From a virus: a stretch of 64,000 bases of DNA. A program made the position numbers and the translations under genes. Numbering within the stretch: the stretch's first letter is position 1; every line of letters begins with the position of its first letter. Location: the IMG/VR virus record IMGVR_UViG_3300046171_000110, positions 26,794-90,793 of that record; one strand, written 5' to 3'. The notes under the pieces were generated by a model, which was not told the origin of the DNA, ran no database searches, and saw only the letters and a list, made by a program, of their open reading frames with translations. Below are positions 1 through 64,000 of the stretch, piece by piece.

Positions 1-2
1 GG

Positions 3-920
3 GAGGCTTCTTCTGAAAATGAGAGAAACGGATGGAATACATTACAACTTGCAGTAAAGCGTGTAATGGCTTCCTTCTACGGTATGACCGCCAGTGCTTA
101 CTGGGGCTGGTCAGACTTCGACATAGCCAGCGCTATCACAGCCTGTGGTCGAAGAGCAATCAAATTCCTTATGGAAGAATCAGAGAATCAGGGTTACAGT
201 TCCCTATACGGGCACACCGATTCTGCTTTCGTACAAGTACCGTTTGATGAGGCGCACGCCCTTGCCAAGCATTTGACTGAGACAGTTCAAAGAGAGCACG
301 AGTCTAGTCATTTGATTGTAGAGTTTGAGGCTTACATGCCTTACTGGATTGTAGGCGGTAAGAACCTGTACTACGGTATTTGTTCTTGGCCACCAGAAGA
401 TGAAGGTAAGAAGAAGTCAGCAAGGTGGGGTAAAATCAGCACACTGGCTCCTATCTCTAAGAATCTGGAGAACGATGTACTGACAGCCATCTGTAGTGGT
501 GCCAGCGAGGATGAAGTCATAGGTATGATTAGACCCATATCTAAACGCATCAAAAGAGGGGATGTAAAGTTGTCAGAAGTGGCTAGTACGACAAGGTTAC
601 AGAAATCTCTTAGTGCATACTCAGCGACTACTGGTGGGGCCGTAAAGGGTACTAGATACTTCAACGAACATCTGGCTACTACAGACAAATACGGTGAAGG
701 TGACAGTGTTAACTGGGTCTATGTCATCAAAGCACCTGACAACTTACCACCCACTGATGTGGTAGTGTATCAGAAAGAAACAGACCTAGATGGATTCGAT
801 TTGGATTATGACAAAATGGTCGATAAGTTAGTTAAGCAAAAGATGAAGGGTATCTTTGGCGCTTTGGATTGGAACTTAGAGTTCGCATCTGGTGCCGCAC
901 AGCCCAAAAAATACTGGTGA
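3..920 (+). CDS. polB: Family B DNA polymerase, C-terminal part (5' end outside window)
   Basis: Frame open from nt 3. Motif B QLAVKRVMASFYG, motif C YGHTDS, KNLYYG (KKRY equivalent), thumb region. Confidence 0.93.
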   Translation, partial: EASSENERNGWNTLQLAVKRVMASFYGMTASAYWGWSDFDIASAITACGRRAIKFLMEESENQGYSSLYGHTDSAFVQVPFDEAHALAKHLTETVQREHESSHLIVEFEAYMPYWIVGGKNLYYGICSWPPEDEGKKKSARWGKISTLAPISKNLENDVLTAICSGASEDEVIGMIRPISKRIKRGDVKLSEVASTTRLQKSLSAYSATTGGAVKGTRYFNEHLATTDKYGEGDSVNWVYVIKAPDNLPPTDVVVYQKETDLDGFDLDYDKMVDKLVKQKMKGIFGALDWNLEFASGAAQPKKYW

Positions 921-924
921 TTAA

Positions 925-1110
925 ATGAGTAGAATAGAAGACGAAGTATGTAAGAAGATACAGCAAAGAGCAGAAGTAGGTAAAAGTAAGTATGGAGTTA
1001 CTATGGAAACTGCGCCTCTATCTAGGCTAGAATGGCTTATTCATGCTCAAGAAGAGGCAATGGATTTGGCTGTTTATCTACAGAAATTAATTGAGGAGGA
1101 ATCAGAATGA
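925..1110 (+). CDS. Small helical phage protein, possibly MazG/dUTPase-like nucleotide pyrophosphohydrolase fold
   Basis: G..KYG and EWLIHAQEEAMDLAVY (EExxD) pattern; coupled to neighbours. Confidence 0.5.
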   Translation: MSRIEDEVCKKIQQRAEVGKSKYGVTMETAPLSRLEWLIHAQEEAMDLAVYLQKLIEEESE

Positions 1111-2108
1111 GCAGAAACTGGGCGGCATACGCTAAATCCACATACCAGTGGGAACCGGGACATGAGAAGATGCTCCGTATCACCAAGACTAGTCTTACTA
1201 GTGATTTTGACTTTTGTCCTAAGCAATATCAATACAAGCGAATACATCGGTTACCAGAGCCATCGACAGATGCGATGATTAAAGGTACAAATGTTCACGA
1301 TGCCGTAGAAGAGTTCTATGACAACGCTATGCCGGTTGTAGAAGAATTGTTCAAACTCATGCAGAGAGATAAGCGAGAGGAAGCGTTGGCTTTGGCTCTT
1401 AGCATACTATCTGAAAAAGAATACACTCTTGGTGAACAACCTATTATTGAAACAAGAATAAAGTGGGATTTGGAAAGGTTGCTTTCTGTCGGACCAGATA
1501 AGTATCTACCAATCATGAACGAATTAGAAGTTCATGCGTTTGTAGATGAAGAGTTTGAGTTCAACGGAGAAATGGTACCTATACCTATACACTATGCGGG
1601 AAGTATTGACCGTGGTTTCAGCGAAGAAGAGGGCGGTATAGCCATCATGGAATTAAAGACAGGCAAATGGGTGCAATCCAAAAACAAAGACGACGAATGG
1701 AACGACTCCAAGTTCAAGATGCAGTCGATGAGGACAGAGATGGCTTACTATCAATACTTACTAGCCAAAGCAGAGCATCAGTATCAGAATGTAACGCACT
1801 GGGGCTGGGTCTATCCAGCAGGCTCAGGCGCTCAATTAGATACTTACAACAAATACGGATATGAACAGAGAGCAGTTGACCGAATCGTATACGAAGCGCT
1901 GAATACTAGAACAGTCAATACTTACAGAAAAAAGATTGAGAAACTCAAGGCGGCCTTACTTACGGCTTACTTGACAGATGATTTTCCAGCAAAGCCTAGT
2001 ACGGCTAAGTGTGCATGGTGCTCTTTCAAGAGCATTTGCCCAAGTTGGGATGGGAGCAATAACCCACAAGAATATTTAGATGAATATGGAAGTGACAATG
2101 ATGAATGA
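1107..2108 (+). CDS. Cas4/RecB-like PD-(D/E)XK nuclease with 4Fe-4S cysteines
   Basis: DFCPKQY, GTNVHD, GSIDR..IMELKTG, C-terminal CAWCSFKSICP. Confidence 0.85.
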   Translation: MSRNWAAYAKSTYQWEPGHEKMLRITKTSLTSDFDFCPKQYQYKRIHRLPEPSTDAMIKGTNVHDAVEEFYDNAMPVVEELFKLMQRDKREEALALALSILSEKEYTLGEQPIIETRIKWDLERLLSVGPDKYLPIMNELEVHAFVDEEFEFNGEMVPIPIHYAGSIDRGFSEEEGGIAIMELKTGKWVQSKNKDDEWNDSKFKMQSMRTEMAYYQYLLAKAEHQYQNVTHWGWVYPAGSGAQLDTYNKYGYEQRAVDRIVYEALNTRTVNTYRKKIEKLKAALLTAYLTDDFPAKPSTAKCAWCSFKSICPSWDGSNNPQEYLDEYGSDNDE

Positions 2109-2355
2109 AGACATGATAGGAAGAACAATTGAGGTGCTTTTGTCACCTCTAGTCGACAGACCAGTAGATGCTACCTTTACTAAATTAGGTAAGGATAGAA
2201 AATACTCGGTGGCTATACAGACAAGTCTGTATGAGTTTGATGAAAGTGGTGGACCAAAAGGTCCTATGTACTTGAATTTGAACAAAGACTTGCTAAGAGA
2301 TGTAGACGACCTTGTTCAGACTTTGAGAGAAATAACTGAGAAAGCAAAAGCGTGA
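2098..2355 (+). CDS. Hypothetical protein
   Basis: ORF fills the gap between nuclease and primase; start at ATG 2098 or 2101 overlaps the upstream gene end. Confidence 0.6.
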   Translation: MMNEDMIGRTIEVLLSPLVDRPVDATFTKLGKDRKYSVAIQTSLYEFDESGGPKGPMYLNLNKDLLRDVDDLVQTLREITEKAKA

Positions 2356-2360
2356 TTTAA

Positions 2361-3464
2361 ATGAAGATTGTATTTGATTTTCCTAGGGAGGTGATGGAAC
2401 TCAGCACCGAGAAGGGTAAGGGTTTTAGAAAACTCGTTAGGTCAAATCAAGACTTAGAGAGATACTGGGCTGGTAAGAACGGTGTATCAAATGCCTTCAT
2501 GACAGTGTATGGCTATCGAGGTTTACAACAACCGCACAACAAGCGTGTTGACTTGATGACACCGATAGTCAGGCATTTCGTTATGGACTTCGACCCTAAG
2601 AATTTCAGAGAAAGGGATAGGCCAGAAGTCGAGATAGAACAGGTTTTGGAACAGACACTAAAGTTACATTACTACTTGTTAGACAAAGACATATCTCACG
2701 CCGTATGGTACAGCGGCGGTGGGTTTCATGTATGGGTCATGCTTGACAAAGAGTACATGCCCAGTGGACCTAACAGCCTATCTGCCATCAAAGAAGCAGG
2801 TATGCAGACAGTTAACGACTGGGTGATTGAACTAGGCTTGTTCTGTTCTGACCCAGCAGTTCCGTTTGATACAAGCGGTATGATAAGGATACCCAACTCA
2901 TACAATGCAAAAAGAGGACTTTGGTCTATACCTTTGTCCACTAATGATATGGAAAGGGGTATAGATTACATCATGGATAAAGCCGAAGACGCTAAGGCTG
3001 GTATGATATCCTATGGTAGTCAAGGGTTAGAATTGACTGTTAGAAAGATAAAGGAGAGAAGTCAAATATTCAATCCTAACTCAACACCCATTGATTTACC
3101 AACAGCGTCCATGGATGGAGTAATCATACTACCCTGTCTAAACTCAGCGGCCTGTAGGATAGGTAGTAACCCTAGTCATGATGCAAGAGTACAACTTGCC
3201 AAATTCCTATCAAAACGCTTGAGATATTTCATGCCTGCTTGGAAGTTGACTGAGGAAAACAGAGCCAAGCATACCGAAATCATTGTAGACTACATTCGCT
3301 CACTTCAATGGGCTGACTTCAATGAAAGCACTACCCGATACCAAGTAAGTACAATCATAGGTACAGATTACCCGCAGACTTGTTCCATGCTTTGGAAGAA
3401 AGGTATGTGCCTAGGTAAGTGCAGGTACTGGGATGGAACAGGTGCAATAACGGAGGAAGAATGA
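2361..3464 (+). CDS. Archaeo-eukaryotic primase, PriS catalytic domain fused to PriL-like Fe-S domain
   Basis: AEP motifs VMDFD, YSGGGFHVW, FDTSGMIRIPNS; C-terminal LPCL..SHDAR..YQV..TCSML..GMCLGKC. Confidence 0.85.
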   Translation: MKIVFDFPREVMELSTEKGKGFRKLVRSNQDLERYWAGKNGVSNAFMTVYGYRGLQQPHNKRVDLMTPIVRHFVMDFDPKNFRERDRPEVEIEQVLEQTLKLHYYLLDKDISHAVWYSGGGFHVWVMLDKEYMPSGPNSLSAIKEAGMQTVNDWVIELGLFCSDPAVPFDTSGMIRIPNSYNAKRGLWSIPLSTNDMERGIDYIMDKAEDAKAGMISYGSQGLELTVRKIKERSQIFNPNSTPIDLPTASMDGVIILPCLNSAACRIGSNPSHDARVQLAKFLSKRLRYFMPAWKLTEENRAKHTEIIVDYIRSLQWADFNESTTRYQVSTIIGTDYPQTCSMLWKKGMCLGKCRYWDGTGAITEEE

Positions 3465-3703
3465 TGACACTATACTACTGCGAAATTTGCGAGGAGCGTG
3501 TCAGAGCCACCAAAAGCATGAGAGATAGATATGAGGGTATTGATGACCCAGTAATTATCTGTCAAATATGTAGATACAAGAAACTAGTCCCAAGAAATTT
3601 ACTATGTACACGCACTATCAAAAGTGGCCGTCTATGTAACGGTGTAAGATTTGATAGAAATATAGACAAGTGTGCACTATGCAGGAGGAAAGGATATGAG
3701 TAA
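3461..3703 (+). CDS. Cys-rich zinc-finger protein (80 aa)
   Basis: ATG overlaps primase stop; CEIC, CQIC, C..C, CALC. Confidence 0.7.
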   Translation: MMTLYYCEICEERVRATKSMRDRYEGIDDPVIICQICRYKKLVPRNLLCTRTIKSGRLCNGVRFDRNIDKCALCRRKGYE

Positions 3704-4406
3704 AGCACCTTTGATAATCGATAGTAATGAAAGAGGCCCTTTGCATGACGCAGTCATTAGGGCTGCTGAGAGGCAGGGCTTTCCTATCAAGAAAGAACAC
3801 CTCCAAGGGATGGGCGACTACAAAGCAGGCAATGCTCACATAGAGTGTAAGAGTCTCTCTGACCTATTCCAATCTAGTCACAGCGGTCACTTGATGAGAC
3901 AGATTGAAAACCTAGATGCAAATTGCGAAAGAGTATTCCTTGTCGTACACGGTGACATAGCCAAGTATGTAGCGCTCTCAAAGAAACAAGGTAGAAATGT
4001 ATCATATTCCAAGGTCATGAATGAACTACTAGGTACATTCGCACGAATAATGGCTGACTTCGATTGTCACATATATCGTGCTAAAGACCATTCAGAAGCG
4101 GCTATGTTCATAGCCAAACTTCACAGCAAGATGCACAAGCCTGCGAGTAGGCATGGTGCAAGAGCAGTGACAAGAGTGAGCACTAATGATGTAAGGGCTG
4201 ACATGCTGATAACCATACCCGGTTTCGGCCCAGATTTGGTAGACAAGTTGCTCGCTAAGTGCGGTTCTATAGAAGAAATGCTCTTCCCAGAATCGCTCAA
4301 ACAAGTGAAAGGTATGGGAACCACTTTGAGGCAGAGGTTGCTTGAAGTCTTGACCTCGGAGGAACCAGTCAAAGTCCAAAAGACATACAACAAGAGAGGG
4401 AAATAG
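3696..4406 (+). CDS. XPF/ERCC4-family structure-specific nuclease with (HhH)2
   Basis: IIDSNE, GDY, IECKSLSDL (ERKxxxD equivalent); HhH motifs IPGFGP and VKGMGT. Confidence 0.88.
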   Translation: MSKAPLIIDSNERGPLHDAVIRAAERQGFPIKKEHLQGMGDYKAGNAHIECKSLSDLFQSSHSGHLMRQIENLDANCERVFLVVHGDIAKYVALSKKQGRNVSYSKVMNELLGTFARIMADFDCHIYRAKDHSEAAMFIAKLHSKMHKPASRHGARAVTRVSTNDVRADMLITIPGFGPDLVDKLLAKCGSIEEMLFPESLKQVKGMGTTLRQRLLEVLTSEEPVKVQKTYNKRGK

Positions 4407-4408
4407 AA

Positions 4409-5848
4409 ATGATGGAACACAGAGCAGAGAACTATGAATGCGTACACAAATATCCTATATTGAAAGGTTACCTAGACCATTTCAATCAGGTGAGTAAGAA
4501 TAATGAAATACCGGGATTACTATCCTTTTTCTTTATTCTTGGACAAGCCTCAGTAGGGTATGTAAGAATACCAGTTGGAGGGAGTAACCTCGACCCCAGA
4601 GTCAGTGTATTCTGGATTCAAGACACTAGGACTGGTAAATCAGCGTCTTATCAGATTATAGAAAAGGTGTTGAAAGCGGCTGGCCTCAAGTCAGTTGACT
4701 ACAATTCTGGTAACGATGCAGCATTAGTAGGTACATTAGTGCCGGACCCCGATTCAGAAGACCCAAGAAACCCTGATATGATGGTAAGAGAAGGTATACT
4801 CGGTGGTCGTAAGGGACTTAACTTCGACGAGGGTTCTGTCTTACTAAAGGGTGGACAGCACAATGAGAACACTACTTTGTTCTTACAATCTGCGTTAAAC
4901 TCAGCAGGTACTGGTCGTAATATACTAACTAAGCACATGGCAAGAGATACATTCAGTGTCAAATCCGAGGTGTCTTTGTGGATTACTACATATCCTCCAA
5001 AGGGTATCAAAGAGCATGTACTTGACAAGGGTATCTTTCAGCGTGTGCTGACATACTGGAGGCACTGGACTCTTGACATGAAGAGAGATGTTAATCACGA
5101 ACTAGCACAGTCAGTTCACAATAAGCCTGAATTTGAGGTATCATTTGACCAAGTATCAGATTTCTTTTCTGAATTGAAAACTAAACTTAGAGACAGGGTA
5201 CTGAATCTTAGCGGGTTGTCTCATTTAGAATGGACAGATATGAATGAAGACGATAAAGAAACAACAGTCATGAGTGTAATGGACAGAATGTTCAAGATAG
5301 ACGCATCCTATGTACCTGCTTTGATTTCGGCCATAGACGAATACTACACACTAGTAGAACCGATGGGTCCTGAAAAGCAGGGCATCTGTGCATCTTTCAT
5401 CATGGGTCTACAAAACTACACCAATGTACTAGCGCATCACATGGCTATGATAGAAGGGAGTTGGACAGTGACTGGAGACCATGTAGATATGGCTAAGGAA
5501 ATATTGTTTGACTTATATCAGAACCTTATCCAATGGCTAGAGTCAGAAGTCAAAGTCGGCTCTGGCGGCAGTGAAAAGAAGAAGATGGAAGGTCACTGGA
5601 AAGACGCTTACAACCGTTGTGAAAGATTTGACTTTGATGACCATCGAGGTGTCAACTGGGTCAAGAAAGCCGAGATGTACAAGGTGTTCGGTAACCTTGC
5701 TAATCTTAGCAGTAAGGGTTCTGTTAACGGTAAGTACAACGATTACGGGGCCAAAATGTTCAAAGAAACTAGAGAAGGTGTGTCCAAATATGTCAAACTT
5801 AGAGATGACTACATAAGTAAATCTAAGCAAGACGGGGGCAAAAAGTAA
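4409..5848 (+). CDS. MCM-like AAA+ ATPase/helicase
   Basis: Walker A QDTRTGKS, AALVG, Walker B LNFDEG, Arg-finger-like GIFQR; position in replication block. Confidence 0.7.
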   Translation: MMEHRAENYECVHKYPILKGYLDHFNQVSKNNEIPGLLSFFFILGQASVGYVRIPVGGSNLDPRVSVFWIQDTRTGKSASYQIIEKVLKAAGLKSVDYNSGNDAALVGTLVPDPDSEDPRNPDMMVREGILGGRKGLNFDEGSVLLKGGQHNENTTLFLQSALNSAGTGRNILTKHMARDTFSVKSEVSLWITTYPPKGIKEHVLDKGIFQRVLTYWRHWTLDMKRDVNHELAQSVHNKPEFEVSFDQVSDFFSELKTKLRDRVLNLSGLSHLEWTDMNEDDKETTVMSVMDRMFKIDASYVPALISAIDEYYTLVEPMGPEKQGICASFIMGLQNYTNVLAHHMAMIEGSWTVTGDHVDMAKEILFDLYQNLIQWLESEVKVGSGGSEKKKMEGHWKDAYNRCERFDFDDHRGVNWVKKAEMYKVFGNLANLSSKGSVNGKYNDYGAKMFKETREGVSKYVKLRDDYISKSKQDGGKK

Positions 5849-6003
5849 TGTCCTCTATTTGGGATTTTGAATGCGTATTCTGTGAATCTAAGATAGGAAA
5901 AGACATAGGGGGGTACTACATAGGAATGCACTGGAAGAACCCTGTGTTGGTGTGCGACTGGTGCAAAATGTGTATGGAGGATGTTGTATGTCAAACATGT
6001 TAG
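5848..6003 (+). CDS. Cys-rich microprotein (51 aa, not in ORF track)
   Basis: TAATG overlap with helicase stop; MSSIWDFECVFCESK...VCDWCKMC...CQTC. Confidence 0.6.
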   Translation: MSSIWDFECVFCESKIGKDIGGYYIGMHWKNPVLVCDWCKMCMEDVVCQTC

Positions 6004-6596
6004 CCTTAGATATTGAAACAGCAAATTTCTCTCATGAGATAGGCGGCTGGGGCCACAGTCATCTGTTTGAGCCAACCGTCGTTGCTACATGGGACGGTGA
6101 AAAGGGTACAGTTTATTCTAATGAATCAGTATCTAAATATCTACCCGAAGGTACAATTGTCAAGAAAATGCATCCTAAGATTATTGGTGATGATTTGGCA
6201 GAACATGTAGCCAAAGGCGGCATGGTACTAGGTCACAATCTGAAAGGATTTGATTTGCCAATTATCCGAGACGCTCTTGATTGCTGGACTGCCGGGGATA
6301 TCATGGCGAAGTCCCAAGAGCAAGTCTTTGACACATCCGTTCTGCTGAAAAACATAGTGGGTCACGCAGTACCCCTATCAGATGCTTGCTATCACACTTT
6401 GAACAAAGGTAAACTTATGAACAGTCACGATGCCCCGATAGAGTGGCGCAAGGGTAATTACAGCAAAGTCGCTGAGTATTGCCTGAAAGACGCTGAACTT
6501 GTATACGAACTTTGGAAGCATGGAGTAGAAGAAGGTATTGTGAAAGCAAGGTGCAGAAAAACAGGAGATGTCAAAGAGTACGAGGTGGACTGGTAA
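5988..6596 (+). CDS. DEDD-type 3'-5' exonuclease (RNase H-like fold)
   Basis: LALDIET, GHNLKGFDLP, EYCLKDA; ATG 5988 preceded by GGAGG. Confidence 0.85.
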   Translation: MSNMLALDIETANFSHEIGGWGHSHLFEPTVVATWDGEKGTVYSNESVSKYLPEGTIVKKMHPKIIGDDLAEHVAKGGMVLGHNLKGFDLPIIRDALDCWTAGDIMAKSQEQVFDTSVLLKNIVGHAVPLSDACYHTLNKGKLMNSHDAPIEWRKGNYSKVAEYCLKDAELVYELWKHGVEEGIVKARCRKTGDVKEYEVDW

Positions 6597-6745
6597 TGTC
6601 AATGATAGTCTGCGAAGTATGCGAAAGAGATAATTGGTCAGGGATTAGATGCTCTAAGCATAGAGTATGTACTTCCTGTATAGATTCCATATTGGATGAA
6701 TATTTTGAGAGGGAAAACAATGAGCGAACAAGAACAGAGCATTAG
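6596..6745 (+). CDS. Cys/His zinc-finger microprotein (49 aa)
   Basis: TAATG overlap; CEVC..CSKH.VCTSC. Confidence 0.6.
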   Translation: MSMIVCEVCERDNWSGIRCSKHRVCTSCIDSILDEYFERENNERTRTEH

Positions 6746-8217
6746 TGCAGTAGTGCACAATATAAGAGCAGCAAAGAGAACTGTCGGTACAGTGAAAACT
6801 ACACTGGGTCCGATGGGGATGGACAAAATGATGGTAGACGCTGGTGGTAATGTGATAGTTACCAATGACGGTGCTACCATATTGCAGGAGTTAGACGCAA
6901 GTCACCCTGCCGCTAAGATGGTGGTTGAGGCCGCCAACACGCAAGAAAGTATGTGCTATGATGGCACTACGAGTACAGTAGTCTTAGCAGGCGAACTACT
7001 GGGTAACAGTGAACTCCTGTTCAACAAAGGCCTACACGCCAATGTAATCTGTAGGGGTTACAGACAGGCATCTAGGTGGACTACAGAACATCTTGAGACA
7101 CTTAAGGTAGATGCCAAAGACCATCTACAGAATGTGGCTAAGACTTCAATCACAGGGAAAGCGCTTGAATCTAGCATCGAGCATGTAAGTGCTTTGTGTG
7201 TAGAAGCGGTTGAGAAAGCCGGGGGAGAGTTTGAACGAATCCGTGTTCTTTGTCAACCCGGTGGTAGCCTAGACGATTCATCATGCTTTAGTGGCGTAGT
7301 TCTCCATAAGGAGTTCATGCTACCTGCTATGCCTATGAAACCAAACGGCAAGGCTATACTCGTCAACACTAGTCTGAGTGACAGTAAAAGCGATGACAAT
7401 GTTCAACTGAGTTTAGGCTCGGCTGCTGAATATCAACAGTACAAGCGACAGACTGGTCGTGACAACTGGGTCGAGAAGGCGCAACAAATCATCAGTATGC
7501 TACCGGATGGCGGTATCGTGTTCGTCAGAGATAGCGTGAACGAAGTAGTTGCAGCGACACTAGCAAAACAAGGCATTTCTTTGGTTCATAGAGTTCCTGA
7601 AAGTGACATGACCGCTTTGTCCAAACTACTCAATACTACGATAGCCCACACTACAGAAGACCTACAAGAGGCTGTAGAGTGCGATGCAGAGTGCAAGACT
7701 ATCGGTGACATGAAGTATGTTGTAGTCAAGGGTGAAGGAGAAGTTACAACACTTATCCTAAGAGGTGCTACTAAGCAAACTCTCGATGAAACTGAGCGCG
7801 GCTTTGAAGACGCACTGGGTGTGGTCTGCTTGGCTTACACCACTCTAGGCGTAGTGCCCGGTGGAGGTTCTGCTTATCTAAATGCGGCCCTTACATCTAA
7901 GACAAAGGGCTGCGGAAGCAGGTGGTAGAGAGCAGATGGCTATCGATGCATTTGCTGAGGCTCTTGAGTCTATACCTGCCACTATTGCTGAGAATGCAGG
8001 ACATGACCCATTAGATACTGTATTGACTCTAAGAAACGAACACCAACAAGGTAACAGCGACGCTGGTCCAGATATAGAGAATGGTGGGGCTTGTTCCATG
8101 GTAGAAGCCAATGTATGGGAGCCACTTGACCTAGTCAAGCAAGCAGTACAGTCTGCTAGTGAAGTCACCATCAGCATACTAAGGATAGACGATATCGTAG
8201 TAAAGCGTGGCGAGTAG
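6720..8217 (+). CDS. Group II chaperonin (thermosome) subunit; one extra base at ~7888 splits it into ORFs 6696-7928 and 7882-8217
   Basis: TTLGPMGMDKM, TNDGATIL, YDGTTS, ILRG, GGG; second frame continues AIDAFAEALESIPATIAENAG..EP..SILRIDD. Removing one C in GCCCTTA restores a ~498-aa protein. Confidence 0.92.
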
Positions 8218-8218
8218 A

Positions 8219-8770
8219 ATGGATGATGACATCCCTACAATTGAAGTACATCTACGACATCTTAGTCCTGATGAAATGGATGATTATAGTTCTCTTAGCC
8301 ATTTCATAAAACTTTATGACCAATTCAAAGAAGAATTACACGCTGAAAACATAATAGAGAGTTTTACAATACCCGGAGAATTCTATTTCATTGTAGAGTC
8401 TGTTGACGCACATTATGACGATGGTGAAATCGAAGGTGAAGATAATTACTTAGGGTTCATAGTGGTAACTCCTCGTCGATTTGGAGAACAATGTATAGAG
8501 TTTATTTGGATAAAGCAAGACTTCAGAAGAAAGGGTTATGCCACAGAAGCAATCAAACTTTTACAGATTGAAAAGTTAGATGTTCCTTGGTATGACTATG
8601 CTCCCACAGAAGAATCAAAAGAGTTTTGGAAAACTACTGGACTTAAGCCTATGCTCATAAAAAATGAGAAAGGTCATTTAGAATTTTGCGAAGAAGCGAA
8701 ATTAAAAAACGATTACACTAATGAAATGAGAAGACAGGCTTTTTTGAAAATGATGGAGGGGGATAAATGA
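8219..8770 (+). CDS. GNAT-family acetyltransferase
   Basis: IEFIWIKQDFRRKGYAT (motif A) and ES.EFWKTTG (motif B); alternative GTG start at 8207; visibly AT-rich. Confidence 0.75.
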   Translation: MDDDIPTIEVHLRHLSPDEMDDYSSLSHFIKLYDQFKEELHAENIIESFTIPGEFYFIVESVDAHYDDGEIEGEDNYLGFIVVTPRRFGEQCIEFIWIKQDFRRKGYATEAIKLLQIEKLDVPWYDYAPTEESKEFWKTTGLKPMLIKNEKGHLEFCEEAKLKNDYTNEMRRQAFLKMMEGDK

Positions 8771-8862
8771 GACTATGCTCAAAAAGAGGCTGTTTCAATC
8801 TAGCCCATCGAGGATTTAGATACTGCTTAGCGTGCCTCCGTGGAAAAGAAGAGGAAGAGTGA
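8767..8862 (+). CDS. Cys-rich microprotein (31 aa, not in ORF track)
   Basis: ATGA overlap with GNAT stop, GGAGG upstream; MRLCSKRGCFNLAHRGFRYCLACLRGKEEEE. Confidence 0.5.
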   Translation: MRLCSKRGCFNLAHRGFRYCLACLRGKEEEE

Positions 8863-8870
8863 CCACTCAA

Positions 8871-9215
8871 CTATCTTCTATTCTTTATTCTACGGACTAA
8901 TGCTGGGATATCAGCGACTGGCTCCTTAACTCTATTCATGTATGTAGCAAAGCCCTTGGATTCAGGTAATTTGCCTTGCCCGCCATAGGATTGAGATTGT
9001 ACCATATGCCCATATGGTCTATACTCTTCTTCATAGAGTTGAGGAAAGTCTTCTGGTGTGATATCACCAAAAGGTCTCACTTCTGGATTAAGAAGCCTAC
9101 TTTGTGCATCATCTGATACGGGTAAAGTATTGAATCTATAAATAGGAGCAGGTAAATTCTCTTGCGCTTGCATTGATTTTAAAATGGCCCAAGCGTCATT
9201 AAATGCCCTGCCCAT
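8871..9215 (-). CDS. Hypothetical protein with N-terminal AFxDAWxxLKS motif
   Basis: AGGAG RBS and TATA-like box upstream; N-terminus resembles a motif repeated in the gene at 58991-60808. Confidence 0.7.
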   Translation of the reverse strand: MGRAFNDAWAILKSMQAQENLPAPIYRFNTLPVSDDAQSRLLNPEVRPFGDITPEDFPQLYEEEYRPYGHMVQSQSYGGQGKLPESKGFATYMNRVKEPVADIPALVRRIKNRR

Positions 9216-9237
9216 AACACTCCTAAGCGTTTAGATG

Positions 9238-9245
9238 AGATAAAC
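9238..9245 (-). promoter_or_regulatory. Putative archaeal TATA-like box
   Basis: GTTTATCT 23-30 nt upstream of ATG 9215 in a short intergenic gap. Confidence 0.35.
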
Positions 9246-9485
9246 TTATCTTCCTAACTTCTCAGCCATTTGTCTGAGATAACGGGACAAGCGACCATTG
9301 GCCTTCTTGGACAAGGGTTCAGCCTTGCGCTTACGAACACCCTTGAATCCAAGTTGGCCGTGGAACCTTATGTAGCCACAGAAGGAACACTCGTGTAATA
9401 CCACAGGCTCACCTGTCAGGTATTTCCCTGAGATTGTCAAAGGTAGTGAGAGTCTGTTACAGTTCTCGCACTTATGCCTAAGCAT
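9246..9485 (-). CDS. Zn-ribbon protein with basic C-terminus
   Basis: CENC...CSFCG; start at ATG 9485 or a GTG about 18 nt upstream; last gene of the tail run. Confidence 0.65.
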   Translation of the reverse strand: MLRHKCENCNRLSLPLTISGKYLTGEPVVLHECSFCGYIRFHGQLGFKGVRKRKAEPLSKKANGRLSRYLRQMAEKLGR

Positions 9486-9507
9486 CTCTACTAGTCTACC
9501 CACAACA

Positions 9508-10689
9508 TCAACCCTTGAACAACAGATGCCAGTCAGTGCCATCATAGACGAACCTCGCATATTGGCCGTTGGTTATATCAACGACGGCTGCCGCTGCGTT
9601 GTTGGTCTTAGCAGTGAACTTAGTGTCAAAAGAACCAGCGGTAGATATGTTCCTGACTTCTATGATATGCCCAGATGGGAAATCACCACTAGGAGTAAGT
9701 GTAGCGTCTGCACTACCACCGTTTGGATTTACTAAGAAAACATTTTCTTGGTCAAAGGTAAACGATACATTGGCTGTTAAAATAGATATTCTGTTTGGAC
9801 CAAGCACTACAGTTTCTGTAGAAGGAGTAGAGTGGACATTTCTAGGTATACCAGCGTAGATTACACCATGCTTTCCACTCGACCTATCTTCCCTATGACT
9901 ATGCCAAATACCAGCAAAAGGACTGCCTCCAAAGTCTCCGTTTTCAGGTGACGCAAAGAAGCCGTCTAAATCAGCAGCAGAGTTTACAGCGTTTGCTGTA
10001 GTCACATCTCCTATTGCTCCATCGGTCATAGGGGTCAGATACAGTGGACTGTTCCTCAAGAATGCCCTTCTGTCAAAGATGGTAGCATTTGCGCTCAGTG
10101 AAGCGTTGATGTTAGCCGCACCACCAGTTACGGTGTATCTCAATACCGCTAGTACAGTTGAGTTGTGGTTCAAATCAGTGTTCGTTGTGATACTTGGGTC
10201 TGATAAGAAGCGGTTGGGAATCAAAGGTGTACCCGCAGAAGCGGTGACTGGAGTTCCCATCTCATACATGAGGTGGGCTTCTGGTGAACTTCTACCAACC
10301 AAATAAATGACAACGAATACTTCACCACTTGAACTAGGTACGCTAGGTAGGTCGCCAGAAAAGTTAGTACTGGTGCCTATGGTGAATGCCTCTGTGCTTG
10401 CTGGACCGTTAGCGAACTTGTACATGATTCCATCAAGTACACAATAACCACCGTTGATAGTAACTACGCCACCACTTGATACTGTAACGAAACCGGGTGT
10501 ACCTGTTACGATACTGTTTCTCAAAGAGTCACCAGCAGCCCCGTCACCTAATCTGACGATACCGTTGCCATGCAACCCCTCGTAAAGATTGGTAAGACTA
10601 GGACTGGTAAGTCCGTCACCGTCTCTTAGTCCCTGTGAATTTGCACCGTAGCCTGTCGCACTTGTATGGCCTGCTTTTGGATTGGTCAT
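9508..10689 (-). CDS. Putative tail tip/fibre structural protein
   Basis: 393 aa, G/S/T/N-rich beta-type sequence; coupled to tail genes. Confidence 0.6.
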   Translation of the reverse strand: MTNPKAGHTSATGYGANSQGLRDGDGLTSPSLTNLYEGLHGNGIVRLGDGAAGDSLRNSIVTGTPGFVTVSSGGVVTINGGYCVLDGIMYKFANGPASTEAFTIGTSTNFSGDLPSVPSSSGEVFVVIYLVGRSSPEAHLMYEMGTPVTASAGTPLIPNRFLSDPSITTNTDLNHNSTVLAVLRYTVTGGAANINASLSANATIFDRRAFLRNSPLYLTPMTDGAIGDVTTANAVNSAADLDGFFASPENGDFGGSPFAGIWHSHREDRSSGKHGVIYAGIPRNVHSTPSTETVVLGPNRISILTANVSFTFDQENVFLVNPNGGSADATLTPSGDFPSGHIIEVRNISTAGSFDTKFTAKTNNAAAAVVDITNGQYARFVYDGTDWHLLFKG

Positions 10690-11048
10690 TGTCCCACCTC
10701 GATTATTGCTGAGAATTTAATTTCATTGTTAGCAGTCTTTTCTATAGAATTGTAAGTGTATCTACAGAAGTCAGTTGTGTCTGTAGAGTCAGTTGGATTC
10801 TTATATCTAATAACCACTTCTCTCAAAGGTAGCGTGAAACTCACATCTAATGACAGTTTTGCTTCAACCGACAGCGTGTTATCGTCTATAACCTTGACAT
10901 CGGGTGTAACGACCACTGCTGGCCTACCTATACCCCCATCCTGCTGGGTGGCGACTGTTCCGTCGAACCCAAACACTACTTCGTTTATTCTCGCTCTCAA
11001 TGTATCTATCAAAAATCTGGCTCCTTCATTTAGTACGGGCACTATCAT
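10686..11048 (-). CDS. Putative baseplate/fibre-attachment protein
   Basis: 120 aa beta protein (vFG.DGT..LREVV..IEKT) resembling phage fibre-anchoring domains; operon position. Confidence 0.5.
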   Translation of the reverse strand: MIVPVLNEGARFLIDTLRARINEVVFGFDGTVATQQDGGIGRPAVVVTPDVKVIDDNTLSVEAKLSLDVSFTLPLREVVIRYKNPTDSTDTTDFCRYTYNSIEKTANNEIKFSAIIEVGQ

Positions 11049-12697
11049 CCTCTCCTTGTCTTAGAATATTTAGTCTGAACAACGCCTATCTTGAGATAGT
11101 CGTTTCTGGATTCTGGTAAAGTGTCTGGCAGCAGGTACAGTTCTTCATTGTTTAACACTGGATGAACGCTTCTTGATTTGATAACAACTGTGGTCGCACC
11201 TATACTAGCAGCATGTATGTGACCAAGTTTGTTACCACTACTAGTATAGACTGCTTGGTTATCCGTAGTGAAAACACTGGTGGCATTTACTCCATCTACT
11301 GTAAAGGATGTCGTACCAATTGCATAACCACCTCCGTTGTTTATCAAAACACCTGTACTTTCTAGTCTACGACCTCCATGTATAGTGTCTCTGTTAGGCT
11401 GACCAAGATTAAATCCTACTCCTCTGTTAGAATCTACCCTTTCAGCGATTTGCCAACTGACCTTTATCTTCAAACCAAAAGATGTGCTGAATTCTTCGAC
11501 GCTAAACTGTCTATTCCTGTCAAAGTTGTCATCTAGCGTACTACTGATGTCTACTTCTTGGAATTTCTGCAAAACATCCTCAAGTGTACCGTCAACCGAG
11601 TTGACATGAAGGTCTGACTTGCGATTTATTAAATCATAAGTGCCGCTTAGCACTATTTTCTTCTCACTGTCGTGTCTAGCCTGATAACTTACCAAATCAC
11701 CGGGCTGAACGGCAGTTCCTGCCAAAACATCACTATATTTCTTAGAACCAGTGGCCTTTTTAGCCATTCTCAACATATTCTGACCTATTTTTCTGGCACT
11801 AGCCTTAGTTAGAGCAGTCGGAGCCGATATTCCACCCGGTACTTCGTTTACGGTGTCTACTTGAGTGCCAAAATCGTCTACTTGGACTACATTGTGGTCA
11901 TTATTAGCCCTCGACTTACCTCTAACTACCACTCTGTTAGGTACAGCGTCATTATTGTTCTCAGATGCACCCCCAGACACTCTATTTTCATTTAAGAAGT
12001 GCTCTCTTTCTACCTGAGTCTGAGGTACATAGAGCAAATTGCCAAATCTGTCGCCTCTAGGCGAGTAATAATCGTGCTTAGACAGATATCTGAGAGCAGT
12101 AATCGAATCAACACCGTAAAAGTCCATAGCCAAGAAAGTTCCACTGGGTGTAGCGGCCTTTATTCCGTTGATTGAACTCTTAGAGGAGTTACCTACCTTG
12201 ATTGCTAGGTCAGAAGTCCGTAGCCCTACTCCCACTTTCTGAGCAAAACGGATAGTTTTGTCAGTAAAGCCTAGGTCATGTAACTTTCTACCCTTCAAGT
12301 TCTCTATTCCGTACCTGTTACCCTTGTTTGATGTCTTGATTTCGGACATAACCAGTGCTTGGGTATGGTTCTCACTACCAACAGCCAGCGCAGGTAGCGT
12401 ACTAGTAGTGGTCACTTTGTCACCATCATAAAACAAAGAGCCTTCATAGGTCATACTGTCTGTCGGATTGTGAAGCAAACGGATAGTATCTTCTTCCTCG
12501 ATGAGTTTGTATCTGCGCTCAGGTGTAGGTATGAAGTCCGTTTTGGTAGGTTTGTTAGCCGCAAAGCCAGCCTTTACTTTGGTGTATTGGGCGTGGCGTA
12601 CAGCGTTATCAACAAAGCGTGGCTTACGAATCTTCTTCATCACAGTGTCCTGAGCAGCGTCTGCTCGACCTGTTGATTGATTCTTACCCAGTGCCAT
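11045..12697 (-). CDS. Putative tail hub/baseplate protein
   Basis: NRVVVRG, ARKIGQNML, VQPGDLV patterns typical of hub proteins; carries a C-terminal INNxGGY beta module. Confidence 0.55.
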   Translation of the reverse strand: MALGKNQSTGRADAAQDTVMKKIRKPRFVDNAVRHAQYTKVKAGFAANKPTKTDFIPTPERRYKLIEEEDTIRLLHNPTDSMTYEGSLFYDGDKVTTTSTLPALAVGSENHTQALVMSEIKTSNKGNRYGIENLKGRKLHDLGFTDKTIRFAQKVGVGLRTSDLAIKVGNSSKSSINGIKAATPSGTFLAMDFYGVDSITALRYLSKHDYYSPRGDRFGNLLYVPQTQVEREHFLNENRVSGGASENNNDAVPNRVVVRGKSRANNDHNVVQVDDFGTQVDTVNEVPGGISAPTALTKASARKIGQNMLRMAKKATGSKKYSDVLAGTAVQPGDLVSYQARHDSEKKIVLSGTYDLINRKSDLHVNSVDGTLEDVLQKFQEVDISSTLDDNFDRNRQFSVEEFSTSFGLKIKVSWQIAERVDSNRGVGFNLGQPNRDTIHGGRRLESTGVLINNGGGYAIGTTSFTVDGVNATSVFTTDNQAVYTSSGNKLGHIHAASIGATTVVIKSRSVHPVLNNEELYLLPDTLPESRNDYLKIGVVQTKYSKTRRG

Positions 12698-12699
12698 GT

Positions 12700-15600
12700 T
12701 CACTCCCCACTATGGTCCCCTGTATTATAAGATGCATCCCCTTTGCTGCCCTTTGGATGTAGCGTCTGGCTGTGTCTTGGCTGAACACTGTAATCACCCT
12801 CATCATCATCTATAGAACGACGACTTGCGTCGGCTCGGAAGTGCTCAAGGGTGTTTTCTGACATGACCATTCTGGCGACTGGGCTAGTGATATCTGACTT
12901 GTCGTAACCTGTGACATCGACACCGGGTATGTTCGGCCCTTGACTGACAGGCACAGTTGTACTGGTCGCTGGGTCTACTGTATAGACAGGTGCGTAAGGT
13001 GGGCTACTTGGTGTACCTGTTCTAGCACCCGGTGCATCACTAGTAAACATACCATACTTACCGCCAGCAGTAGCCCTGTAGAAGTTTGAGTTTTCTTGAG
13101 GGCTTCTATATTTCAGCGCTACATAAGACCTGAACATCTGACTGTGTTTGAAGTCAAGTCCAAACGCTGGTCTGTACAAGAATTGTATGTTGCTGTCAGA
13201 GTTATTTATGTTTTGAGATATAGGGTCGTGGTCATCATCTTGGTAAGGGTTGGAAGGGTTCCAAGTACTTTGAGATATACTGATATTATAACGAATACTT
13301 AGATAACCCTCTACTAAATTCATCTCGGCTTCTGTTAATTTTCTATTGTAGTGTATAACTTCCGCAATTTTACCTATTAATGGTGCGGAAACTGTACCTA
13401 ATGTACCTATACTTTGAGGGTCAGCAGTAGATTTGTAAAAATTAGGTGTTAAAGTTTGTACTGGTGTTCCATCAACTCTTAGCGTTTGTGCGGTTACAGT
13501 TCCACTTGCACCATTACCACCTTCTACAAACATAGTAAGTAAATCCGGTTGATTGAGAGTTATACTACCTACTGCTGATTTAGCCGCACTCCAAGATGTT
13601 TTCGCACCAGCCCAAAATTCCCATTGATTATTACCACCCGTCATGTCTGCGTACAAATTAAAACCCGACCTTGTAACAGGAGAGGAACTTCTACTTTCAT
13701 ATCCTAATTGATTAGCGTCATTATCATTAGTTACTGACATAACCATGAATATAGTAAATTCATTGGTGTTTAAATTAACATCAAAAGGAAGAGTTAGTTG
13801 GTCGCCACCATCAAAACTTAAACATGGTCTATTATTGAATGTTGCATCGGTGGCTACAAATGTTGGTTTCTTTGAAGCAGTAGTTTGTGTGAAATCTCTA
13901 CCGTCACCACTTTGGTCTTTCCATTCGGAAATAGCATCCCCGTTGTCTACATCAATAGAGTCGGCTCTCAGCCAAAGAGCCAAACCGTTTTGTGGTATCT
14001 GTTGACCCCACCCTTTGACATCTAGGTTACCAGCGTGTTTGTTCCAGTCCATCACATAAGTACCGCCAAGTGGCCACATAGCGTGTGCATCAGAGTGTTT
14101 GACGACACCAGTGACAGGAGCAGCGCTCCAATCAAGGGCAGTCATATCTAAGTCCTTGAGAGTTCTGCTTCCAAAGTTATATGCTCCTCTGATGTTAGTC
14201 CTTTGTCCAACTTCCCTATCTGTATGTAGACTATGGGCTTCTGTTGACATGACGATGTATTCTCTACTTACGCCGTCGTTTAGTTCAGCAATAGTATCTA
14301 CATCTAGCCCCAATCTGACATCATCTCTTGATACAGGCTCGGCACCTCTAGTATCTGCGTTGACAGTTTCGATGGCCTCACCAACATGTGCACTAGGCTT
14401 GAGTAACCCGTCATCGGAATCTAAGTCTACTCTATCGCTGATGCCTCTTTCGATTTCACCAGCCTGCAATGTCTCGTTGCTTGGTCTGACCAAACCTTGT
14501 CCGTAGACAGGTTCGGCTGTGTTACTTGATAGTACAAGTCCAGTAGCGTCATGATTTTCGCTGACAGCCATAAGTAGACTTTCGTTGAAGACTGTAGGCC
14601 ATCTACAGCCTCTACCGTCTCCTCGGTCACCGACTCTCAGCATACTTGCTGGATTAAACCAGTCAACGGTTCCCATGTTGGTGCCGTCGTTATTGACTGT
14701 ATTCGCATTACCACTTTGTCTGTCATTACCGTCGCCACCAAACAAACCATTTGCAGCGGGTCTGTGAGTGACATTCGTATCTTTGTAAGCATCTTCTGGG
14801 TCCCAAGAAGGCCGTAGCCCGAATCCTCTTACAGGGAAACGCCTGACATCTTCACCGCGAGTGTTGCCCCACCAGTCGACCATGTAATGTCTGTGGGCTT
14901 GCGACAACTCTTCGATACCTTGTCCTTCTTCATCATTAGGGAAGAAACGAGTTACAGTAGATGCATTTCTTGCAGTTCTAACTGGGCAACCAAACGGCCC
15001 TGTCATTCTTCTACCATCACTGTATCTGACCTGACGACCAAGTTGGTCTTGTCCAAGTAGACTAGAAACTTGCGTTATTCTCTCAAGTATACCTACATAC
15101 AGTGCATTGAAATCGACATCTGTTTGACCGCTGATACTACCTACATAATCCCAGCCATTTGTCTTAGAATCTTGTTGGATTAGCGGCCCGTTGTAGTATC
15201 CAAGCATAGCGTTTGAATTGGCTACTTCTAACCAACCACGAATGTAAGGAGACCACCTTGGTCTGTTATACAGTTGCCTAACCGCCATTCTATAACCAAA
15301 ACATCTGTTTCTATCGTTGGGCAAAGATAGCGTAGCAACTCCAGTTGAGTCTTGATATGTCTCACAGTCCATGCCAAAGGTATCACTACCCCAACCCATT
15401 AGTGAATGCCCATATGATTCGAGTCTACTAACAGCACCTGCACCGTGGCTTCCACCCGGCCAAAATCCAAAGAAATTGTATTTGTTGGAGCCGACTGTAC
15501 CTCCTTGATGCGTCAGGGCTGAATCAGCGTCGATTTCTGAAGCGGTGAACGCTTCACCCGTCCCTTCCCTTAGAGTGCTCGTTGAAATACTGATTTCCAT

Positions 15601-18600
15601 GATTGGGAAACGATTAGTGGTACTGGCTCCGTCTACTCCGTTGACAGTTGATGGACTTGGGTTGTTAGACATCTTACTGTCATCAATAACACCGTAAAGA
15701 GTAGAAACATACAATTTTGTCCCATCGTCACTCCAATCAATACCCGAAATCCAAGGAGTAGCATCACTGCCGGATTGAGAAACCGAAGCGCTTTTGTTAA
15801 GGAAATAAGTACGCAAATCAAGCGTCACATCCAAACTGAAAGTAGAGGTGTCATAAGGTGTAGACAGAGTGTACTCTCGAACATAACCGCCCGCCCCACT
15901 CAACCACATCTTTGTACCGTCCGAATTGAACAGTACATCGCTGATTGTATTTGCACTAATTGAAGCAGAACTACCTTCTGAATCACCACTCGCTACAACA
16001 TAAGCAGTGGTTGTAGTGAATTGTCGTAAGGCAGAACCATAAGCCATGTAGTACTTACTACCGTCGTTGTTCCATGCTACGGCCCTTACTCTGCTACCAC
16101 CCGATGACTTTTGCGAACCGTTGAGTGAAATAGTTGTCAGGTCAAACGGCGTGCGAAGTGTGGCACTTCGCACACCTGCGCCGTGGAAGTTAGCAATTAT
16201 CATCTTGGTACCAGTCGGGTCAATGTCAAAGCCGTCACAACTGTTAATATCGGAATCACCTATACCTGAACTCTGTTGGTCGTATGTACCATTGGTATTT
16301 GCAATGTCAATTTTAGAGAAAAGAATGTTGTCCGTATCGTAGTCGTTGTTGTTACCACGGTTAGAAGTAATGATGTCATCTCCCACTACACGAATTCCTG
16401 TCATCCATGTGGTCGTGTTTGCAATCTGTTGGAAGTTAATACCTACACGGTTGGCAGTAATCCCTACCGAATTGGATACGGCTTGTAGTGAATATGAGTC
16501 AGTCTCGATGACGGGTGGCTTAATCCACTTCATACCTAGCGCAAACGGACCCTTACTAGCGACATAATTGAAATCATGATAATGTATAGTCTCGAAATGC
16601 TCTGGTACATGGTTGTACGGTTTTTGGTCTACAGGTGTATCAGCGGTACCTGCTTTGGTATAAATAGCCCTAGAAGAGTCGTCGCTGTACCAAGTAAATG
16701 GTCTACCTAGATTAGGGTGCCACATACAAAGGAAAGCGTCAGCAGGATGTAAGGAATTAGTATCTCTACTACCGTTAGCCAGTTGAGGTAAGTTTCTCGT
16801 CAGTAGGCTTGTTTCCGAATCTAAGTAAAGTGCGTCAGAAATATCATTATCGTAAGGTCTACTTAACTTCAATATAATTTCTTCACTAGTGTTTATATTT
16901 GCCCAGAAACCAGTAGTTATTTCTGTAACTCCGTCGAATGCTGCTGTTGCACCTAGGCTTCCTGTAGCAAGTGTACCTCTAACATCTGTGTAAGAAGCAG
17001 TATATCTTTTACCGTCTCTTGTATATTCTAATACTTCTCCGTAATAAGGATAAACAGGGAACAAGTCAGCGTTGTCTACCAATATTTCGCCGGAGCGTAC
17101 TTCTGCATAAAGCACTACGCAGTGAGGGTTCAAACTTCTGACTCTCTTATGCGGTTCGTATATGTCAAGGAAAGATGTAGGGTATCCGGCCAAAGTAATC
17201 TGAGCGCCAACGGCACCGTAACCTGCTCTACACAACTCGTAATAATTATCAGGTTTATACCACTCAAGGTGTTTGAATTTGCTCGCACCACTAGCAGTCG
17301 CACCGTCTTTGTGCAGTATACTCCACCATGGTATGGTCAAGGTTCTACCCGGAGTAGAACTTACAAACATACCCGGCCTGTAAGGTAGGCTTCTTCTAGT
17401 AAAGGAAGGGCTGGTAGATTCTTGTACACCAAGTGGATTGTAAAGTGCCAAAGGCGGAAGAGAAGCAAACTGACTGCCGGGGTCGGGGTCAATATCCAAT
17501 ATGACTTCGTTAAGTATTACTTCACATCCTCTTACATCGGCCATCATAGCCTCGGCTAAGATAAGTGCATAAGCACCTCTGGTGTCGACATTCTTTTCTA
17601 TGGCAATAACTGTGTTAACTTGCTGACCTGTCAGTTCAGTTACCTTTGCACCAGCCTCGCTAGGTGCCTTTATAGCGTCACTATGATTTTGATGGAAACC
17701 TTGTAACTGTTGCTTAAACACATTCGGCTGAATGATAATCTGGTAAGAACCTACTTCCAGCGGGTCTGGGAAGTGATTGTTCATAGTGTATGTAGCCGCT
17801 GCTTCGAGAACAAGCGTATGCCCTCCTGCTGCGTTTATGTCACCTGCGTCAGTACCTACACTGGCTGCTATACCGTATCCTTCATACTTTAGTTTGGTCT
17901 CGGTAAGTAGCGTAAACGCACCACCGTGTATGTCACTTGGTCCATACGCTGCACTCGCTGCTGAAAACCACAACAACGGGTCTCTAGTAAATCCTTTAGT
18001 GGTTACATCTTCTGAATCCAAACCTAGTCTACTCGCTTCTATAGTCCCAATCAAGTCACTGTCAAAGGGAGAATAACTAGAACTTTTACAAGCAGTGTGT
18101 AAGTCGTATATTCTTTGATAAGCAGGGTGAGCATAATGTCCGGGCATCAATGCCATGCTCGGAGTGACATAGTGGTGACCCATTCTTGGTATAGGCATAG
18201 GTGTCATTTTTGGTGCGCTGATTGCAGAGTGCGGAGTCTTAGCAGCACTTCCTAATAACTCTGAGTTATTAGTAGGTAGAGCGCTATACATCCCATGCCA
18301 ATTTATTTTTTGCATATCTGGACTTGCACCACTATACTCACTGTGGTCTCTTAGTCTGCGAGCAGCAAACATTCTTGTTGTTCCAGCAGGGACATAATAA
18401 GAAGGAGTAACTTTCAATCCAGTCTTACCAGTTACAAATGACTTAAATTCAGGTGATACTACAACACCTGTGAATTTATTTGTACCCTTACCTGTATAAG
18501 ATGCAATTACACCTTTGTCAGTAGTAGGGTCGTAAACTCTTAGGAAGTATCTACTGCCGCTTTGTTCACTTGTGTCTACCCAAGTAGTATCTTCGGGAGT

Positions 18601-21600
18601 AGAGTCAACATCAATCTCATTGTTAGTTTCGTCGTAAGCAGTAAATGACAACTCATCTAAATCGTACCGATGTGTCATAGTTGCCCCCATTCTGGTTACA
18701 TGGAAATACAAAGACCTGTCGTGAGGTTCAAATGAAGACTTGAGAGGGTTGTTGTCGGTGTGGTCATGCCAACCTTCTTTGTTAGAAGCAGGGAACTTTA
18801 ACCTACTGTTGGCTTGAGCCAACGAGATATCGTCGCTATCTTGACTGAGGTGTTCCCAACCATTGTTTTCCCATGTCGGCCAAACTCTTGGTCCAGCATA
18901 TTCATGGTCGAACATTTGTCTTATCTGGGTTATATTTTGAGCAGGATGATGCAGACCGCCAGAACCAATCGTTTCGTTTTGATAAGCCTGTATTCTGTCA
19001 AATCCTGACCTAATTACGATGTTACCCGGTACTTCGTCTGGATTTGGTAATCTAATTTTGAGATTTGGATTTACACCAGCACCGGCTAGAGCAGGTGCTA
19101 AGCCTTCTATTTCTCTGTCACTAATGTGCCTAAAGTCCATAATGACAGTACCGAAAGGAGAGCCGCCTTCTATCCTGTGCTCTTGACCTGTGTCGTCAAT
19201 TACTTTTACGCTGTCAAACTGTAAATGCTCGTTTGGTATAAGTAAGGCATTTCTTACTTCAAGAGGATGCTGCTCTGCCAACTGAGGATGCCCTAGTTCC
19301 TGTGCTTGGATGATTGGGAACATAGCGGCATTTGTAGTCTCAAAACTAAATCTTACATTACCAAGTATTTTTTCTCCTACTAGTTTGTAATCGGTAGCAC
19401 TGCTATCTTTTCTTTTAACCCAAGGAATCATACCAAGACCTCTAGCATTAACAGCAGGCATGGTTAGACTACCGCCATCCATACGCTTCCAAACGACATG
19501 TTCAGGTAGGAAATTTCTTGCTGCGCTTCTCTTGTTGTAATAACCAAACAAACCAGTATGACCTTGGTTAGCGGCTGAATCTAAGTAGTGGTCTTGTCCA
19601 GTTATACCAACGCACTCGGTAGCATAAGTACCTGCATACTCTGACAATGTATTACTCGGTAACAAACTTTCATCCCAAAACAAATCACCTGTAGGATATC
19701 TACAAGCGTTGGCTCTTACCATGTCGCCGCTTTGGAAAGCCCTGTGCCACTTATTGTCAGCCGGTAAAGCGTTTCCAGCAGGGTAATCTCCAGCGACCAC
19801 TGGGACAAACTGACTGCTGTGTATCTGTACTTCTACATGAGGACCAGCAGTAGCGGGTCCGACATATCGGTCTTTGTTGTGAACTTTTCCGGTATCCCAA
19901 GCAATTGTTCCAACGCCGTTACTGCTATCTGTTTGGTTGGCAATCAGTAAATCACCTGTACAAGTTGTTCCGTTACGGTCAGCCTTGGCAATCAAAGGTA
20001 ATTCACTTTCGTGACTAATCACAATCAAGTGCCTACTGGCTAAACCAGTAACACAATAATCAGATGTAAATGTATTAGCAGCAGTTTCTCCAGTAACAGT
20101 TACAGGTGCAGAGCCAGTCAAACAAGTCTCTGCTGCGCCGTATGGGTTGAAGCCTAAGAAAGGATGCCAAGCACCCAATCCAGCAGCGTAAGTATTACTA
20201 CCCAAATCTAATGAGTTAAAGTAAGAATATCTCTCACCATGCCACCCTACTGCACCCACTGGTCTAGTCCGGTCTACAGCGTCAACAAATCCACTAAAGT
20301 GAACCTGACACATGTGGTCTCTTGAAGTGTTAGCCGAATCGTTATTATGCCTATGAGTTCCTGCCTTTGTCCAAACATAAGCCTCGTAAGTCACTCTGCT
20401 GTCATAAGTAAATGCGCTACTGTCATCAGGGTTAATTAAATTAGTAGAGCCTCCATCAGGACTCTTTGCTAATGTCAAAGTCAAGTTGGGTGAAGAATAT
20501 GATGTACTTATGTAAGGAGCATAATGGGCATCAGTGCCGTCGCTAACTCTTACCCACCCGTAATTTGGTAACTTGTCATAACTACCGTCTATAACTAAAC
20601 TAGCAGGAGTGCCTCCGCTTTCAGCAGTGTAAGAAACAATAGAAGCCTTAACCCAACCATATCTATCTTGCTTGTGAGCGTTTTGCATAGAAGGCATAAA
20701 TGTACCACCCATTGCCTTAAGGGGGTCTTTACCGGGGAATGTGTTGATTGATGCGCTGATAATTGTAGCCAACTCTTCTGCGTTTTGAACACGAGTTGCG
20801 TCGACAATCACTATGTTTTCATTGACTACCTGATTAGTAGGGGTTTCTCCATAGAAGGCTAAGTAAGCCTGTGCTAACAAACCACAGGGTCTGAATGCAG
20901 ATACATTGTGAGCAGCACCGCTACCAGTATCTAGTCTTACCCCTAGAGGGTGATTAGGGTTTTTACTTACACAGTTGTCTAAGAAGTGACCGCCCGGATG
21001 ATATCCACCATCCATATGCCATACGACAGCAGATTTTCTTGTAGTTAAATGACTAGAACTACCTACCGCATTACTACTTATGTCACTAAATACATGGTTA
21101 AATGGATGATAATGCTTAGGTAAGTTAGCAGTGGTGGCTACGCTACCATCGTAATAGAAAGCCTTAGTATTGACTTGGTTGTAATTTTTAGTAGTACTGG
21201 CATCTTCTGATGGGAAACCTTTGGTAGGTTGCCAATTCATGACATAGTTAAATCCAGTTTCATTGTTTTTCTGGAAGAAGGTAGTCATAGGTAAGTGAGC
21301 CTCGGCGCTACCTCTGTTGAAACCACTGTGCTCAGTCGAGTCACCGTTAGCCAACTGATTAGGCAAGAAGGTATCTTTAGTAGCATCGCTATTGAAATGA
21401 ATAGGGACTGCGCTGTAGCCGTTACCTAGTGTAACTATACGAGAGCCTTGTGGTTCATGCGCTGCTGTGTTGTGTGGGAAAGCCTGACCGGGGCCAAATA
21501 CCATGTAGGTAGTATGGTCTGTGACATCTCCTGACGGACTATATCTAGCGTGAGGATGAGCAAATCTCAAGACAATAGGGCTAGGAATGTTTGCGTTGAC

Positions 21601-24600
21601 AGTATTTATTCCGTCAGTGTAATCTATTCCTGTGACTTTGTTATTAGCAGTCTTTGTCATATCGAATGTCAACAGAGCATCTTGGTTAAAGAAAGGTGGA
21701 TTATTCTGTCCTCGATGTTGGTCGAGATAAGGTGTACCGGGGAACATTGCCAACATAGCATTGGTATCTAACAATGCGTAAGAGCCAGCCACTTCTCCTA
21801 TATTCTGCATACCTGCGCTACCTGTCGGTCCAGAAGAATACGGATGCGTGTAGAACTCACTGTAATCATTTTGAGTTCCGTCGTTAATATCTACAACAGC
21901 ACCGCTGAATCCGCCGCCGAAGTAAAGCGGTACCCAGTGGTCAGGGCTGTCTCTACCGCCACGGAAATAAAGGAAAGGACTGGCTTTCTTACTACCTGCT
22001 CTTCTAACACCATCTATTTCCTTACCATACCCGTTGCTACTGTAAGACTTGAATATAACATCATGGTTGTTAGGAGAAAAGTTTGCAGACTTAGCGATGA
22101 TGTTTACATGAGTAACGCTAGATGTACCCGGCTTGCTTCTAACCTCAGCCCAATCAGTAGTACTATACCAAATCAAAAATGGTTGACCCCAACTGTTAGC
22201 GGCGTTAGATGCTAACTTACCAAACAAAGCCCAAGACTCATTACTAGCAGCATGGACCTCAGTAGAAGTAACATTGTGTATTTCGAGACAAGGAGCATCT
22301 ACTCTCGGAATGATATGGTCACCTGCTACATCGGTGAAGTTTTCTCCTCTGAGATTTCTTTGCCAAGTAGTAATATCGACCATGTTGTTTTGACTGTCAA
22401 CTAATATAGGAGTAGCAGTGTTAGCATTAGAGCCTCGGTATTTAGTAGTGATATGTAGCACAGTGCTAGGGATGTAACCGATGTCTAGTCTTGTACCTGC
22501 ATCTATTTCGCCTGTGCTCAGACCACCAGTGTGCTTACTCGATACAACTGAATCAGTAGAAGCACCTTCCAACAATCCCCAGTCTTTGCTTCTTGTCACC
22601 TCGAACAATTTACTCAAGGCCACCTTTCTGTCTGCTCTGGTATGAATTCTAATAGCGGTAGGACTTACTCCCCATTCGCCTAAAGTTTGCCCGTCTGGTG
22701 CGAACATGTTAGTACAATCGAAACTCGTAACATCCAATCCTTTTAATCCTGAATCAGGCATATTGATGGCATATTCGACTGCTGCGGCAATCACTTCGTC
22801 GGTCAGCAAAGAAGTAAAGTTGAGTCTAGGACTCATAAACCAATCACCGTTAGTATGACTGCTAGAGCCACCAATGACTCCAAAGAACTTGTGAGTACCA
22901 CTGTAATCGTTGTGCGTTCTACTAGTATAGTAGAAATTCAGACCTTGGTGGTCATTCGTAGTATCTGTACCGTGTTTAGAAAGTTGGAACATGCCGCTTT
23001 CTGGGAATCCAAGATAACCCAGTATGTCAGGGTGAGTTTGCATTACTGCTGGTGCACTTGTGTCGTAAGGGGCATCTAGTACCACGGTCATCGTACCGCT
23101 TGAGTAAGATGTAGCAACCTCTACTCCGACAATTGGGGCAGGGTAATTGTTCCAAAGATTACCTTTTAATTTCTTGGGCGCTCCACCTGTCTTTTCTCCA
23201 CACACCTCACCAGTACCGACCATATGCCTACCGATAGTAAAACCACCCTGACCTACATCTCTATCATCAAAATGGATGATGACTTCTTCATCAAGTGTAG
23301 CAGGCAAGTATGTATTGTCGTTAGCAAAACTTTGGCCAAACTGTCTGTAAACCATTCTAATTGTATGATTGTCTCCTCGGTGGTCGACGAACCTAAAGCC
23401 GTAAAGTGGATTGTTACCTATGTTTTCTTTCTTCATATCTACTTTTGGAATATAGCCGTCGTTACTACCATCAGTAGTGACTGTCATAGCATCTGATACA
23501 TTTGATGGGTTACCGTATTTAGATAGGAAATGATTTTGAGTACCATCATTATCAAAGCCCCACTTACTTACATCAGGTGCCCAACCGGGTACTCCTGCTT
23601 GGGTCAAGCCACCAAAGTTAATTCTAGCCTTGGCTCTTGTACCTATCCTGAGTCCGTCTACTAAAGTAGAAGCAGGACTCTTGGTTTCAAACGATTCATT
23701 GAGTAAAGTATTACTATTCCTTCCGCTGACAACTTCTGTATTAGCAGACACTAATGCGCCTGCACTATCAGTTCTATCTGGTCCGAAATTCAAGTTGTTC
23801 AAGAATGGGTCACTAGGATTTTCTGGAGGTAAATGCTCTTTCAATGTCGTGATAGGCGCAAACGGTCTACCGAATCTGTTGATAGGCATAGGCGCAGGAT
23901 GCATATTCTCTCCAGTCATCTCATCGGGCTGGCACCAATAGTTTCTGAAACGGCCACCGTGACCTATCAAAAACTGTGGTCTGTAAGGACTCTGTGCTTT
24001 ACTACTGTCTAACCAAGTACAGAAATTACGACCAGCGGCACCCGGAATAGTAGAGTGTATTACTATAGAAAAGCCCGGATTATCTTCTGAGTCAAGAACG
24101 ACTCTTCCAAGATGGGCACGAACATATCCCATGTGAGTACCACGGTCATGGCTTGAAAACGCTTTACTTGGGTCCCAGAAAGGCGCAGGGTCGTGTGTTG
24201 AAGCAGTAGCAGCGAAATCAGCATGAAGGTGAGTGGCCGCTGGGTCAATGTTCGTACTATAAGCATTTGACTTAGGTCCGGGGCTAGATAAGTCAAACTT
24301 AGAACTGTCACCTAAGAATTGGTCATTTGGTCTACGAGCGTGCGTCTTACCGTTTTTGGCACCGGCTTGGTTGATTAGTCTAACCACTTCTCTAGCAGCA
24401 GACTCTATGTTAGTCACACCGTCTTTAAGGCGTACTTCTCCTAAATCTAGGGTTAATCTTCTGACGAAATCCATATCAGTCCATTGGTCTAAATACTGCA
24501 ATCTCGCCTCAGTATGTGAAGTTAAATCTAATACTGAGTTCCTAATACCTTTCATGGCTAAGAAAGCAGGTATGACTCTAGTACCGTCTGGGGTATCAAA

Positions 24601-27600
24601 GAAAGTAGAAGATTCTCTACTTGTGTCATCAATCACTTGATGTTGGATTAATGCTTCGTTTGCTGAGGCTACTGCTGGATTAGTTCTACTGCTATAACTG
24701 TCTTTGTCTATATTTGTTAGCCCACCAACATTATGCTCCGATATTGCACCAGAGTAACTTTCATTCCAATCAGATGCGTGAGCGTAACTTGCCTCGATAA
24801 AATCAGATTTTGTAGTAGTATTCATTCTCTTGTTTTGGCTAGGGAAACCAGCCGCAACATCTAATTGGGTACCTGAATCTGTGACAGTATTCTTTACAAC
24901 TCCTGTTTTGTTAGCATCCTCTTCGCTAATTCTAGCAGCGGCGGGGCTTGATTGAACCTGCATGTGTAAATCTTGGAATGCAATAAATTCACGGTCATGG
25001 CCCACATCGTAAAGTAATATTCTAACAAAATTGTCCGTACACTGGTAAGGGTCTAAGTAAGCAACAACTGGTGCAGTTATTGAAGTTCCTACAACCTCAA
25101 GGTAGTTCAATTCGATTGTTTTGTTAATGTGCTGTACTAAGTTCTGAGCCGTTTCTATACAACTATTTCCGATGAGGAAGTTTTCTAATGGAATACTATC
25201 CCTTGGGTTAGCATCTACTTCCCCTACTCCGCCGTTAAAGCCTTTCCAAACCTCTGCTTCGTTAAGCGTTCCTCTACTCTTACAGAACAGACCTTCAACT
25301 GCGTGAGGATTGGTGTAGTGCATGTTCATCCATATTGTATCACTTTGTCTAATTCCACCCGGACAGTAAGGATGTGCCCAAGCCCTGTTTAGGAATGTCT
25401 CTTTGACTTTTGGCCAAGTGCTTGCAGAAGTAGCGTACAAGTCTTCAACATATATTTCGTCACCTGCCGAAGGAGTAAAACCAGTATCAGGGCTGGTAAT
25501 AGTTAATGTGTTTCCTGACCTATTATTGTAAAACCCTCTCTTCACATTTCCACTAGAATCTACCCAAGCAACTCTAAAATTATAATCGCTGTCAGGACTT
25601 TTGATAGGGAAAAGGCTGGCATCGTCTAGTTTGATAGAAGTAGCAGGACTTCCAACAACCAAAACCGCCTTTGCTCTAGGTCGCTTACTGATAATCTTTG
25701 GTAAATGGGGATTGGTAGAGGGGCCAGCCCTTAACTCGATAGCACTGACATATTGCTTCATCCCGTAGTCAGCGTTACCACCTTGTGTTGTAACATTAGA
25801 ACGGTCATAGTAAAACGACCTTCTTCTTTCGTAACCAGCACTAATCAAACTTGGATTGTCAGCAATACTGTTGTAATTCATATCCTGATAACCCGGAGCA
25901 GGAGTAATGTGTGCTCCAACTCTGATGTCTCGCAAGAAGTTTTCACTGAGATGCGTGGTCGTCTCCCGAATCGACTACGGTAAGATAGTGGTCGGAGGTG
26001 TTTCTAGCGCTGTAAGTAAACCATTCTCCGTTAGGCAAAAATGCTCTTCGGTATCTAGCCTGCCCACCTAGATTAGCAACTTCTGTAGGAGGCGCTGTTG
26101 GTATAGGAAAGATATTAGCGTCTTCTACATAGACACGATAATTACTTGAATCGTAAGGTCTGGTTACCTTGGTACCACTACGGTGCGTACCTCTTTGGAT
26201 AGTGTAAGAAAACGGACCAAAAATCTCAGGGTCTTGAGGAGAGATAGCATCTGCTCTTCTACGACTGGATTAGGGTTCCAAGAATGCGCTGTATGAGTAG
26301 CGTCTATGTGCAACTTCATACTGTTATCAGGGCCGGGGAAAATACCCTTGTCTGGATTGTCAAAGAAGAACTCCTCGAATAGAGGTATTTCAACAAGCGC
26401 ACGAGTGCTTGCGTACTGACTACCTAACTGGTAATCGTGCTGAACTGTGTCTAGGCTCTGGAACAATCTGTCGTTGATTGTTGTCCCGTCATTACACATT
26501 GGACTCTTCGCTAAACTTATCATCGACATGCAGTACGCTAGTCTCATCTATTCCAGTAGCAGTAACCCAAGCGTTGAATGAATCCGCTTCTGAGCCATCC
26601 GCTAGTACAAATGTACCTGAACCTACAAGTCCAGTACTGTTACTGAATGAAAATAAAGTACCTGCCTTACTGGTATATTCAGCACTGGCAAACTGCTTTT
26701 GTTCTCCTTGGTTACCTGATAATTCAAGATAAACTCTTCCTGTAGCAGGGAAACAATAAGTTCCCCAAGATTGTAAATCGTCAGCATTGTTGTTCAAAGG
26801 TAGCACTGATATCTGTCTCTTTGTACCTATACTGATAGTAGCATTGACTTTGGCTTGACAGTCTCTACGAGTGTTCCAAGCCAATCTGCTGAGTGGGGCT
26901 GGGTCCCAAGTCTCCTTTGTGTTGACTGCTCCTTGACCTCCACCGCCAAGAGTCATTGTCACTACCGGGGCACCCGCATGATTTCTTTGACAATGTGAGA
27001 ATCTGGGACTGGCTGAGCCTTTGACACTAACAGTTGAGGATGCTATATCGCTTATCAAACCGTGTGCCCTAAGTACAGTGTTACCATCGCTGTCATCTCC
27101 AAAAGAAAGCACTCTTGCTCTCGACATAAGGTGTTCAATACTGATGACATTACCCAAACCCGCATCAGTCACTACCTTTGATAACTGAGCAAAACGGTTC
27201 CTATCACAAGGCTGTATGACTAAACTAGTAACATTATTTCCTTGACTTATGCTCTATAATGTCGAAATACTCATGTACGATTGTACTTTGATTAGTGCTA
27301 CCTCTACCTGCTGATTGAGGCTCTATGAATAACTCATCATCATTAACAACCGCAGCATTGGTTCCTGCACCTATGGTAATGCTGTTGGTAGTGACGGCTG
27401 TAACTGTACCTAAATTTGTTCCGTCTGCTTTGTAAATGATGTTGTCTACCGCAACTAATTGATTAGCAGTTCCTCCATCAACTGACATAGCGCCAGTAGT
27501 AGAACTAACATAGCCACCTGAATTATTTATTTTCAAACCTATACGGTTTCTTCTACCATTGGAAGGGTCTCTGAACTTAACGCCAGCAACTTCTGAAAAA

Positions 27601-30107
27601 TCATTTGAGCCGACTAGATTAGCCTTCACGAGTACTTTGTGGAAAGTAGAAGAGCGAGATGCTAGTTCAGGCCTAGCCACTCTTATCGCTTGAGGAGTAG
27701 TTTGAGGGCTGTCAGTACTGGTGTTAGGTAGATAATTAGTCGGACAAAGGCTGAAGTCTAGTTGGTCTTCACCTACATTACCTTCTGAGTCTTCGCCCTC
27801 TAAGTCACCGTCATTGAAACCAAACATGTCAGGAGTATCGAAAGTAACCAATCCTCCCGGCGCAACTATACCTAATGGTCTGACTGCAATTGAATCCCTT
27901 ATCAAATCAATAATACGGGTAGAGCCAACAACTGTGCTTACATCAGGTAAGGTTTTACTTACTAACAACTTAGGAGAGCCATCTGTCATTTTGACTATAG
28001 CATTATTAATAGCGGCAGTATTGAAACTGCTGTTGGTTGGCGTTGCTGAAAATACAATTGTTTTCGCAGTGTGGTCTATCTTAGCAGTTTGGTTGGTAAC
28101 TGATGAGAAAGGACTGTGACCGTCAATTGATATTCTGTGAGCAGGTATGATAGCGCCGTCTACTCCGAAAGACTTGACACTCTGCAAAGTAAGGGTGGCA
28201 GTAGAAATATTGGTAGTTAGCCTAGATGTAGCGCCGACATTAAAATGCTCACCTGTTCTATCAATAGCGTTGTAATGAATCTGTACAAACGGAGCATAGT
28301 CATAATCTTCTAACTCAGGTAAGATTAGTGTCGCTATTCTACTTTCTATAGAAGGAATGACTGACTTGATGTTTGTACTAGAATCTGTAGAAGAAACTGA
28401 TTTGAGTAAGAAAGGTTCGGTATCAAATTCTGGACCACCTATCGCCAACAAACCTCTTTGACTTTCGTCTATATCCGCCATGCCATTTTCTACAAATGTA
28501 GATACTCTTGAGGAAGATACTACATCTTTCAAAGCCATTGGTCCATGTTCGTCAAAACTAGACACTATTGAATTTACAGGAATTATATCTTTGATGTTCC
28601 CAAACTGAGGGATGAATGTAGCACTTACAACATCACTGCCCGCATCTAACTTCTTCTCTACTAAATGCGATTCAGTAGGCGGCAATGCTCCCATAAACGG
28701 ATGACTGCTAACATGATTGAGAATATGTCTACCCGTATGACCTATCAAGAAGTCTTGGCCCATATTTGTAGTACTGGCAGAAAACTGGTTGTATTCATGA
28801 GAGTCTATGGCCATGCTCATAGAGAAAACAATACCGTGGTTTTCAAAGTCACTTTCATCAATTATAACTTGCCCTTGTCTTTGTGAAAACTGAGTGCCAC
28901 TACCTTGTGGTTGGAATACATTACCATTTCCACCGTCTACTATACAGTCACCCGTAATTACTACGAACTCACCTGCATCGTGAGCCATTAACAGTCCTCT
29001 TCGACCATTGCTAGAAGCAGCGAAATCAAGATGAATAGATTCGACTACTATGTTACCAGTACTACTGTCTATAGAAATTAATCTAACTCTTTCGGGGGCT
29101 TTATTGGTAGGCTTACCCGTCTTTATATCATAGCCTAAAGGATTTATCAATAGGTTGTAAGGCACCTTTGGAATAGATATGTCACTAGTAGAAGTCGCTG
29201 CATATTTTTTAATGGAGTAATTACCGTGATTTGGAACTTGGGTACTAATAGTAAAGTTGACAAAAGTTAACTCGCTTTGTCCAGTTAACTCTTCTATTAA
29301 GGTCGCTGCTGCTGTAGAACCTATAGAAATTGTAGATTGACTAGTACTCGCTGTCAAAGCAGGTGTAGTGACTCTCGTGGCAATAGGGTTGATAGGCTCT
29401 TCAAACCGCCACAAACCAAGAGTACTATCGCTTTTTATTGGAGCAAAATCACTTCGACCTGACGCTTTTGCACCTGCTGACAGATGTATAGTCTCAAGCG
29501 TTCCTCTGAAATCACCACCTCTACCGCCTAGGAACATCTGGCTTTGTTGAGGTACTAATTGATGCTCTTCTTCTAATGTCTGTTGAACTAACAAGTCGCC
29601 ATTAACATGCATACTCAATACCTTTCTATCGAATGTAACAGTGACATTGAGTAGTTCTCTTGTGCCGTCAGTAAAGGCACTGACATCGTTACTGTCTTCA
29701 TCCGAGCCTAGATTAGAGCCTGTGATTACTGAATTGACTGACGGGAATAGAATACCATCCCAGTAAGCCAAATCACCATTCGCTTTGTTGACAGGCTTGG
29801 CACTAGTCAAAGTGTATACTGAGTCTCTACCAGTGTTCTTGTTCTGTAATCTGATTTCAAAAGTAGCAGGTGCAGGGCTACTTGGTGCACCTACGCTCAG
29901 CCTCATTACATTGTCTTGCTCAAATATTGTACCGCCACAGTCGGGTACGAACCATGTTTCCAAAGTAAATGAATTCATTGTAGTCGGCAACCGCTTGCGC
30001 TCAACAGTCTGCTTGCCGTGTAAGTTAGTGTTGTTAGTCGGTACGAGAACGCTGTCGCTGATACCGTTGAATCTCATACCATATCCTGCATTTATTAGTA
30101 AACTCAT
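12700..30107 (-). CDS. Giant tail/adhesin protein (~5,800 aa) with LamG domains and a beta-propeller; interrupted by four single-base frameshifts (~27240, ~26500, ~26262, ~25950)
   Basis: ORFs 27234-30116, 26492-27172, 26164-26547 and 12700-25935 join into one reading by manual frame correction (+1,+1,-1,+1). N-terminal LamG (FTLETWF..LGLWRFEE), second LamG ~13285-13990, propeller ~15580-16500. Confidence 0.75.
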
Positions 30108-30108
30108 A

Positions 30109-32109
30109 TCATACACCTATCACATAGTCGGAAGCCATTAATTCGAGATTGAATGCGTAGTAGTTGTTCCCAGCATCATAACGCACATGAAGTTTCTCCG
30201 GTATAATCCTCATACCACCATCGTTACCTCTTGCAGGTTGGTCTGTGAGAGTGACCCACATTTGCTGACCTGCTCCTACTAAGAAGCCAAACACTGCTTC
30301 TATTTCATTTGGTATAATGGGCTCAATAAATTTGTCATACCAATTATCAGGACTTTCATCGCCCGCACCACCATCGCTCATACCCAGTAGTAAATTCTGC
30401 ATAGGTTTGTTAGCAGACCTGTTATTACCCTCTGAGCCCTTGAGATTGGTTTCTATCTCACCAAAGGTCAAGAAGAAATTTCTAGCAACGCCCGTTACAC
30501 CGGAACTCTGCACTAAACTGTCGTAAGGTATCTGTATACCACGAAGCAAATCTGCGTTCCTATTTGAGTTAGAAACCAAACCAACCAAATCTTGTACTTT
30601 GTCACCTGCTGACTTTCTTGACTCAGTAGGCATAGAGTTGGGGGAATGATATTCTACTCCAGTAAATAAATCAGTCAGACCGGGGCTTAGCAGATGAGGA
30701 TGTTGAATAGATAGATTAGGAATATAGTTTTGTTCAAAGAGTAAAAGAACACCCTCTTGTCTTACCGTAAACGCTGATGCCAAGGTTTTATCGCCACTAG
30801 GATTAAACCCTGTTGTTACAGCATCTACCACATTTCCTGATATTTCAAAAGCCTCTTTGATTAAAGTCGCCATTGCTAACGCGGGGTTATTAGCCTCACC
30901 TATATTTTGGATAGGTACGCTAATAACAGCATCGAAATCAGCCACATTGTTAGATGTACCTAGTCTGACTAGACCAGCGTCTCTTAATTTTACAGGATTA
31001 GTCCCACTTGAAACAGTAACTCCAAAATTAGAAAGTCCTGACCATTCGCTATCCACATCAAATTGTAACCTTACACCTGCTCTAGGTATACTGGTAGTAT
31101 TGGTGTTGGTATTGACCAAATCTAAATTAGACCCTATGGCCATAGAACTGTCCCACAACAATCCTGTTATTGGAGGGTTCTCAAGCCAATAACTAGGAAT
31201 CAACTTTATTGTTTGAAATTTAAACATAGACTCTAGGCTTGGTTGATTGTTTACAAATATGCGGCGACCAGACAAAACCTCTGCATCGTTGGCAGCAGTT
31301 AATCCCATGGTAAAAACAGCAGGGTCTCCGTCAACAATAGTAGGGTCATCAATTATGTAGTCTACAAATCCGATACTTTCACCAATGTGATTGAATGCTC
31401 TCAAAGAATAATATATCCTGTCGTTTGTTGCAAGAGCCGTTGCTATATTAGTATCGAATGTTATGTTATTACCAGAAACTGACTGAACGGTTCCTATGAG
31501 AGAGCCGTCTTCCTTAACTAATCTATCACCTGTATTAATGATAACATCAGCGGGTATATTAGTTATAAAGGGTATAGAAAATATAAAACTCACAGTAATA
31601 GTGCTGGCAGAAGTGGCATAGTTAGTACTTGATTTGAACTGCGTAAACGGTCTGACATTTATTTCCTCAGTGTCACTACTCGCTTCTTCGTAATGTGACC
31701 CTACTGGTGCTCTAATAGTAATAGTACTACTTTGACCTTTAAATACATCATTTACTGGTAACCAAGTATCTTCTGATATAACGGAGCCGCCAATGAATGG
31801 GCGTGAAGGAAAGTGAAAAGAGTTTTTTCGAGTAGGTAATATTGCTCCAAAATTGATTGCGCTTCTCATTGGCCGATTGTCAAAATTAACACTACCGCCA
31901 TTAGTGTTGAGACCTTCATCATCTACAAATATACCGTTGATATCTATCTTAATGGATGGCACATTCGTGTCTACAGCAAATCTTTGTAAGAAATTATTAG
32001 GTGTAGGGAAAGCGCTGACATTTCTATTGATTGACATGTCTATGCTTTGTGCGACCAAATCAATCTGGTCGTGTGCATTTGCTAGTGTAAGTCTGATTGG
32101 TATAGCCAT
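30109..32109 (-). CDS. Putative distal-tail (Dit-like) protein, paralog B
   Basis: Shares IPIRL..SID..I.GIFVDD, KSAGDKVQDL, RGIQIPY and RNFFLT with the upstream paralog; GAGGTGA RBS. Confidence 0.6.
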   Translation of the reverse strand: MAIPIRLTLANAHDQIDLVAQSIDMSINRNVSAFPTPNNFLQRFAVDTNVPSIKIDINGIFVDDEGLNTNGGSVNFDNRPMRSAINFGAILPTRKNSFHFPSRPFIGGSVISEDTWLPVNDVFKGQSSTITIRAPVGSHYEEASSDTEEINVRPFTQFKSSTNYATSASTITVSFIFSIPFITNIPADVIINTGDRLVKEDGSLIGTVQSVSGNNITFDTNIATALATNDRIYYSLRAFNHIGESIGFVDYIIDDPTIVDGDPAVFTMGLTAANDAEVLSGRRIFVNNQPSLESMFKFQTIKLIPSYWLENPPITGLLWDSSMAIGSNLDLVNTNTNTTSIPRAGVRLQFDVDSEWSGLSNFGVTVSSGTNPVKLRDAGLVRLGTSNNVADFDAVISVPIQNIGEANNPALAMATLIKEAFEISGNVVDAVTTGFNPSGDKTLASAFTVRQEGVLLLFEQNYIPNLSIQHPHLLSPGLTDLFTGVEYHSPNSMPTESRKSAGDKVQDLVGLVSNSNRNADLLRGIQIPYDSLVQSSGVTGVARNFFLTFGEIETNLKGSEGNNRSANKPMQNLLLGMSDGGAGDESPDNWYDKFIEPIIPNEIEAVFGFLVGAGQQMWVTLTDQPARGNDGGMRIIPEKLHVRYDAGNNYYAFNLELMASDYVIGV

Positions 32110-32118
32110 TTTATCACC

Positions 32119-34671
32119 TCATAGAATTATATCAGCCGCTATGAACATCAGACTAAATTCATAAGCCTTCATCTCAGCATCCCTGTTGACATTGAAATCA
32201 CTAATCAAGCCACTGATACCGTTCTTTTCATGTCCTTCGGAAATGTGAGAAAAGTCACGGCTTGCATGAATAGTGTTGACGCTTGACATTTTATCCGATG
32301 TCTTTGCGTTATTGGTAGTCAAAAAGAAATTTCTTTGAGCGACTTCTGAGTCAAGAGTATCCTTCCCTTTAGTTGCTAGTGAATTGTAAGGTATCTGTAT
32401 ACCCCTAATATAGTCACCTTTGTCATCATCATTATTATAGACAGTTTGTTGAACGAACCCTGTGGTTACATCCAATACACTGTCAATAAAGGCAGACTTG
32501 CTATTTTGTATGTTCAAAAAGTTGTTACTGTTAGCCAATATACCAAACAAATCTTGTACTTTATCACCAGCACTCTTGACCTTTTTACCAGCCTTTCCAC
32601 CAGAAAAGTCTTGGATAACAGGTATTTGACCCGCACCTAGGTTTGTAACAATCTTGTTTTTCTGACCAAGGGAAGTTGCATATTTTTGTGTAATTGCGAG
32701 CCTAGCGTTATGCCCGTTATACGATTCCGATAGCGCTACAGAATATACATTATCCATTGTGGGAGCAGTATTAGATTTGTCTATATCCCTACCTAGACGC
32801 ATATAATCAGCCGTCAGTGCTTTAGATAGTAAGAATGCTATGTATTCGTCTGTCCTTGTAATGTCAGAGCCATGAGTAGTATTTCTTGCACTACCGTCTT
32901 GGAAGTTAGGGTGAGTAGGTCCTACTGCGTCTTCTGACAAATTACCACGCACATAAGTATCTGCGTTGTTGATTGGTAAAACAATAACTGGGGCAACATC
33001 AGTGCCCACAAAATTAGCGTTACCGTAATCAACTGGCTCAATAAAGATGTAATCGTTATCAGCATGAGTGCCACCTGTTTTGTTGAAATGAACAGTAATT
33101 GTACTAGATGTCACAGACACTACTTCTCCGTAATAATCTTCTCCACCACTAGTTTGTCTAGTCGGATAACCTGTTTCACTTGCACTAAAAGTGATTCTGT
33201 GACCGCGGGGAGATGATGTTTCAAACCAAGTGCGAGGGTCTCCGTCAACTGTAATGGTGGATACTAATGTGTTAGGAGGACTGCCCTGATTTATTCTCAT
33301 GCTGTTTATAGCCTGTTGAGTAGTAGCCCTTCTTCTTTGGTTAAGGAAGCCGTATGATTCTACTTTTGAACCAAGTAACTTATTGTCAAAGACTACTCTA
33401 ATATGTTCGACTTGATTTGAGTAGCGACCTGTTCCTGAATATTTGCCCATAATTAAATTCAAACCATATTTCCTAGCAAGGTAACCTTCTACATTTTGTC
33501 TATCATCGTCAGATAAAACAGAATTGTAAATTAACACCTCATAGATGTCACCCTTGAAATAATTACTACCGTCGTAACCTATCCTCAAAACACCACTTGA
33601 TGCCCCTGTATAATCTACGCCAGAAGTTTCTGTACCTACATTCGCTCCGTTGAAAAATATTTTTACCCTATCTGATATATTGTTAGAATCAGTATCTTCC
33701 ATGGTGTACGCAAACAAGGCAGCGTCGTGCCTTCTAAGGTTGATTTTAAATGGATTGGAGTTTTGATTGTCGGCACCGCCTGTATCTATCCATCTAGCAG
33801 TAAAGTTGGAATTAGTCGCCAAACTCTGCACATCTAAAGATAAGCCGTAACCGTTTGTAGCAGAGTCAAGAATTGGTTTATCTCCCGTATCCGTAGCCCT
33901 TGCTACTACAAATATTGTAAATTCATTAGAGTTTAAGTTAGTAGCGAATGGTATTTCTAAGTAGTCGTTAGTACCGTCAAAGAAAACACCTGTTTTACCA
34001 TTAACCCCGTTTTCTCTTAATAATGGTTTATTAGCCGCAGTGGGTTGAGTAGCATTTCTAGCAAATCCGCTAGCATCTGTCCAAGTCCCATCAGAGTAAT
34101 TTTCACCTTTCAACCAAAGTTGTAGATTTGTTTTGCTTGGATTGTCAAGTGCTTGATTTTGTTCTACCCAATAAGCCACAGGAAAATCGATGTATCTGGT
34201 TTGCCAATCGTCTAACACGGTGTTACCAAGTGCAGGTATAACTAAAGGAGTACTAGGTCTACTTATGCCACCTCCTAATCCCAACCCTTTGCCTGATTCT
34301 TTGGCTCCTCTACCAGTTTGCTCGTCGCTGCTTTTCTTCTGATTGTAGATGCTCTTTTCCTTTTCAGACATACCCCCGCCTTTTCCGGCGTTTGGATTTT
34401 CTGTTATGAGTGATTGTGGTTGGTAAAAATCGATTACTGCTTGAGACTGTACTGTTTCTTCTTGACCTGTTTCGTCAGTAAATACACCTTGTACTTCGAT
34501 AGCAACAGTCGCTTGATTCAAATCTATACCCATCTTCTTTGCATCAAAGAAAGGAATACCAAAGTTACTCACTTGTCTTTCTACTACTATGTCTACACTA
34601 GTTGCGTTAAGAGAGATTGTTTCACCGTTCTCTTGAACAAGGCGAATAGGCATTCTCTCTCCCGGCTTCAA
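32119..34671 (-). CDS. Putative distal-tail (Dit-like) protein, paralog A, with inserted LamG domain
   Basis: Follows the TMP position; LamG NLQLWLK..FFDG..FKGDIYEVLIYN..YLARKYG at ~33460-34130; start TTG 34671 or ATG 34653. Confidence 0.6.
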   Translation of the reverse strand: MKPGERMPIRLVQENGETISLNATSVDIVVERQVSNFGIPFFDAKKMGIDLNQATVAIEVQGVFTDETGQEETVQSQAVIDFYQPQSLITENPNAGKGGGMSEKEKSIYNQKKSSDEQTGRGAKESGKGLGLGGGISRPSTPLVIPALGNTVLDDWQTRYIDFPVAYWVEQNQALDNPSKTNLQLWLKGENYSDGTWTDASGFARNATQPTAANKPLLRENGVNGKTGVFFDGTNDYLEIPFATNLNSNEFTIFVVARATDTGDKPILDSATNGYGLSLDVQSLATNSNFTARWIDTGGADNQNSNPFKINLRRHDAALFAYTMEDTDSNNISDRVKIFFNGANVGTETSGVDYTGASSGVLRIGYDGSNYFKGDIYEVLIYNSVLSDDDRQNVEGYLARKYGLNLIMGKYSGTGRYSNQVEHIRVVFDNKLLGSKVESYGFLNQRRRATTQQAINSMRINQGSPPNTLVSTITVDGDPRTWFETSSPRGHRITFSASETGYPTRQTSGGEDYYGEVVSVTSSTITVHFNKTGGTHADNDYIFIEPVDYGNANFVGTDVAPVIVLPINNADTYVRGNLSEDAVGPTHPNFQDGSARNTTHGSDITRTDEYIAFLLSKALTADYMRLGRDIDKSNTAPTMDNVYSVALSESYNGHNARLAITQKYATSLGQKNKIVTNLGAGQIPVIQDFSGGKAGKKVKSAGDKVQDLFGILANSNNFLNIQNSKSAFIDSVLDVTTGFVQQTVYNNDDDKGDYIRGIQIPYNSLATKGKDTLDSEVAQRNFFLTTNNAKTSDKMSSVNTIHASRDFSHISEGHEKNGISGLISDFNVNRDAEMKAYEFSLMFIAADIIL

Positions 34672-34672
34672 A

Positions 34673-35083
34673 TCAACCACTCCTGTTGAAACCACTTTGT
34701 GTTAATGAGCCGCCAATCTTAGATTTGAGTTCTTTAGTAACCATGGCGCTTATTTCTTTGGCTAAAGTACGCTTGTCTGTTTTGTCGGTAACTCCACTGA
34801 CATCTATCTTTAGATTGACTGTTACATTAGTCTCTTGATTTACTCCACCGCCTGTTACAGGTGATGCTGTTTCGCCTATACTTTGCTGCATTGGCTCGGT
34901 CTTACTCATGTCTCTAAGAGACTTAGTTAAATCAATTGTATTCGTTTTGGTCATAGCCATTGATTTAGTGAACTTGTCCATTTGTTGCTGCAAAGCCTGC
35001 ATGTTCTCTTTAGCAGTTTTGCTGTATTCACTAAAGTTTTTCATGGATTCTACTGTCCTTGGGTCTATGTTATCGTCTACCAT
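34673..35083 (-). CDS. Putative miniature tape measure protein (136 aa)
   Basis: Canonical slot between chaperones and Dit; helical N-half; TMP-like C-terminus NVTVNLKIDVSG...LAKEISAMV..EL. Confidence 0.55.
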   Translation of the reverse strand: MVDDNIDPRTVESMKNFSEYSKTAKENMQALQQQMDKFTKSMAMTKTNTIDLTKSLRDMSKTEPMQQSIGETASPVTGGGVNQETNVTVNLKIDVSGVTDKTDKRTLAKEISAMVTKELKSKIGGSLTQSGFNRSG

Positions 35084-35090
35084 TATTTTT

Positions 35091-35294
35091 TCACCCCATC
35101 ATCACTTCAAGTATACTAAACTTAGAATCTTGCTTGAATAACATTGTATATCCACATTCATTACAACTGATTGCGTTGTATTTTTTATTTGAATAATTGA
35201 ATAAACGACTCCACTTACCTTGCATGATTACAATGTCATTCTCCATATTCTGACTGTTACAAACTAAACATATCAAGTTATTCATTTCATTCAC
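35091..35294 (-). CDS. Zn-ribbon protein (DUF2082-like), AT-rich insert
   Basis: CLVC..SRLFN..NKKY.AISCNECGYT; ~29% GC by hand count of 35101-35280. Confidence 0.7.
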   Translation of the reverse strand: MNEMNNLICLVCNSQNMENDIVIMQGKWSRLFNYSNKKYNAISCNECGYTMLFKQDSKFSILEVMMG

Positions 35295-35494
35295 TCCGTC
35301 ATAGCCACTAAGTCGTAGCCCAAATAAACTGCGCCTTCGGCAGCCTGCTCTTCACCTTGCATAGCCTGAGCCCAGTAAAGAAGTTGCTTGGCATCATCTA
35401 TGTTCAAGTGTCTCACATCCTGTAGTGTCATATTGTAGTGTGTCATCAGTAAATATTCCATTGCTTGTTTCTGATAGCGAAGCCGGTCACTCAC
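35291..35494 (-). CDS. Tail assembly chaperone, GT-like second ORF
   Basis: YLLMTHYNMTLQDVRHL pattern; reachable by -1 frameshift from the upstream ORF. Confidence 0.6.
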   Translation of the reverse strand: MSDRLRYQKQAMEYLLMTHYNMTLQDVRHLNIDDAKQLLYWAQAMQGEEQAAEGAVYLGYDLVAMTE

Positions 35495-35826
35495 AGGTCT
35501 CCCGTTGATGAAGAACTTGATTTGTCCGACTTCGCTGGCCGAAAAACTAACCAGTCCATGACCTGACTTGGGTCTGGTAAAAGGCTAGTAAGTTTATTGC
35601 CATCTTCTGGAGACAGGCCCTCTATGTCAATTTCTATAGATTGCCCATCTGGATTTGTGTAACTGAGCCAGTGGCTAAAAGCATGTCGCCAGTAGTCCGA
35701 AAAGTCTAGGCTACCGTGAGTCATCAGCGGGGCTACTTTCTGTATATGGTAAAAGGTCAGTCGCCGCTTACTAACTTCTATTGGTTTGCCGTCTATCGTT
35801 ATCTTACTCTTGTTCTCCTGTGACAT
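35491..35826 (-). CDS. Tail assembly chaperone, G-like
   Basis: Position after tail tube; U-run GTT TTT CGG near the 3' end. Confidence 0.6.
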   Translation of the reverse strand: MSQENKSKITIDGKPIEVSKRRLTFYHIQKVAPLMTHGSLDFSDYWRHAFSHWLSYTNPDGQSIEIDIEGLSPEDGNKLTSLLPDPSQVMDWLVFRPAKSDKSSSSSTGDL

Positions 35827-36037
35827 ACTTACTCACTTCCTCATCGGATAGTGCCTCTTCCGAGGGGCTATCCTCCAGTTTCAGGTGAGCGAATGGGTTA
35901 TCACTGGCTCGCCCTGCTTCTGGGTCGAAGAGGTATTCTCCACCCTCTTCCTCTTCTTCTTGTAGATTCTCATTTATTTGCTTGTGAAAAACTGCTTCCA
36001 ATACTGCATTCATAGACCGTCTAATTCTCATCGGCAT
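35804..36037 (-). CDS. Small acidic hypothetical protein
   Basis: GAGGAG RBS; lies between tail tube and chaperone genes. Confidence 0.55.
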   Translation of the reverse strand: MPMRIRRSMNAVLEAVFHKQINENLQEEEEEGGEYLFDPEAGRASDNPFAHLKLEDSPSEEALSDEEVSKYVTGEQE

Positions 36038-36046
36038 ATTATCTCC

Positions 36047-38080
36047 TCAGCAGTGGTAAATTGTATCTTCACTAATCACTTTGACATTCTGTGGCTTGAT
36101 TTTCATTGTTGTGAACAGCAGCCCCTTGTCGTCAGGTACAGGTATTGCTAACTCAGTTATGAAGTAATCGTCTGCAATGATTCTCAAACTTGGAGTTGTA
36201 CCCGACCCTGTAGTGACAGGTTTGGTGAAATGCAGCATGATAGTACCCCCGGTTGCGCCAGCAGTGCCACCGCGCTGAATGTGAGTTCTTAATTCGTGAT
36301 AGAGAGAAGCATTTTCCAAAGCAATAGTGACTTCCATGTCAAAGTTTTCTTTACCTTCTCTAATAATAGATGCGTTGCGAGTACCGCCATAGGGCACCTG
36401 CTTGATACTGAGATTATCTGAGTTTACAGTCTCAGGTATAGGGTTGCTTTGGATAGTGTGGAAAACTTCTACACCTGTCTTACCCTTCAACTCAAACGCA
36501 CTAACGAATCCTAAGTTTTGGTCAAAAGCGCTGATTGTCCCGTTGTAAAACATAAATGGTTTCTCAGAACCCTTTGCTATACCTGATGCCTTTTTCTCAG
36601 CCAGCCCTGTGGCAACATTCTGGAACATTCGGTTAGCCGTGTATCTATCACCTTTGTTAGCGCTCTCTAGTCTACCTGTATCTGTATAGCAAGAAAGAGC
36701 GTCGAATACAGCACGATACTTTAGTTCAGCATCTACTGTACTAGTCAATTCATACTCAACTATTTTACAGCCTTTGAAAACTCTAGTCAATTGTTTTGTG
36801 TCACCAGCCGAGCCGGGCGCTATTGTAGTCTCACCAGCACTGTTGAAAGAACCTAAGTCTCTAGTTCTCACACTGTGTTCTATAGAAAAACTAGGCACAG
36901 TTTCTCCAGAAAACAAAAGCCTTCTGACAGGGTGGAGTATTTTTCTATTAGTATCTACATGAGGGCTACCAAAATTACCATCAGTACTACCGTCAGCGTA
37001 TTTTCTTAACTCAATGTCGTCAGTCGTTGTATGTTCAAACTGCCAAGGGTCGTCAACATAAAGTCTGTAATTTCCACCAGTCAAGGCTTCTATTGCAGAA
37101 ATCCTCCTACATTCGCTGCTTTCCGCCCATTCAAAGTGATGAGCATCAGAAGAAAGACCTGCGCCGTTTGGCCAGTAAATATTACTACCGGCTCCTAAAT
37201 CAGGCGCTTTGTAGGTAGTAGTCGGAACACGAGTGCCGTCTTTGATAAGTAAGTAATTACCTACTGCTGCGGTAGCACCTTTTATTGTAAGTGTACTGAC
37301 ATCTACATGCCCTTGGCCGGGATGAATGTTTGTGACAGGATTTACTGCTGAACCTGCACTAGCAGTTCCGCAATTGTTTTGGTCAACTACTTCTCTACCA
37401 AGGCTGTAGTAAAGCCACTTTGGACTATGTAGTGGCATTTCTATAGAGCCGCCCATGTGATGGACTTTTCCTGTCTGTTGAACCGCTACTTGCCTACCTA
37501 AACCAACTACATGATAACTGTGCAAATCAACCTTAGTGTCGGGTAATGTCATGAAAGAAGCGAGCCCTAGAAAGCCGTCTATCAGACTAGCCTCCTTTGT
37601 TTGGGAAGCATTCGCATGTAAGACTGTTTCATTATTACCAGCAACAGTTGGTAAACCAGTCGAATGGATGAGAATGCTGTCACCTGTGCCACTGGTCACT
37701 GACGCTTGTGTAAGCGCAGGTACAATCTTAATCTTAGTCACTGAATCAAATGTATGGTCTATGATTGTGTACAAACGACTCTTCATGTCAGTGTAATAGT
37801 AAGAAGAAAAATTGTTTTGACCAGACGCAGTGGAATGAAACGACATCTTCTGACCAATCAGCATACCTACAGGAACTTTTAGCGCAGCCTTAGCACTCTC
37901 AAATATACTAGCGTTACCAGACGCTGTCCCTGCAAATAATATCTCTGTATGTGTGGGATTATTAATGTCAGTAGTGGCTGTCCAAGTACAGGGCTCGTTG
38001 TGCTCAATCATCAGGCTTGTTTCATGCCCCATGACAACTTCTGAGACATCTCCCTTATAGTGAGCACCAAAACCACTCAT
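36047..38080 (-). CDS. Major tail tube protein with inserted accessory domains
   Basis: GGSIEMP..WLYYSLG, PSFSIE, FKGCKI, PFMFY.G.I and I.EG patterns; follows terminator; no sheath gene present. Confidence 0.7.
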   Translation of the reverse strand: MSGFGAHYKGDVSEVVMGHETSLMIEHNEPCTWTATTDINNPTHTEILFAGTASGNASIFESAKAALKVPVGMLIGQKMSFHSTASGQNNFSSYYYTDMKSRLYTIIDHTFDSVTKIKIVPALTQASVTSGTGDSILIHSTGLPTVAGNNETVLHANASQTKEASLIDGFLGLASFMTLPDTKVDLHSYHVVGLGRQVAVQQTGKVHHMGGSIEMPLHSPKWLYYSLGREVVDQNNCGTASAGSAVNPVTNIHPGQGHVDVSTLTIKGATAAVGNYLLIKDGTRVPTTTYKAPDLGAGSNIYWPNGAGLSSDAHHFEWAESSECRRISAIEALTGGNYRLYVDDPWQFEHTTTDDIELRKYADGSTDGNFGSPHVDTNRKILHPVRRLLFSGETVPSFSIEHSVRTRDLGSFNSAGETTIAPGSAGDTKQLTRVFKGCKIVEYELTSTVDAELKYRAVFDALSCYTDTGRLESANKGDRYTANRMFQNVATGLAEKKASGIAKGSEKPFMFYNGTISAFDQNLGFVSAFELKGKTGVEVFHTIQSNPIPETVNSDNLSIKQVPYGGTRNASIIREGKENFDMEVTIALENASLYHELRTHIQRGGTAGATGGTIMLHFTKPVTTGSGTTPSLRIIADDYFITELAIPVPDDKGLLFTTMKIKPQNVKVISEDTIYHC

Positions 38081-38550
38081 GGTATCATCTCCGCTAGTAT
38101 TACAACTTCTACTTGGAATGTATGCCTAAACAGTTTCTTGGTTCGGTCTGACAGGTCAGTACGAGTCTTGAGAACCATACGGTCAAAGTTTTCTCCGTCA
38201 CCCTTTCTACTGTTGTGGATAACTCTTCTCATTTCGTTCTCCATCTTTCTTAGCCTAGAACGACCTCTTGATGTTCTCATGTCGACTGTAATATTGTAAC
38301 GGGTGGTGACGAAATTGTACATCAAATCAGGCACTTCTTCGTTCTGGGCTGTCTCATAGCATAGAATGTAATCATGTCTTTGTAAATCAATACGCTTACC
38401 TCTCTCAGGCGTTTCGTTGGCAATGTCTACAATTACAGGCTTTACATTGTCAGTATTGGCTCTGTTCCAACCCTTGTCGGTGCCAGAGTCATAATTCGCT
38501 GCCAGTATGTCGATGACTGTCTCAAGAGGCTCTTTCCATGTAGCAACCAT
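38077..38550 (-). CDS. Putative tail terminator/completion protein
   Basis: 157 aa; ITVDMRT..EMRRVI..F.VEV pattern; between adaptor and tube. Confidence 0.6.
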   Translation of the reverse strand: MVATWKEPLETVIDILAANYDSGTDKGWNRANTDNVKPVIVDIANETPERGKRIDLQRHDYILCYETAQNEEVPDLMYNFVTTRYNITVDMRTSRGRSRLRKMENEMRRVIHNSRKGDGENFDRMVLKTRTDLSDRTKKLFRHTFQVEVVILAEMIP

Positions 38551-40130
38551 TAAGAAAACACCACCACTTCTTTGTAGCGGGTTAACAGTTCTTCTGCTTC
38601 TTTTCTAAACAATTGAATCTTAGAACCCAAGTCAACATTCTGCGAGCCCTCTGGTATCAAGACGCTGCGGTCATCTGATAGTAGTAAATCAGCCGCTACC
38701 ATCTTAGTAGCAGCCTCTTCTATAGCCTTCTCAAGATATCTTTCGCCATATATGTAAGATACCTTAACAGAGTTGTGTTCAAAGAAAGGATATGAATTAT
38801 TGAAGTAAATTATACCCATTTCTGAATCAATCCACCAATCACGCAGTCTCGCTTGGTCACCACTAGAGGAGCCGCCTTGTAAATCGAGTTGAAGCAAGTG
38901 CTGAGTAATAGTTCCACTAGGCGCTAGTGAACCTACTACAATTCCACAATCTTCGAATGCAGTAGCAGTAACTCTTCCATAACGAACTATATTGGTTCCG
39001 TCTGTAAATACACCTGCTTTAGCAAACCCAGCCGTACTGTCTACAGTTACTACACTACCTAACACGCTAGCAACTGTAGCGGTGTTCGTAGTAACTTGTG
39101 TAAAATTTATATCAGTAGAATTGCTGACTATGCTACAAACTTCACCTGCTTTAGTCTGTTTCATACTAGTGACTTTCAATTCTCCACTACCATAGTCAGA
39201 GTTAGCACTCGCAAAAAATTCATTATGGACATTTGCTGCAACATTGTTTGAGCCTTCTGGATAAAAAATAGGTATGAATGTTGAAATTGACTTTCCTACT
39301 CTGTCTTCGTTGTTAATCAAATCAGCAAGGCTTTGTGCAGCGCTGATTTTGTCAGTAGCAACTGACCACTTTAATCCGCTTGTTCCTGCCGAACTTAAAG
39401 ACTCAGCCTCTAATTTTGCTGCACTGCCGTTACCGGGTGATAATACGATTGATTTACCTGCAAGTGTTCTAACATCATCTGGTAATTGTATACGAACCTC
39501 AGCGCCACATATCTCTCTATAGTCTTCACCTTGCCACATTTCTATCCTAAGCATTTGTTGAACATTTCTAAACAATAAAGGCGTAGTACCAACATAGTCA
39601 GTAAAGTATCTGCGTCTGTATGGTTTGTATGTATCAAAGTTTAGGTATTCCGCCGAGACTAGATAAGGTCTCCAAGCATTATGAGTGATGTTGTCAATGC
39701 GGTCTTGTACTTCTTTGATTCTAGTCTCTACGGTAGAGCGCTTCATGCCACGAGTTTTACCATTAGTAAATGATGCTAAGTTCTGTACATACCCATTGTC
39801 TGTAGTTTCGTAAAGGCCGGGATTTATCGAACCGATAAATGATAACTTCACACCACTTGCTGTAGAGGTTATGCTTGTTATTGGTCTTTCTACCCCTAAC
39901 GGGTCAGCATCGCTGTAAATTAATATTGTATCTCCAGCCGAAAATCCAATGTTTCTGTAATCTCCGCCTGTAACAAACACTGCATTTGCCTCTGCATTTG
40001 CAGACATTAGTACTGCTTCACTAGGGCCTATGCCAAGTAAGTCTGCAACTTTTTGAGCAGTAGTGTAGACTATTGCATCAGGGTCGAAAGGTCGAGTCTC
40101 AGGCTCTCCGGGTGAAAATACTACAGGCAT
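38550..40130 (-). CDS. Putative head-tail adaptor with large inserted beta domains
   Basis: YTTAQKVADLL, RIKEVQDRID..W, VKVSYIYG..AIEEAATKMVAADLL typical of connector proteins. Confidence 0.65.
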   Translation of the reverse strand: MPVVFSPGEPETRPFDPDAIVYTTAQKVADLLGIGPSEAVLMSANAEANAVFVTGGDYRNIGFSAGDTILIYSDADPLGVERPITSITSTASGVKLSFIGSINPGLYETTDNGYVQNLASFTNGKTRGMKRSTVETRIKEVQDRIDNITHNAWRPYLVSAEYLNFDTYKPYRRRYFTDYVGTTPLLFRNVQQMLRIEMWQGEDYREICGAEVRIQLPDDVRTLAGKSIVLSPGNGSAAKLEAESLSSAGTSGLKWSVATDKISAAQSLADLINNEDRVGKSISTFIPIFYPEGSNNVAANVHNEFFASANSDYGSGELKVTSMKQTKAGEVCSIVSNSTDINFTQVTTNTATVASVLGSVVTVDSTAGFAKAGVFTDGTNIVRYGRVTATAFEDCGIVVGSLAPSGTITQHLLQLDLQGGSSSGDQARLRDWWIDSEMGIIYFNNSYPFFEHNSVKVSYIYGERYLEKAIEEAATKMVAADLLLSDDRSVLIPEGSQNVDLGSKIQLFRKEAEELLTRYKEVVVFS

Positions 40131-40165
40131 ATGTCATCCCCTTAACTAAGCCATGACACGATACA

Positions 40166-40173
40166 TGATTAAA
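40166..40173 (-). promoter_or_regulatory. Putative TATA-like box for the neck/tail operon
   Basis: TTTAATCA in the intergenic gap before ATG 40130, followed by a GGGGATGA RBS. Confidence 0.35.
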
Positions 40174-40174
40174 T

Positions 40175-40459
40175 CTACTGCTCTTTCACTCCCAGATTGA
40201 ATTCCATCTGCTTGCCGCATGTTCTACACTTATCGACCCAACAGAAGTAAAGCATACCGCAACTTTTGCATCGTGTGCCGCTACCGATGTTCAGTACATC
40301 ACCAGCGTTCTTGTTACGGTTGCGCTGCTTCATAGTAAACCCAGCAAGTGGGTTGTCTTCGTTAGTTCTAACAGAAGCACCGTAAGACTCGTCTAGCCTG
40401 ATGCCACGCTTCTGCAAGCGCTTTATGTCATCAAGACCAAGGTTACCAAAAGATTCCAT
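40175..40459 (-). CDS. Zn-ribbon hypothetical protein
   Basis: CKSCG..CRTCG; AGGTGG RBS. Confidence 0.7.
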   Translation of the reverse strand: MESFGNLGLDDIKRLQKRGIRLDESYGASVRTNEDNPLAGFTMKQRNRNKNAGDVLNIGSGTRCKSCGMLYFCWVDKCRTCGKQMEFNLGVKEQ

Positions 40460-40468
40460 TCAACCACC

Positions 40469-40642
40469 TTAAGATGTGGTTACGAATATGTAGATGTTAC
40501 CAAGTATAACTTGAGGGTCAGCAGAAACGCATGTGTTACCACCTATAGCAGTGCTTATTGCAGTTTGTATAGTGGTTTTTCCACTACTAGTGTTAAAGTC
40601 TGCCTGTGCAAACGGGCCAAGTATCGTTACTGTTGTTGCCAA
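40469..40642 (-). CDS. Small putative virion protein (57 aa, TTG start, not in ORF track)
   Basis: AGGTGA RBS then TTG; MATTVTILGPFAQADF...GNIYIFVTTS fills the gap exactly. Confidence 0.6.
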   Translation of the reverse strand: MATTVTILGPFAQADFNTSSGKTTIQTAISTAIGGNTCVSADPQVILGNIYIFVTTS

Positions 40643-40671
40643 TCAAATCACCTTCTGCTGGGTGAAACGCC

Positions 40672-40956
40672 TTAATTACGGGGACCTATAGCAAACCATG
40701 TGCCTGCTTCACGAGCCGGAGTTTTTAATGTTAATGTTGTTCCACTAATTAACGCAAACGGCCCTGCGGTACCTGCACTTTGGGCCGAAGTAGATAAATC
40801 AGTATTAGCACCACATACGACTATTTTTGCCAATAAGTCAGAAAGGTCTATGTTTCCTCCTGTATCACTGATGCCTTCGTTTTTAAATGTCCCAGTAACC
40901 ATCAATAAGTTACCTAATGTATGAGGTCTTGTGTCTACTGTGCTTAAAAATGCCAT
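40672..40956 (-). CDS. Putative capsid decoration/minor virion protein
   Basis: 94 aa beta-rich protein downstream of MCP. Confidence 0.5.
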   Translation of the reverse strand: MAFLSTVDTRPHTLGNLLMVTGTFKNEGISDTGGNIDLSDLLAKIVVCGANTDLSTSAQSAGTAGPFALISGTTLTLKTPAREAGTWFAIGPRN

Positions 40957-41387
40957 TATTCTTCAACTCCGTCTGTTTCTACGATAGTGTCTTCGACTAT
41001 AACCTTTTCTACCACTTCTTCTGCTACAGGCTCAGGAGCGACCTCCTCAACCACTGGCTCTGGTGCCGGTGGATTGAGTGTGGTCTTTACCTTGTCCAAG
41101 AGTTTTGCTTTAGTAGCATACCCTTTGATAGATACTCCTTTCTCTTTTAGCCATCCTGTGATATCCTTCTTAGTCCAACCTTCGTCAGGTAGTCCGTCGT
41201 TTCCTTCGTCTACCGTGACACCTTCGTCGCCTTCTATGAGTAGATTCTTAGGACCCTTTTGTCTTGTCCAGTGTCTGTATTTGTCCAGCCACTCTTGGGA
41301 AACTTCTCTAACTTCGCCACGATGCATTTCTGTGTCGTCTCGTAATTTGAGATAAGGGTTAGAACCTATGTAGGTTATCTTGGGCAA
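40956..41387 (-). CDS. Protein with HeH/LEM-like motif and acidic tail
   Basis: WTKKDITGWLKEKGV...TKAKLL; a common post-MCP gene type; TTG start after GAGGTGA. Confidence 0.6.
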   Translation of the reverse strand: MPKITYIGSNPYLKLRDDTEMHRGEVREVSQEWLDKYRHWTRQKGPKNLLIEGDEGVTVDEGNDGLPDEGWTKKDITGWLKEKGVSIKGYATKAKLLDKVKTTLNPPAPEPVVEEVAPEPVAEEVVEKVIVEDTIVETDGVEE

Positions 41388-41398
41388 GTTTCCTCACC

Positions 41399-41812
41399 TC
41401 AAGAACAGATTACCCACAAATTCATAGGAACTACTGGTGTACCACCTGCGGTAAATGTTAACGAATCGTTGGTGTTTGTCTCTGTGCTAATTACTGCACC
41501 GACACCCGCTAATCCTCCGTTAGAACCACATATTACTGCGTGTATCTTACTTGCTCCGCCGCCAATAGTTGCGACATCACCTGTTGCCATTACTGTAGTT
41601 ACTTGGAAACATGCTAGTTTAAGTCCCGGTGCCGCTTTTCCATCTGCGTTAGATGCGTTAAAGCCTGTTAGTGAACCCGGATAAGAACCACCTGAGTTTC
41701 CATCTAGCCAGTTTGTATCACTGCCTATTGTTCCTGCATATAATTCCAACTCAAATAAGTTTTCGTATACACCTGCGTCTCCTGATTTTTTGGTTAATGT
41801 TATTGCTGCCAT
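41399..41812 (-). CDS. Putative capsid decoration protein
   Basis: 137 aa G/A/T-rich protein directly after MCP; GGAGATGA RBS. Confidence 0.5.
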   Translation of the reverse strand: MAAITLTKKSGDAGVYENLFELELYAGTIGSDTNWLDGNSGGSYPGSLTGFNASNADGKAAPGLKLACFQVTTVMATGDVATIGGGASKIHAVICGSNGGLAGVGAVISTETNTNDSLTFTAGGTPVVPMNLWVICS

Positions 41813-41851
41813 ATTTAATCATCTCCTAATATTTTATTCTCCATGTTATCC

Positions 41852-43021
41852 TCATTGAAGGTCACGAATTGAACCTTGTCCTCCAAAGAAAGTTGTCCAT
41901 ACTTCACCCATTGTTCGGTAAAGTCCCTCTTGACCGAGGCGGTTAATGGCGAATGGGTCTCCAGTTTCAATTCCAGACTCAAAGTATTGAGTTGGTTTTG
42001 CAGTACTGTAGTACAAGTAATCAGTGTCTAGCATGTAAACTCTGCTAATTCCGTCTCCTTCGACATCCTTAGATGGAATGATTGGTACACCATTGTAAGT
42101 TGCTACAATGAAACCTGCTTCCATACCCGGTACACCTTTTACACCGTTGTAAGTTGGTACAACACGCTTCTCTTCCATGAATCTTTGTTGACTTTGTAGT
42201 AGTTGTTGAAGTCTCATCAAAGTATCATATCCAGTTAGCATAACCTTTGGATTTCCACCTCTCTGCCAAATCTTTCTGAATAGTTCATCAAAGTGGTCGA
42301 GAGATAGAGTTCTGTTGGTAGGAGTACCAGAAACACCGTTAACCGACATCTCAGCGTTAGCCCATGATGCGTTAGCCTCACGGTCTATTGAATAGATATC
42401 TAAGTCAGTTGCTGCGCTGAGGTGACCTGTTCCGTCTGCGATTGCACTTGTGCTGGTAGTTAGAGAGCCAGCGTGACCAGCGGTGACACGGTCAAGTGAC
42501 TCGATATCATTACCTGCTGGGTTGTCGGCATCTCTAAGTAGCATTTTGTTAATCATCTCTGCGTGGTGCTTACCCATTTCTTCTTTCAAAACTGAGCGAA
42601 TGTCACCTAGACCGTCATCCTTGTCGTTAAGGAAGATTGCTACTTCAGACATGTCGAATGAGTGAGCAACGGTTTTTGGCTTTGCTGCAACATTTTGGAA
42701 AGTTGGCTTTTGAGTTTCAGGTAGAGTACCGTTCTCTGCAATTCCACCGCCAACGGTAGCAGAAGGCTTAGCGGTTACTACACGCCATCCACTTCTGTCC
42801 CATGGCTTCTTAGGTAGGATAGAGAAAGCGTTGAACTCTTGGTTCAACTGACTCCATACTTTTCTACCGTAGATTGCTTGGTATGTTCCTGCTGTTGTGC
42901 TCAATAGAGGAGCATCTGCTTTCAATAGTTCTGAACCAGAGTAGGAATATCCCATGCTTTGTCCAGCACCGTAGTAGTAGCGCTCCATATCATTTACTGT
43001 TCTCATATAATTTCTTGCCAT
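41852..43021 (-). CDS. Major capsid protein (HK97 fold)
   Basis: 389 aa after protease; GGIAENG, PKTVAHSF.MSE, YNGVPII, MLDTDYL; strong GGAGG RBS. Confidence 0.9.
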   Translation of the reverse strand: MARNYMRTVNDMERYYYGAGQSMGYSYSGSELLKADAPLLSTTAGTYQAIYGRKVWSQLNQEFNAFSILPKKPWDRSGWRVVTAKPSATVGGGIAENGTLPETQKPTFQNVAAKPKTVAHSFDMSEVAIFLNDKDDGLGDIRSVLKEEMGKHHAEMINKMLLRDADNPAGNDIESLDRVTAGHAGSLTTSTSAIADGTGHLSAATDLDIYSIDREANASWANAEMSVNGVSGTPTNRTLSLDHFDELFRKIWQRGGNPKVMLTGYDTLMRLQQLLQSQQRFMEEKRVVPTYNGVKGVPGMEAGFIVATYNGVPIIPSKDVEGDGISRVYMLDTDYLYYSTAKPTQYFESGIETGDPFAINRLGQEGLYRTMGEVWTTFFGGQGSIRDLQ

Positions 43022-43033
43022 TCATATTCCTCC

Positions 43034-44425
43034 TTAGTTGTTAAATACACTCCCTGCGAGTCGGTGGACTTCGTCCCAACTCATGCTTCCAAGTACCTCA
43101 GTAGATGGGATTTCTACATTAGCCATATCACTGCTCTTACGAATCGTTGATTCTGGAGCAGCGCTTGAAATGTTGTCAATTCTGTTACTCAAGTCAGATA
43201 GGGCCTTTTCGATGTTAGCAAGTGGTGTTCTTGCGTCAAAGGAAGCGGCTTCTCTTGCTTGTGCTTCTGAAGTGAGTTCTTTGTTTAGTCTGTCAGCAAA
43301 TACGCCGCTTAGGCTGTGCTTGAATTGTTCTTCAAGAGCCGCTGCTTTGTAAACTTCGTAGGCCGCTTCTACATCAGTAGGAGAAACTACACTTGGGTGT
43401 AAATAGCCTTTTGCTACTTTTCCGCCGCCACCGGAATTAATTTTACCGATTGCGCCAGTTGATGGGTTTCCGCCTTCTTGTGCTCTTCCCTTAACTTGTC
43501 CAGCAAAGTAGTCAGCACCGTCACCAATTGCTTCTGGTGTGCTACCTAGGTTGGCTTTAGAGACATTATCAAAATGATGTCTTGCGCCACCGATGTCAAC
43601 ACCTTGTGATTTCAAAGTATTTTCCATCCAGTTCAGGTATTCACTAGAAATGACATCGGAATATTCTCCTTTTGCCATGTCTTCTTTGTGCTCAGCACCG
43701 TACATCTTTTCTTCTTCGTCTTTATCGGCCATTTCTTTCGCCTCGTCTTTTTCGTCTTTATCGTCTTTCTTGTCTTCCAAGTGTTCTTTAAGACCTGCTG
43801 GCATCTCGCCCTTCTCCATTGCGTCAAGGCGGCCATTCAATCTGTCTAGTACACTTGACAATTCAGTCATTGCATCTGTTTCTGTCATATCAGTATCCTC
43901 CTTCAATATACGGAATGTCGCCTCCGGGTTTATACCTTTCTCACAAATAGTAACCTCATGTAGTTCCAGTTTGGAAATTTCAGTGTAATCGCCATGACTG
44001 GCATCACTCTTTCGCATTCTCTTGAATGCTTGTCCTCCAATACTGAAACCTCTAAGGGCTCCTTTGCGAATTTCTTTGGCAACTTCTCTTGCCTTTTCTA
44101 TGTCGTCTCGTAGTTTAATGACTACGAACATACCAGCATCATCGACACCGGATTTCCAAACTCTACCATCAGAGTCAGTATATTGTGGAATAACGCTTCC
44201 AACCTGTATGTTAGAGTGAGCAAGTTGTACATTTCGGTAACCGTCTGCTTTCATAAAGTCACCAAAAGCATTTTTCAAAGCGCCTCTAGTAATCAAATCT
44301 CCTTGCTTGTCTACCATCTCAACAGATGCGTATCCAGCGATTACCAAGTCATTATCAGCCTTGATTAAATTGATGCTACCATTGTGAGTAACCGGGGAGG
44401 TTCTCAGCATCGAACTGGCTGTCAT
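43034..44425 (-). CDS. Prohead protease (HK97 gp4-like) fused to scaffold domain
   Basis: IAGYAS..VDKQGD, catalytic H(SN), GFSIGG, LHEVTIC..GINPEA; acidic coiled-coil C-half. Confidence 0.9.
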   Translation of the reverse strand: MTASSMLRTSPVTHNGSINLIKADNDLVIAGYASVEMVDKQGDLITRGALKNAFGDFMKADGYRNVQLAHSNIQVGSVIPQYTDSDGRVWKSGVDDAGMFVVIKLRDDIEKAREVAKEIRKGALRGFSIGGQAFKRMRKSDASHGDYTEISKLELHEVTICEKGINPEATFRILKEDTDMTETDAMTELSSVLDRLNGRLDAMEKGEMPAGLKEHLEDKKDDKDEKDEAKEMADKDEEEKMYGAEHKEDMAKGEYSDVISSEYLNWMENTLKSQGVDIGGARHHFDNVSKANLGSTPEAIGDGADYFAGQVKGRAQEGGNPSTGAIGKINSGGGGKVAKGYLHPSVVSPTDVEAAYEVYKAAALEEQFKHSLSGVFADRLNKELTSEAQAREAASFDARTPLANIEKALSDLSNRIDNISSAAPESTIRKSSDMANVEIPSTEVLGSMSWDEVHRLAGSVFNN

Positions 44426-44448
44426 CGTTTCTATAGACGACACTCATA

Positions 44449-44456
44449 CTATTTAA
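44449..44456 (-). promoter_or_regulatory. Putative TATA box of the protease-MCP operon
   Basis: TTAAATAG 24-31 nt upstream of ATG 44425. Confidence 0.45.
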
Positions 44457-47400
44457 CTAAGTACGGAAAACAGCAGAGTCCTCTGTTATTTCCAAAACAC
44501 CCTCGTCTGTAGGCACAGTCATGTGCTTAGGCTTGTCTTTTGCCTCAGTTTCTTCATCTATAGAAGAATCTTCTTCCATATCCCTAACATCGTAATCAGG
44601 CATTGTCTTTTTGTCATGTAAATTAGTAGGCCCCATAGGTGATTCTATAGGTGTAGCGTAGTCTATACCTAGTCCCTTAGTACCACTACTTGATTGGCCT
44701 ACAGCGCCCACTCCACTTTTAAGTAACTTTTCTACTAACTGTAAGCCCTTAACGAGTACCTTTTCTTTTTCTTGCTTAGTCCACCATTCAGAATCTTTAA
44801 TTTTCTTAGGAGGTATGAGGGGCTTTCCTTGACCTTCTGTTTCGTGAACCTCAGCCTTATCTTCTTGCTCTTCGGCAGGTGCGGCTATCTGCACATCAGC
44901 CTTGAGCAACGCACCAGCGACTGGTGCCCAGTAAGGTCTTTGACTTTCGGACATGCGAACCAAATAACCATTAGATGCCAACGGACTGTGCGCTGTCCAA
45001 GACTGTCCTGACTGTGTACACTTGTATACAACATCGCCCTGTGGCATGACTACTCTTATACCACTACCTGCTCTATAGACTTCGCACAGCCATTGGGAAT
45101 CTTCTGCCTTAGCAAGTAATCCCAGAGTTTCTTGACTAACAAGTCCTTCTCCCTCAGCCTCTTCTTCAATCTTAGAGCCAGTTACGGTAAACAACTTCTG
45201 TCCTTCGGCTGTTTCTGATTCACCTACATTACTGACATTGACTCTAACATGGTCACCCTCGTTGTACTTTTCATCACTGTCAAATGCAGCACCAACATCC
45301 ATGTAGACTTCTCCGTCAGCCTCTACAGCCCTGTCACCTAATTCTTCATCTTTAGTAATAGGACCAGTACCCAATCGATAGGTGTAAGGGCCGTTGCCTC
45401 TTCTCTCTAAGACTCTAAGCACGACATCGTTGCCCGGACTGAGCAGCACCCACTTAGGGTGTCGAAGTTCACCAGCCATGTAAGTAGACTTAGCATCACG
45501 AAGTAACAACTTCTCATTTTCTTTCTGCAAATCCTCTACTGTAACTTTGAGACCAGCATCGTCTGTAAGCCTTGTATCGCTAGCGCTCGGAACATGTACA
45601 TTCTCAACGCCTTCCAAACCACCTCTAAGTATCTTGATTCGGTCATCTATTGGCACATCGTGTACTTCTTTATCGTCATACTTGAGAACATCAAAGATGT
45701 AGTAGCCCTCTTCAGTCTTGAATACATCTAAATGATAATCGTTATCAGTTACTTTCTTGAAGTTACTCTTGTCTTCGTCTGACAAAGTAAAGTTAGTCGA
45801 AGTAACATCATCATCTTCTTTCTTGACAAAGCCTCTTTCACCTTCTGGCATAACAGATACTATCCAGTCGCCTGTAAAACCACGCAGATGTTCGAGGTCA
45901 CCCAAATCAAAAATACGATGCATCGGTTGTAGGATAGGAACGCCTTTACCTATCTCTTTGCGGATAATGTCAGGATTAGTAAGTGTTGCTAGGTTGACAT
46001 CTTCTGACATAGCAATCGTGTTAGTTTCATTTCTACCATGCTTAAATTGAGCCGGAAAATGCTCTTCTATGTTGTATTTTTCCCAATCAGTTCCATATAA
46101 AACATCAGTCAAACCTGCTCCCCTCCATATAGCCATTGTCGGTTGAACTAACCTATCTCGTATAGGTTCAGGTAGTGGGATTATATCTATCTTCCCGTCT
46201 TTACTTATCTTGTAATCAAAGGTAATAGGGGCATTGTGACCAAACTCCATCCGATAAAGCGGTGCATTGTAAGTCGAAGCCACTATGTTGTGAGCATTTG
46301 GTCCAACTGGTTCTATCGGTTTAGTGACTCGACCACTCAGTCTAGCGGTAACTGCGGCAGGAGCAGCGCCCGGCTCGACAAATGGGTCACTATAAATCAA
46401 AGAATCGAGGGTTTGTTGTGCTCTGTAAGACTTACTAGTGCTTGCGAAATGCTTACCCTTTCTATAAGATTCGCCGTATTTTTCAGCGTGTTTGTCCTGT
46501 AACATTCTTTTGGTATCTTTGTCTAATACTAGACTAGCATTAATCATCTTCGCTTTGAAATTTTTAATATCATTTTGAACTTTATTACGCTTAGGGCCAG
46601 TGAACGCTTTACTTTCTAATTCCTGCAAAGCCGCCAATTTTTCTTTGAAGTAGTCATGCACCCTTTCATCAGGATTGACAGCGTGATGTATGTCGAAACC
46701 CATTTGATAATTTCTTTCGTCGACACCAGCCTTTTCTGCACCACCCATACCTCTTCTATGTGGCACTAATGCGTTTCTTAAATTGTTAACCATGGTGATT
46801 AAGTTACTAGCATCTTCGTTGTCAAAACCCCTAGTCTTTTTCATTTGTTCAAGCGTCGCACCAAAGTCAGCATCTGGTGTATCAAAATGATGCTTAGCAA
46901 AATTACCAATTGTCTGTATAGGCATGCTGAAATTTAACAATTCTTCTCTTAACCCTTGTTGCTGTAAATCATTTATGTAGGGAGATATGATGTCTTGATA
47001 AAAATGCCTCATAGTTTCCTGAGTGTGGTAATCTTCTGGGTCCATTCCTAACTTTTCAGCCAACCCCCCTAAGTATCTATCAAGGTTATTGTCACCACCT
47101 GCTCTAATAAAGTCCTGTAGACTAAAAACAACATCACTATTATGGGCAAAGTCTTTCGCTTTTTCTGCAATCGGATTGAAATTTTCATTCATCTCTTTTT
47201 CATCATACTCGTCTCTGGATGTGAGTGAACTCAAGCCGTGTGCTTCTGAGGGGGCTTGATGAAGATAATCATTTAGCATTCGAGCAAACTGTCTTAGGTT
47301 ACCCTCGATTATGTCAGGGGGTAGACTTCTATCAAATAATTCTGGAAACTCAGCGGCTTTTTGTTTTGCTAACTTTTCGTAGGCTTGGTCGTCAGCCTCT

Positions 47401-50039
47401 AACTTTTCCAGTAACATCTTGGTGCCTTCTGGCATCTTGTCACCAAACATCTTAGGCTCAAGTGTAGGAATCATCGACAACTGTTCTTCCAAATCCATAA
47501 GTTTGTTTTCGATTATTTGACTGGCTTCACCCTCTTCTTGAGAGGCGGCGTTTTCTAATTCCTCTATTTGACGCTTAAGATTATCAGCCCTATCTTTGTT
47601 AGCACGACTTCTGTTAACATAGCCCTCACCGTATGTTAACGGTAAGTAAACATCTTCGTTCATCGGTCTATGACCATCGTGAACTTGGCCTATCTCTACG
47701 GGTGTGCCCGGAGGACCAGCAAGATGTTTGTGATGCGCTATCAAGACTGCATCCTTACCAGCATCCTTCTCACGAGCAGCAGGGTCGTGACCGCCCCTGA
47801 AAGTAAACGGATTATGAGTTTTGAAATGACCCGTTATTTTACCTTCTAATTTATCTCTAATATCACCTTGTTCTTTATTAGTCGCCTCTGGCGAGTCAAC
47901 TGCTGCTTCATATTCATTTAGATGTAAGTTAGTGACCGCTGGATTGAGTGACTGAGCGTGTCGAGAAAAGAAATTGTTAGTTCCTACATCTTTATTAAGA
48001 TGGTTAGCAGAACCAGCAGAATGGATGTTAATTGGCTCTTCGGGGTGGGCAAAATCTACTTGTGGTTTATCACTATACTTAGAATCAACAACCTCTATTG
48101 GTCTGGGTAAGAACGGCGCAAATGCGCTTTTAGTATTGAATGTAAGGTGTTCGCCTCCATCACTATCTTCATGTATTCTTCTGTGTTCAAGTTTACCTGT
48201 ATTAGGATTCTTCATAAAAAACAGGCTTTGTTCATACCCTTTGTTATCCATAGTCACTTGGTCAGCAGGATAGCCTTCATCATAAGGTCCGACTTTTTCT
48301 TCTCCAGCCCGCATCTGAGCGAAAGCCTGTTCAAATACATCTAACTCTTCTTCTTCACCCTTGATGCCGGTCCTGAAATGATTTTTACCGTGAAGTAATG
48401 TAGCCTGATGAAGTAACTCAAACAACAATTGTGGATTCTTATTCAGCCCGCCGACTTTGAAAGGCTTACCCCAGTAAGTCGCTAAGGAATCGTTACTTGT
48501 TCCACCCTTAGTATACTCAGGGTCAAAGTCTTCTTCATCTATGTGGGGAGCGTAATGTATACTAGCCTCTCTCCTACCTATCTTACCAGCAAATATATTA
48601 CGAGTTCGATTTATTCTTTCTCGCATTATCTTGTCAACTTCTTCTTGACTGAAAGGGCCTTCTTCTGGGTTCCATCTATCCCTATAAACAGGGTGCTGGC
48701 CGGGAGCGTGTAATCTACCGTTTTTGTCTGCGCCTATCAAAGCAAGCAGGGTATCAAATTCCATACCCATCTCATGACCTAAGATTTGTGCCTCATCAGT
48801 AACTTTAGTTTTCTGACCTGCTCTTTGAATAGGAGTGAATTGTATACTGCGATTAACAACCTTATTTGGTTCATTAGGGTCAGTTGAAAGTTCGTAATTT
48901 ATGTAAGGTCTTTGACTGTAGTCGATTTCAGGTATGTTTTCCATTTCTTGTAAATAGTCCAGCGCTCTTTTGTAACCATTCTCCACAGCGCCAAACGCTG
49001 ACATGTTTTCAACTGCCCCCGGCTCTCTGGCAGCAGATGGCTCTCTTTCTCTGATTGCTTTAGTATTGAAGCCCGGTATGTGAGCCTTACCTACCCAGTG
49101 GTCAAAGATAGGCGCAAATCTATTCTGTATATTCTGCACTATTCTCGGCACCCAATCGTTACCACTCCTAAGTTTGAGAGGGTTGTTTTTATTTGTCAAA
49201 CCAAAACGAGCAATGTGGTCGTATACTTTTTGTCGCTCTTCTGGAGTTGTCCATTCCAAACCAAGCAAGTAATCAGTAAACTTTAGATTGTCTTTCCAGC
49301 CTTCTTTGGCTTCCTCCATATGCTTAATAGCAAGTCTGTGATTTATTTCATCATCATCGAATATACCTTGCTCGTGCATCTGTTGAGTCATCAAACTTAC
49401 AACTGGGTCATTGTTACTTTTCCAATCATTGAAGTGCCTTTCATAGATATCGTGATTGGTCATATCATCGGCCAAATCCCCATAGTTAGCGGTGTTTCTC
49501 AGAAACGCCGATGGACTGTATTCAGCATCTCCACTTTGTGAGTGTTTTCTGTGAAAGTGGTTAGTGATGTCAGCATGGTCACGACTAACACTTTGACCGG
49601 GGGTGTCGCCTACATAATAATTAGCCACATGGTCAGCCATGTTGTCGCCGTGTAAAGGAAACAGACTTGAACCAAAATAGTCAATGTCATGATGAGAATC
49701 GCTGTTAGGGTCACCCGGATTCATTTGGATGTTAGCCCCAGTAAAAGGTTGGCCCGGCTCAGGTGTGACGACTCTCGAAGGTTGTAAAGAGGGGTTCTGT
49801 GCTATTTCACTACCAGACATAAACTGTTCTTGGAACCAATCATGATTGTCTTTGAGGATGATATCTGCCATCTTGAGCAGTGTATCGTCTTGATTGTTTA
49901 AATCATAACCGTGTCTTTGTAAGTTAAGACTAGCAAAGTAGTATTCGGCAGCAGCGTCTGCTTTGCCTATGCCGTCGTAAATAGATTCTATGAAAGTAAA
50001 CTTAGCCCTGTCAAAGGTATCGTAATGACCTTCTCTCAT
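44457..50039 (-). CDS. Giant head-module protein (~1,860 aa) with C-terminal degenerate ATP-dependent DNA ligase fold plus OB-like domain
   Basis: WIVSVMPEGER (motif I, K replaced by M), YIFDVLKYDD..P.DDRI.IL (IIIa), STY.AG..HPKW (V); N-terminal ~1,350 aa unrecognised. Confidence 0.75.
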   Translation of the reverse strand: MREGHYDTFDRAKFTFIESIYDGIGKADAAAEYYFASLNLQRHGYDLNNQDDTLLKMADIILKDNHDWFQEQFMSGSEIAQNPSLQPSRVVTPEPGQPFTGANIQMNPGDPNSDSHHDIDYFGSSLFPLHGDNMADHVANYYVGDTPGQSVSRDHADITNHFHRKHSQSGDAEYSPSAFLRNTANYGDLADDMTNHDIYERHFNDWKSNNDPVVSLMTQQMHEQGIFDDDEINHRLAIKHMEEAKEGWKDNLKFTDYLLGLEWTTPEERQKVYDHIARFGLTNKNNPLKLRSGNDWVPRIVQNIQNRFAPIFDHWVGKAHIPGFNTKAIREREPSAAREPGAVENMSAFGAVENGYKRALDYLQEMENIPEIDYSQRPYINYELSTDPNEPNKVVNRSIQFTPIQRAGQKTKVTDEAQILGHEMGMEFDTLLALIGADKNGRLHAPGQHPVYRDRWNPEEGPFSQEEVDKIMRERINRTRNIFAGKIGRREASIHYAPHIDEEDFDPEYTKGGTSNDSLATYWGKPFKVGGLNKNPQLLFELLHQATLLHGKNHFRTGIKGEEEELDVFEQAFAQMRAGEEKVGPYDEGYPADQVTMDNKGYEQSLFFMKNPNTGKLEHRRIHEDSDGGEHLTFNTKSAFAPFLPRPIEVVDSKYSDKPQVDFAHPEEPINIHSAGSANHLNKDVGTNNFFSRHAQSLNPAVTNLHLNEYEAAVDSPEATNKEQGDIRDKLEGKITGHFKTHNPFTFRGGHDPAAREKDAGKDAVLIAHHKHLAGPPGTPVEIGQVHDGHRPMNEDVYLPLTYGEGYVNRSRANKDRADNLKRQIEELENAASQEEGEASQIIENKLMDLEEQLSMIPTLEPKMFGDKMPEGTKMLLEKLEADDQAYEKLAKQKAAEFPELFDRSLPPDIIEGNLRQFARMLNDYLHQAPSEAHGLSSLTSRDEYDEKEMNENFNPIAEKAKDFAHNSDVVFSLQDFIRAGGDNNLDRYLGGLAEKLGMDPEDYHTQETMRHFYQDIISPYINDLQQQGLREELLNFSMPIQTIGNFAKHHFDTPDADFGATLEQMKKTRGFDNEDASNLITMVNNLRNALVPHRRGMGGAEKAGVDERNYQMGFDIHHAVNPDERVHDYFKEKLAALQELESKAFTGPKRNKVQNDIKNFKAKMINASLVLDKDTKRMLQDKHAEKYGESYRKGKHFASTSKSYRAQQTLDSLIYSDPFVEPGAAPAAVTARLSGRVTKPIEPVGPNAHNIVASTYNAPLYRMEFGHNAPITFDYKISKDGKIDIIPLPEPIRDRLVQPTMAIWRGAGLTDVLYGTDWEKYNIEEHFPAQFKHGRNETNTIAMSEDVNLATLTNPDIIRKEIGKGVPILQPMHRIFDLGDLEHLRGFTGDWIVSVMPEGERGFVKKEDDDVTSTNFTLSDEDKSNFKKVTDNDYHLDVFKTEEGYYIFDVLKYDDKEVHDVPIDDRIKILRGGLEGVENVHVPSASDTRLTDDAGLKVTVEDLQKENEKLLLRDAKSTYMAGELRHPKWVLLSPGNDVVLRVLERRGNGPYTYRLGTGPITKDEELGDRAVEADGEVYMDVGAAFDSDEKYNEGDHVRVNVSNVGESETAEGQKLFTVTGSKIEEEAEGEGLVSQETLGLLAKAEDSQWLCEVYRAGSGIRVVMPQGDVVYKCTQSGQSWTAHSPLASNGYLVRMSESQRPYWAPVAGALLKADVQIAAPAEEQEDKAEVHETEGQGKPLIPPKKIKDSEWWTKQEKEKVLVKGLQLVEKLLKSGVGAVGQSSSGTKGLGIDYATPIESPMGPTNLHDKKTMPDYDVRDMEEDSSIDEETEAKDKPKHMTVPTDEGVLEITEDSAVFRT

Positions 50040-50055
50040 CCATACCACCAGCCGT

Positions 50056-50442
50056 TCAATTCAGACGGCTGGATAGTCGGTCAATAGACTTCTTCAATTC
50101 TGTTAAGGTTGGACCGTCGCCACCTTTGAAGTTTTCAAGAGCGCCTGTTGTACTGAAAGCAGTTGGATAGTAAGGTGATGTGCGTGTCAAGACATCGCTG
50201 TTTTCCATAGTTGCACCTTTGTTAGCAACATCTTCTACCCCGTCAAGTAGTACATTGTTTGTGTTGTAAAAAGCATTAGGTACACCAGACGGCTGTGCCT
50301 CGAATCGAGCATAACCTTCTTTTGAGCCTTCTTTTTGTCCAGAATAATTCGGCTCTGCTTTAGCAATACGCTCTTCTAACTTCTTTGCCTCTTTTAGCAA
50401 TCTGTCAACTTCTGGCTCTCTAGGTTCAAATCTAGGTCTCAT
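50056..50442 (-). CDS. Hypothetical head-module protein
   Basis: 128 aa in tight operon; IAKA and LKKS motifs. Confidence 0.65.
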   Translation of the reverse strand: MRPRFEPREPEVDRLLKEAKKLEERIAKAEPNYSGQKEGSKEGYARFEAQPSGVPNAFYNTNNVLLDGVEDVANKGATMENSDVLTRTSPYYPTAFSTTGALENFKGGDGPTLTELKKSIDRLSSRLN

Positions 50443-50443
50443 C

Positions 50444-50815
50444 TTAATCCATTCCTAATTCATTTCCAATTGCACCTTCTGACTTTGCTTGGTCAGCCAG
50501 TGCGTGTATATCTGCCCAATCCATGCTGTGGAAGTCAGCGTTGGTTTTGGGTATGCTCAAAGGCTCTCCGTTGTCTCCTTTTAGAAGTACATCGTCAGCA
50601 TCTCCTCTAAAGGTGTCAGGCATGACATCCTCTGGCATACGATTTCTAGCAGATACAAATCCAGCCTTTCTCAAAAGACTTGCAGGATTAGTAAGTGCTT
50701 TCTTCAATTCTGCGTTTTCTGCTTTTAACATCTGCAAACCTGCATCCATGCTTTCCATCTTAGTGATGAGAGCACCCATGAGTTTCTCAGCAACATTCTC
50801 CCCCTCGTCGCTCAT
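50444..50815 (-). CDS. Hypothetical head-module protein, scaffold-like C-terminus
   Basis: GAGGTGA RBS; C-terminal IP..ADFHSMDWADIHALA resembles the protease-scaffold end IP..EVLGSMSWDEVHRLA. Confidence 0.7.
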   Translation of the reverse strand: MSDEGENVAEKLMGALITKMESMDAGLQMLKAENAELKKALTNPASLLRKAGFVSARNRMPEDVMPDTFRGDADDVLLKGDNGEPLSIPKTNADFHSMDWADIHALADQAKSEGAIGNELGMD

Positions 50816-50824
50816 TTACTCACC

Positions 50825-51169
50825 TCAAAGTGTACGGTTTGATAGTCTACGGTTGATATTTCCAAAGCGAGAAGTTCTGATTGTTCCCGGCAAAACACTT
50901 GCTTCTGCCTTGTGAACAGTCTCGACTTCTGACATTTTCATAATAGGTACTCCACCAGCGTAGATGTCATTGACTCCTTGAATAGAATCGTCTTGCTTCA
51001 TTACAGCAGACTCAACATCACTGCTTAGGTAATCTGCATATTTCACAATTTCATTGATGTGATTTCTTGCGGAAAAGCCATCATTCTCGTCTAATGCTTT
51101 GTAAAATGCGTCTACATGAGTGCGCATTTTTCTAGCCATTGGGTCCAATTTTCTCAGGTCCATGCTCAT
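50825..51169 (-). CDS. Hypothetical head-module protein
   Basis: Follows portal; start ATG 51169 or 51163. Confidence 0.65.
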   Translation of the reverse strand: MSMDLRKLDPMARKMRTHVDAFYKALDENDGFSARNHINEIVKYADYLSSDVESAVMKQDDSIQGVNDIYAGGVPIMKMSEVETVHKAEASVLPGTIRTSRFGNINRRLSNRTL

Positions 51170-51187
51170 CTCCACTACCTTCCTTGA

Positions 51188-51194
51188 CTTTAAA
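51188..51194 (-). promoter_or_regulatory. Putative TATA box
   Basis: TTTAAAG in the gap after the portal stop, 19-31 nt from the two candidate ATGs. Confidence 0.45.
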
Positions 51195-51198
51195 CTTC

Positions 51199-52968
51199 CT
51201 AAGCCCCTCTAGGATTACGGGCATTGACTATGCTTTGGCTCGCCTGCTGAACTCCGCTAGGCTGAGGACCTCTTTGTTGAACGCTTGACATAGGTGCACC
51301 CGCACCCATACTAGTTCTGTTTTGAGGGCTTGCAGGACCTCTGTTTCTCAAACCTGCACCTTCTCCACCGGGTTGCCCCATACCCATCTGTGCCTGTCTG
51401 CCAAGCATAGCCGCCCCCTGTGGGCTAATGTTTCGACTTGGCAAAGCACCCGGTGTACCCATGCCACCGCCCATCTGCATACCTCCCATTGGCATTCCGC
51501 CCGGAGGCATTCCGCCCGGAGGTGGTGGTTGTTGAGCAGGGTCATTCGGGTCTGGTTGCTTGTAAATGAATCGAATGTCACGGTTAGCATCTTCCTTAAG
51601 TTCAGGCTTGTAACCCATCATCATCATTCTTTGTGCAATGTTAACTTCCATTTCGTCACGGCGTAGTCGAGTAACTTCATCCTCTTCTTCATTCGGATAT
51701 AGTGTAAGTTGCCAATCACTAACATCCATTTGTTCTACTAGCATTGGGAATAGATGGTCAGTGTATACCTTGTGACCAAATTCAACCGCCCTGTTAGTTA
51801 CCAATATCTGCATACCTTCGTTATTCAGTCCACCAGATTTACCAGTGTCCATCATGAATACATTAGATACACCGTAGAAAGCAGCAATCCTTTGTCGCAT
51901 CTCATCTCTGGCTGCAATATACTGCATCTCTTCAAGGCTATCCATTAATTTAACCCAATTTATACCGCCACGACCACTACCAGACTCAATACCAATCTTA
52001 GGTATATAGTGCGGGTCACGCTCTAACTTTTCGTCGGTTGCTTTGAAAAACGACTTCATAGATTCGAGGTTGTCAGTAGTAACGCTCAATATACCTCTTG
52101 GTATTCTACGCTTTGAATAAGCAGTGTACATGTAGTTATCCATCGCTGTCAAAGTCATAGCCTGTCGCCAAAGAGTAGATACAGGGCTTCGACCATACAA
52201 TTTACTAGGATTGTATTTACTTACATGTATGACTTCTCCCTTAAGATAGTACTGTGTTTTACCAGAACCTGCTGTATTGACATGATGCACATCTTCTAAT
52301 TCATGCCCGCATACGCTACAACTTTTTTCTTCGCCAGAGTACGACTTCACTTCGTCACGATGGATAGGGCATACTTTGAAGCGACCACCTCTTACTCCAC
52401 GCTTATCAGCAATAATTCGCATAAAGATAGGGTCGCCTCTGACAATCTCTTTGATTCTATAGAAAGCCAACTCATTTGTTTCCGGGTCCATGTAATACTC
52501 TTTGATAAGTATCAAAAACCCATCATCAGTGATATTCAAATCGTACTCTATCTCTCTAAGTACATCCATGAAAGACTGTTCCATAGAGTTCCTTTGGTCT
52601 AGTAACCATCTTGGATAAACAAGTTGCTCTGGGTCTGGTCCGACTAACTCAGTATCACCGCAATCTTTGCACTCTTTAACATCGTGTTGAAACTCAGCGT
52701 TACAAGATGTGCACTTTTTATGGAATTTCTTTTCCCAATAGTAGCCTCTGCGGAATATCTCTTGCTGCAAAGTGGACAAGACTGTTCTTAGTATCAGATT
52801 CTCATTAGCCACTGCATAAAGCGCTGGTATAGTAATACCCTGTGCTAATACAGGCTCTTGAATTCCTGTAGTCCAAAGCGGCATCTGCGGCGCTGGAGTA
52901 CTCCTTCTTCTAAACGGGTTAGCCAATGATTCTAAAAATCTACCAATTCTACCTTTTTCTTCTGCCAT
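51199..52968 (-). CDS. Portal protein with Zn-ribbon insertions and G/M/Q-rich tail
   Basis: D...DDGFL, EVIHV...LYGRSP, PRGIL, IAAFYGVS; CTSC..CKDC and CPIH..CSVC inserts. Confidence 0.9.
   Translation of the reverse strand: MAEEKGRIGRFLESLANPFRRRSTPAPQMPLWTTGIQEPVLAQGITIPALYAVANENLILRTVLSTLQQEIFRRGYYWEKKFHKKCTSCNAEFQHDVKECKDCGDTELVGPDPEQLVYPRWLLDQRNSMEQSFMDVLREIEYDLNITDDGFLILIKEYYMDPETNELAFYRIKEIVRGDPIFMRIIADKRGVRGGRFKVCPIHRDEVKSYSGEEKSCSVCGHELEDVHHVNTAGSGKTQYYLKGEVIHVSKYNPSKLYGRSPVSTLWRQAMTLTAMDNYMYTAYSKRRIPRGILSVTTDNLESMKSFFKATDEKLERDPHYIPKIGIESGSGRGGINWVKLMDSLEEMQYIAARDEMRQRIAAFYGVSNVFMMDTGKSGGLNNEGMQILVTNRAVEFGHKVYTDHLFPMLVEQMDVSDWQLTLYPNEEEDEVTRLRRDEMEVNIAQRMMMMGYKPELKEDANRDIRFIYKQPDPNDPAQQPPPPGGMPPGGMPMGGMQMGGGMGTPGALPSRNISPQGAAMLGRQAQMGMGQPGGEGAGLRNRGPASPQNRTSMGAGAPMSSVQQRGPQPSGVQQASQSIVNARNPRGA
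51491..51522. repeat. 15-bp tandem repeat x2 (GGCATTCCGCCCGGA), encoding PPGGM repeats in the portal tail
   Basis: Read directly from sequence. Confidence 0.85.
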
Positions 52969-54275
52969 CACAATCCCTCCGCCCAACTTATGACCGTATC
53001 TCTGTCTACTCCCCACTCTCGGAGAGACTCCTCACCTTTTGATGTTCCGTCTCTGTTGGAGAACTGAACAAATCGCTTTAATTCAGTTTTTCTTACAGGG
53101 TCTTTTTCACCTATGAAAGCCATGACAGCCTTTGCCTGCCTTTCTTTCATCTGCAAATGTGGAGTAATTTTGTTCAGTAATTTAGTCAAATCATCTTTGG
53201 AGTAGAAACTAACACGGTGCTGGCTCCGTTGACCGTCGTTGTACACTTTTTGGTCAACCTGTAACACACCAGCGCCTATGTTCTTGTACAATTGTTCACA
53301 ATGTAATTTACCTCTGTCACCAGTGGCAATAAAACCAGCCCTTGGCTCACCTCTTTCTGTAATGGTAATGTAGCCGTCAGCATCGAGAAAACCTGCTGCA
53401 TAAGCCCAAGGGTCCTTGATTATGAGACCTTCTTTAGACAAACACATGTATTCGCCTTTTCGATGAGCCTTGACGATGTTTATCTCTTCACCATACATGT
53501 TGAGTAGTTTGGATAGTCTGTTAGAATTAAGTCGAGGTACGCCTTTTTCGATAAGGTTCTCAGTGATTGCTCTGGCTGACATAGAGCCGTGATTTGTGAT
53601 TTCTTCCTTTGCTAATCTCATCCATTTCTGTTGTTCTTTGGAAAGGTTGTCGATTTGATGTAATGCATTCTTCCACATCTTACGAGCATCTTGTTTCATT
53701 TCCATAGCGTTGACCCAAGCAAACTTTTCTTCCTCGCCCCAAACATCTTCAAACTCATCTAACTTAGCCAAAGCATCTTCTGCCGCCGCCCAAGAGTTAC
53801 AGGCTCTTACTAAACTACTCTTACGAGTTTCGCCAAACAACCTTAGTGACTTCAAATCTTTTTCACTCACACCCAACTTTCTGATATCTTCTTCGTATTC
53901 AGAGCCCCAGCCAAGTTGTTTGATGGTCGCATCTACCTCCATGCTCTTGATTTTACGAACATTATCTATGATATCATCTATCTCTTCACGGTGTTCTTTG
54001 AATACTCTTCGGGCTTTTCTGAGTTCTTTGACAATCTCAGATGCGCTTTTACCAAGTCTGTCCTCAAACCAACCTTCACCAGTAATACAAAATGGTGCAT
54101 ATACAGTTTCAGGTACATTTTCTGTAGTAAACACTACGGTCTGTGATGCAATTGACTTAGCAATGCTGTCATCGACATGAGGATGAGTAGTAAGACTTGA
54201 TGCGATGATGTTCAAAGTTTCGTGACCCATGTCAACAGATTTAGTAAAGTTTCCAATTCCCAGACTCGGCCACAT
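52968..54275 (-). CDS. LAGLIDADG endonuclease-domain protein with ~290-aa N-terminal extension
   Basis: WAYAAGFLDADGYI single motif and PHLQMKERQA; lies between TerL and portal. Confidence 0.85.
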   Translation of the reverse strand: MWPSLGIGNFTKSVDMGHETLNIIASSLTTHPHVDDSIAKSIASQTVVFTTENVPETVYAPFCITGEGWFEDRLGKSASEIVKELRKARRVFKEHREEIDDIIDNVRKIKSMEVDATIKQLGWGSEYEEDIRKLGVSEKDLKSLRLFGETRKSSLVRACNSWAAAEDALAKLDEFEDVWGEEEKFAWVNAMEMKQDARKMWKNALHQIDNLSKEQQKWMRLAKEEITNHGSMSARAITENLIEKGVPRLNSNRLSKLLNMYGEEINIVKAHRKGEYMCLSKEGLIIKDPWAYAAGFLDADGYITITERGEPRAGFIATGDRGKLHCEQLYKNIGAGVLQVDQKVYNDGQRSQHRVSFYSKDDLTKLLNKITPHLQMKERQAKAVMAFIGEKDPVRKTELKRFVQFSNRDGTSKGEESLREWGVDRDTVISWAEGL

Positions 54276-54296
54276 AATTATCTCCACTTTTTGGTA

Positions 54297-54304
54297 TAAT
54301 ATAA
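54297..54304 (-). promoter_or_regulatory. Putative TATA box
   Basis: TTATATTA 22-29 nt upstream of ATG 54275 in an AT-rich gap. Confidence 0.45.
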
Positions 54305-54311
54305 TTCTTTA

Positions 54312-55793
54312 TCAGATTGTGAACCAACTAGCCCTCGCTCCTCTGTTGGGCGACACATCACCGAACCACTCATCGAAGCCTTCAAGATAATCATCGAGTG
54401 CAATGATAGAGCCTCTGAACTCTTTGGTAGCCCAGTTAGCCAAAGCCAGACTCATAGCCAAGTCATCGTGACTACCTACAGATTCTAGTCTACCATTCTT
54501 CTGCATACCAAATCTACTGAGTTGTGTTTCGAGAATGCGAGTGAACTCCTTGCTCTTTTCATCACCCCAAGGTGTTTTGATTTGACCTTGTTCAAAAGCC
54601 ATCAGTAAAGACATGAACATACTTTCTTTCTTTTGTCTGGTAGTCATAAATGTCTTGATTGGTATATCACCTCGCATATCCTGCAATTCAGCCGCAAACA
54701 TACGCTGAAAGTTATTACCTTCAAGTTCAATTAGGTCAGGTTGAAATCTATTGTTGAGTAATATGACTTGTCTCTTTTGTGCAGCACCACTCAATCCTTT
54801 CTGATTAAGTACATGCACTAATTGCTTTTCTTCACTACCCGGCAACACCCTAAGTACACTCATAGCAGTGTAGTCAGCATTAGAGTCAGATGCAATCGCT
54901 GGGTCCCAGCCTACAAAGTGCTGACCAAATACTCCAGCAGATTGTCCATTCTCATCGAACTCTTCTTCTGCTTTATCAAGCAATACCAAGTTTTTGTCTC
55001 TGGCTTTCTCTAGCAAAGTCATCGGGAACATACTTGACATATCGTGGATAGGTTCACACAAATACTCACGAGCGAACTTAATCGCTGGCATAGAATCTTC
55101 TCGTACTTTCAAAGCATCAAGTGGCCATCGAGTAGGCCAAAGCGGTTCGCCATTAGGTAAGATAGCCGGATAGGTTTCGACTCTGAATGCTTTTTTATCT
55201 TCTAACTCAGCGTACAAATCGTTGTAACTAAACGGTGTACCGACCATCATCAATCTACCTGTGTGGTGCAGAACCGGAAGTAAAACGGTATAGAACCAGT
55301 CGGCTGCTCTTTGTAACTCAGAACTGGTAGTACCCCAAAGAATATCGTCACATACTACTACATCAGGGTGGAAACCACGAGTAGCACCACCAACCGACTT
55401 AGCCATCATACGACTACCGTTGGTGAACTCGAAGTAAGATTTAGCCCAAGGCTTACCTGTAGGTTTCAATCCTTTTAAAATGTCAGCGCTTTCTATGTTA
55501 TTTCGGATAAACCGCATGTGTTCAAGTGTCTGCTCAAGACTGTGACTGAATATCATAATATGAGTATTAGGTTTGAAAGCGGCCAACCAAAGCGCATAAG
55601 ACATAAAGAATACAGATTTACCGTGGTCACGGCTCGCTTTGACGCAGTATCTTCGGCTTTCATTGAGACCTTTCAACCAGTCTTCGTGATGGTCAGAGAA
55701 CTCGAATTCAAGGATTTCAGTAAAGAAGTACTCGAATGACTTGCGGGACATTTCCACATCCATGTCCCTGACCAGTTCATCGATACCTTCCAC
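54312..55793 (-). CDS. terL: Terminase large subunit
   Basis: ASRDHGKS Walker A, VVCDD Walker B, GTP coupling motif, GWDPA and HDDLAM nuclease motifs. Confidence 0.95.
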   Translation of the reverse strand: MEGIDELVRDMDVEMSRKSFEYFFTEILEFEFSDHHEDWLKGLNESRRYCVKASRDHGKSVFFMSYALWLAAFKPNTHIMIFSHSLEQTLEHMRFIRNNIESADILKGLKPTGKPWAKSYFEFTNGSRMMAKSVGGATRGFHPDVVVCDDILWGTTSSELQRAADWFYTVLLPVLHHTGRLMMVGTPFSYNDLYAELEDKKAFRVETYPAILPNGEPLWPTRWPLDALKVREDSMPAIKFAREYLCEPIHDMSSMFPMTLLEKARDKNLVLLDKAEEEFDENGQSAGVFGQHFVGWDPAIASDSNADYTAMSVLRVLPGSEEKQLVHVLNQKGLSGAAQKRQVILLNNRFQPDLIELEGNNFQRMFAAELQDMRGDIPIKTFMTTRQKKESMFMSLLMAFEQGQIKTPWGDEKSKEFTRILETQLSRFGMQKNGRLESVGSHDDLAMSLALANWATKEFRGSIIALDDYLEGFDEWFGDVSPNRGARASWFTI

Positions 55794-55799
55794 ATTCCA

Positions 55800-56798
55800 T
55801 CACTCCACTTTTACCCTTCCGCCAATAGACCTTTCAATACCTCTTCGTTGTTCCGGTGTCACATTTTTAGGGTCTAATTTAGAAGCGTCACCTTGAGGAG
55901 TCGGAGTTTCCTCTTCAACATCTATTTCGTCGTTTATCGCTTCTGCTCCATAATTAGCAGTGTTTTCCAAAGCCCCATCTCTTTGGGTTTCTGCACCTAC
56001 TCCGTCTGCGGCTACAAGGACTGAATTGAAATTGCTAGCCGCCTGTATTGGATTGGCCGCTGCTGCATTAGTCGCTTCTTGAACAGAATCACTTTGCGGC
56101 ACATTTACTCTATTGAATGTCTCAGCCCCTGCCTCAAAATTAGGTACCATTTCCTCTACTTTTCTACCCATTTCTTCGTAACGACGGGCTTCTTCGCCCA
56201 TGTTTCTACCTGCGTCTCTATACATACCCTGTCTAACAGCGACTCCCATTCTTTTGTTTTCTTTATCCTGTTCCGCACGAGTGGCGGCAACGGCTTCATT
56301 TCTTTGAGTGGCTCTTTTCAACCTTTCATCTTCTTCTTGACTGACTGCAAAATTCCTTCGTCTAACAGCAGCAACTGGATTAAACTTAGAACCCATACCT
56401 TCTCCTCTTGAGCGAGTCGCTTCCATCATTTTGGCATCTCTTTCTGCGACTGCTTGTTTTTCGGCTTCTCTAAGGTCAGCCCTCGCCTGTCCTCTTCTAC
56501 CAACGAATTTACGACCAAGAGCACTACCTAACTGAGAACCTGTGGCTCCTCCAGAAACCATAGCATTAGCCATTCCTCCAAGACTTCTGTGCGAACCAGT
56601 AAGTGCACCGGCTACTCCTACAACGCCACCAAGAAAACCTCCTGCTCGCTCTCTCAAAGTCTTACCACGAGGACCGCCACCGCCGCCACCGCCGCCTAAC
56701 ATCATTACAGGTCCACCTCCACTAACAGGATATACTGCTCTGACAGCCTTCTTAACTAAGACTTGGTTGTTTGATTTCTTGACTAACACCTTACCCAA
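55800..56798 (-). CDS. Hypothetical protein with glycine-zipper hydrophobic segment and coiled coil
   Basis: GGFLGGVVGVAGAL..GGATGSQLGSALG; duplicated VLVKK(S/A) at the N-terminus. Confidence 0.7.
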   Translation of the reverse strand: MGKVLVKKSNNQVLVKKAVRAVYPVSGGGPVMMLGGGGGGGGPRGKTLRERAGGFLGGVVGVAGALTGSHRSLGGMANAMVSGGATGSQLGSALGRKFVGRRGQARADLREAEKQAVAERDAKMMEATRSRGEGMGSKFNPVAAVRRRNFAVSQEEDERLKRATQRNEAVAATRAEQDKENKRMGVAVRQGMYRDAGRNMGEEARRYEEMGRKVEEMVPNFEAGAETFNRVNVPQSDSVQEATNAAAANPIQAASNFNSVLVAADGVGAETQRDGALENTANYGAEAINDEIDVEEETPTPQGDASKLDPKNVTPEQRRGIERSIGGRVKVE

Positions 56799-58991
56799 TC
56801 AAACACCCCCAAAAGCAATCTTAACAGCCTTTACTACATCAGGTTTTACATTCCACTGGTCAGCAACTTTGTGCCAGTCGCCTGTACTTTGATACAGGCC
56901 ATGAACATCTACACTGGTAATACCTAGACTCTTAGCAACTCTTTGGACATCCCAGAATGAATTGATTGATACCTTGTCAGAAGGAAGTAGTTTTCTTACA
57001 GAATCGTCTTGCATAGCATCGAGAGCCTGTACTTGTTCCATCTTTCTCAAAATATCATCGAGCCCTGTGAGAACATCATTAGAAGTAAGCACTGGTGCAT
57101 AAGGGTCTACCAATGGTGGTGCCCCTTCGACATTTCCAACTAGGCTGAGCATAGTTTGTCTAGTTCCTAACTGTTGCATTCGTGCTGGGTCGAATTCACC
57201 ATATCGACCTTGACCTCTTGCAGCGACATCTGCTTCTACCTGTATAGGTCTTCTAATAGCAGGGGAAACAGGAGGTCTTGCTACAGCCACTCTTGAAGGT
57301 GCCTCCGGTTGCCTAGCAACAGAAGCCAAAGGAGGCGCTGTTGGCTGAGGCTGAACAGGAGGTGTCAAAGCAGGCCCTTCTTCTCTTGATTGATTAGTAG
57401 GGGCCATTTCTGTAGGCATCAGTACTCTGCGCTCAAAGTGTTCTGGAATACCAGCCTCGTGAGGCATATCTTCACCAAAGTGAGCAGGTAAACCTGTAGT
57501 AGCAGTTCGTGTAAGGTCTGTCTGTATATCTTGTAATTCAAACGGGTCATGTCCTGTGTAATCTAACATCTGTTGTAACACAGATTCAAGTTTTTCTCTG
57601 AGTCCTTCTTTTGGTTTCGATTTATCAGAAGTGGTAACTTTTGCATTTCTGAATTGTTTAACTGCCTCTAGCATAGCCTGCTCTTTATCCATACCTTGAT
57701 TCATAAGTTGATGAGCAATATGCGACAAATGTCCAACAATTACTTTACCAGCATGATTAGACCTTTTGTGAAACTTATTTTCAATTTCAAATTGACCGAT
57801 TCCTTGCTGGTTTATGTGGTGGTTTAACTCATCATCATTGTAGTCTGTATGAGACCCTGCTATGTTAGCAGTATTATGAATTATATTTTTGAAATAACCA
57901 CCAGCCTGCTTTGAATCTAACTTAGTAACTTCTTGAAACAAGCCAGACATGATAGCACTATTACGCATATCATACAAATCCTCATCAGAATAAGGACTTA
58001 CATCTACGCCTTTGCTTTCAAGCGCTTGTTTAAACTCAGCAATCTTAGCAGCCTTGGCTTCTGGGCCTGATTTTTTACCCCTACCCCCTCTTGGTCCACT
58101 AGTTTCGTAAGCGGCATCTGGAAGAATATTATAAAGTGAGTGTAAGAAAACTTCTGGATGGCTTTGTTGACTAGCCAACGCTTCTCTTGTAGCCTCATCT
58201 CTAAGTCCAATTGGTATATTACCTGTTCTCAAAGCGTGTGTCAATTCATTTTTATCCCAAGCACCTACATTTTTAGAGAGTATACGAGGCTTTAGTCTGT
58301 TATACTTTACATAATTTAAACTATTAATATTTTCAGGAGTATCTAGCCCTATTCCGTTTAGCACTTCTCCTAGTTCCCTGTTCATGTGAAACATACCCCC
58401 GTCTAACCATTTACCCTTCATTGAAAGCGGATGGTCGATGTTAGCCCTATTGAAAGAATAAGTCATCAAAGGAGTCGGGCCGCCCTCGAACAAAGGGTCA
58501 GCCCCTCTAACACTTCTCATGTGAGCAGGGTCAGTATGGTCATACAAGTCACCAGCGAATACTTTTCTCCACAATGGGCTGTCTACATCAGGTAATTTGT
58601 GCTGACTGTCATCTGGATGAGCGTTGTTGTATCTGACAATGGCCGCTTGAACTATACGCTTTGCACCATCCATGTCTACTCCTTTGTCACCATATCTCGA
58701 TACCAAGTCATTCAACACATAATCAATCGGATGCTGACCACCATCTAACTTCTCACCAGTTTCAGGGTGATGGTCCCAAGGAGTATGGTCAGGTGACAAG
58801 TCTTTGGTTAGGCTTTCTTCTGGTGGGTAGCCGGGATGCGGTAGACCACCGGGTGGCGCACCGGGCCCAGTGTAATGCAAGTAAGCAGCCTTGTTGATAA
58901 TCGGATTAAGCACTGATGAAAAATCAGCCCAAGTAAAAACCTGTATTTGTTTTATCAGATAAGATTTAGCGGGCTGGTGAACTCTAAACAT
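56799..58991 (-). CDS. Hypothetical protein (730 aa), possible internal head protein
   Basis: Long ORF coupled on both sides; Pro-rich linker; short helical repeats at the C-terminus. Confidence 0.7.
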   Translation of the reverse strand: MFRVHQPAKSYLIKQIQVFTWADFSSVLNPIINKAAYLHYTGPGAPPGGLPHPGYPPEESLTKDLSPDHTPWDHHPETGEKLDGGQHPIDYVLNDLVSRYGDKGVDMDGAKRIVQAAIVRYNNAHPDDSQHKLPDVDSPLWRKVFAGDLYDHTDPAHMRSVRGADPLFEGGPTPLMTYSFNRANIDHPLSMKGKWLDGGMFHMNRELGEVLNGIGLDTPENINSLNYVKYNRLKPRILSKNVGAWDKNELTHALRTGNIPIGLRDEATREALASQQSHPEVFLHSLYNILPDAAYETSGPRGGRGKKSGPEAKAAKIAEFKQALESKGVDVSPYSDEDLYDMRNSAIMSGLFQEVTKLDSKQAGGYFKNIIHNTANIAGSHTDYNDDELNHHINQQGIGQFEIENKFHKRSNHAGKVIVGHLSHIAHQLMNQGMDKEQAMLEAVKQFRNAKVTTSDKSKPKEGLREKLESVLQQMLDYTGHDPFELQDIQTDLTRTATTGLPAHFGEDMPHEAGIPEHFERRVLMPTEMAPTNQSREEGPALTPPVQPQPTAPPLASVARQPEAPSRVAVARPPVSPAIRRPIQVEADVAARGQGRYGEFDPARMQQLGTRQTMLSLVGNVEGAPPLVDPYAPVLTSNDVLTGLDDILRKMEQVQALDAMQDDSVRKLLPSDKVSINSFWDVQRVAKSLGITSVDVHGLYQSTGDWHKVADQWNVKPDVVKAVKIAFGGV

Positions 58992-60808
58992 CAGCCCACT
59001 CTCCCACTACCTCTGGCTGCAAACATAGTGGAAGGCGCTCCCCAGTTCTTAGGGTCGTTCTCCATATCTTCGGTAGCCCCTTCTGGTCGAGTTGTGCTAT
59101 CTTGTCCTTCTCTATGTCCTACTTCTCTGTTCTTACCGTGACCGCCTTGACTGGCAGCCTTGAGTCTACGCTCTTGTCTTTCAGCAGCATCTTTGAGTTG
59201 ACGAAGCAACCTTCTAATCTGAGCGAACTGCATGTAATCTTTTTTCTTCTTAATTTCTTCAAGTTCTGATTTGATGAGTTGTAGTTCTGATTTAGCCAAA
59301 GCCTGCCCTTTAAGTCGAGGCGCTCTAGGTTCTCTGATTGGTAGTCCTGCACTTGCAGCCATACTTGGTGACTTTGGATTGTAAGCGCTCTCTGCACCCA
59401 TAGCGTGTCCAGCAGGCATGACAGGAACATTACCCATCAACTTACGGCGCTGCATTGTACCCATCTGTTGGTCGTAACCTCTTGGGAAAAGCCTGAGTGG
59501 TTGCTTGGTTTCAATACCTAAGTGACTTCTGTGTACTGCCAAAGGTGATTTATCAAGCCCACGCTTTTTTGCAGGTTTCAAAAATCGAGAATGTAATTTA
59601 CTTCGACGACTAGTGGCAGTGCTTATATCCGCACCACCGGGTTGAATTTCATACTGAGGTTGCTTCCAAGATTGGTCTTTAGAACCACCCATATCATCCA
59701 ACCTGCTCTTCATCAAAGTAGACCAAGCATCTTCTATTGGCGAGGCTTTTCCAAACGAACTATATTGGGGTAAACTTGGAAGTCCCATCATTTGAAGCAT
59801 AGCAATTCTGTTTCTTTCAGCATTAGCAACATCTAATTGTTCGGGCGATAATGTGTCTTCTCCAAAACCAAACATCGCTCCCGGTTCAGCCGCCCTTTGC
59901 GCTAAATGTTCTCGGACACTTTGATTCAGGCCGCCCGGCTCTCTAGTGGGGTCAAGAACTTCGTTGGTCAATTCTTCCATTGTAACGCCCGGTGTTTCTA
60001 TACCTGCCATAATTTGAGCCATCAACGCTTTTTTATTAGGATGGTCATCAGGCATATTTTCTTTGATGTTTCCAAATAGTCCAAGAAGCGGTGCAAGTGA
60101 AGGGTCTTCTGCATGAGCAAGTGCTTCGTGAGCGTCAATAGTCGCTATCCTTCGTGCGAGTTCATCAACATCTTCTGTTTTAAAATAAGCATCTTTGGGT
60201 GCCGCACGACCCGGATTGCGGGATGCTAGATTAATAGTAGGGTCGGCCTGTGGTTCAAATGCTCCAAAAGTTAATCCTATCGCTTTGTCGTAATCAGGTT
60301 GTTCGGGGTAGCCCAAAGTTAGTCTTGATTGCTGTCCTGTAAAATCTGGTGAGCGAGTTCGTTGGAGGTCAAATGGATTGTATTCTTCTTGCTTCATTAA
60401 ACTAGACCAAGCATGTGCCATCGGCTCACCTGTAGCAAGCATACCACCCGGTGCTGGCATAGTACCAGTCGCTGCACCAAGGCTAAGATTACCCATGTCG
60501 GGCATCCCTGTCATAGCACCAAACTGTTGACCTTCATTGAATTGGTCGTCCATCATCGGTTCTTCTTCTTCCTCTTCCGGCATCATCGGAGGCATTTCTG
60601 GTTCAGGCTTTGGGATTGATATCTTGAGATGAGGTAAGTCATCGGTCTTTTCTTCTGCTTCTTTTTGAGATTGTTTCTGGTCTCGAAGTTTATCCATTTC
60701 CTTCGGGTCACCAACACCATACTTGTAATCATCATCATCTTTGGTGTAACCAAGATTAGATTCGCTTCGAGGACTGTACATCCTAGTGTCTGAACCTGTC
60801 ATTGGCAT
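58991..60808 (-). CDS. Hypothetical low-complexity protein with duplicated AWSxLMK motif
   Basis: ATG 60808 after GAGGTGA; AHAWSSLMKQ and EDAWSTLMKS lie 228 aa apart. Confidence 0.7.
   Translation of the reverse strand: MPMTGSDTRMYSPRSESNLGYTKDDDDYKYGVGDPKEMDKLRDQKQSQKEAEEKTDDLPHLKISIPKPEPEMPPMMPEEEEEEPMMDDQFNEGQQFGAMTGMPDMGNLSLGAATGTMPAPGGMLATGEPMAHAWSSLMKQEEYNPFDLQRTRSPDFTGQQSRLTLGYPEQPDYDKAIGLTFGAFEPQADPTINLASRNPGRAAPKDAYFKTEDVDELARRIATIDAHEALAHAEDPSLAPLLGLFGNIKENMPDDHPNKKALMAQIMAGIETPGVTMEELTNEVLDPTREPGGLNQSVREHLAQRAAEPGAMFGFGEDTLSPEQLDVANAERNRIAMLQMMGLPSLPQYSSFGKASPIEDAWSTLMKSRLDDMGGSKDQSWKQPQYEIQPGGADISTATSRRSKLHSRFLKPAKKRGLDKSPLAVHRSHLGIETKQPLRLFPRGYDQQMGTMQRRKLMGNVPVMPAGHAMGAESAYNPKSPSMAASAGLPIREPRAPRLKGQALAKSELQLIKSELEEIKKKKDYMQFAQIRRLLRQLKDAAERQERRLKAASQGGHGKNREVGHREGQDSTTRPEGATEDMENDPKNWGAPSTMFAARGSGRVG
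59708..60414. repeat. Imperfect 23-bp direct repeat pair (59708-59730 and 60392-60414) flanking a 684-bp in-frame unit
   Basis: CTTCATCAAAGTAGACCAAGCAT vs CTTCATTAAACTAGACCAAGCAT, 21/23 identical. Confidence 0.8.
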
Positions 60809-60818
60809 ACTTCTCACC

Positions 60819-61514
60819 TCACAATAAATCCATTATGTCTTGTTCTAAATCATCAGAGTTAAGAAGATTCTTTTTGATTCTCTTCCAAGTATCAGGACTC
60901 TCCTTACTTAACTCCACCTTGAGCACATTGATAGTGTTGTTGGCGATGTTCTGTGTAGGCTCTGCCCATTTTTCTTGGTAAGTCGTCAAATCTTTCAAAG
61001 TCTCTCTTACTTCTTTGTGTAACTTTACCATATCAGATATAACTCCATCATCGTGAACACTGCTCTCTGCCATAAACTGTGCCAGTTTACCGTTTAGCCC
61101 TTGTACATTGTTACGAAGTATGTCAACTTCTTGACCAACATTGATGGCTACTACAGCAGTAGCACCTCTTTTTACTAAAGGTTGGAAATGATGCTTCATA
61201 TGTCTGTAGACCAATTGTTCACTGCAATCTAATTCAGTAGCAATATCTTCTGTAGTCCTGTCACCCTCAAAGTAAGCGACTTCTAACTCGCCTCTATCAT
61301 CACTAGTGCAAACTACACAAGAATGATTTGCCCCTTCATGATAACTACCAGCGTGATTCTTCATATGTCGCTCAGCAGTATTGGCTCTCCAGCCCATATC
61401 TTTGTCTAAGATTCGTGGCTCTGCAATCCCGTCAACTATGTTTTGTTCAAGCATATCACGGTCTTCGTGCTGACAGAAAGGACAGGACCGTTTAGTCTGA
61501 CGCTCACCCGCCAT
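60819..61514 (-). CDS. Putative terminase small subunit / DNA-binding protein with two CxxC..HTH..HxxxH units
   Basis: CPFC..RHMKNH and CVVC..IATELDCSEQLVYRHMKHH, then coiled coil; heads the packaging operon; ATG 61514. Confidence 0.55.
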   Translation of the reverse strand: MAGERQTKRSCPFCQHEDRDMLEQNIVDGIAEPRILDKDMGWRANTAERHMKNHAGSYHEGANHSCVVCTSDDRGELEVAYFEGDRTTEDIATELDCSEQLVYRHMKHHFQPLVKRGATAVVAINVGQEVDILRNNVQGLNGKLAQFMAESSVHDDGVISDMVKLHKEVRETLKDLTTYQEKWAEPTQNIANNTINVLKVELSKESPDTWKRIKKNLLNSDDLEQDIMDLL

Positions 61515-61536
61515 ATATGGCCCATAGCATTTACAC

Positions 61537-61552
61537 GGATAACCCTTTTGAA
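61537..61552. promoter_or_regulatory. Putative back-to-back divergent promoter boxes
   Basis: GGTTATCC (-) 23-30 nt before ATG 61514 and CTTTTGAA (+) 23-30 nt before ATG 61575. Confidence 0.3.
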
Positions 61553-61574
61553 CAAGAAGCCCCAAGCAAGGTGC

Positions 61575-61910
61575 ATGAAACTGCCTAGAATACGACCCAA
61601 AATTATGGGCGTACCCGTTTCTATAGAAACTGCTAGAAGTTTAGCAAAGGCTGGTAGAGACATAGCAATGAGAAGGTATGTTCCAGATGATGTAAAAAGA
61701 AGCAGAATGGAACACTGTATGATATGTCCAAGTTGGGAACACAGTAGTAACAGGTGCTTAGAGTGCGGTTGTCAAATGAGAGTAAAAACTAGCCTTACAT
61801 CAAGCGAATGTCCACTTGGTAAATGGGGTAGACTAGTGATACTAGATGCTGGAGATTCTGCTGTAGATGCCACCGAGCATAAAGAAAGCGCCGAACAAAC
61901 CAGCCACTAA
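61575..61910 (+). CDS. Cys-rich protein (DUF6171-like)
   Basis: R..HC.IC.....RCLECGC....K......CPLGKW, a recurrent phage pattern. Confidence 0.7.
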   Translation: MKLPRIRPKIMGVPVSIETARSLAKAGRDIAMRRYVPDDVKRSRMEHCMICPSWEHSSNRCLECGCQMRVKTSLTSSECPLGKWGRLVILDAGDSAVDATEHKESAEQTSH

Positions 61911-62084
61911 GTAAGCCATAGTGTCACTACTTAGATTATCAGCACCAGTGACTAATATAAGTCCAAGAGTAACTATAATTGCTAGTAACTGAACCATAAC
62001 CATGTCGATTATGACGCTCTTGACTGGTGAAAAAATACTCATAGCCGAACTTGAAAAATTGTAAAGTGGATTATTGTCTATCAT
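61842..62084 (-). CDS. Small membrane protein, two predicted TM helices
   Basis: VIIDMVMVQLLAIIVTLGLILV and MAYLVAGLFGAFFMLGGIY. Confidence 0.7.
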   Translation of the reverse strand: MIDNNPLYNFSSSAMSIFSPVKSVIIDMVMVQLLAIIVTLGLILVTGADNLSSDTMAYLVAGLFGAFFMLGGIYSRISSI

Positions 62085-62728
62085 TATCTCATCCCCATCA
62101 TTCTACCCATGAAACTACCCGCAGCAGTACCTGCTCTGTTCATGAATCCCTCGTCTTGTAAAGCAGCGTTCAAAGCACCTCCCATCATAGACTGCTGTGC
62201 CATTGCTGCAATCTGCTGTTGTTGCATCTCAGCATTCTGTATATTTTGTTGGCTTGTCATTTTGAGGGCATTGAATTGGTTAGACACATTCTCTCCACTC
62301 ATAGTCTGTAGATTCTGAGGTAGACTTGTCACATCCATCTGCATAGTGCCGCCATCTTCATCAATAGTAAACTTAGCAGACTTGAGTATTTCTAATACCG
62401 AAAAACTAACTAGGTCATTAAGTAACTGTAAAAGAGTTTGCATCTGTGCACCTACAATAAATCGGTCAGCGGGAGCAAGGCTCTTCATCAAAGCCAGTAG
62501 TATATCAGTTTCACTAGGTGGCATCATGGGTTGACCCATCATACCTTGTTGCATACCAGCGCCACCCATCATACCTGACATAAAGGGATTTTGGGCAGCC
62601 TGTTGCATCATTCCGCCTTGTGGAGCAAACGGGTTTTGAGTCTGACCCTGTACAGGCATTTGTCCCGGCTGACCTACGCCTAAGTTTAGTGTTCCGCTGC
62701 TTTGCTGATTATTTCCGAATAGTCCCAT
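62084..62728 (-). CDS. Q/M/G-rich low-complexity protein with central helical domain
   Basis: AGGTGA RBS; GGMMQQ-type tracts; two QNPF motifs. Confidence 0.75.
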   Translation of the reverse strand: MGLFGNNQQSSGTLNLGVGQPGQMPVQGQTQNPFAPQGGMMQQAAQNPFMSGMMGGAGMQQGMMGQPMMPPSETDILLALMKSLAPADRFIVGAQMQTLLQLLNDLVSFSVLEILKSAKFTIDEDGGTMQMDVTSLPQNLQTMSGENVSNQFNALKMTSQQNIQNAEMQQQQIAAMAQQSMMGGALNAALQDEGFMNRAGTAAGSFMGRMMGMR

Positions 62729-62736
62729 TATATCAC

Positions 62737-63762
62737 CTATTGTTGAGGGAGGCTCATCTGTTCTGATTGTTCCAAGGTGTTTTGATTGATAACACCATTG
62801 GTCGTGTTATTTACTGCCATGCCAAGTGTGCCTCCAGCACTTGGTGCAACATTTTGAGTAATTCCTAAATTAGCAATCGCATCACTGAGTTGGGGGTTGG
62901 TTGCTAATATCTCTTTTTGGAACAGTCTCAAATCGAAATATATAGCAGTAATGTCGTTGATTCCAGTTTCTGGATTTTTATAATGTATCAGGCTGATACC
63001 GGACTGTGTCTTAGAATCTTTTTCTAATTCCATAAAGAAAGGCTCATACTTTTTTAGGAACTCTGGAGTGTTGTCTTTCTTTTTGACTATAGAAATTGGT
63101 ACTGCTACTGTAGACACTCCCTTTTTCATCATTTCTTTAAGTCCAGTTCTAGTTTTGTTATGGTCCTTATCTGCCTCTAATTCCCACTTACACAGTAGAT
63201 GATACAAGTGAAGATGCTCAGGGCAGTATGTACCCTTCATTTTTCTACCATTGGTGACTTGCTCTCTAGCAACAAATGGTTCTGGGGTCTGCGTTACTGG
63301 GTTTCTCCAATATAAATCCCACAAACTTTGACCGCTTTCTTCATCGGTAATCTTAGCATACAAATTGTCGTATTTGATGAGTTCTTCGCAATTACATCCA
63401 TCAACTACGCACAAGTTACTTTGTCTATTGTATCGGTATTTACGACCCCATATCCATCTGACAGGGTTATACCAAGCCCGCTTTGTTGGTGTTAATAACT
63501 TCCTAGCCTGCTTGATGTCTTGCTTTCTTGCTTTTCTTGGGTCAGGGTTCCTGCTTGGATAAAAGTTAACTTTCGGTACTTCGATATTCTGCTTAACTGC
63601 GACTTCTTTCATACCTTGTTGAGCAGCCTGCATCTCAAGTAACTGCTCATGACTAGCATTACCTTGTTGCCCTAAAGCAGCCAAATGAGCCTGACTCATA
63701 TTCGCTAAGTTCGCATCGCCTTGTGGCACTCTTCCATATCCTCCAAATCCCCAATTGTTCAT
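62737..63762 (-). CDS. Hypothetical protein with Cys/His cluster and Q/N-rich ends
   Basis: GGTGG RBS; CVVDGCNC and YCPEHLHLYH. Confidence 0.75.
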   Translation of the reverse strand: MNNWGFGGYGRVPQGDANLANMSQAHLAALGQQGNASHEQLLEMQAAQQGMKEVAVKQNIEVPKVNFYPSRNPDPRKARKQDIKQARKLLTPTKRAWYNPVRWIWGRKYRYNRQSNLCVVDGCNCEELIKYDNLYAKITDEESGQSLWDLYWRNPVTQTPEPFVAREQVTNGRKMKGTYCPEHLHLYHLLCKWELEADKDHNKTRTGLKEMMKKGVSTVAVPISIVKKKDNTPEFLKKYEPFFMELEKDSKTQSGISLIHYKNPETGINDITAIYFDLRLFQKEILATNPQLSDAIANLGITQNVAPSAGGTLGMAVNNTTNGVINQNTLEQSEQMSLPQQ

Positions 63763-63770
63763 CTTACCAC

Positions 63771-63998
63771 CTAACTAAGTAAATCTAACATCGTATTTTC
63801 TACATTCCAACCTATTTTTGTTGCCATCATACCACGCTTTGTAGGTACTCCGGCCTTTTGAAGTCTAACTAAATCCTCTCTAAAGGGGTCGAATATCCTA
63901 TGTTCACCCAATCTTTGCTGCTGCCAAAGGACATTTGCTTGGTCATCCCACCATTGGTCAGCCTTATTTGCGACCAACATTATCAATTTAGGTGCGTA
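63771..63998 (-). CDS. Small GTPase-like protein, C-terminal part (5' end outside window)
   Basis: Frame open to the window edge: PKLIMLVANKAD (G4 NKxD after a hydrophobic strand) and MMATKIGWNVENTM (G5/SAK-like plus final helix). Confidence 0.65.
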   Translation of the reverse strand, partial: YAPKLIMLVANKADQWWDDQANVLWQQQRLGEHRIFDPFREDLVRLQKAGVPTKRGMMATKIGWNVENTMLDLLS

Positions 63999-64000
63999 TT

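Follow-up and report, generated by a model that had tools for sequence, protein, structure and literature searches.

A hydrophobic-x-lysine motif as the likely cleavage signal of a T4-like head-processing system in a magrovirus

A hydrophobic-x-Lys motif that is enriched and conserved in the head proteins of a magrovirus is probably recognised and cut by the virus's own head protease, acting in a processing system that resembles that of phage T4. The computed basis for this reading consists of motif statistics, conservation, the protease family with its catalytic residues, a shared C-terminal tail and N-terminal leaders; from these we infer the cutting itself, residence in the capsid and any delivery to the host. 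The window, which is the whole 64,000-nucleotide stretch of DNA that was analysed, belongs to a source genome of 90.8 kb and contains the head-assembly module of a magrovirus, which is one of the uncultured tailed viruses of marine group II archaea and a distant relative of halovirus HVTV-1. In the surface ocean, magroviruses count among the most abundant viruses. Our literature search found no paper describing the motif or the tags presented below. All window coordinates refer to features on the minus strand, and a slash marks the predicted cut.

Results

Motif enrichment is confined to the head module

The motif was scored as [LIVM]-x-K-[ASGDE] in a head module of 12 proteins, yielding 67 sites against 31.6 ± 5.1 expected from composition-matched shuffles (z about 7), a count reached in 0 of 1000 shuffles, while all remaining window proteins pooled gave 65 sites against 51.4 expected. 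Local shuffling within 15- or 30-residue windows left the head-module result unchanged (z 6.6), and swapping the lysine for each of the 19 other residues revealed no enrichment for any of them (0.98x for Arg, 0.81x for Glu). When the whole genome was divided into blocks, the excess predicted for the head was found there only, at 2.09x, compared with 1.08x for replication and 0.98x for tail. The replication block has an equal lysine content (6.3%), with 0.082 motifs per lysine versus 0.165 in the head. We also observed a mild motif excess, 1.47x, in replication-side proteins at 1-9 kb. Taken one by one, the protease-scaffold fusion, the LAGLIDADG protein and the 123- and 128-aa proteins are significant and the giant 1863-aa protein is marginal; per-protein shuffles showed no overall enrichment in the major capsid protein (MCP), the portal, the terminase large subunit (TerL), or the 116-, 332-, 730- and 608-aa proteins. 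Lys-rich, scaffold-like helices could account for part of the excess.

The sites named in the original prediction are all present, comprising K34 of the MCP, K28 and K181 around the protease, K211, K258, K296, K345, K413 and K436 of the scaffold, K66, K1364, K1647, K1716 and K1777 of the giant protein, and K291 of the LAGLIDADG protein. Conservation in homologues, which it had proposed as a check, likewise holds: conservation is higher for motif lysines than for the remaining lysines in the scaffold fusion (0.93 vs 0.68), the giant protein (0.83 vs 0.62) and the LAGLIDADG protein (0.78 vs 0.60), and K34 of the 730-aa protein and K17 of the 332-aa protein are kept amid diverged sequence. Its placement of the motif at domain borders is borne out for K28 and K181, which flank the protease domain, and for K217 and K291, which flank a winged helix; sites inside folded domains (protease K97-K145, MCP K146, portal K172) are probably never cut.

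Capsid protein, protease and scaffold

The 389-aa MCP (41852..43021) has the HK97 fold and matches Pfam SU10_MCP at 37.8 bits (cutoff 24.1) and phrog_24667 at E 3.7e-56, its sequence search against solved structures giving only a weak match, to 6j3q. Residues 1-34 (42920-43021), ending in ELLK34/AD, form a candidate N-terminal propeptide. The K34 motif is retained in 98% of 64 homologues, the HVTV-1 MCP carries GMSK102/AD at the corresponding N-terminal position, and in the MCPs of distant magroviruses LLK/[SAQ] occurs at residues 27-32. In the mature capsid protein of these distant relatives the motif is depleted (12 vs 31.6), and in the first 55 residues it is enriched (16 vs 5.1).

Next to it, a 469-aa fusion (ORF 43034-44443) combines an S78 prohead serine protease domain (residues 29-181; 43901..44359), with NLIK28/AD before and RILK181/ED after it, and a scaffold. 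The protease domain matches PF04586 at 41.9 bits (cutoff 21; residues 30-187) and phrog_23555, head maturation protease, at E 2.6e-14; all its profile matches are to S78, with no homology to the T4 gp21 type found, and sequence searches of solved structures gave no useful match for the fusion. H76 is present in 127 of 128 aligned S78 proteases and S134 in all 128, the latter aligned with the Ser of G-M-S-V-G in HK97 gp4; both are assigned as catalytic from the active site of gp4. Both border motifs, K28 and K181, are retained in 100% of 50 close homologues, and the C-border lysine is present in 116 of 128 S78 representatives.

The scaffold part (residues 182-436; 43136..43900) carries sites at K211, K258, K296, K345, K366, K388, K413 and K436, bringing the whole fusion to 15 sites vs 3.4 expected (z 6.8), and its homologues show no K-to-R change at motif sites. 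Predicted cutting at all scaffold sites and the K181 border would yield pieces of 21-49 aa. Directly after IRK436/S follows a C-terminal tail (residues 437-469; 43037..43135) with M-S-W-D-E-V-H-x-L-A, which we propose to be a shell-docking peptide. This tail has a profile-profile match (probability 89.5%, E 1.9e-6) to the C-terminus of the 123-aa protein family, where residues 80-123 (50447-50578) contain M-D-W-A-D-I-H-A-L-A. Running the tail HMM over the window recovered the scaffold and the 123-aa protein and no third protein, and in both copies a motif site stands immediately before the tail.

Small and uncharacterised head proteins

The 123-aa protein itself (50444..50815) has four sites, MLK31/A, LKK39/A, LRK50/A and LLK79/G, vs 1.0 expected (p about 0.02). 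The adjacent 128-aa protein (50056..50442), probably a small core or scaffold-like protein, has three, LLK17/E, IAK28/A and LKK118/S, vs 0.6 (p about 0.03), retained in 69-93% of 29 homologues. The 116-aa protein (50825..51175) had been proposed as a substrate as well, which the data do not support: it has one site vs 0.7 expected, and this motif is retained in 21-24% of homologues, its six other lysines at 98%. In the Gly-rich 332-aa protein (ORF 55800-56798), an N-terminal leader (56748..56798) reads M-G-K-V-L-V-K-K/S-N-N-Q-V-L-V-K-K/A; although the 25 homologues are only 32% identical and their other lysines are retained at 13%, K17 is retained in 84% and its motif in 76%. The first 34 residues (58890..58991) of the 730-aa protein (ORF 56799-58991) end in IINK34/AA and are a candidate propeptide: K34 is present in every one of 29 homologues and the motif in 93%, at a local identity of 0.28. 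Searches of Pfam and PHROGs assigned no family to the 116-, 123-, 128-, 332-, 730-, 608- and 114-aa proteins.

Tags and leaders ending in the motif

Two internal tags occur in the 608-aa protein (ORF 58991-60817). One, E-P-M-x-x-A-W-S-x-L-M-K (60392..60427), ends in K142/Q and is conserved wherever homologues have the segment; the other, A-W-S-T-L-M-K (59708..59743), ends in K370/S, its lysine being retained in 89% and its motif in 84% of 37 homologues. Two occurrences of the pattern W-x-x-hydrophobic-hydrophobic-K in head proteins compare with 0.23 expected (p 0.02). Furthermore, this genome has two N-terminal leaders of the kind: M-G-R-A-F-N-D-A-W-A-I-L-K13/S (9177..9215) on a 114-aa ORF (8871-9215), distant from the head genes on the same strand, and the similar M-S-G-A-F-E-Q-A-W-L-L-L-K/S on a 278-aa ORF outside the window (genome 13321-14157). 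Among related viruses, M-[ST]-W-x-x-[IV]-L-K opens 114 ORFs, all on the coding strand, that fall into 54 BLAST groups, so that an eight-residue leader ending in I/V-L-K, the same ending as at the protease's own borders, is found in at least 54 unrelated small-protein groups. As with the capsid targeting sequence (CTS) of T4, these related loci share a short leader among unrelated proteins that ends in the cut motif. The residue after the leader is not strict (E, K, A, S or R). Its Leu is encoded by all six codons, from which it follows that selection acts on the peptide; conservation at the nucleotide level was rejected on these grounds. That the motif itself serves as an address, as originally suggested, was not supported: evidence for loading points to the shared C-terminal tail and the AW-x-x-hydrophobic-hydrophobic-K tags, and the hydrophobic-x-K triplet looks like a cut site only.

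The LAGLIDADG and ligase-like proteins

A 439-aa protein (52968..54287) consists of a helical N-domain, a winged helix (about residues 213-289) and an I-MsoI/I-CreI-like LAGLIDADG domain (290-428). Its AF2 model has a pLDDT of 87 and a Foldseek match at E 6e-5; in VIA-align the LAGLIDADG domain aligned with 1m5x (I-MsoI) at Z 14.6 (rmsd 2.1 over 124 residues) and residues 213-289 with 2od5 at Z 9.7. No structural match for the helical residues 1-210 was among the matches listed by Foldseek and VIA-align, which other domains filled. The LAGLIDADG helix G-F-L-D-A-D-G-Y is present, with D302 and G305 in invariant alignment columns, and with this helix and acidic residue the domain, as modelled, conforms to the I-CreI-like fold. 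The protein holds 11 sites vs 3.3 expected (z 4.7), all within residues 1-291: outside the nuclease domain 11 of 27 lysines lie in a motif, versus 0 of 12 inside (p 0.008). K217 and K291 bracket the winged helix in the AF2 model, and the motif at linker K291 is retained in every one of 65 distinct homologues, the most distant at 43% identity; on average these carry 10.8 sites against an expectation of 3.3. A full-length homologue (43-99% identity) lies between TerL and the portal in 80 of 80 related loci, and because of this fixed place we rejected the idea of a stray or mobile homing endonuclease.

The 1863-aa protein (44457..50048) holds 15 sites vs 9.0 expected (z 2.1, p 0.04). Its N-terminal alignment has a conserved G-I-G-K29/A, and K1364, K1368, K1410, K1647, K1716, K1767 and K1777 are invariant. 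A weak ligase-like region (residues 1438-1533; window 45450-45737) matches DNA_ligase_A_M over profile positions 106-200 only, at 24.3 bits, under the 26.2 cutoff, and at the position of motif I, V-M-P-E-G-E-R has Met in place of the adenylated Lys. Given this sub-cutoff match and the replaced lysine, we do not class the protein as an ATP-dependent DNA ligase. By sequence, the region matched only DNA ligase 3 among solved structures (E 0.23), and AlphaFold2 with 26 homologues gave a poor model of the last 564 residues (pLDDT 47).

Neither the portal (51199..53016; PF04860 at 45.2 bits) nor TerL (54312..55793; Terminase_6N and 6C above cutoffs, phrog_38 at E 8e-62) is a candidate substrate. The portal has 1 site vs 2.2 expected, with its close homologues slightly depleted (0.71x), and TerL has 4 vs 2.3. 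The claim of about nine cargo proteins is accordingly not supported as it stood: nothing speaks for the 116-aa protein, the portal or TerL as substrates, and the case for the giant protein is marginal.

The motif in relatives and the S78 family

In HVTV-1, whose MCP is 34% identical, the head genes hold 32 sites vs 16.4 (z 4.2) with lysine alone enriched, the tail genes hold 7 vs 11 expected, and all four MCP sites fall within its first 102 residues. Across 22 distant magrovirus-like loci the protease-scaffold reaches 218 vs 93 (z about 15), and 126 S78 representatives (at most 50% identical pairwise), counted outside the catalytic domain, reach 636 vs 317 (z about 20), although such large z values overstate the support because homologues do not count as independent sequences. 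In the distant loci, head ORFs lying upstream of the protease show 1.2x only; in the S78 set Arg reaches 1.5x and other residues stay near 1. Hydrophobic-x-K is found at 97% of S78 C-borders and 73% of N-borders, versus 41% of control windows. Cuts have been measured in HK97 at K103/S104 (PMC10275583), where the sequence reads T-F-N-K/S, and in phi12 at R128 and K87 (PMC8569155); for the protease of phage T5 we found nothing usable on cut sites in the literature. The predicted maturation of several head proteins by the viral protease is supported insofar as the motif behaves like an S78 recognition site and conserved sites extend beyond shell and scaffold.

Discussion

Based on these sequence comparisons, we propose that the S78 protease would cut after Lys in hydrophobic-x-K, most strongly in hydrophobic-hydrophobic-K, with a small or acidic residue after the lysine. 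Docking beneath the shell would be mediated by the C-terminal tail common to the protease-scaffold fusion and the 123-aa protein, and once the procapsid has closed, the protease would release itself at K28 and K181. It would then chop the scaffold into pieces of 21-49 residues able to exit the shell, detach the docking tails at K436 of the scaffold and K79 of the 123-aa protein, and take the 34-residue N-terminal peptide off the capsid protein. N-terminal leaders or internal tags would be trimmed from the 128-, 332-, 730- and 608-aa head proteins, and the same may apply to the 1863-aa pseudo-ligase protein and the winged-helix-LAGLIDADG protein. Injection of the cargo domains, finally, we purely infer.

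The magrovirus protease and HK97 gp4 share the family PF04586 and the conserved His and Ser, and the HK97 cut likewise follows Lys in hydrophobic-x-K/S (K103/S104), with more copies of the motif in the delta domain (IQK9/A, LTK52/S and LIK87/S). The HK97 scaffold is this delta domain within the capsid protein gp5, whereas the magrovirus scaffold is fused to the protease. Furthermore, HK97 is not known to have additional cargo proteins, while the magrovirus has many other head-module proteins with conserved sites. In phage T4, the gp21 protease cuts at L/I-x-E and is thought to trim its own ends, and the unrelated internal proteins IPI-III and Alt have a common CTS leader of ~10 residues that ends in the cut motif (PMC9026906). 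In both systems the motif spans three residues and is hydrophobic two places ahead of the cut, and unrelated proteins carry a short leader ending in that motif; the processing predicted for the magrovirus likewise turns the scaffold core into small pieces and removes an N-terminal peptide from the shell protein. The likeness lies in the mechanism and not in the protein family, as the magrovirus has Lys where T4 has Glu before the cut, and its scaffold-fused protease is of the HK97 gp4 type (Peptidase_S78), not of the gp21 type. The magrovirus also differs in its archaeal host, the internal position of some tags and the additional candidate docking tail at the C-terminus, and its processing is predicted from sequence. 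In the giant phages phiKZ and SPN3US (gp175 and gp245), many head proteins lose multi-motif N-terminal propeptides and the head holds a large mass of ejection proteins (PMC10052503). The propeptides predicted here similarly contain several motif copies, but the phiKZ/SPN3US motif is A/S/G-x-E, the protease is a relative of T4 gp21, and the cuts were mapped by mass spectrometry where those of the magrovirus are predicted only. Lastly, DarA, DarB and Hdf of phage P1 are large enzyme-like proteins loaded into the head and delivered with the DNA against host defence, DarA being trimmed by the prohead protease (PMC12810830). The magrovirus proteins, putatively packaged, are also large and enzyme-like, but have no sequence relation to those of P1.

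Could the motif instead be a by-product of composition and helix periodicity, as in Lys/Glu-rich amphipathic scaffold-like helices, with most sites left uncut? We consider this quite unlikely, since lysine alone is enriched, and not Arg or Glu at the same position, and the signal (z 6.6) survives 15-residue-window shuffles that preserve local composition. Most sites of the scaffold and of the LAGLIDADG N-domain do lie in predicted helices, and several lie within folded domains, but conserved sites are also found in linkers and in non-helical, diverged N-termini. Similarly, the 1.47x of the replication-side proteins at 1-9 kb stands against a replication block that has, at an equal 6.3% Lys, half the motifs per lysine, and the by-product explanation is at odds with the depletion of the motif in the mature capsid protein. 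The same depletion is better explained by avoidance of cutting than by docking, which bears on another improbable account, namely that the motif and the AW-x-x-L-L-K tags are binding or modification marks, for docking to shell, portal or chaperone or for Lys modification or cross-linking, and involve no proteolysis. In its favour, the tags exceed the length of a cut site and resemble short helices, the shared C-terminal tail indicates that docking peptides exist in the head module, and HK97-type shells use Lys in cross-links; however, the triplet lies on both sides of the protease domain across the S78 family and matches the measured HK97 cut.

A considerably stronger competitor, to which we give a sizeable chance that falls somewhat short of even, concerns cargo rather than cutting. 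The LAGLIDADG and 1863-aa proteins may have a cytoplasmic role in packaging or replication, like the terminase-assisting HNH nucleases of HK97-like phages, their motifs being incidental. For the LAGLIDADG protein, a packaging nuclease is the simpler rival to an injectable cargo: relatives keep a nuclease gene in the slot between TerL and portal, namely this protein in 80 of 80 related loci, an HNH gene before the portal in HVTV-1, and, in magrovirus group C, a homologue of PolD exonuclease (PMC5434244). Its winged helix, as modelled, would bind DNA, and the motif excess of the giant protein is weak. On the other hand, the LAGLIDADG family maintains about 11 sites vs 3.3 expected in 65 homologues with identities as low as 43%. 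None of the sites falls in the nuclease domain (0 of 12 lysines there, 11 of 27 elsewhere, p 0.008), and linker K291 is invariant.

Cleavage of the head proteins at the hydrophobic-x-Lys motif would give the head protease of abundant uncultured viruses of ocean archaea, and of their halovirus relatives, a cut motif that is concrete and testable. More tentatively, magroviruses may possess a modular capsid-cargo system, in which a short tag ending in hydrophobic-hydrophobic-Lys leads to loading, release by the HK97-type protease and delivery with the DNA. This somewhat doubtful scenario, if true, would explain the presence of a nuclease and a dead ligase inside the structural module, and is offered as an explanation of the published puzzle of ligase and nuclease genes embedded there (PMC5434244). 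It would have no precedent among archaeal viruses or among cargo systems based on an S78 protease, and if the tags load cargo, they would show which unknown magrovirus proteins enter the host with the DNA. Moreover, the family-wide signal suggests that hydrophobic-x-Lys may be a general preference of S78 prohead proteases, which would aid in annotating propeptides and scaffolds in many phage genomes.

Results

A tailed-virus head module occupies 41.8-60.8 kb of the window on the minus strand. In transcription order, its products are three proteins of 608, 730 and 332 aa, TerL, a LAGLIDADG protein of 439 aa, the portal, four proteins of 116, 123, 128 and 1863 aa, a fusion of protease and scaffold (469 aa) and the major capsid protein. 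The protease matches Peptidase_S78, the HK97 gp4-type prohead serine protease family, well over the cutoff, with the invariant His and Ser (H76 and S134) present. Haloviruses HCTV-5 and HVTV-1 have capsid proteins 33-34% identical to the one encoded here, and in hundreds of marine viral contigs the identity is 78-99%, a pattern that, together with the genome length of 90,793 bp, agrees with the magroviruses as described (PMC5434244). As listed, the portal ORF starts at a GTG at 53016 and shares 49 bases with the end of the LAGLIDADG gene (52968-53016); translation probably begins 16 codons further on, at the Met within I-V-M-A-E-E-K-G.

The enrichment of the motif [LIVM]-x-K-[ASGDE] in the head proteins is real and specific. 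All examples of it that the original prediction had listed are found in the sequence, and the 12 head proteins together hold 67 sites against 31.6 +/- 5.1 in composition-matched shuffles, a count attained in none of 1000; the remaining 31 window proteins, when pooled, have 65 against 51.4. Of the 20 residues tried in the place of Lys, K alone is enriched (2.12-fold, z 6.95; R 0.98-fold), and z is still 6.6 when shuffling is confined to windows of 15 or 30 residues, which keeps local composition. The stricter hydrophobic-hydrophobic-K form occurs 19 times against 6.7. Over the whole genome (90,793 bp), the predicted difference in frequency was borne out, with ratios of 2.09 for head, 1.08 for replication and 0.98 for tail proteins; per Lys, the replication block carries 0.082 motifs and the head block 0.165, at about equal Lys content. 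The excess is unevenly spread, falling on the protease-scaffold (15 sites vs 3.4), the LAGLIDADG protein (11 vs 3.3), the 123-aa (4 vs 1.0), 128-aa (3 vs 0.6) and 1863-aa (15 vs 9.0) proteins, while the other head proteins are at expectation. Of the 12 head proteins, 7 have their first site within residues 1-40, compared with 5 among the 31 other window proteins (Fisher p 0.01).

Elsewhere in the window, a 479-aa protein of the plus-strand block (4409-5848, plus strand) has a motif excess of its own (8 vs 3.2, z 2.8), with PILK19/G close to its N-terminus (the slash marks the predicted cut point). The 4411-aa ORF of the tail block (12700-25935, minus strand) shows no excess (9 vs 10). The genes at 60.8 to 64 kb do (10 vs 4.5), and directly upstream of the 608-aa gene lies a 248-aa Cys/His-rich protein (60819-61565), whose helix-turn-helix and HNH-like matches are weak and which has a motif site, LVQK7/G; because of these two observations, the head module may reach past 60.8 kb.

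Conservation of the sites in homologues was also as predicted, except in the 116-aa protein, which lends no support. The 50 distinct protease-scaffold homologues compared conserve motif lysines at 0.93 and other lysines at 0.68, and none replaces a motif lysine by Arg; K28, K181, K345 and K413 keep the full motif in every homologue, even where surrounding identity is 0.64-0.8. ELLK34/AD of the capsid protein is retained in 98% of homologues. Loci gathered around TerL allowed three further families to be compared. In the 730-aa family, overall identity is only ~30%, yet K34 is found in every sequence (100%) and the motif in 93% of them; this lysine closes a recognisable N-terminal segment of ~34 residues. 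The 332-aa family retains M-x-K-V-L-V-K-K/A at the extreme N-terminus, and the 608-aa family one or two E-P-M-x-x-A-W-S-x-L-M-K elements, with two copies of A-W-S-x-L-M-K in the 608-aa protein itself.

The scaffold and the 123-aa protein have a C-terminal module in common (hhalign probability 89.5%, E 1.9e-6), in which a motif site (IRK436/S and LLK79/G, respectively) is followed by ~30 residues that include [IV]-x-I-P and M-x-W-x-[DE]-[IV]-H-x-L-A; no further window protein was found to carry it. We read this module as a predicted shell-docking tail, which would be removed by cleavage at maturation. In distant magrovirus-like loci, 114 ORFs of 63-185 aa, all on the coding strand, start with M-[ST]-W-x-x-[IV]-L-K. 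Stripped of this leader they fall into 54 unrelated BLAST groups, and the leader Leu uses all six codons. In these contigs (L163-L242), leader ORFs stand in arrays, as many as 8 small ones to a locus, upstream of and around portal genes, and larger ORFs (500-950 aa) of these loci start with M-x-x-(S)-L-L-L-K/A. A variant, M-x-x-A-F-x-x-A-W-x-[LI]-L-K/S, begins two ORFs of the present genome that are not in the head block: one of 114 aa (window 8871-9215), and one of 278 aa with no family assigned, which lies outside the window (genome 13321-14157; 122-958 of locus L243) and reads M-S-G-A-F-E-Q-A-W-L-L-L-K/S. The latter is on the late-gene strand, amid the plus-strand replication block. We found no literature description of an AWxLLK tag.

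The enrichment extends to other lineages. In HVTV-1, head genes hold 32 sites vs 16.4, K alone being enriched, and tail genes 7 vs 11; the enrichment there falls on the protease, on a protein named 'head assembly' and on one of 1313 aa. The HVTV-1 capsid protein has four sites, none of them beyond residue 102, and GMSK102/AD is the counterpart of K34. In 22 distant magrovirus-like loci, retrieved with a protease-scaffold 40% identical to that of this virus, the protease-scaffold has 218 sites vs 93, upstream head ORFs are at 1.2-fold and tail ORFs at 1.08-fold; their mature capsid proteins are poor in the motif (12 vs 31.6) and residues 1-55 rich (16 vs 5.1). An exhaustive profile-free search for S78 proteins gave 150 representatives (mutual identity <=50%). 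Of these, 126 have a near-complete catalytic domain and hold 636 sites vs 317 outside it, with R at the same position at 1.5-fold and the remaining residues at about 1. Hydrophobic-x-K occurs at the C-border of the domain in 97%, just N-terminal to it in 73%, and in control windows in 41%. The z values (4.2 for HVTV-1 head genes, about 15 for the distant loci, about 20 for the S78 set) are upper bounds, because the sequences are mutually related.

Discussion

Ligase and nuclease genes embedded in the structural module were reported for magroviruses without explanation (PMC5434244). A stray homing endonuclease can be ruled out for the LAGLIDADG gene (52968-54287), as all 80 related loci carry a full-length homologue in the slot between TerL and portal. 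In the confident model of its product (pLDDT 87), an N-terminal helical domain is followed by a winged helix (about 213-289) and then by an I-MsoI-like LAGLIDADG domain (290-428; Z 14.6). Sites do mark domain borders here, with K217 and the invariant K291 at the two edges of the winged helix, and all 11 sites fall before residue 292 (p 0.008), a placement that fits predicted processing. A cytoplasmic packaging nuclease is nevertheless a serious rival, because an HNH gene occupies the same slot in HVTV-1; the fixed, syntenic position of the gene in the head module and the N-terminal helical domain and winged helix of the protein also speak for it. As for the 1863-aa protein, its motif excess is marginal, and its ligase-like region is under the Pfam cutoff and has Met in place of the motif I Lys. 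Between portal and protease, HVTV-1 likewise has genes for two very large proteins (1048 and 1313 aa; L081 2146-10480), the latter annotated 'zeta toxin' and with sites at K7 and K19, and large proteins in the head module seem to be shared across the magrovirus/HVTV-1 lineage.

The type enzyme, HK97 gp4, cleaves gp5 at K103/S104 (PMC10275583), where the sequence is T-F-N-K/S; the delta domain thereby removed contains three further motif copies. Capsid proteins of phage phi12 are cleaved after R128 and K87 (PMC8569155). T4 gp21 employs an L/I-x-E cut motif and a capsid targeting sequence, and its three-residue motif, fragmented scaffold, propeptides and shared leaders follow the same logic as proposed here (PMC9026906), as do phiKZ and SPN3US (PMC10052503). 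Of the original prediction, in which the motif addressed ~nine proteins to the capsid as injectable cargo, the role as an address, the number of cargo proteins and their injection all go beyond the evidence; what stands is a predicted S78 cut motif with several candidate substrates. It is quite likely that the motif is the one at which the S78 head protease cuts, and its substrates would be the scaffold, small core proteins, the N-terminus of the capsid protein and several uncharacterised head-module proteins.
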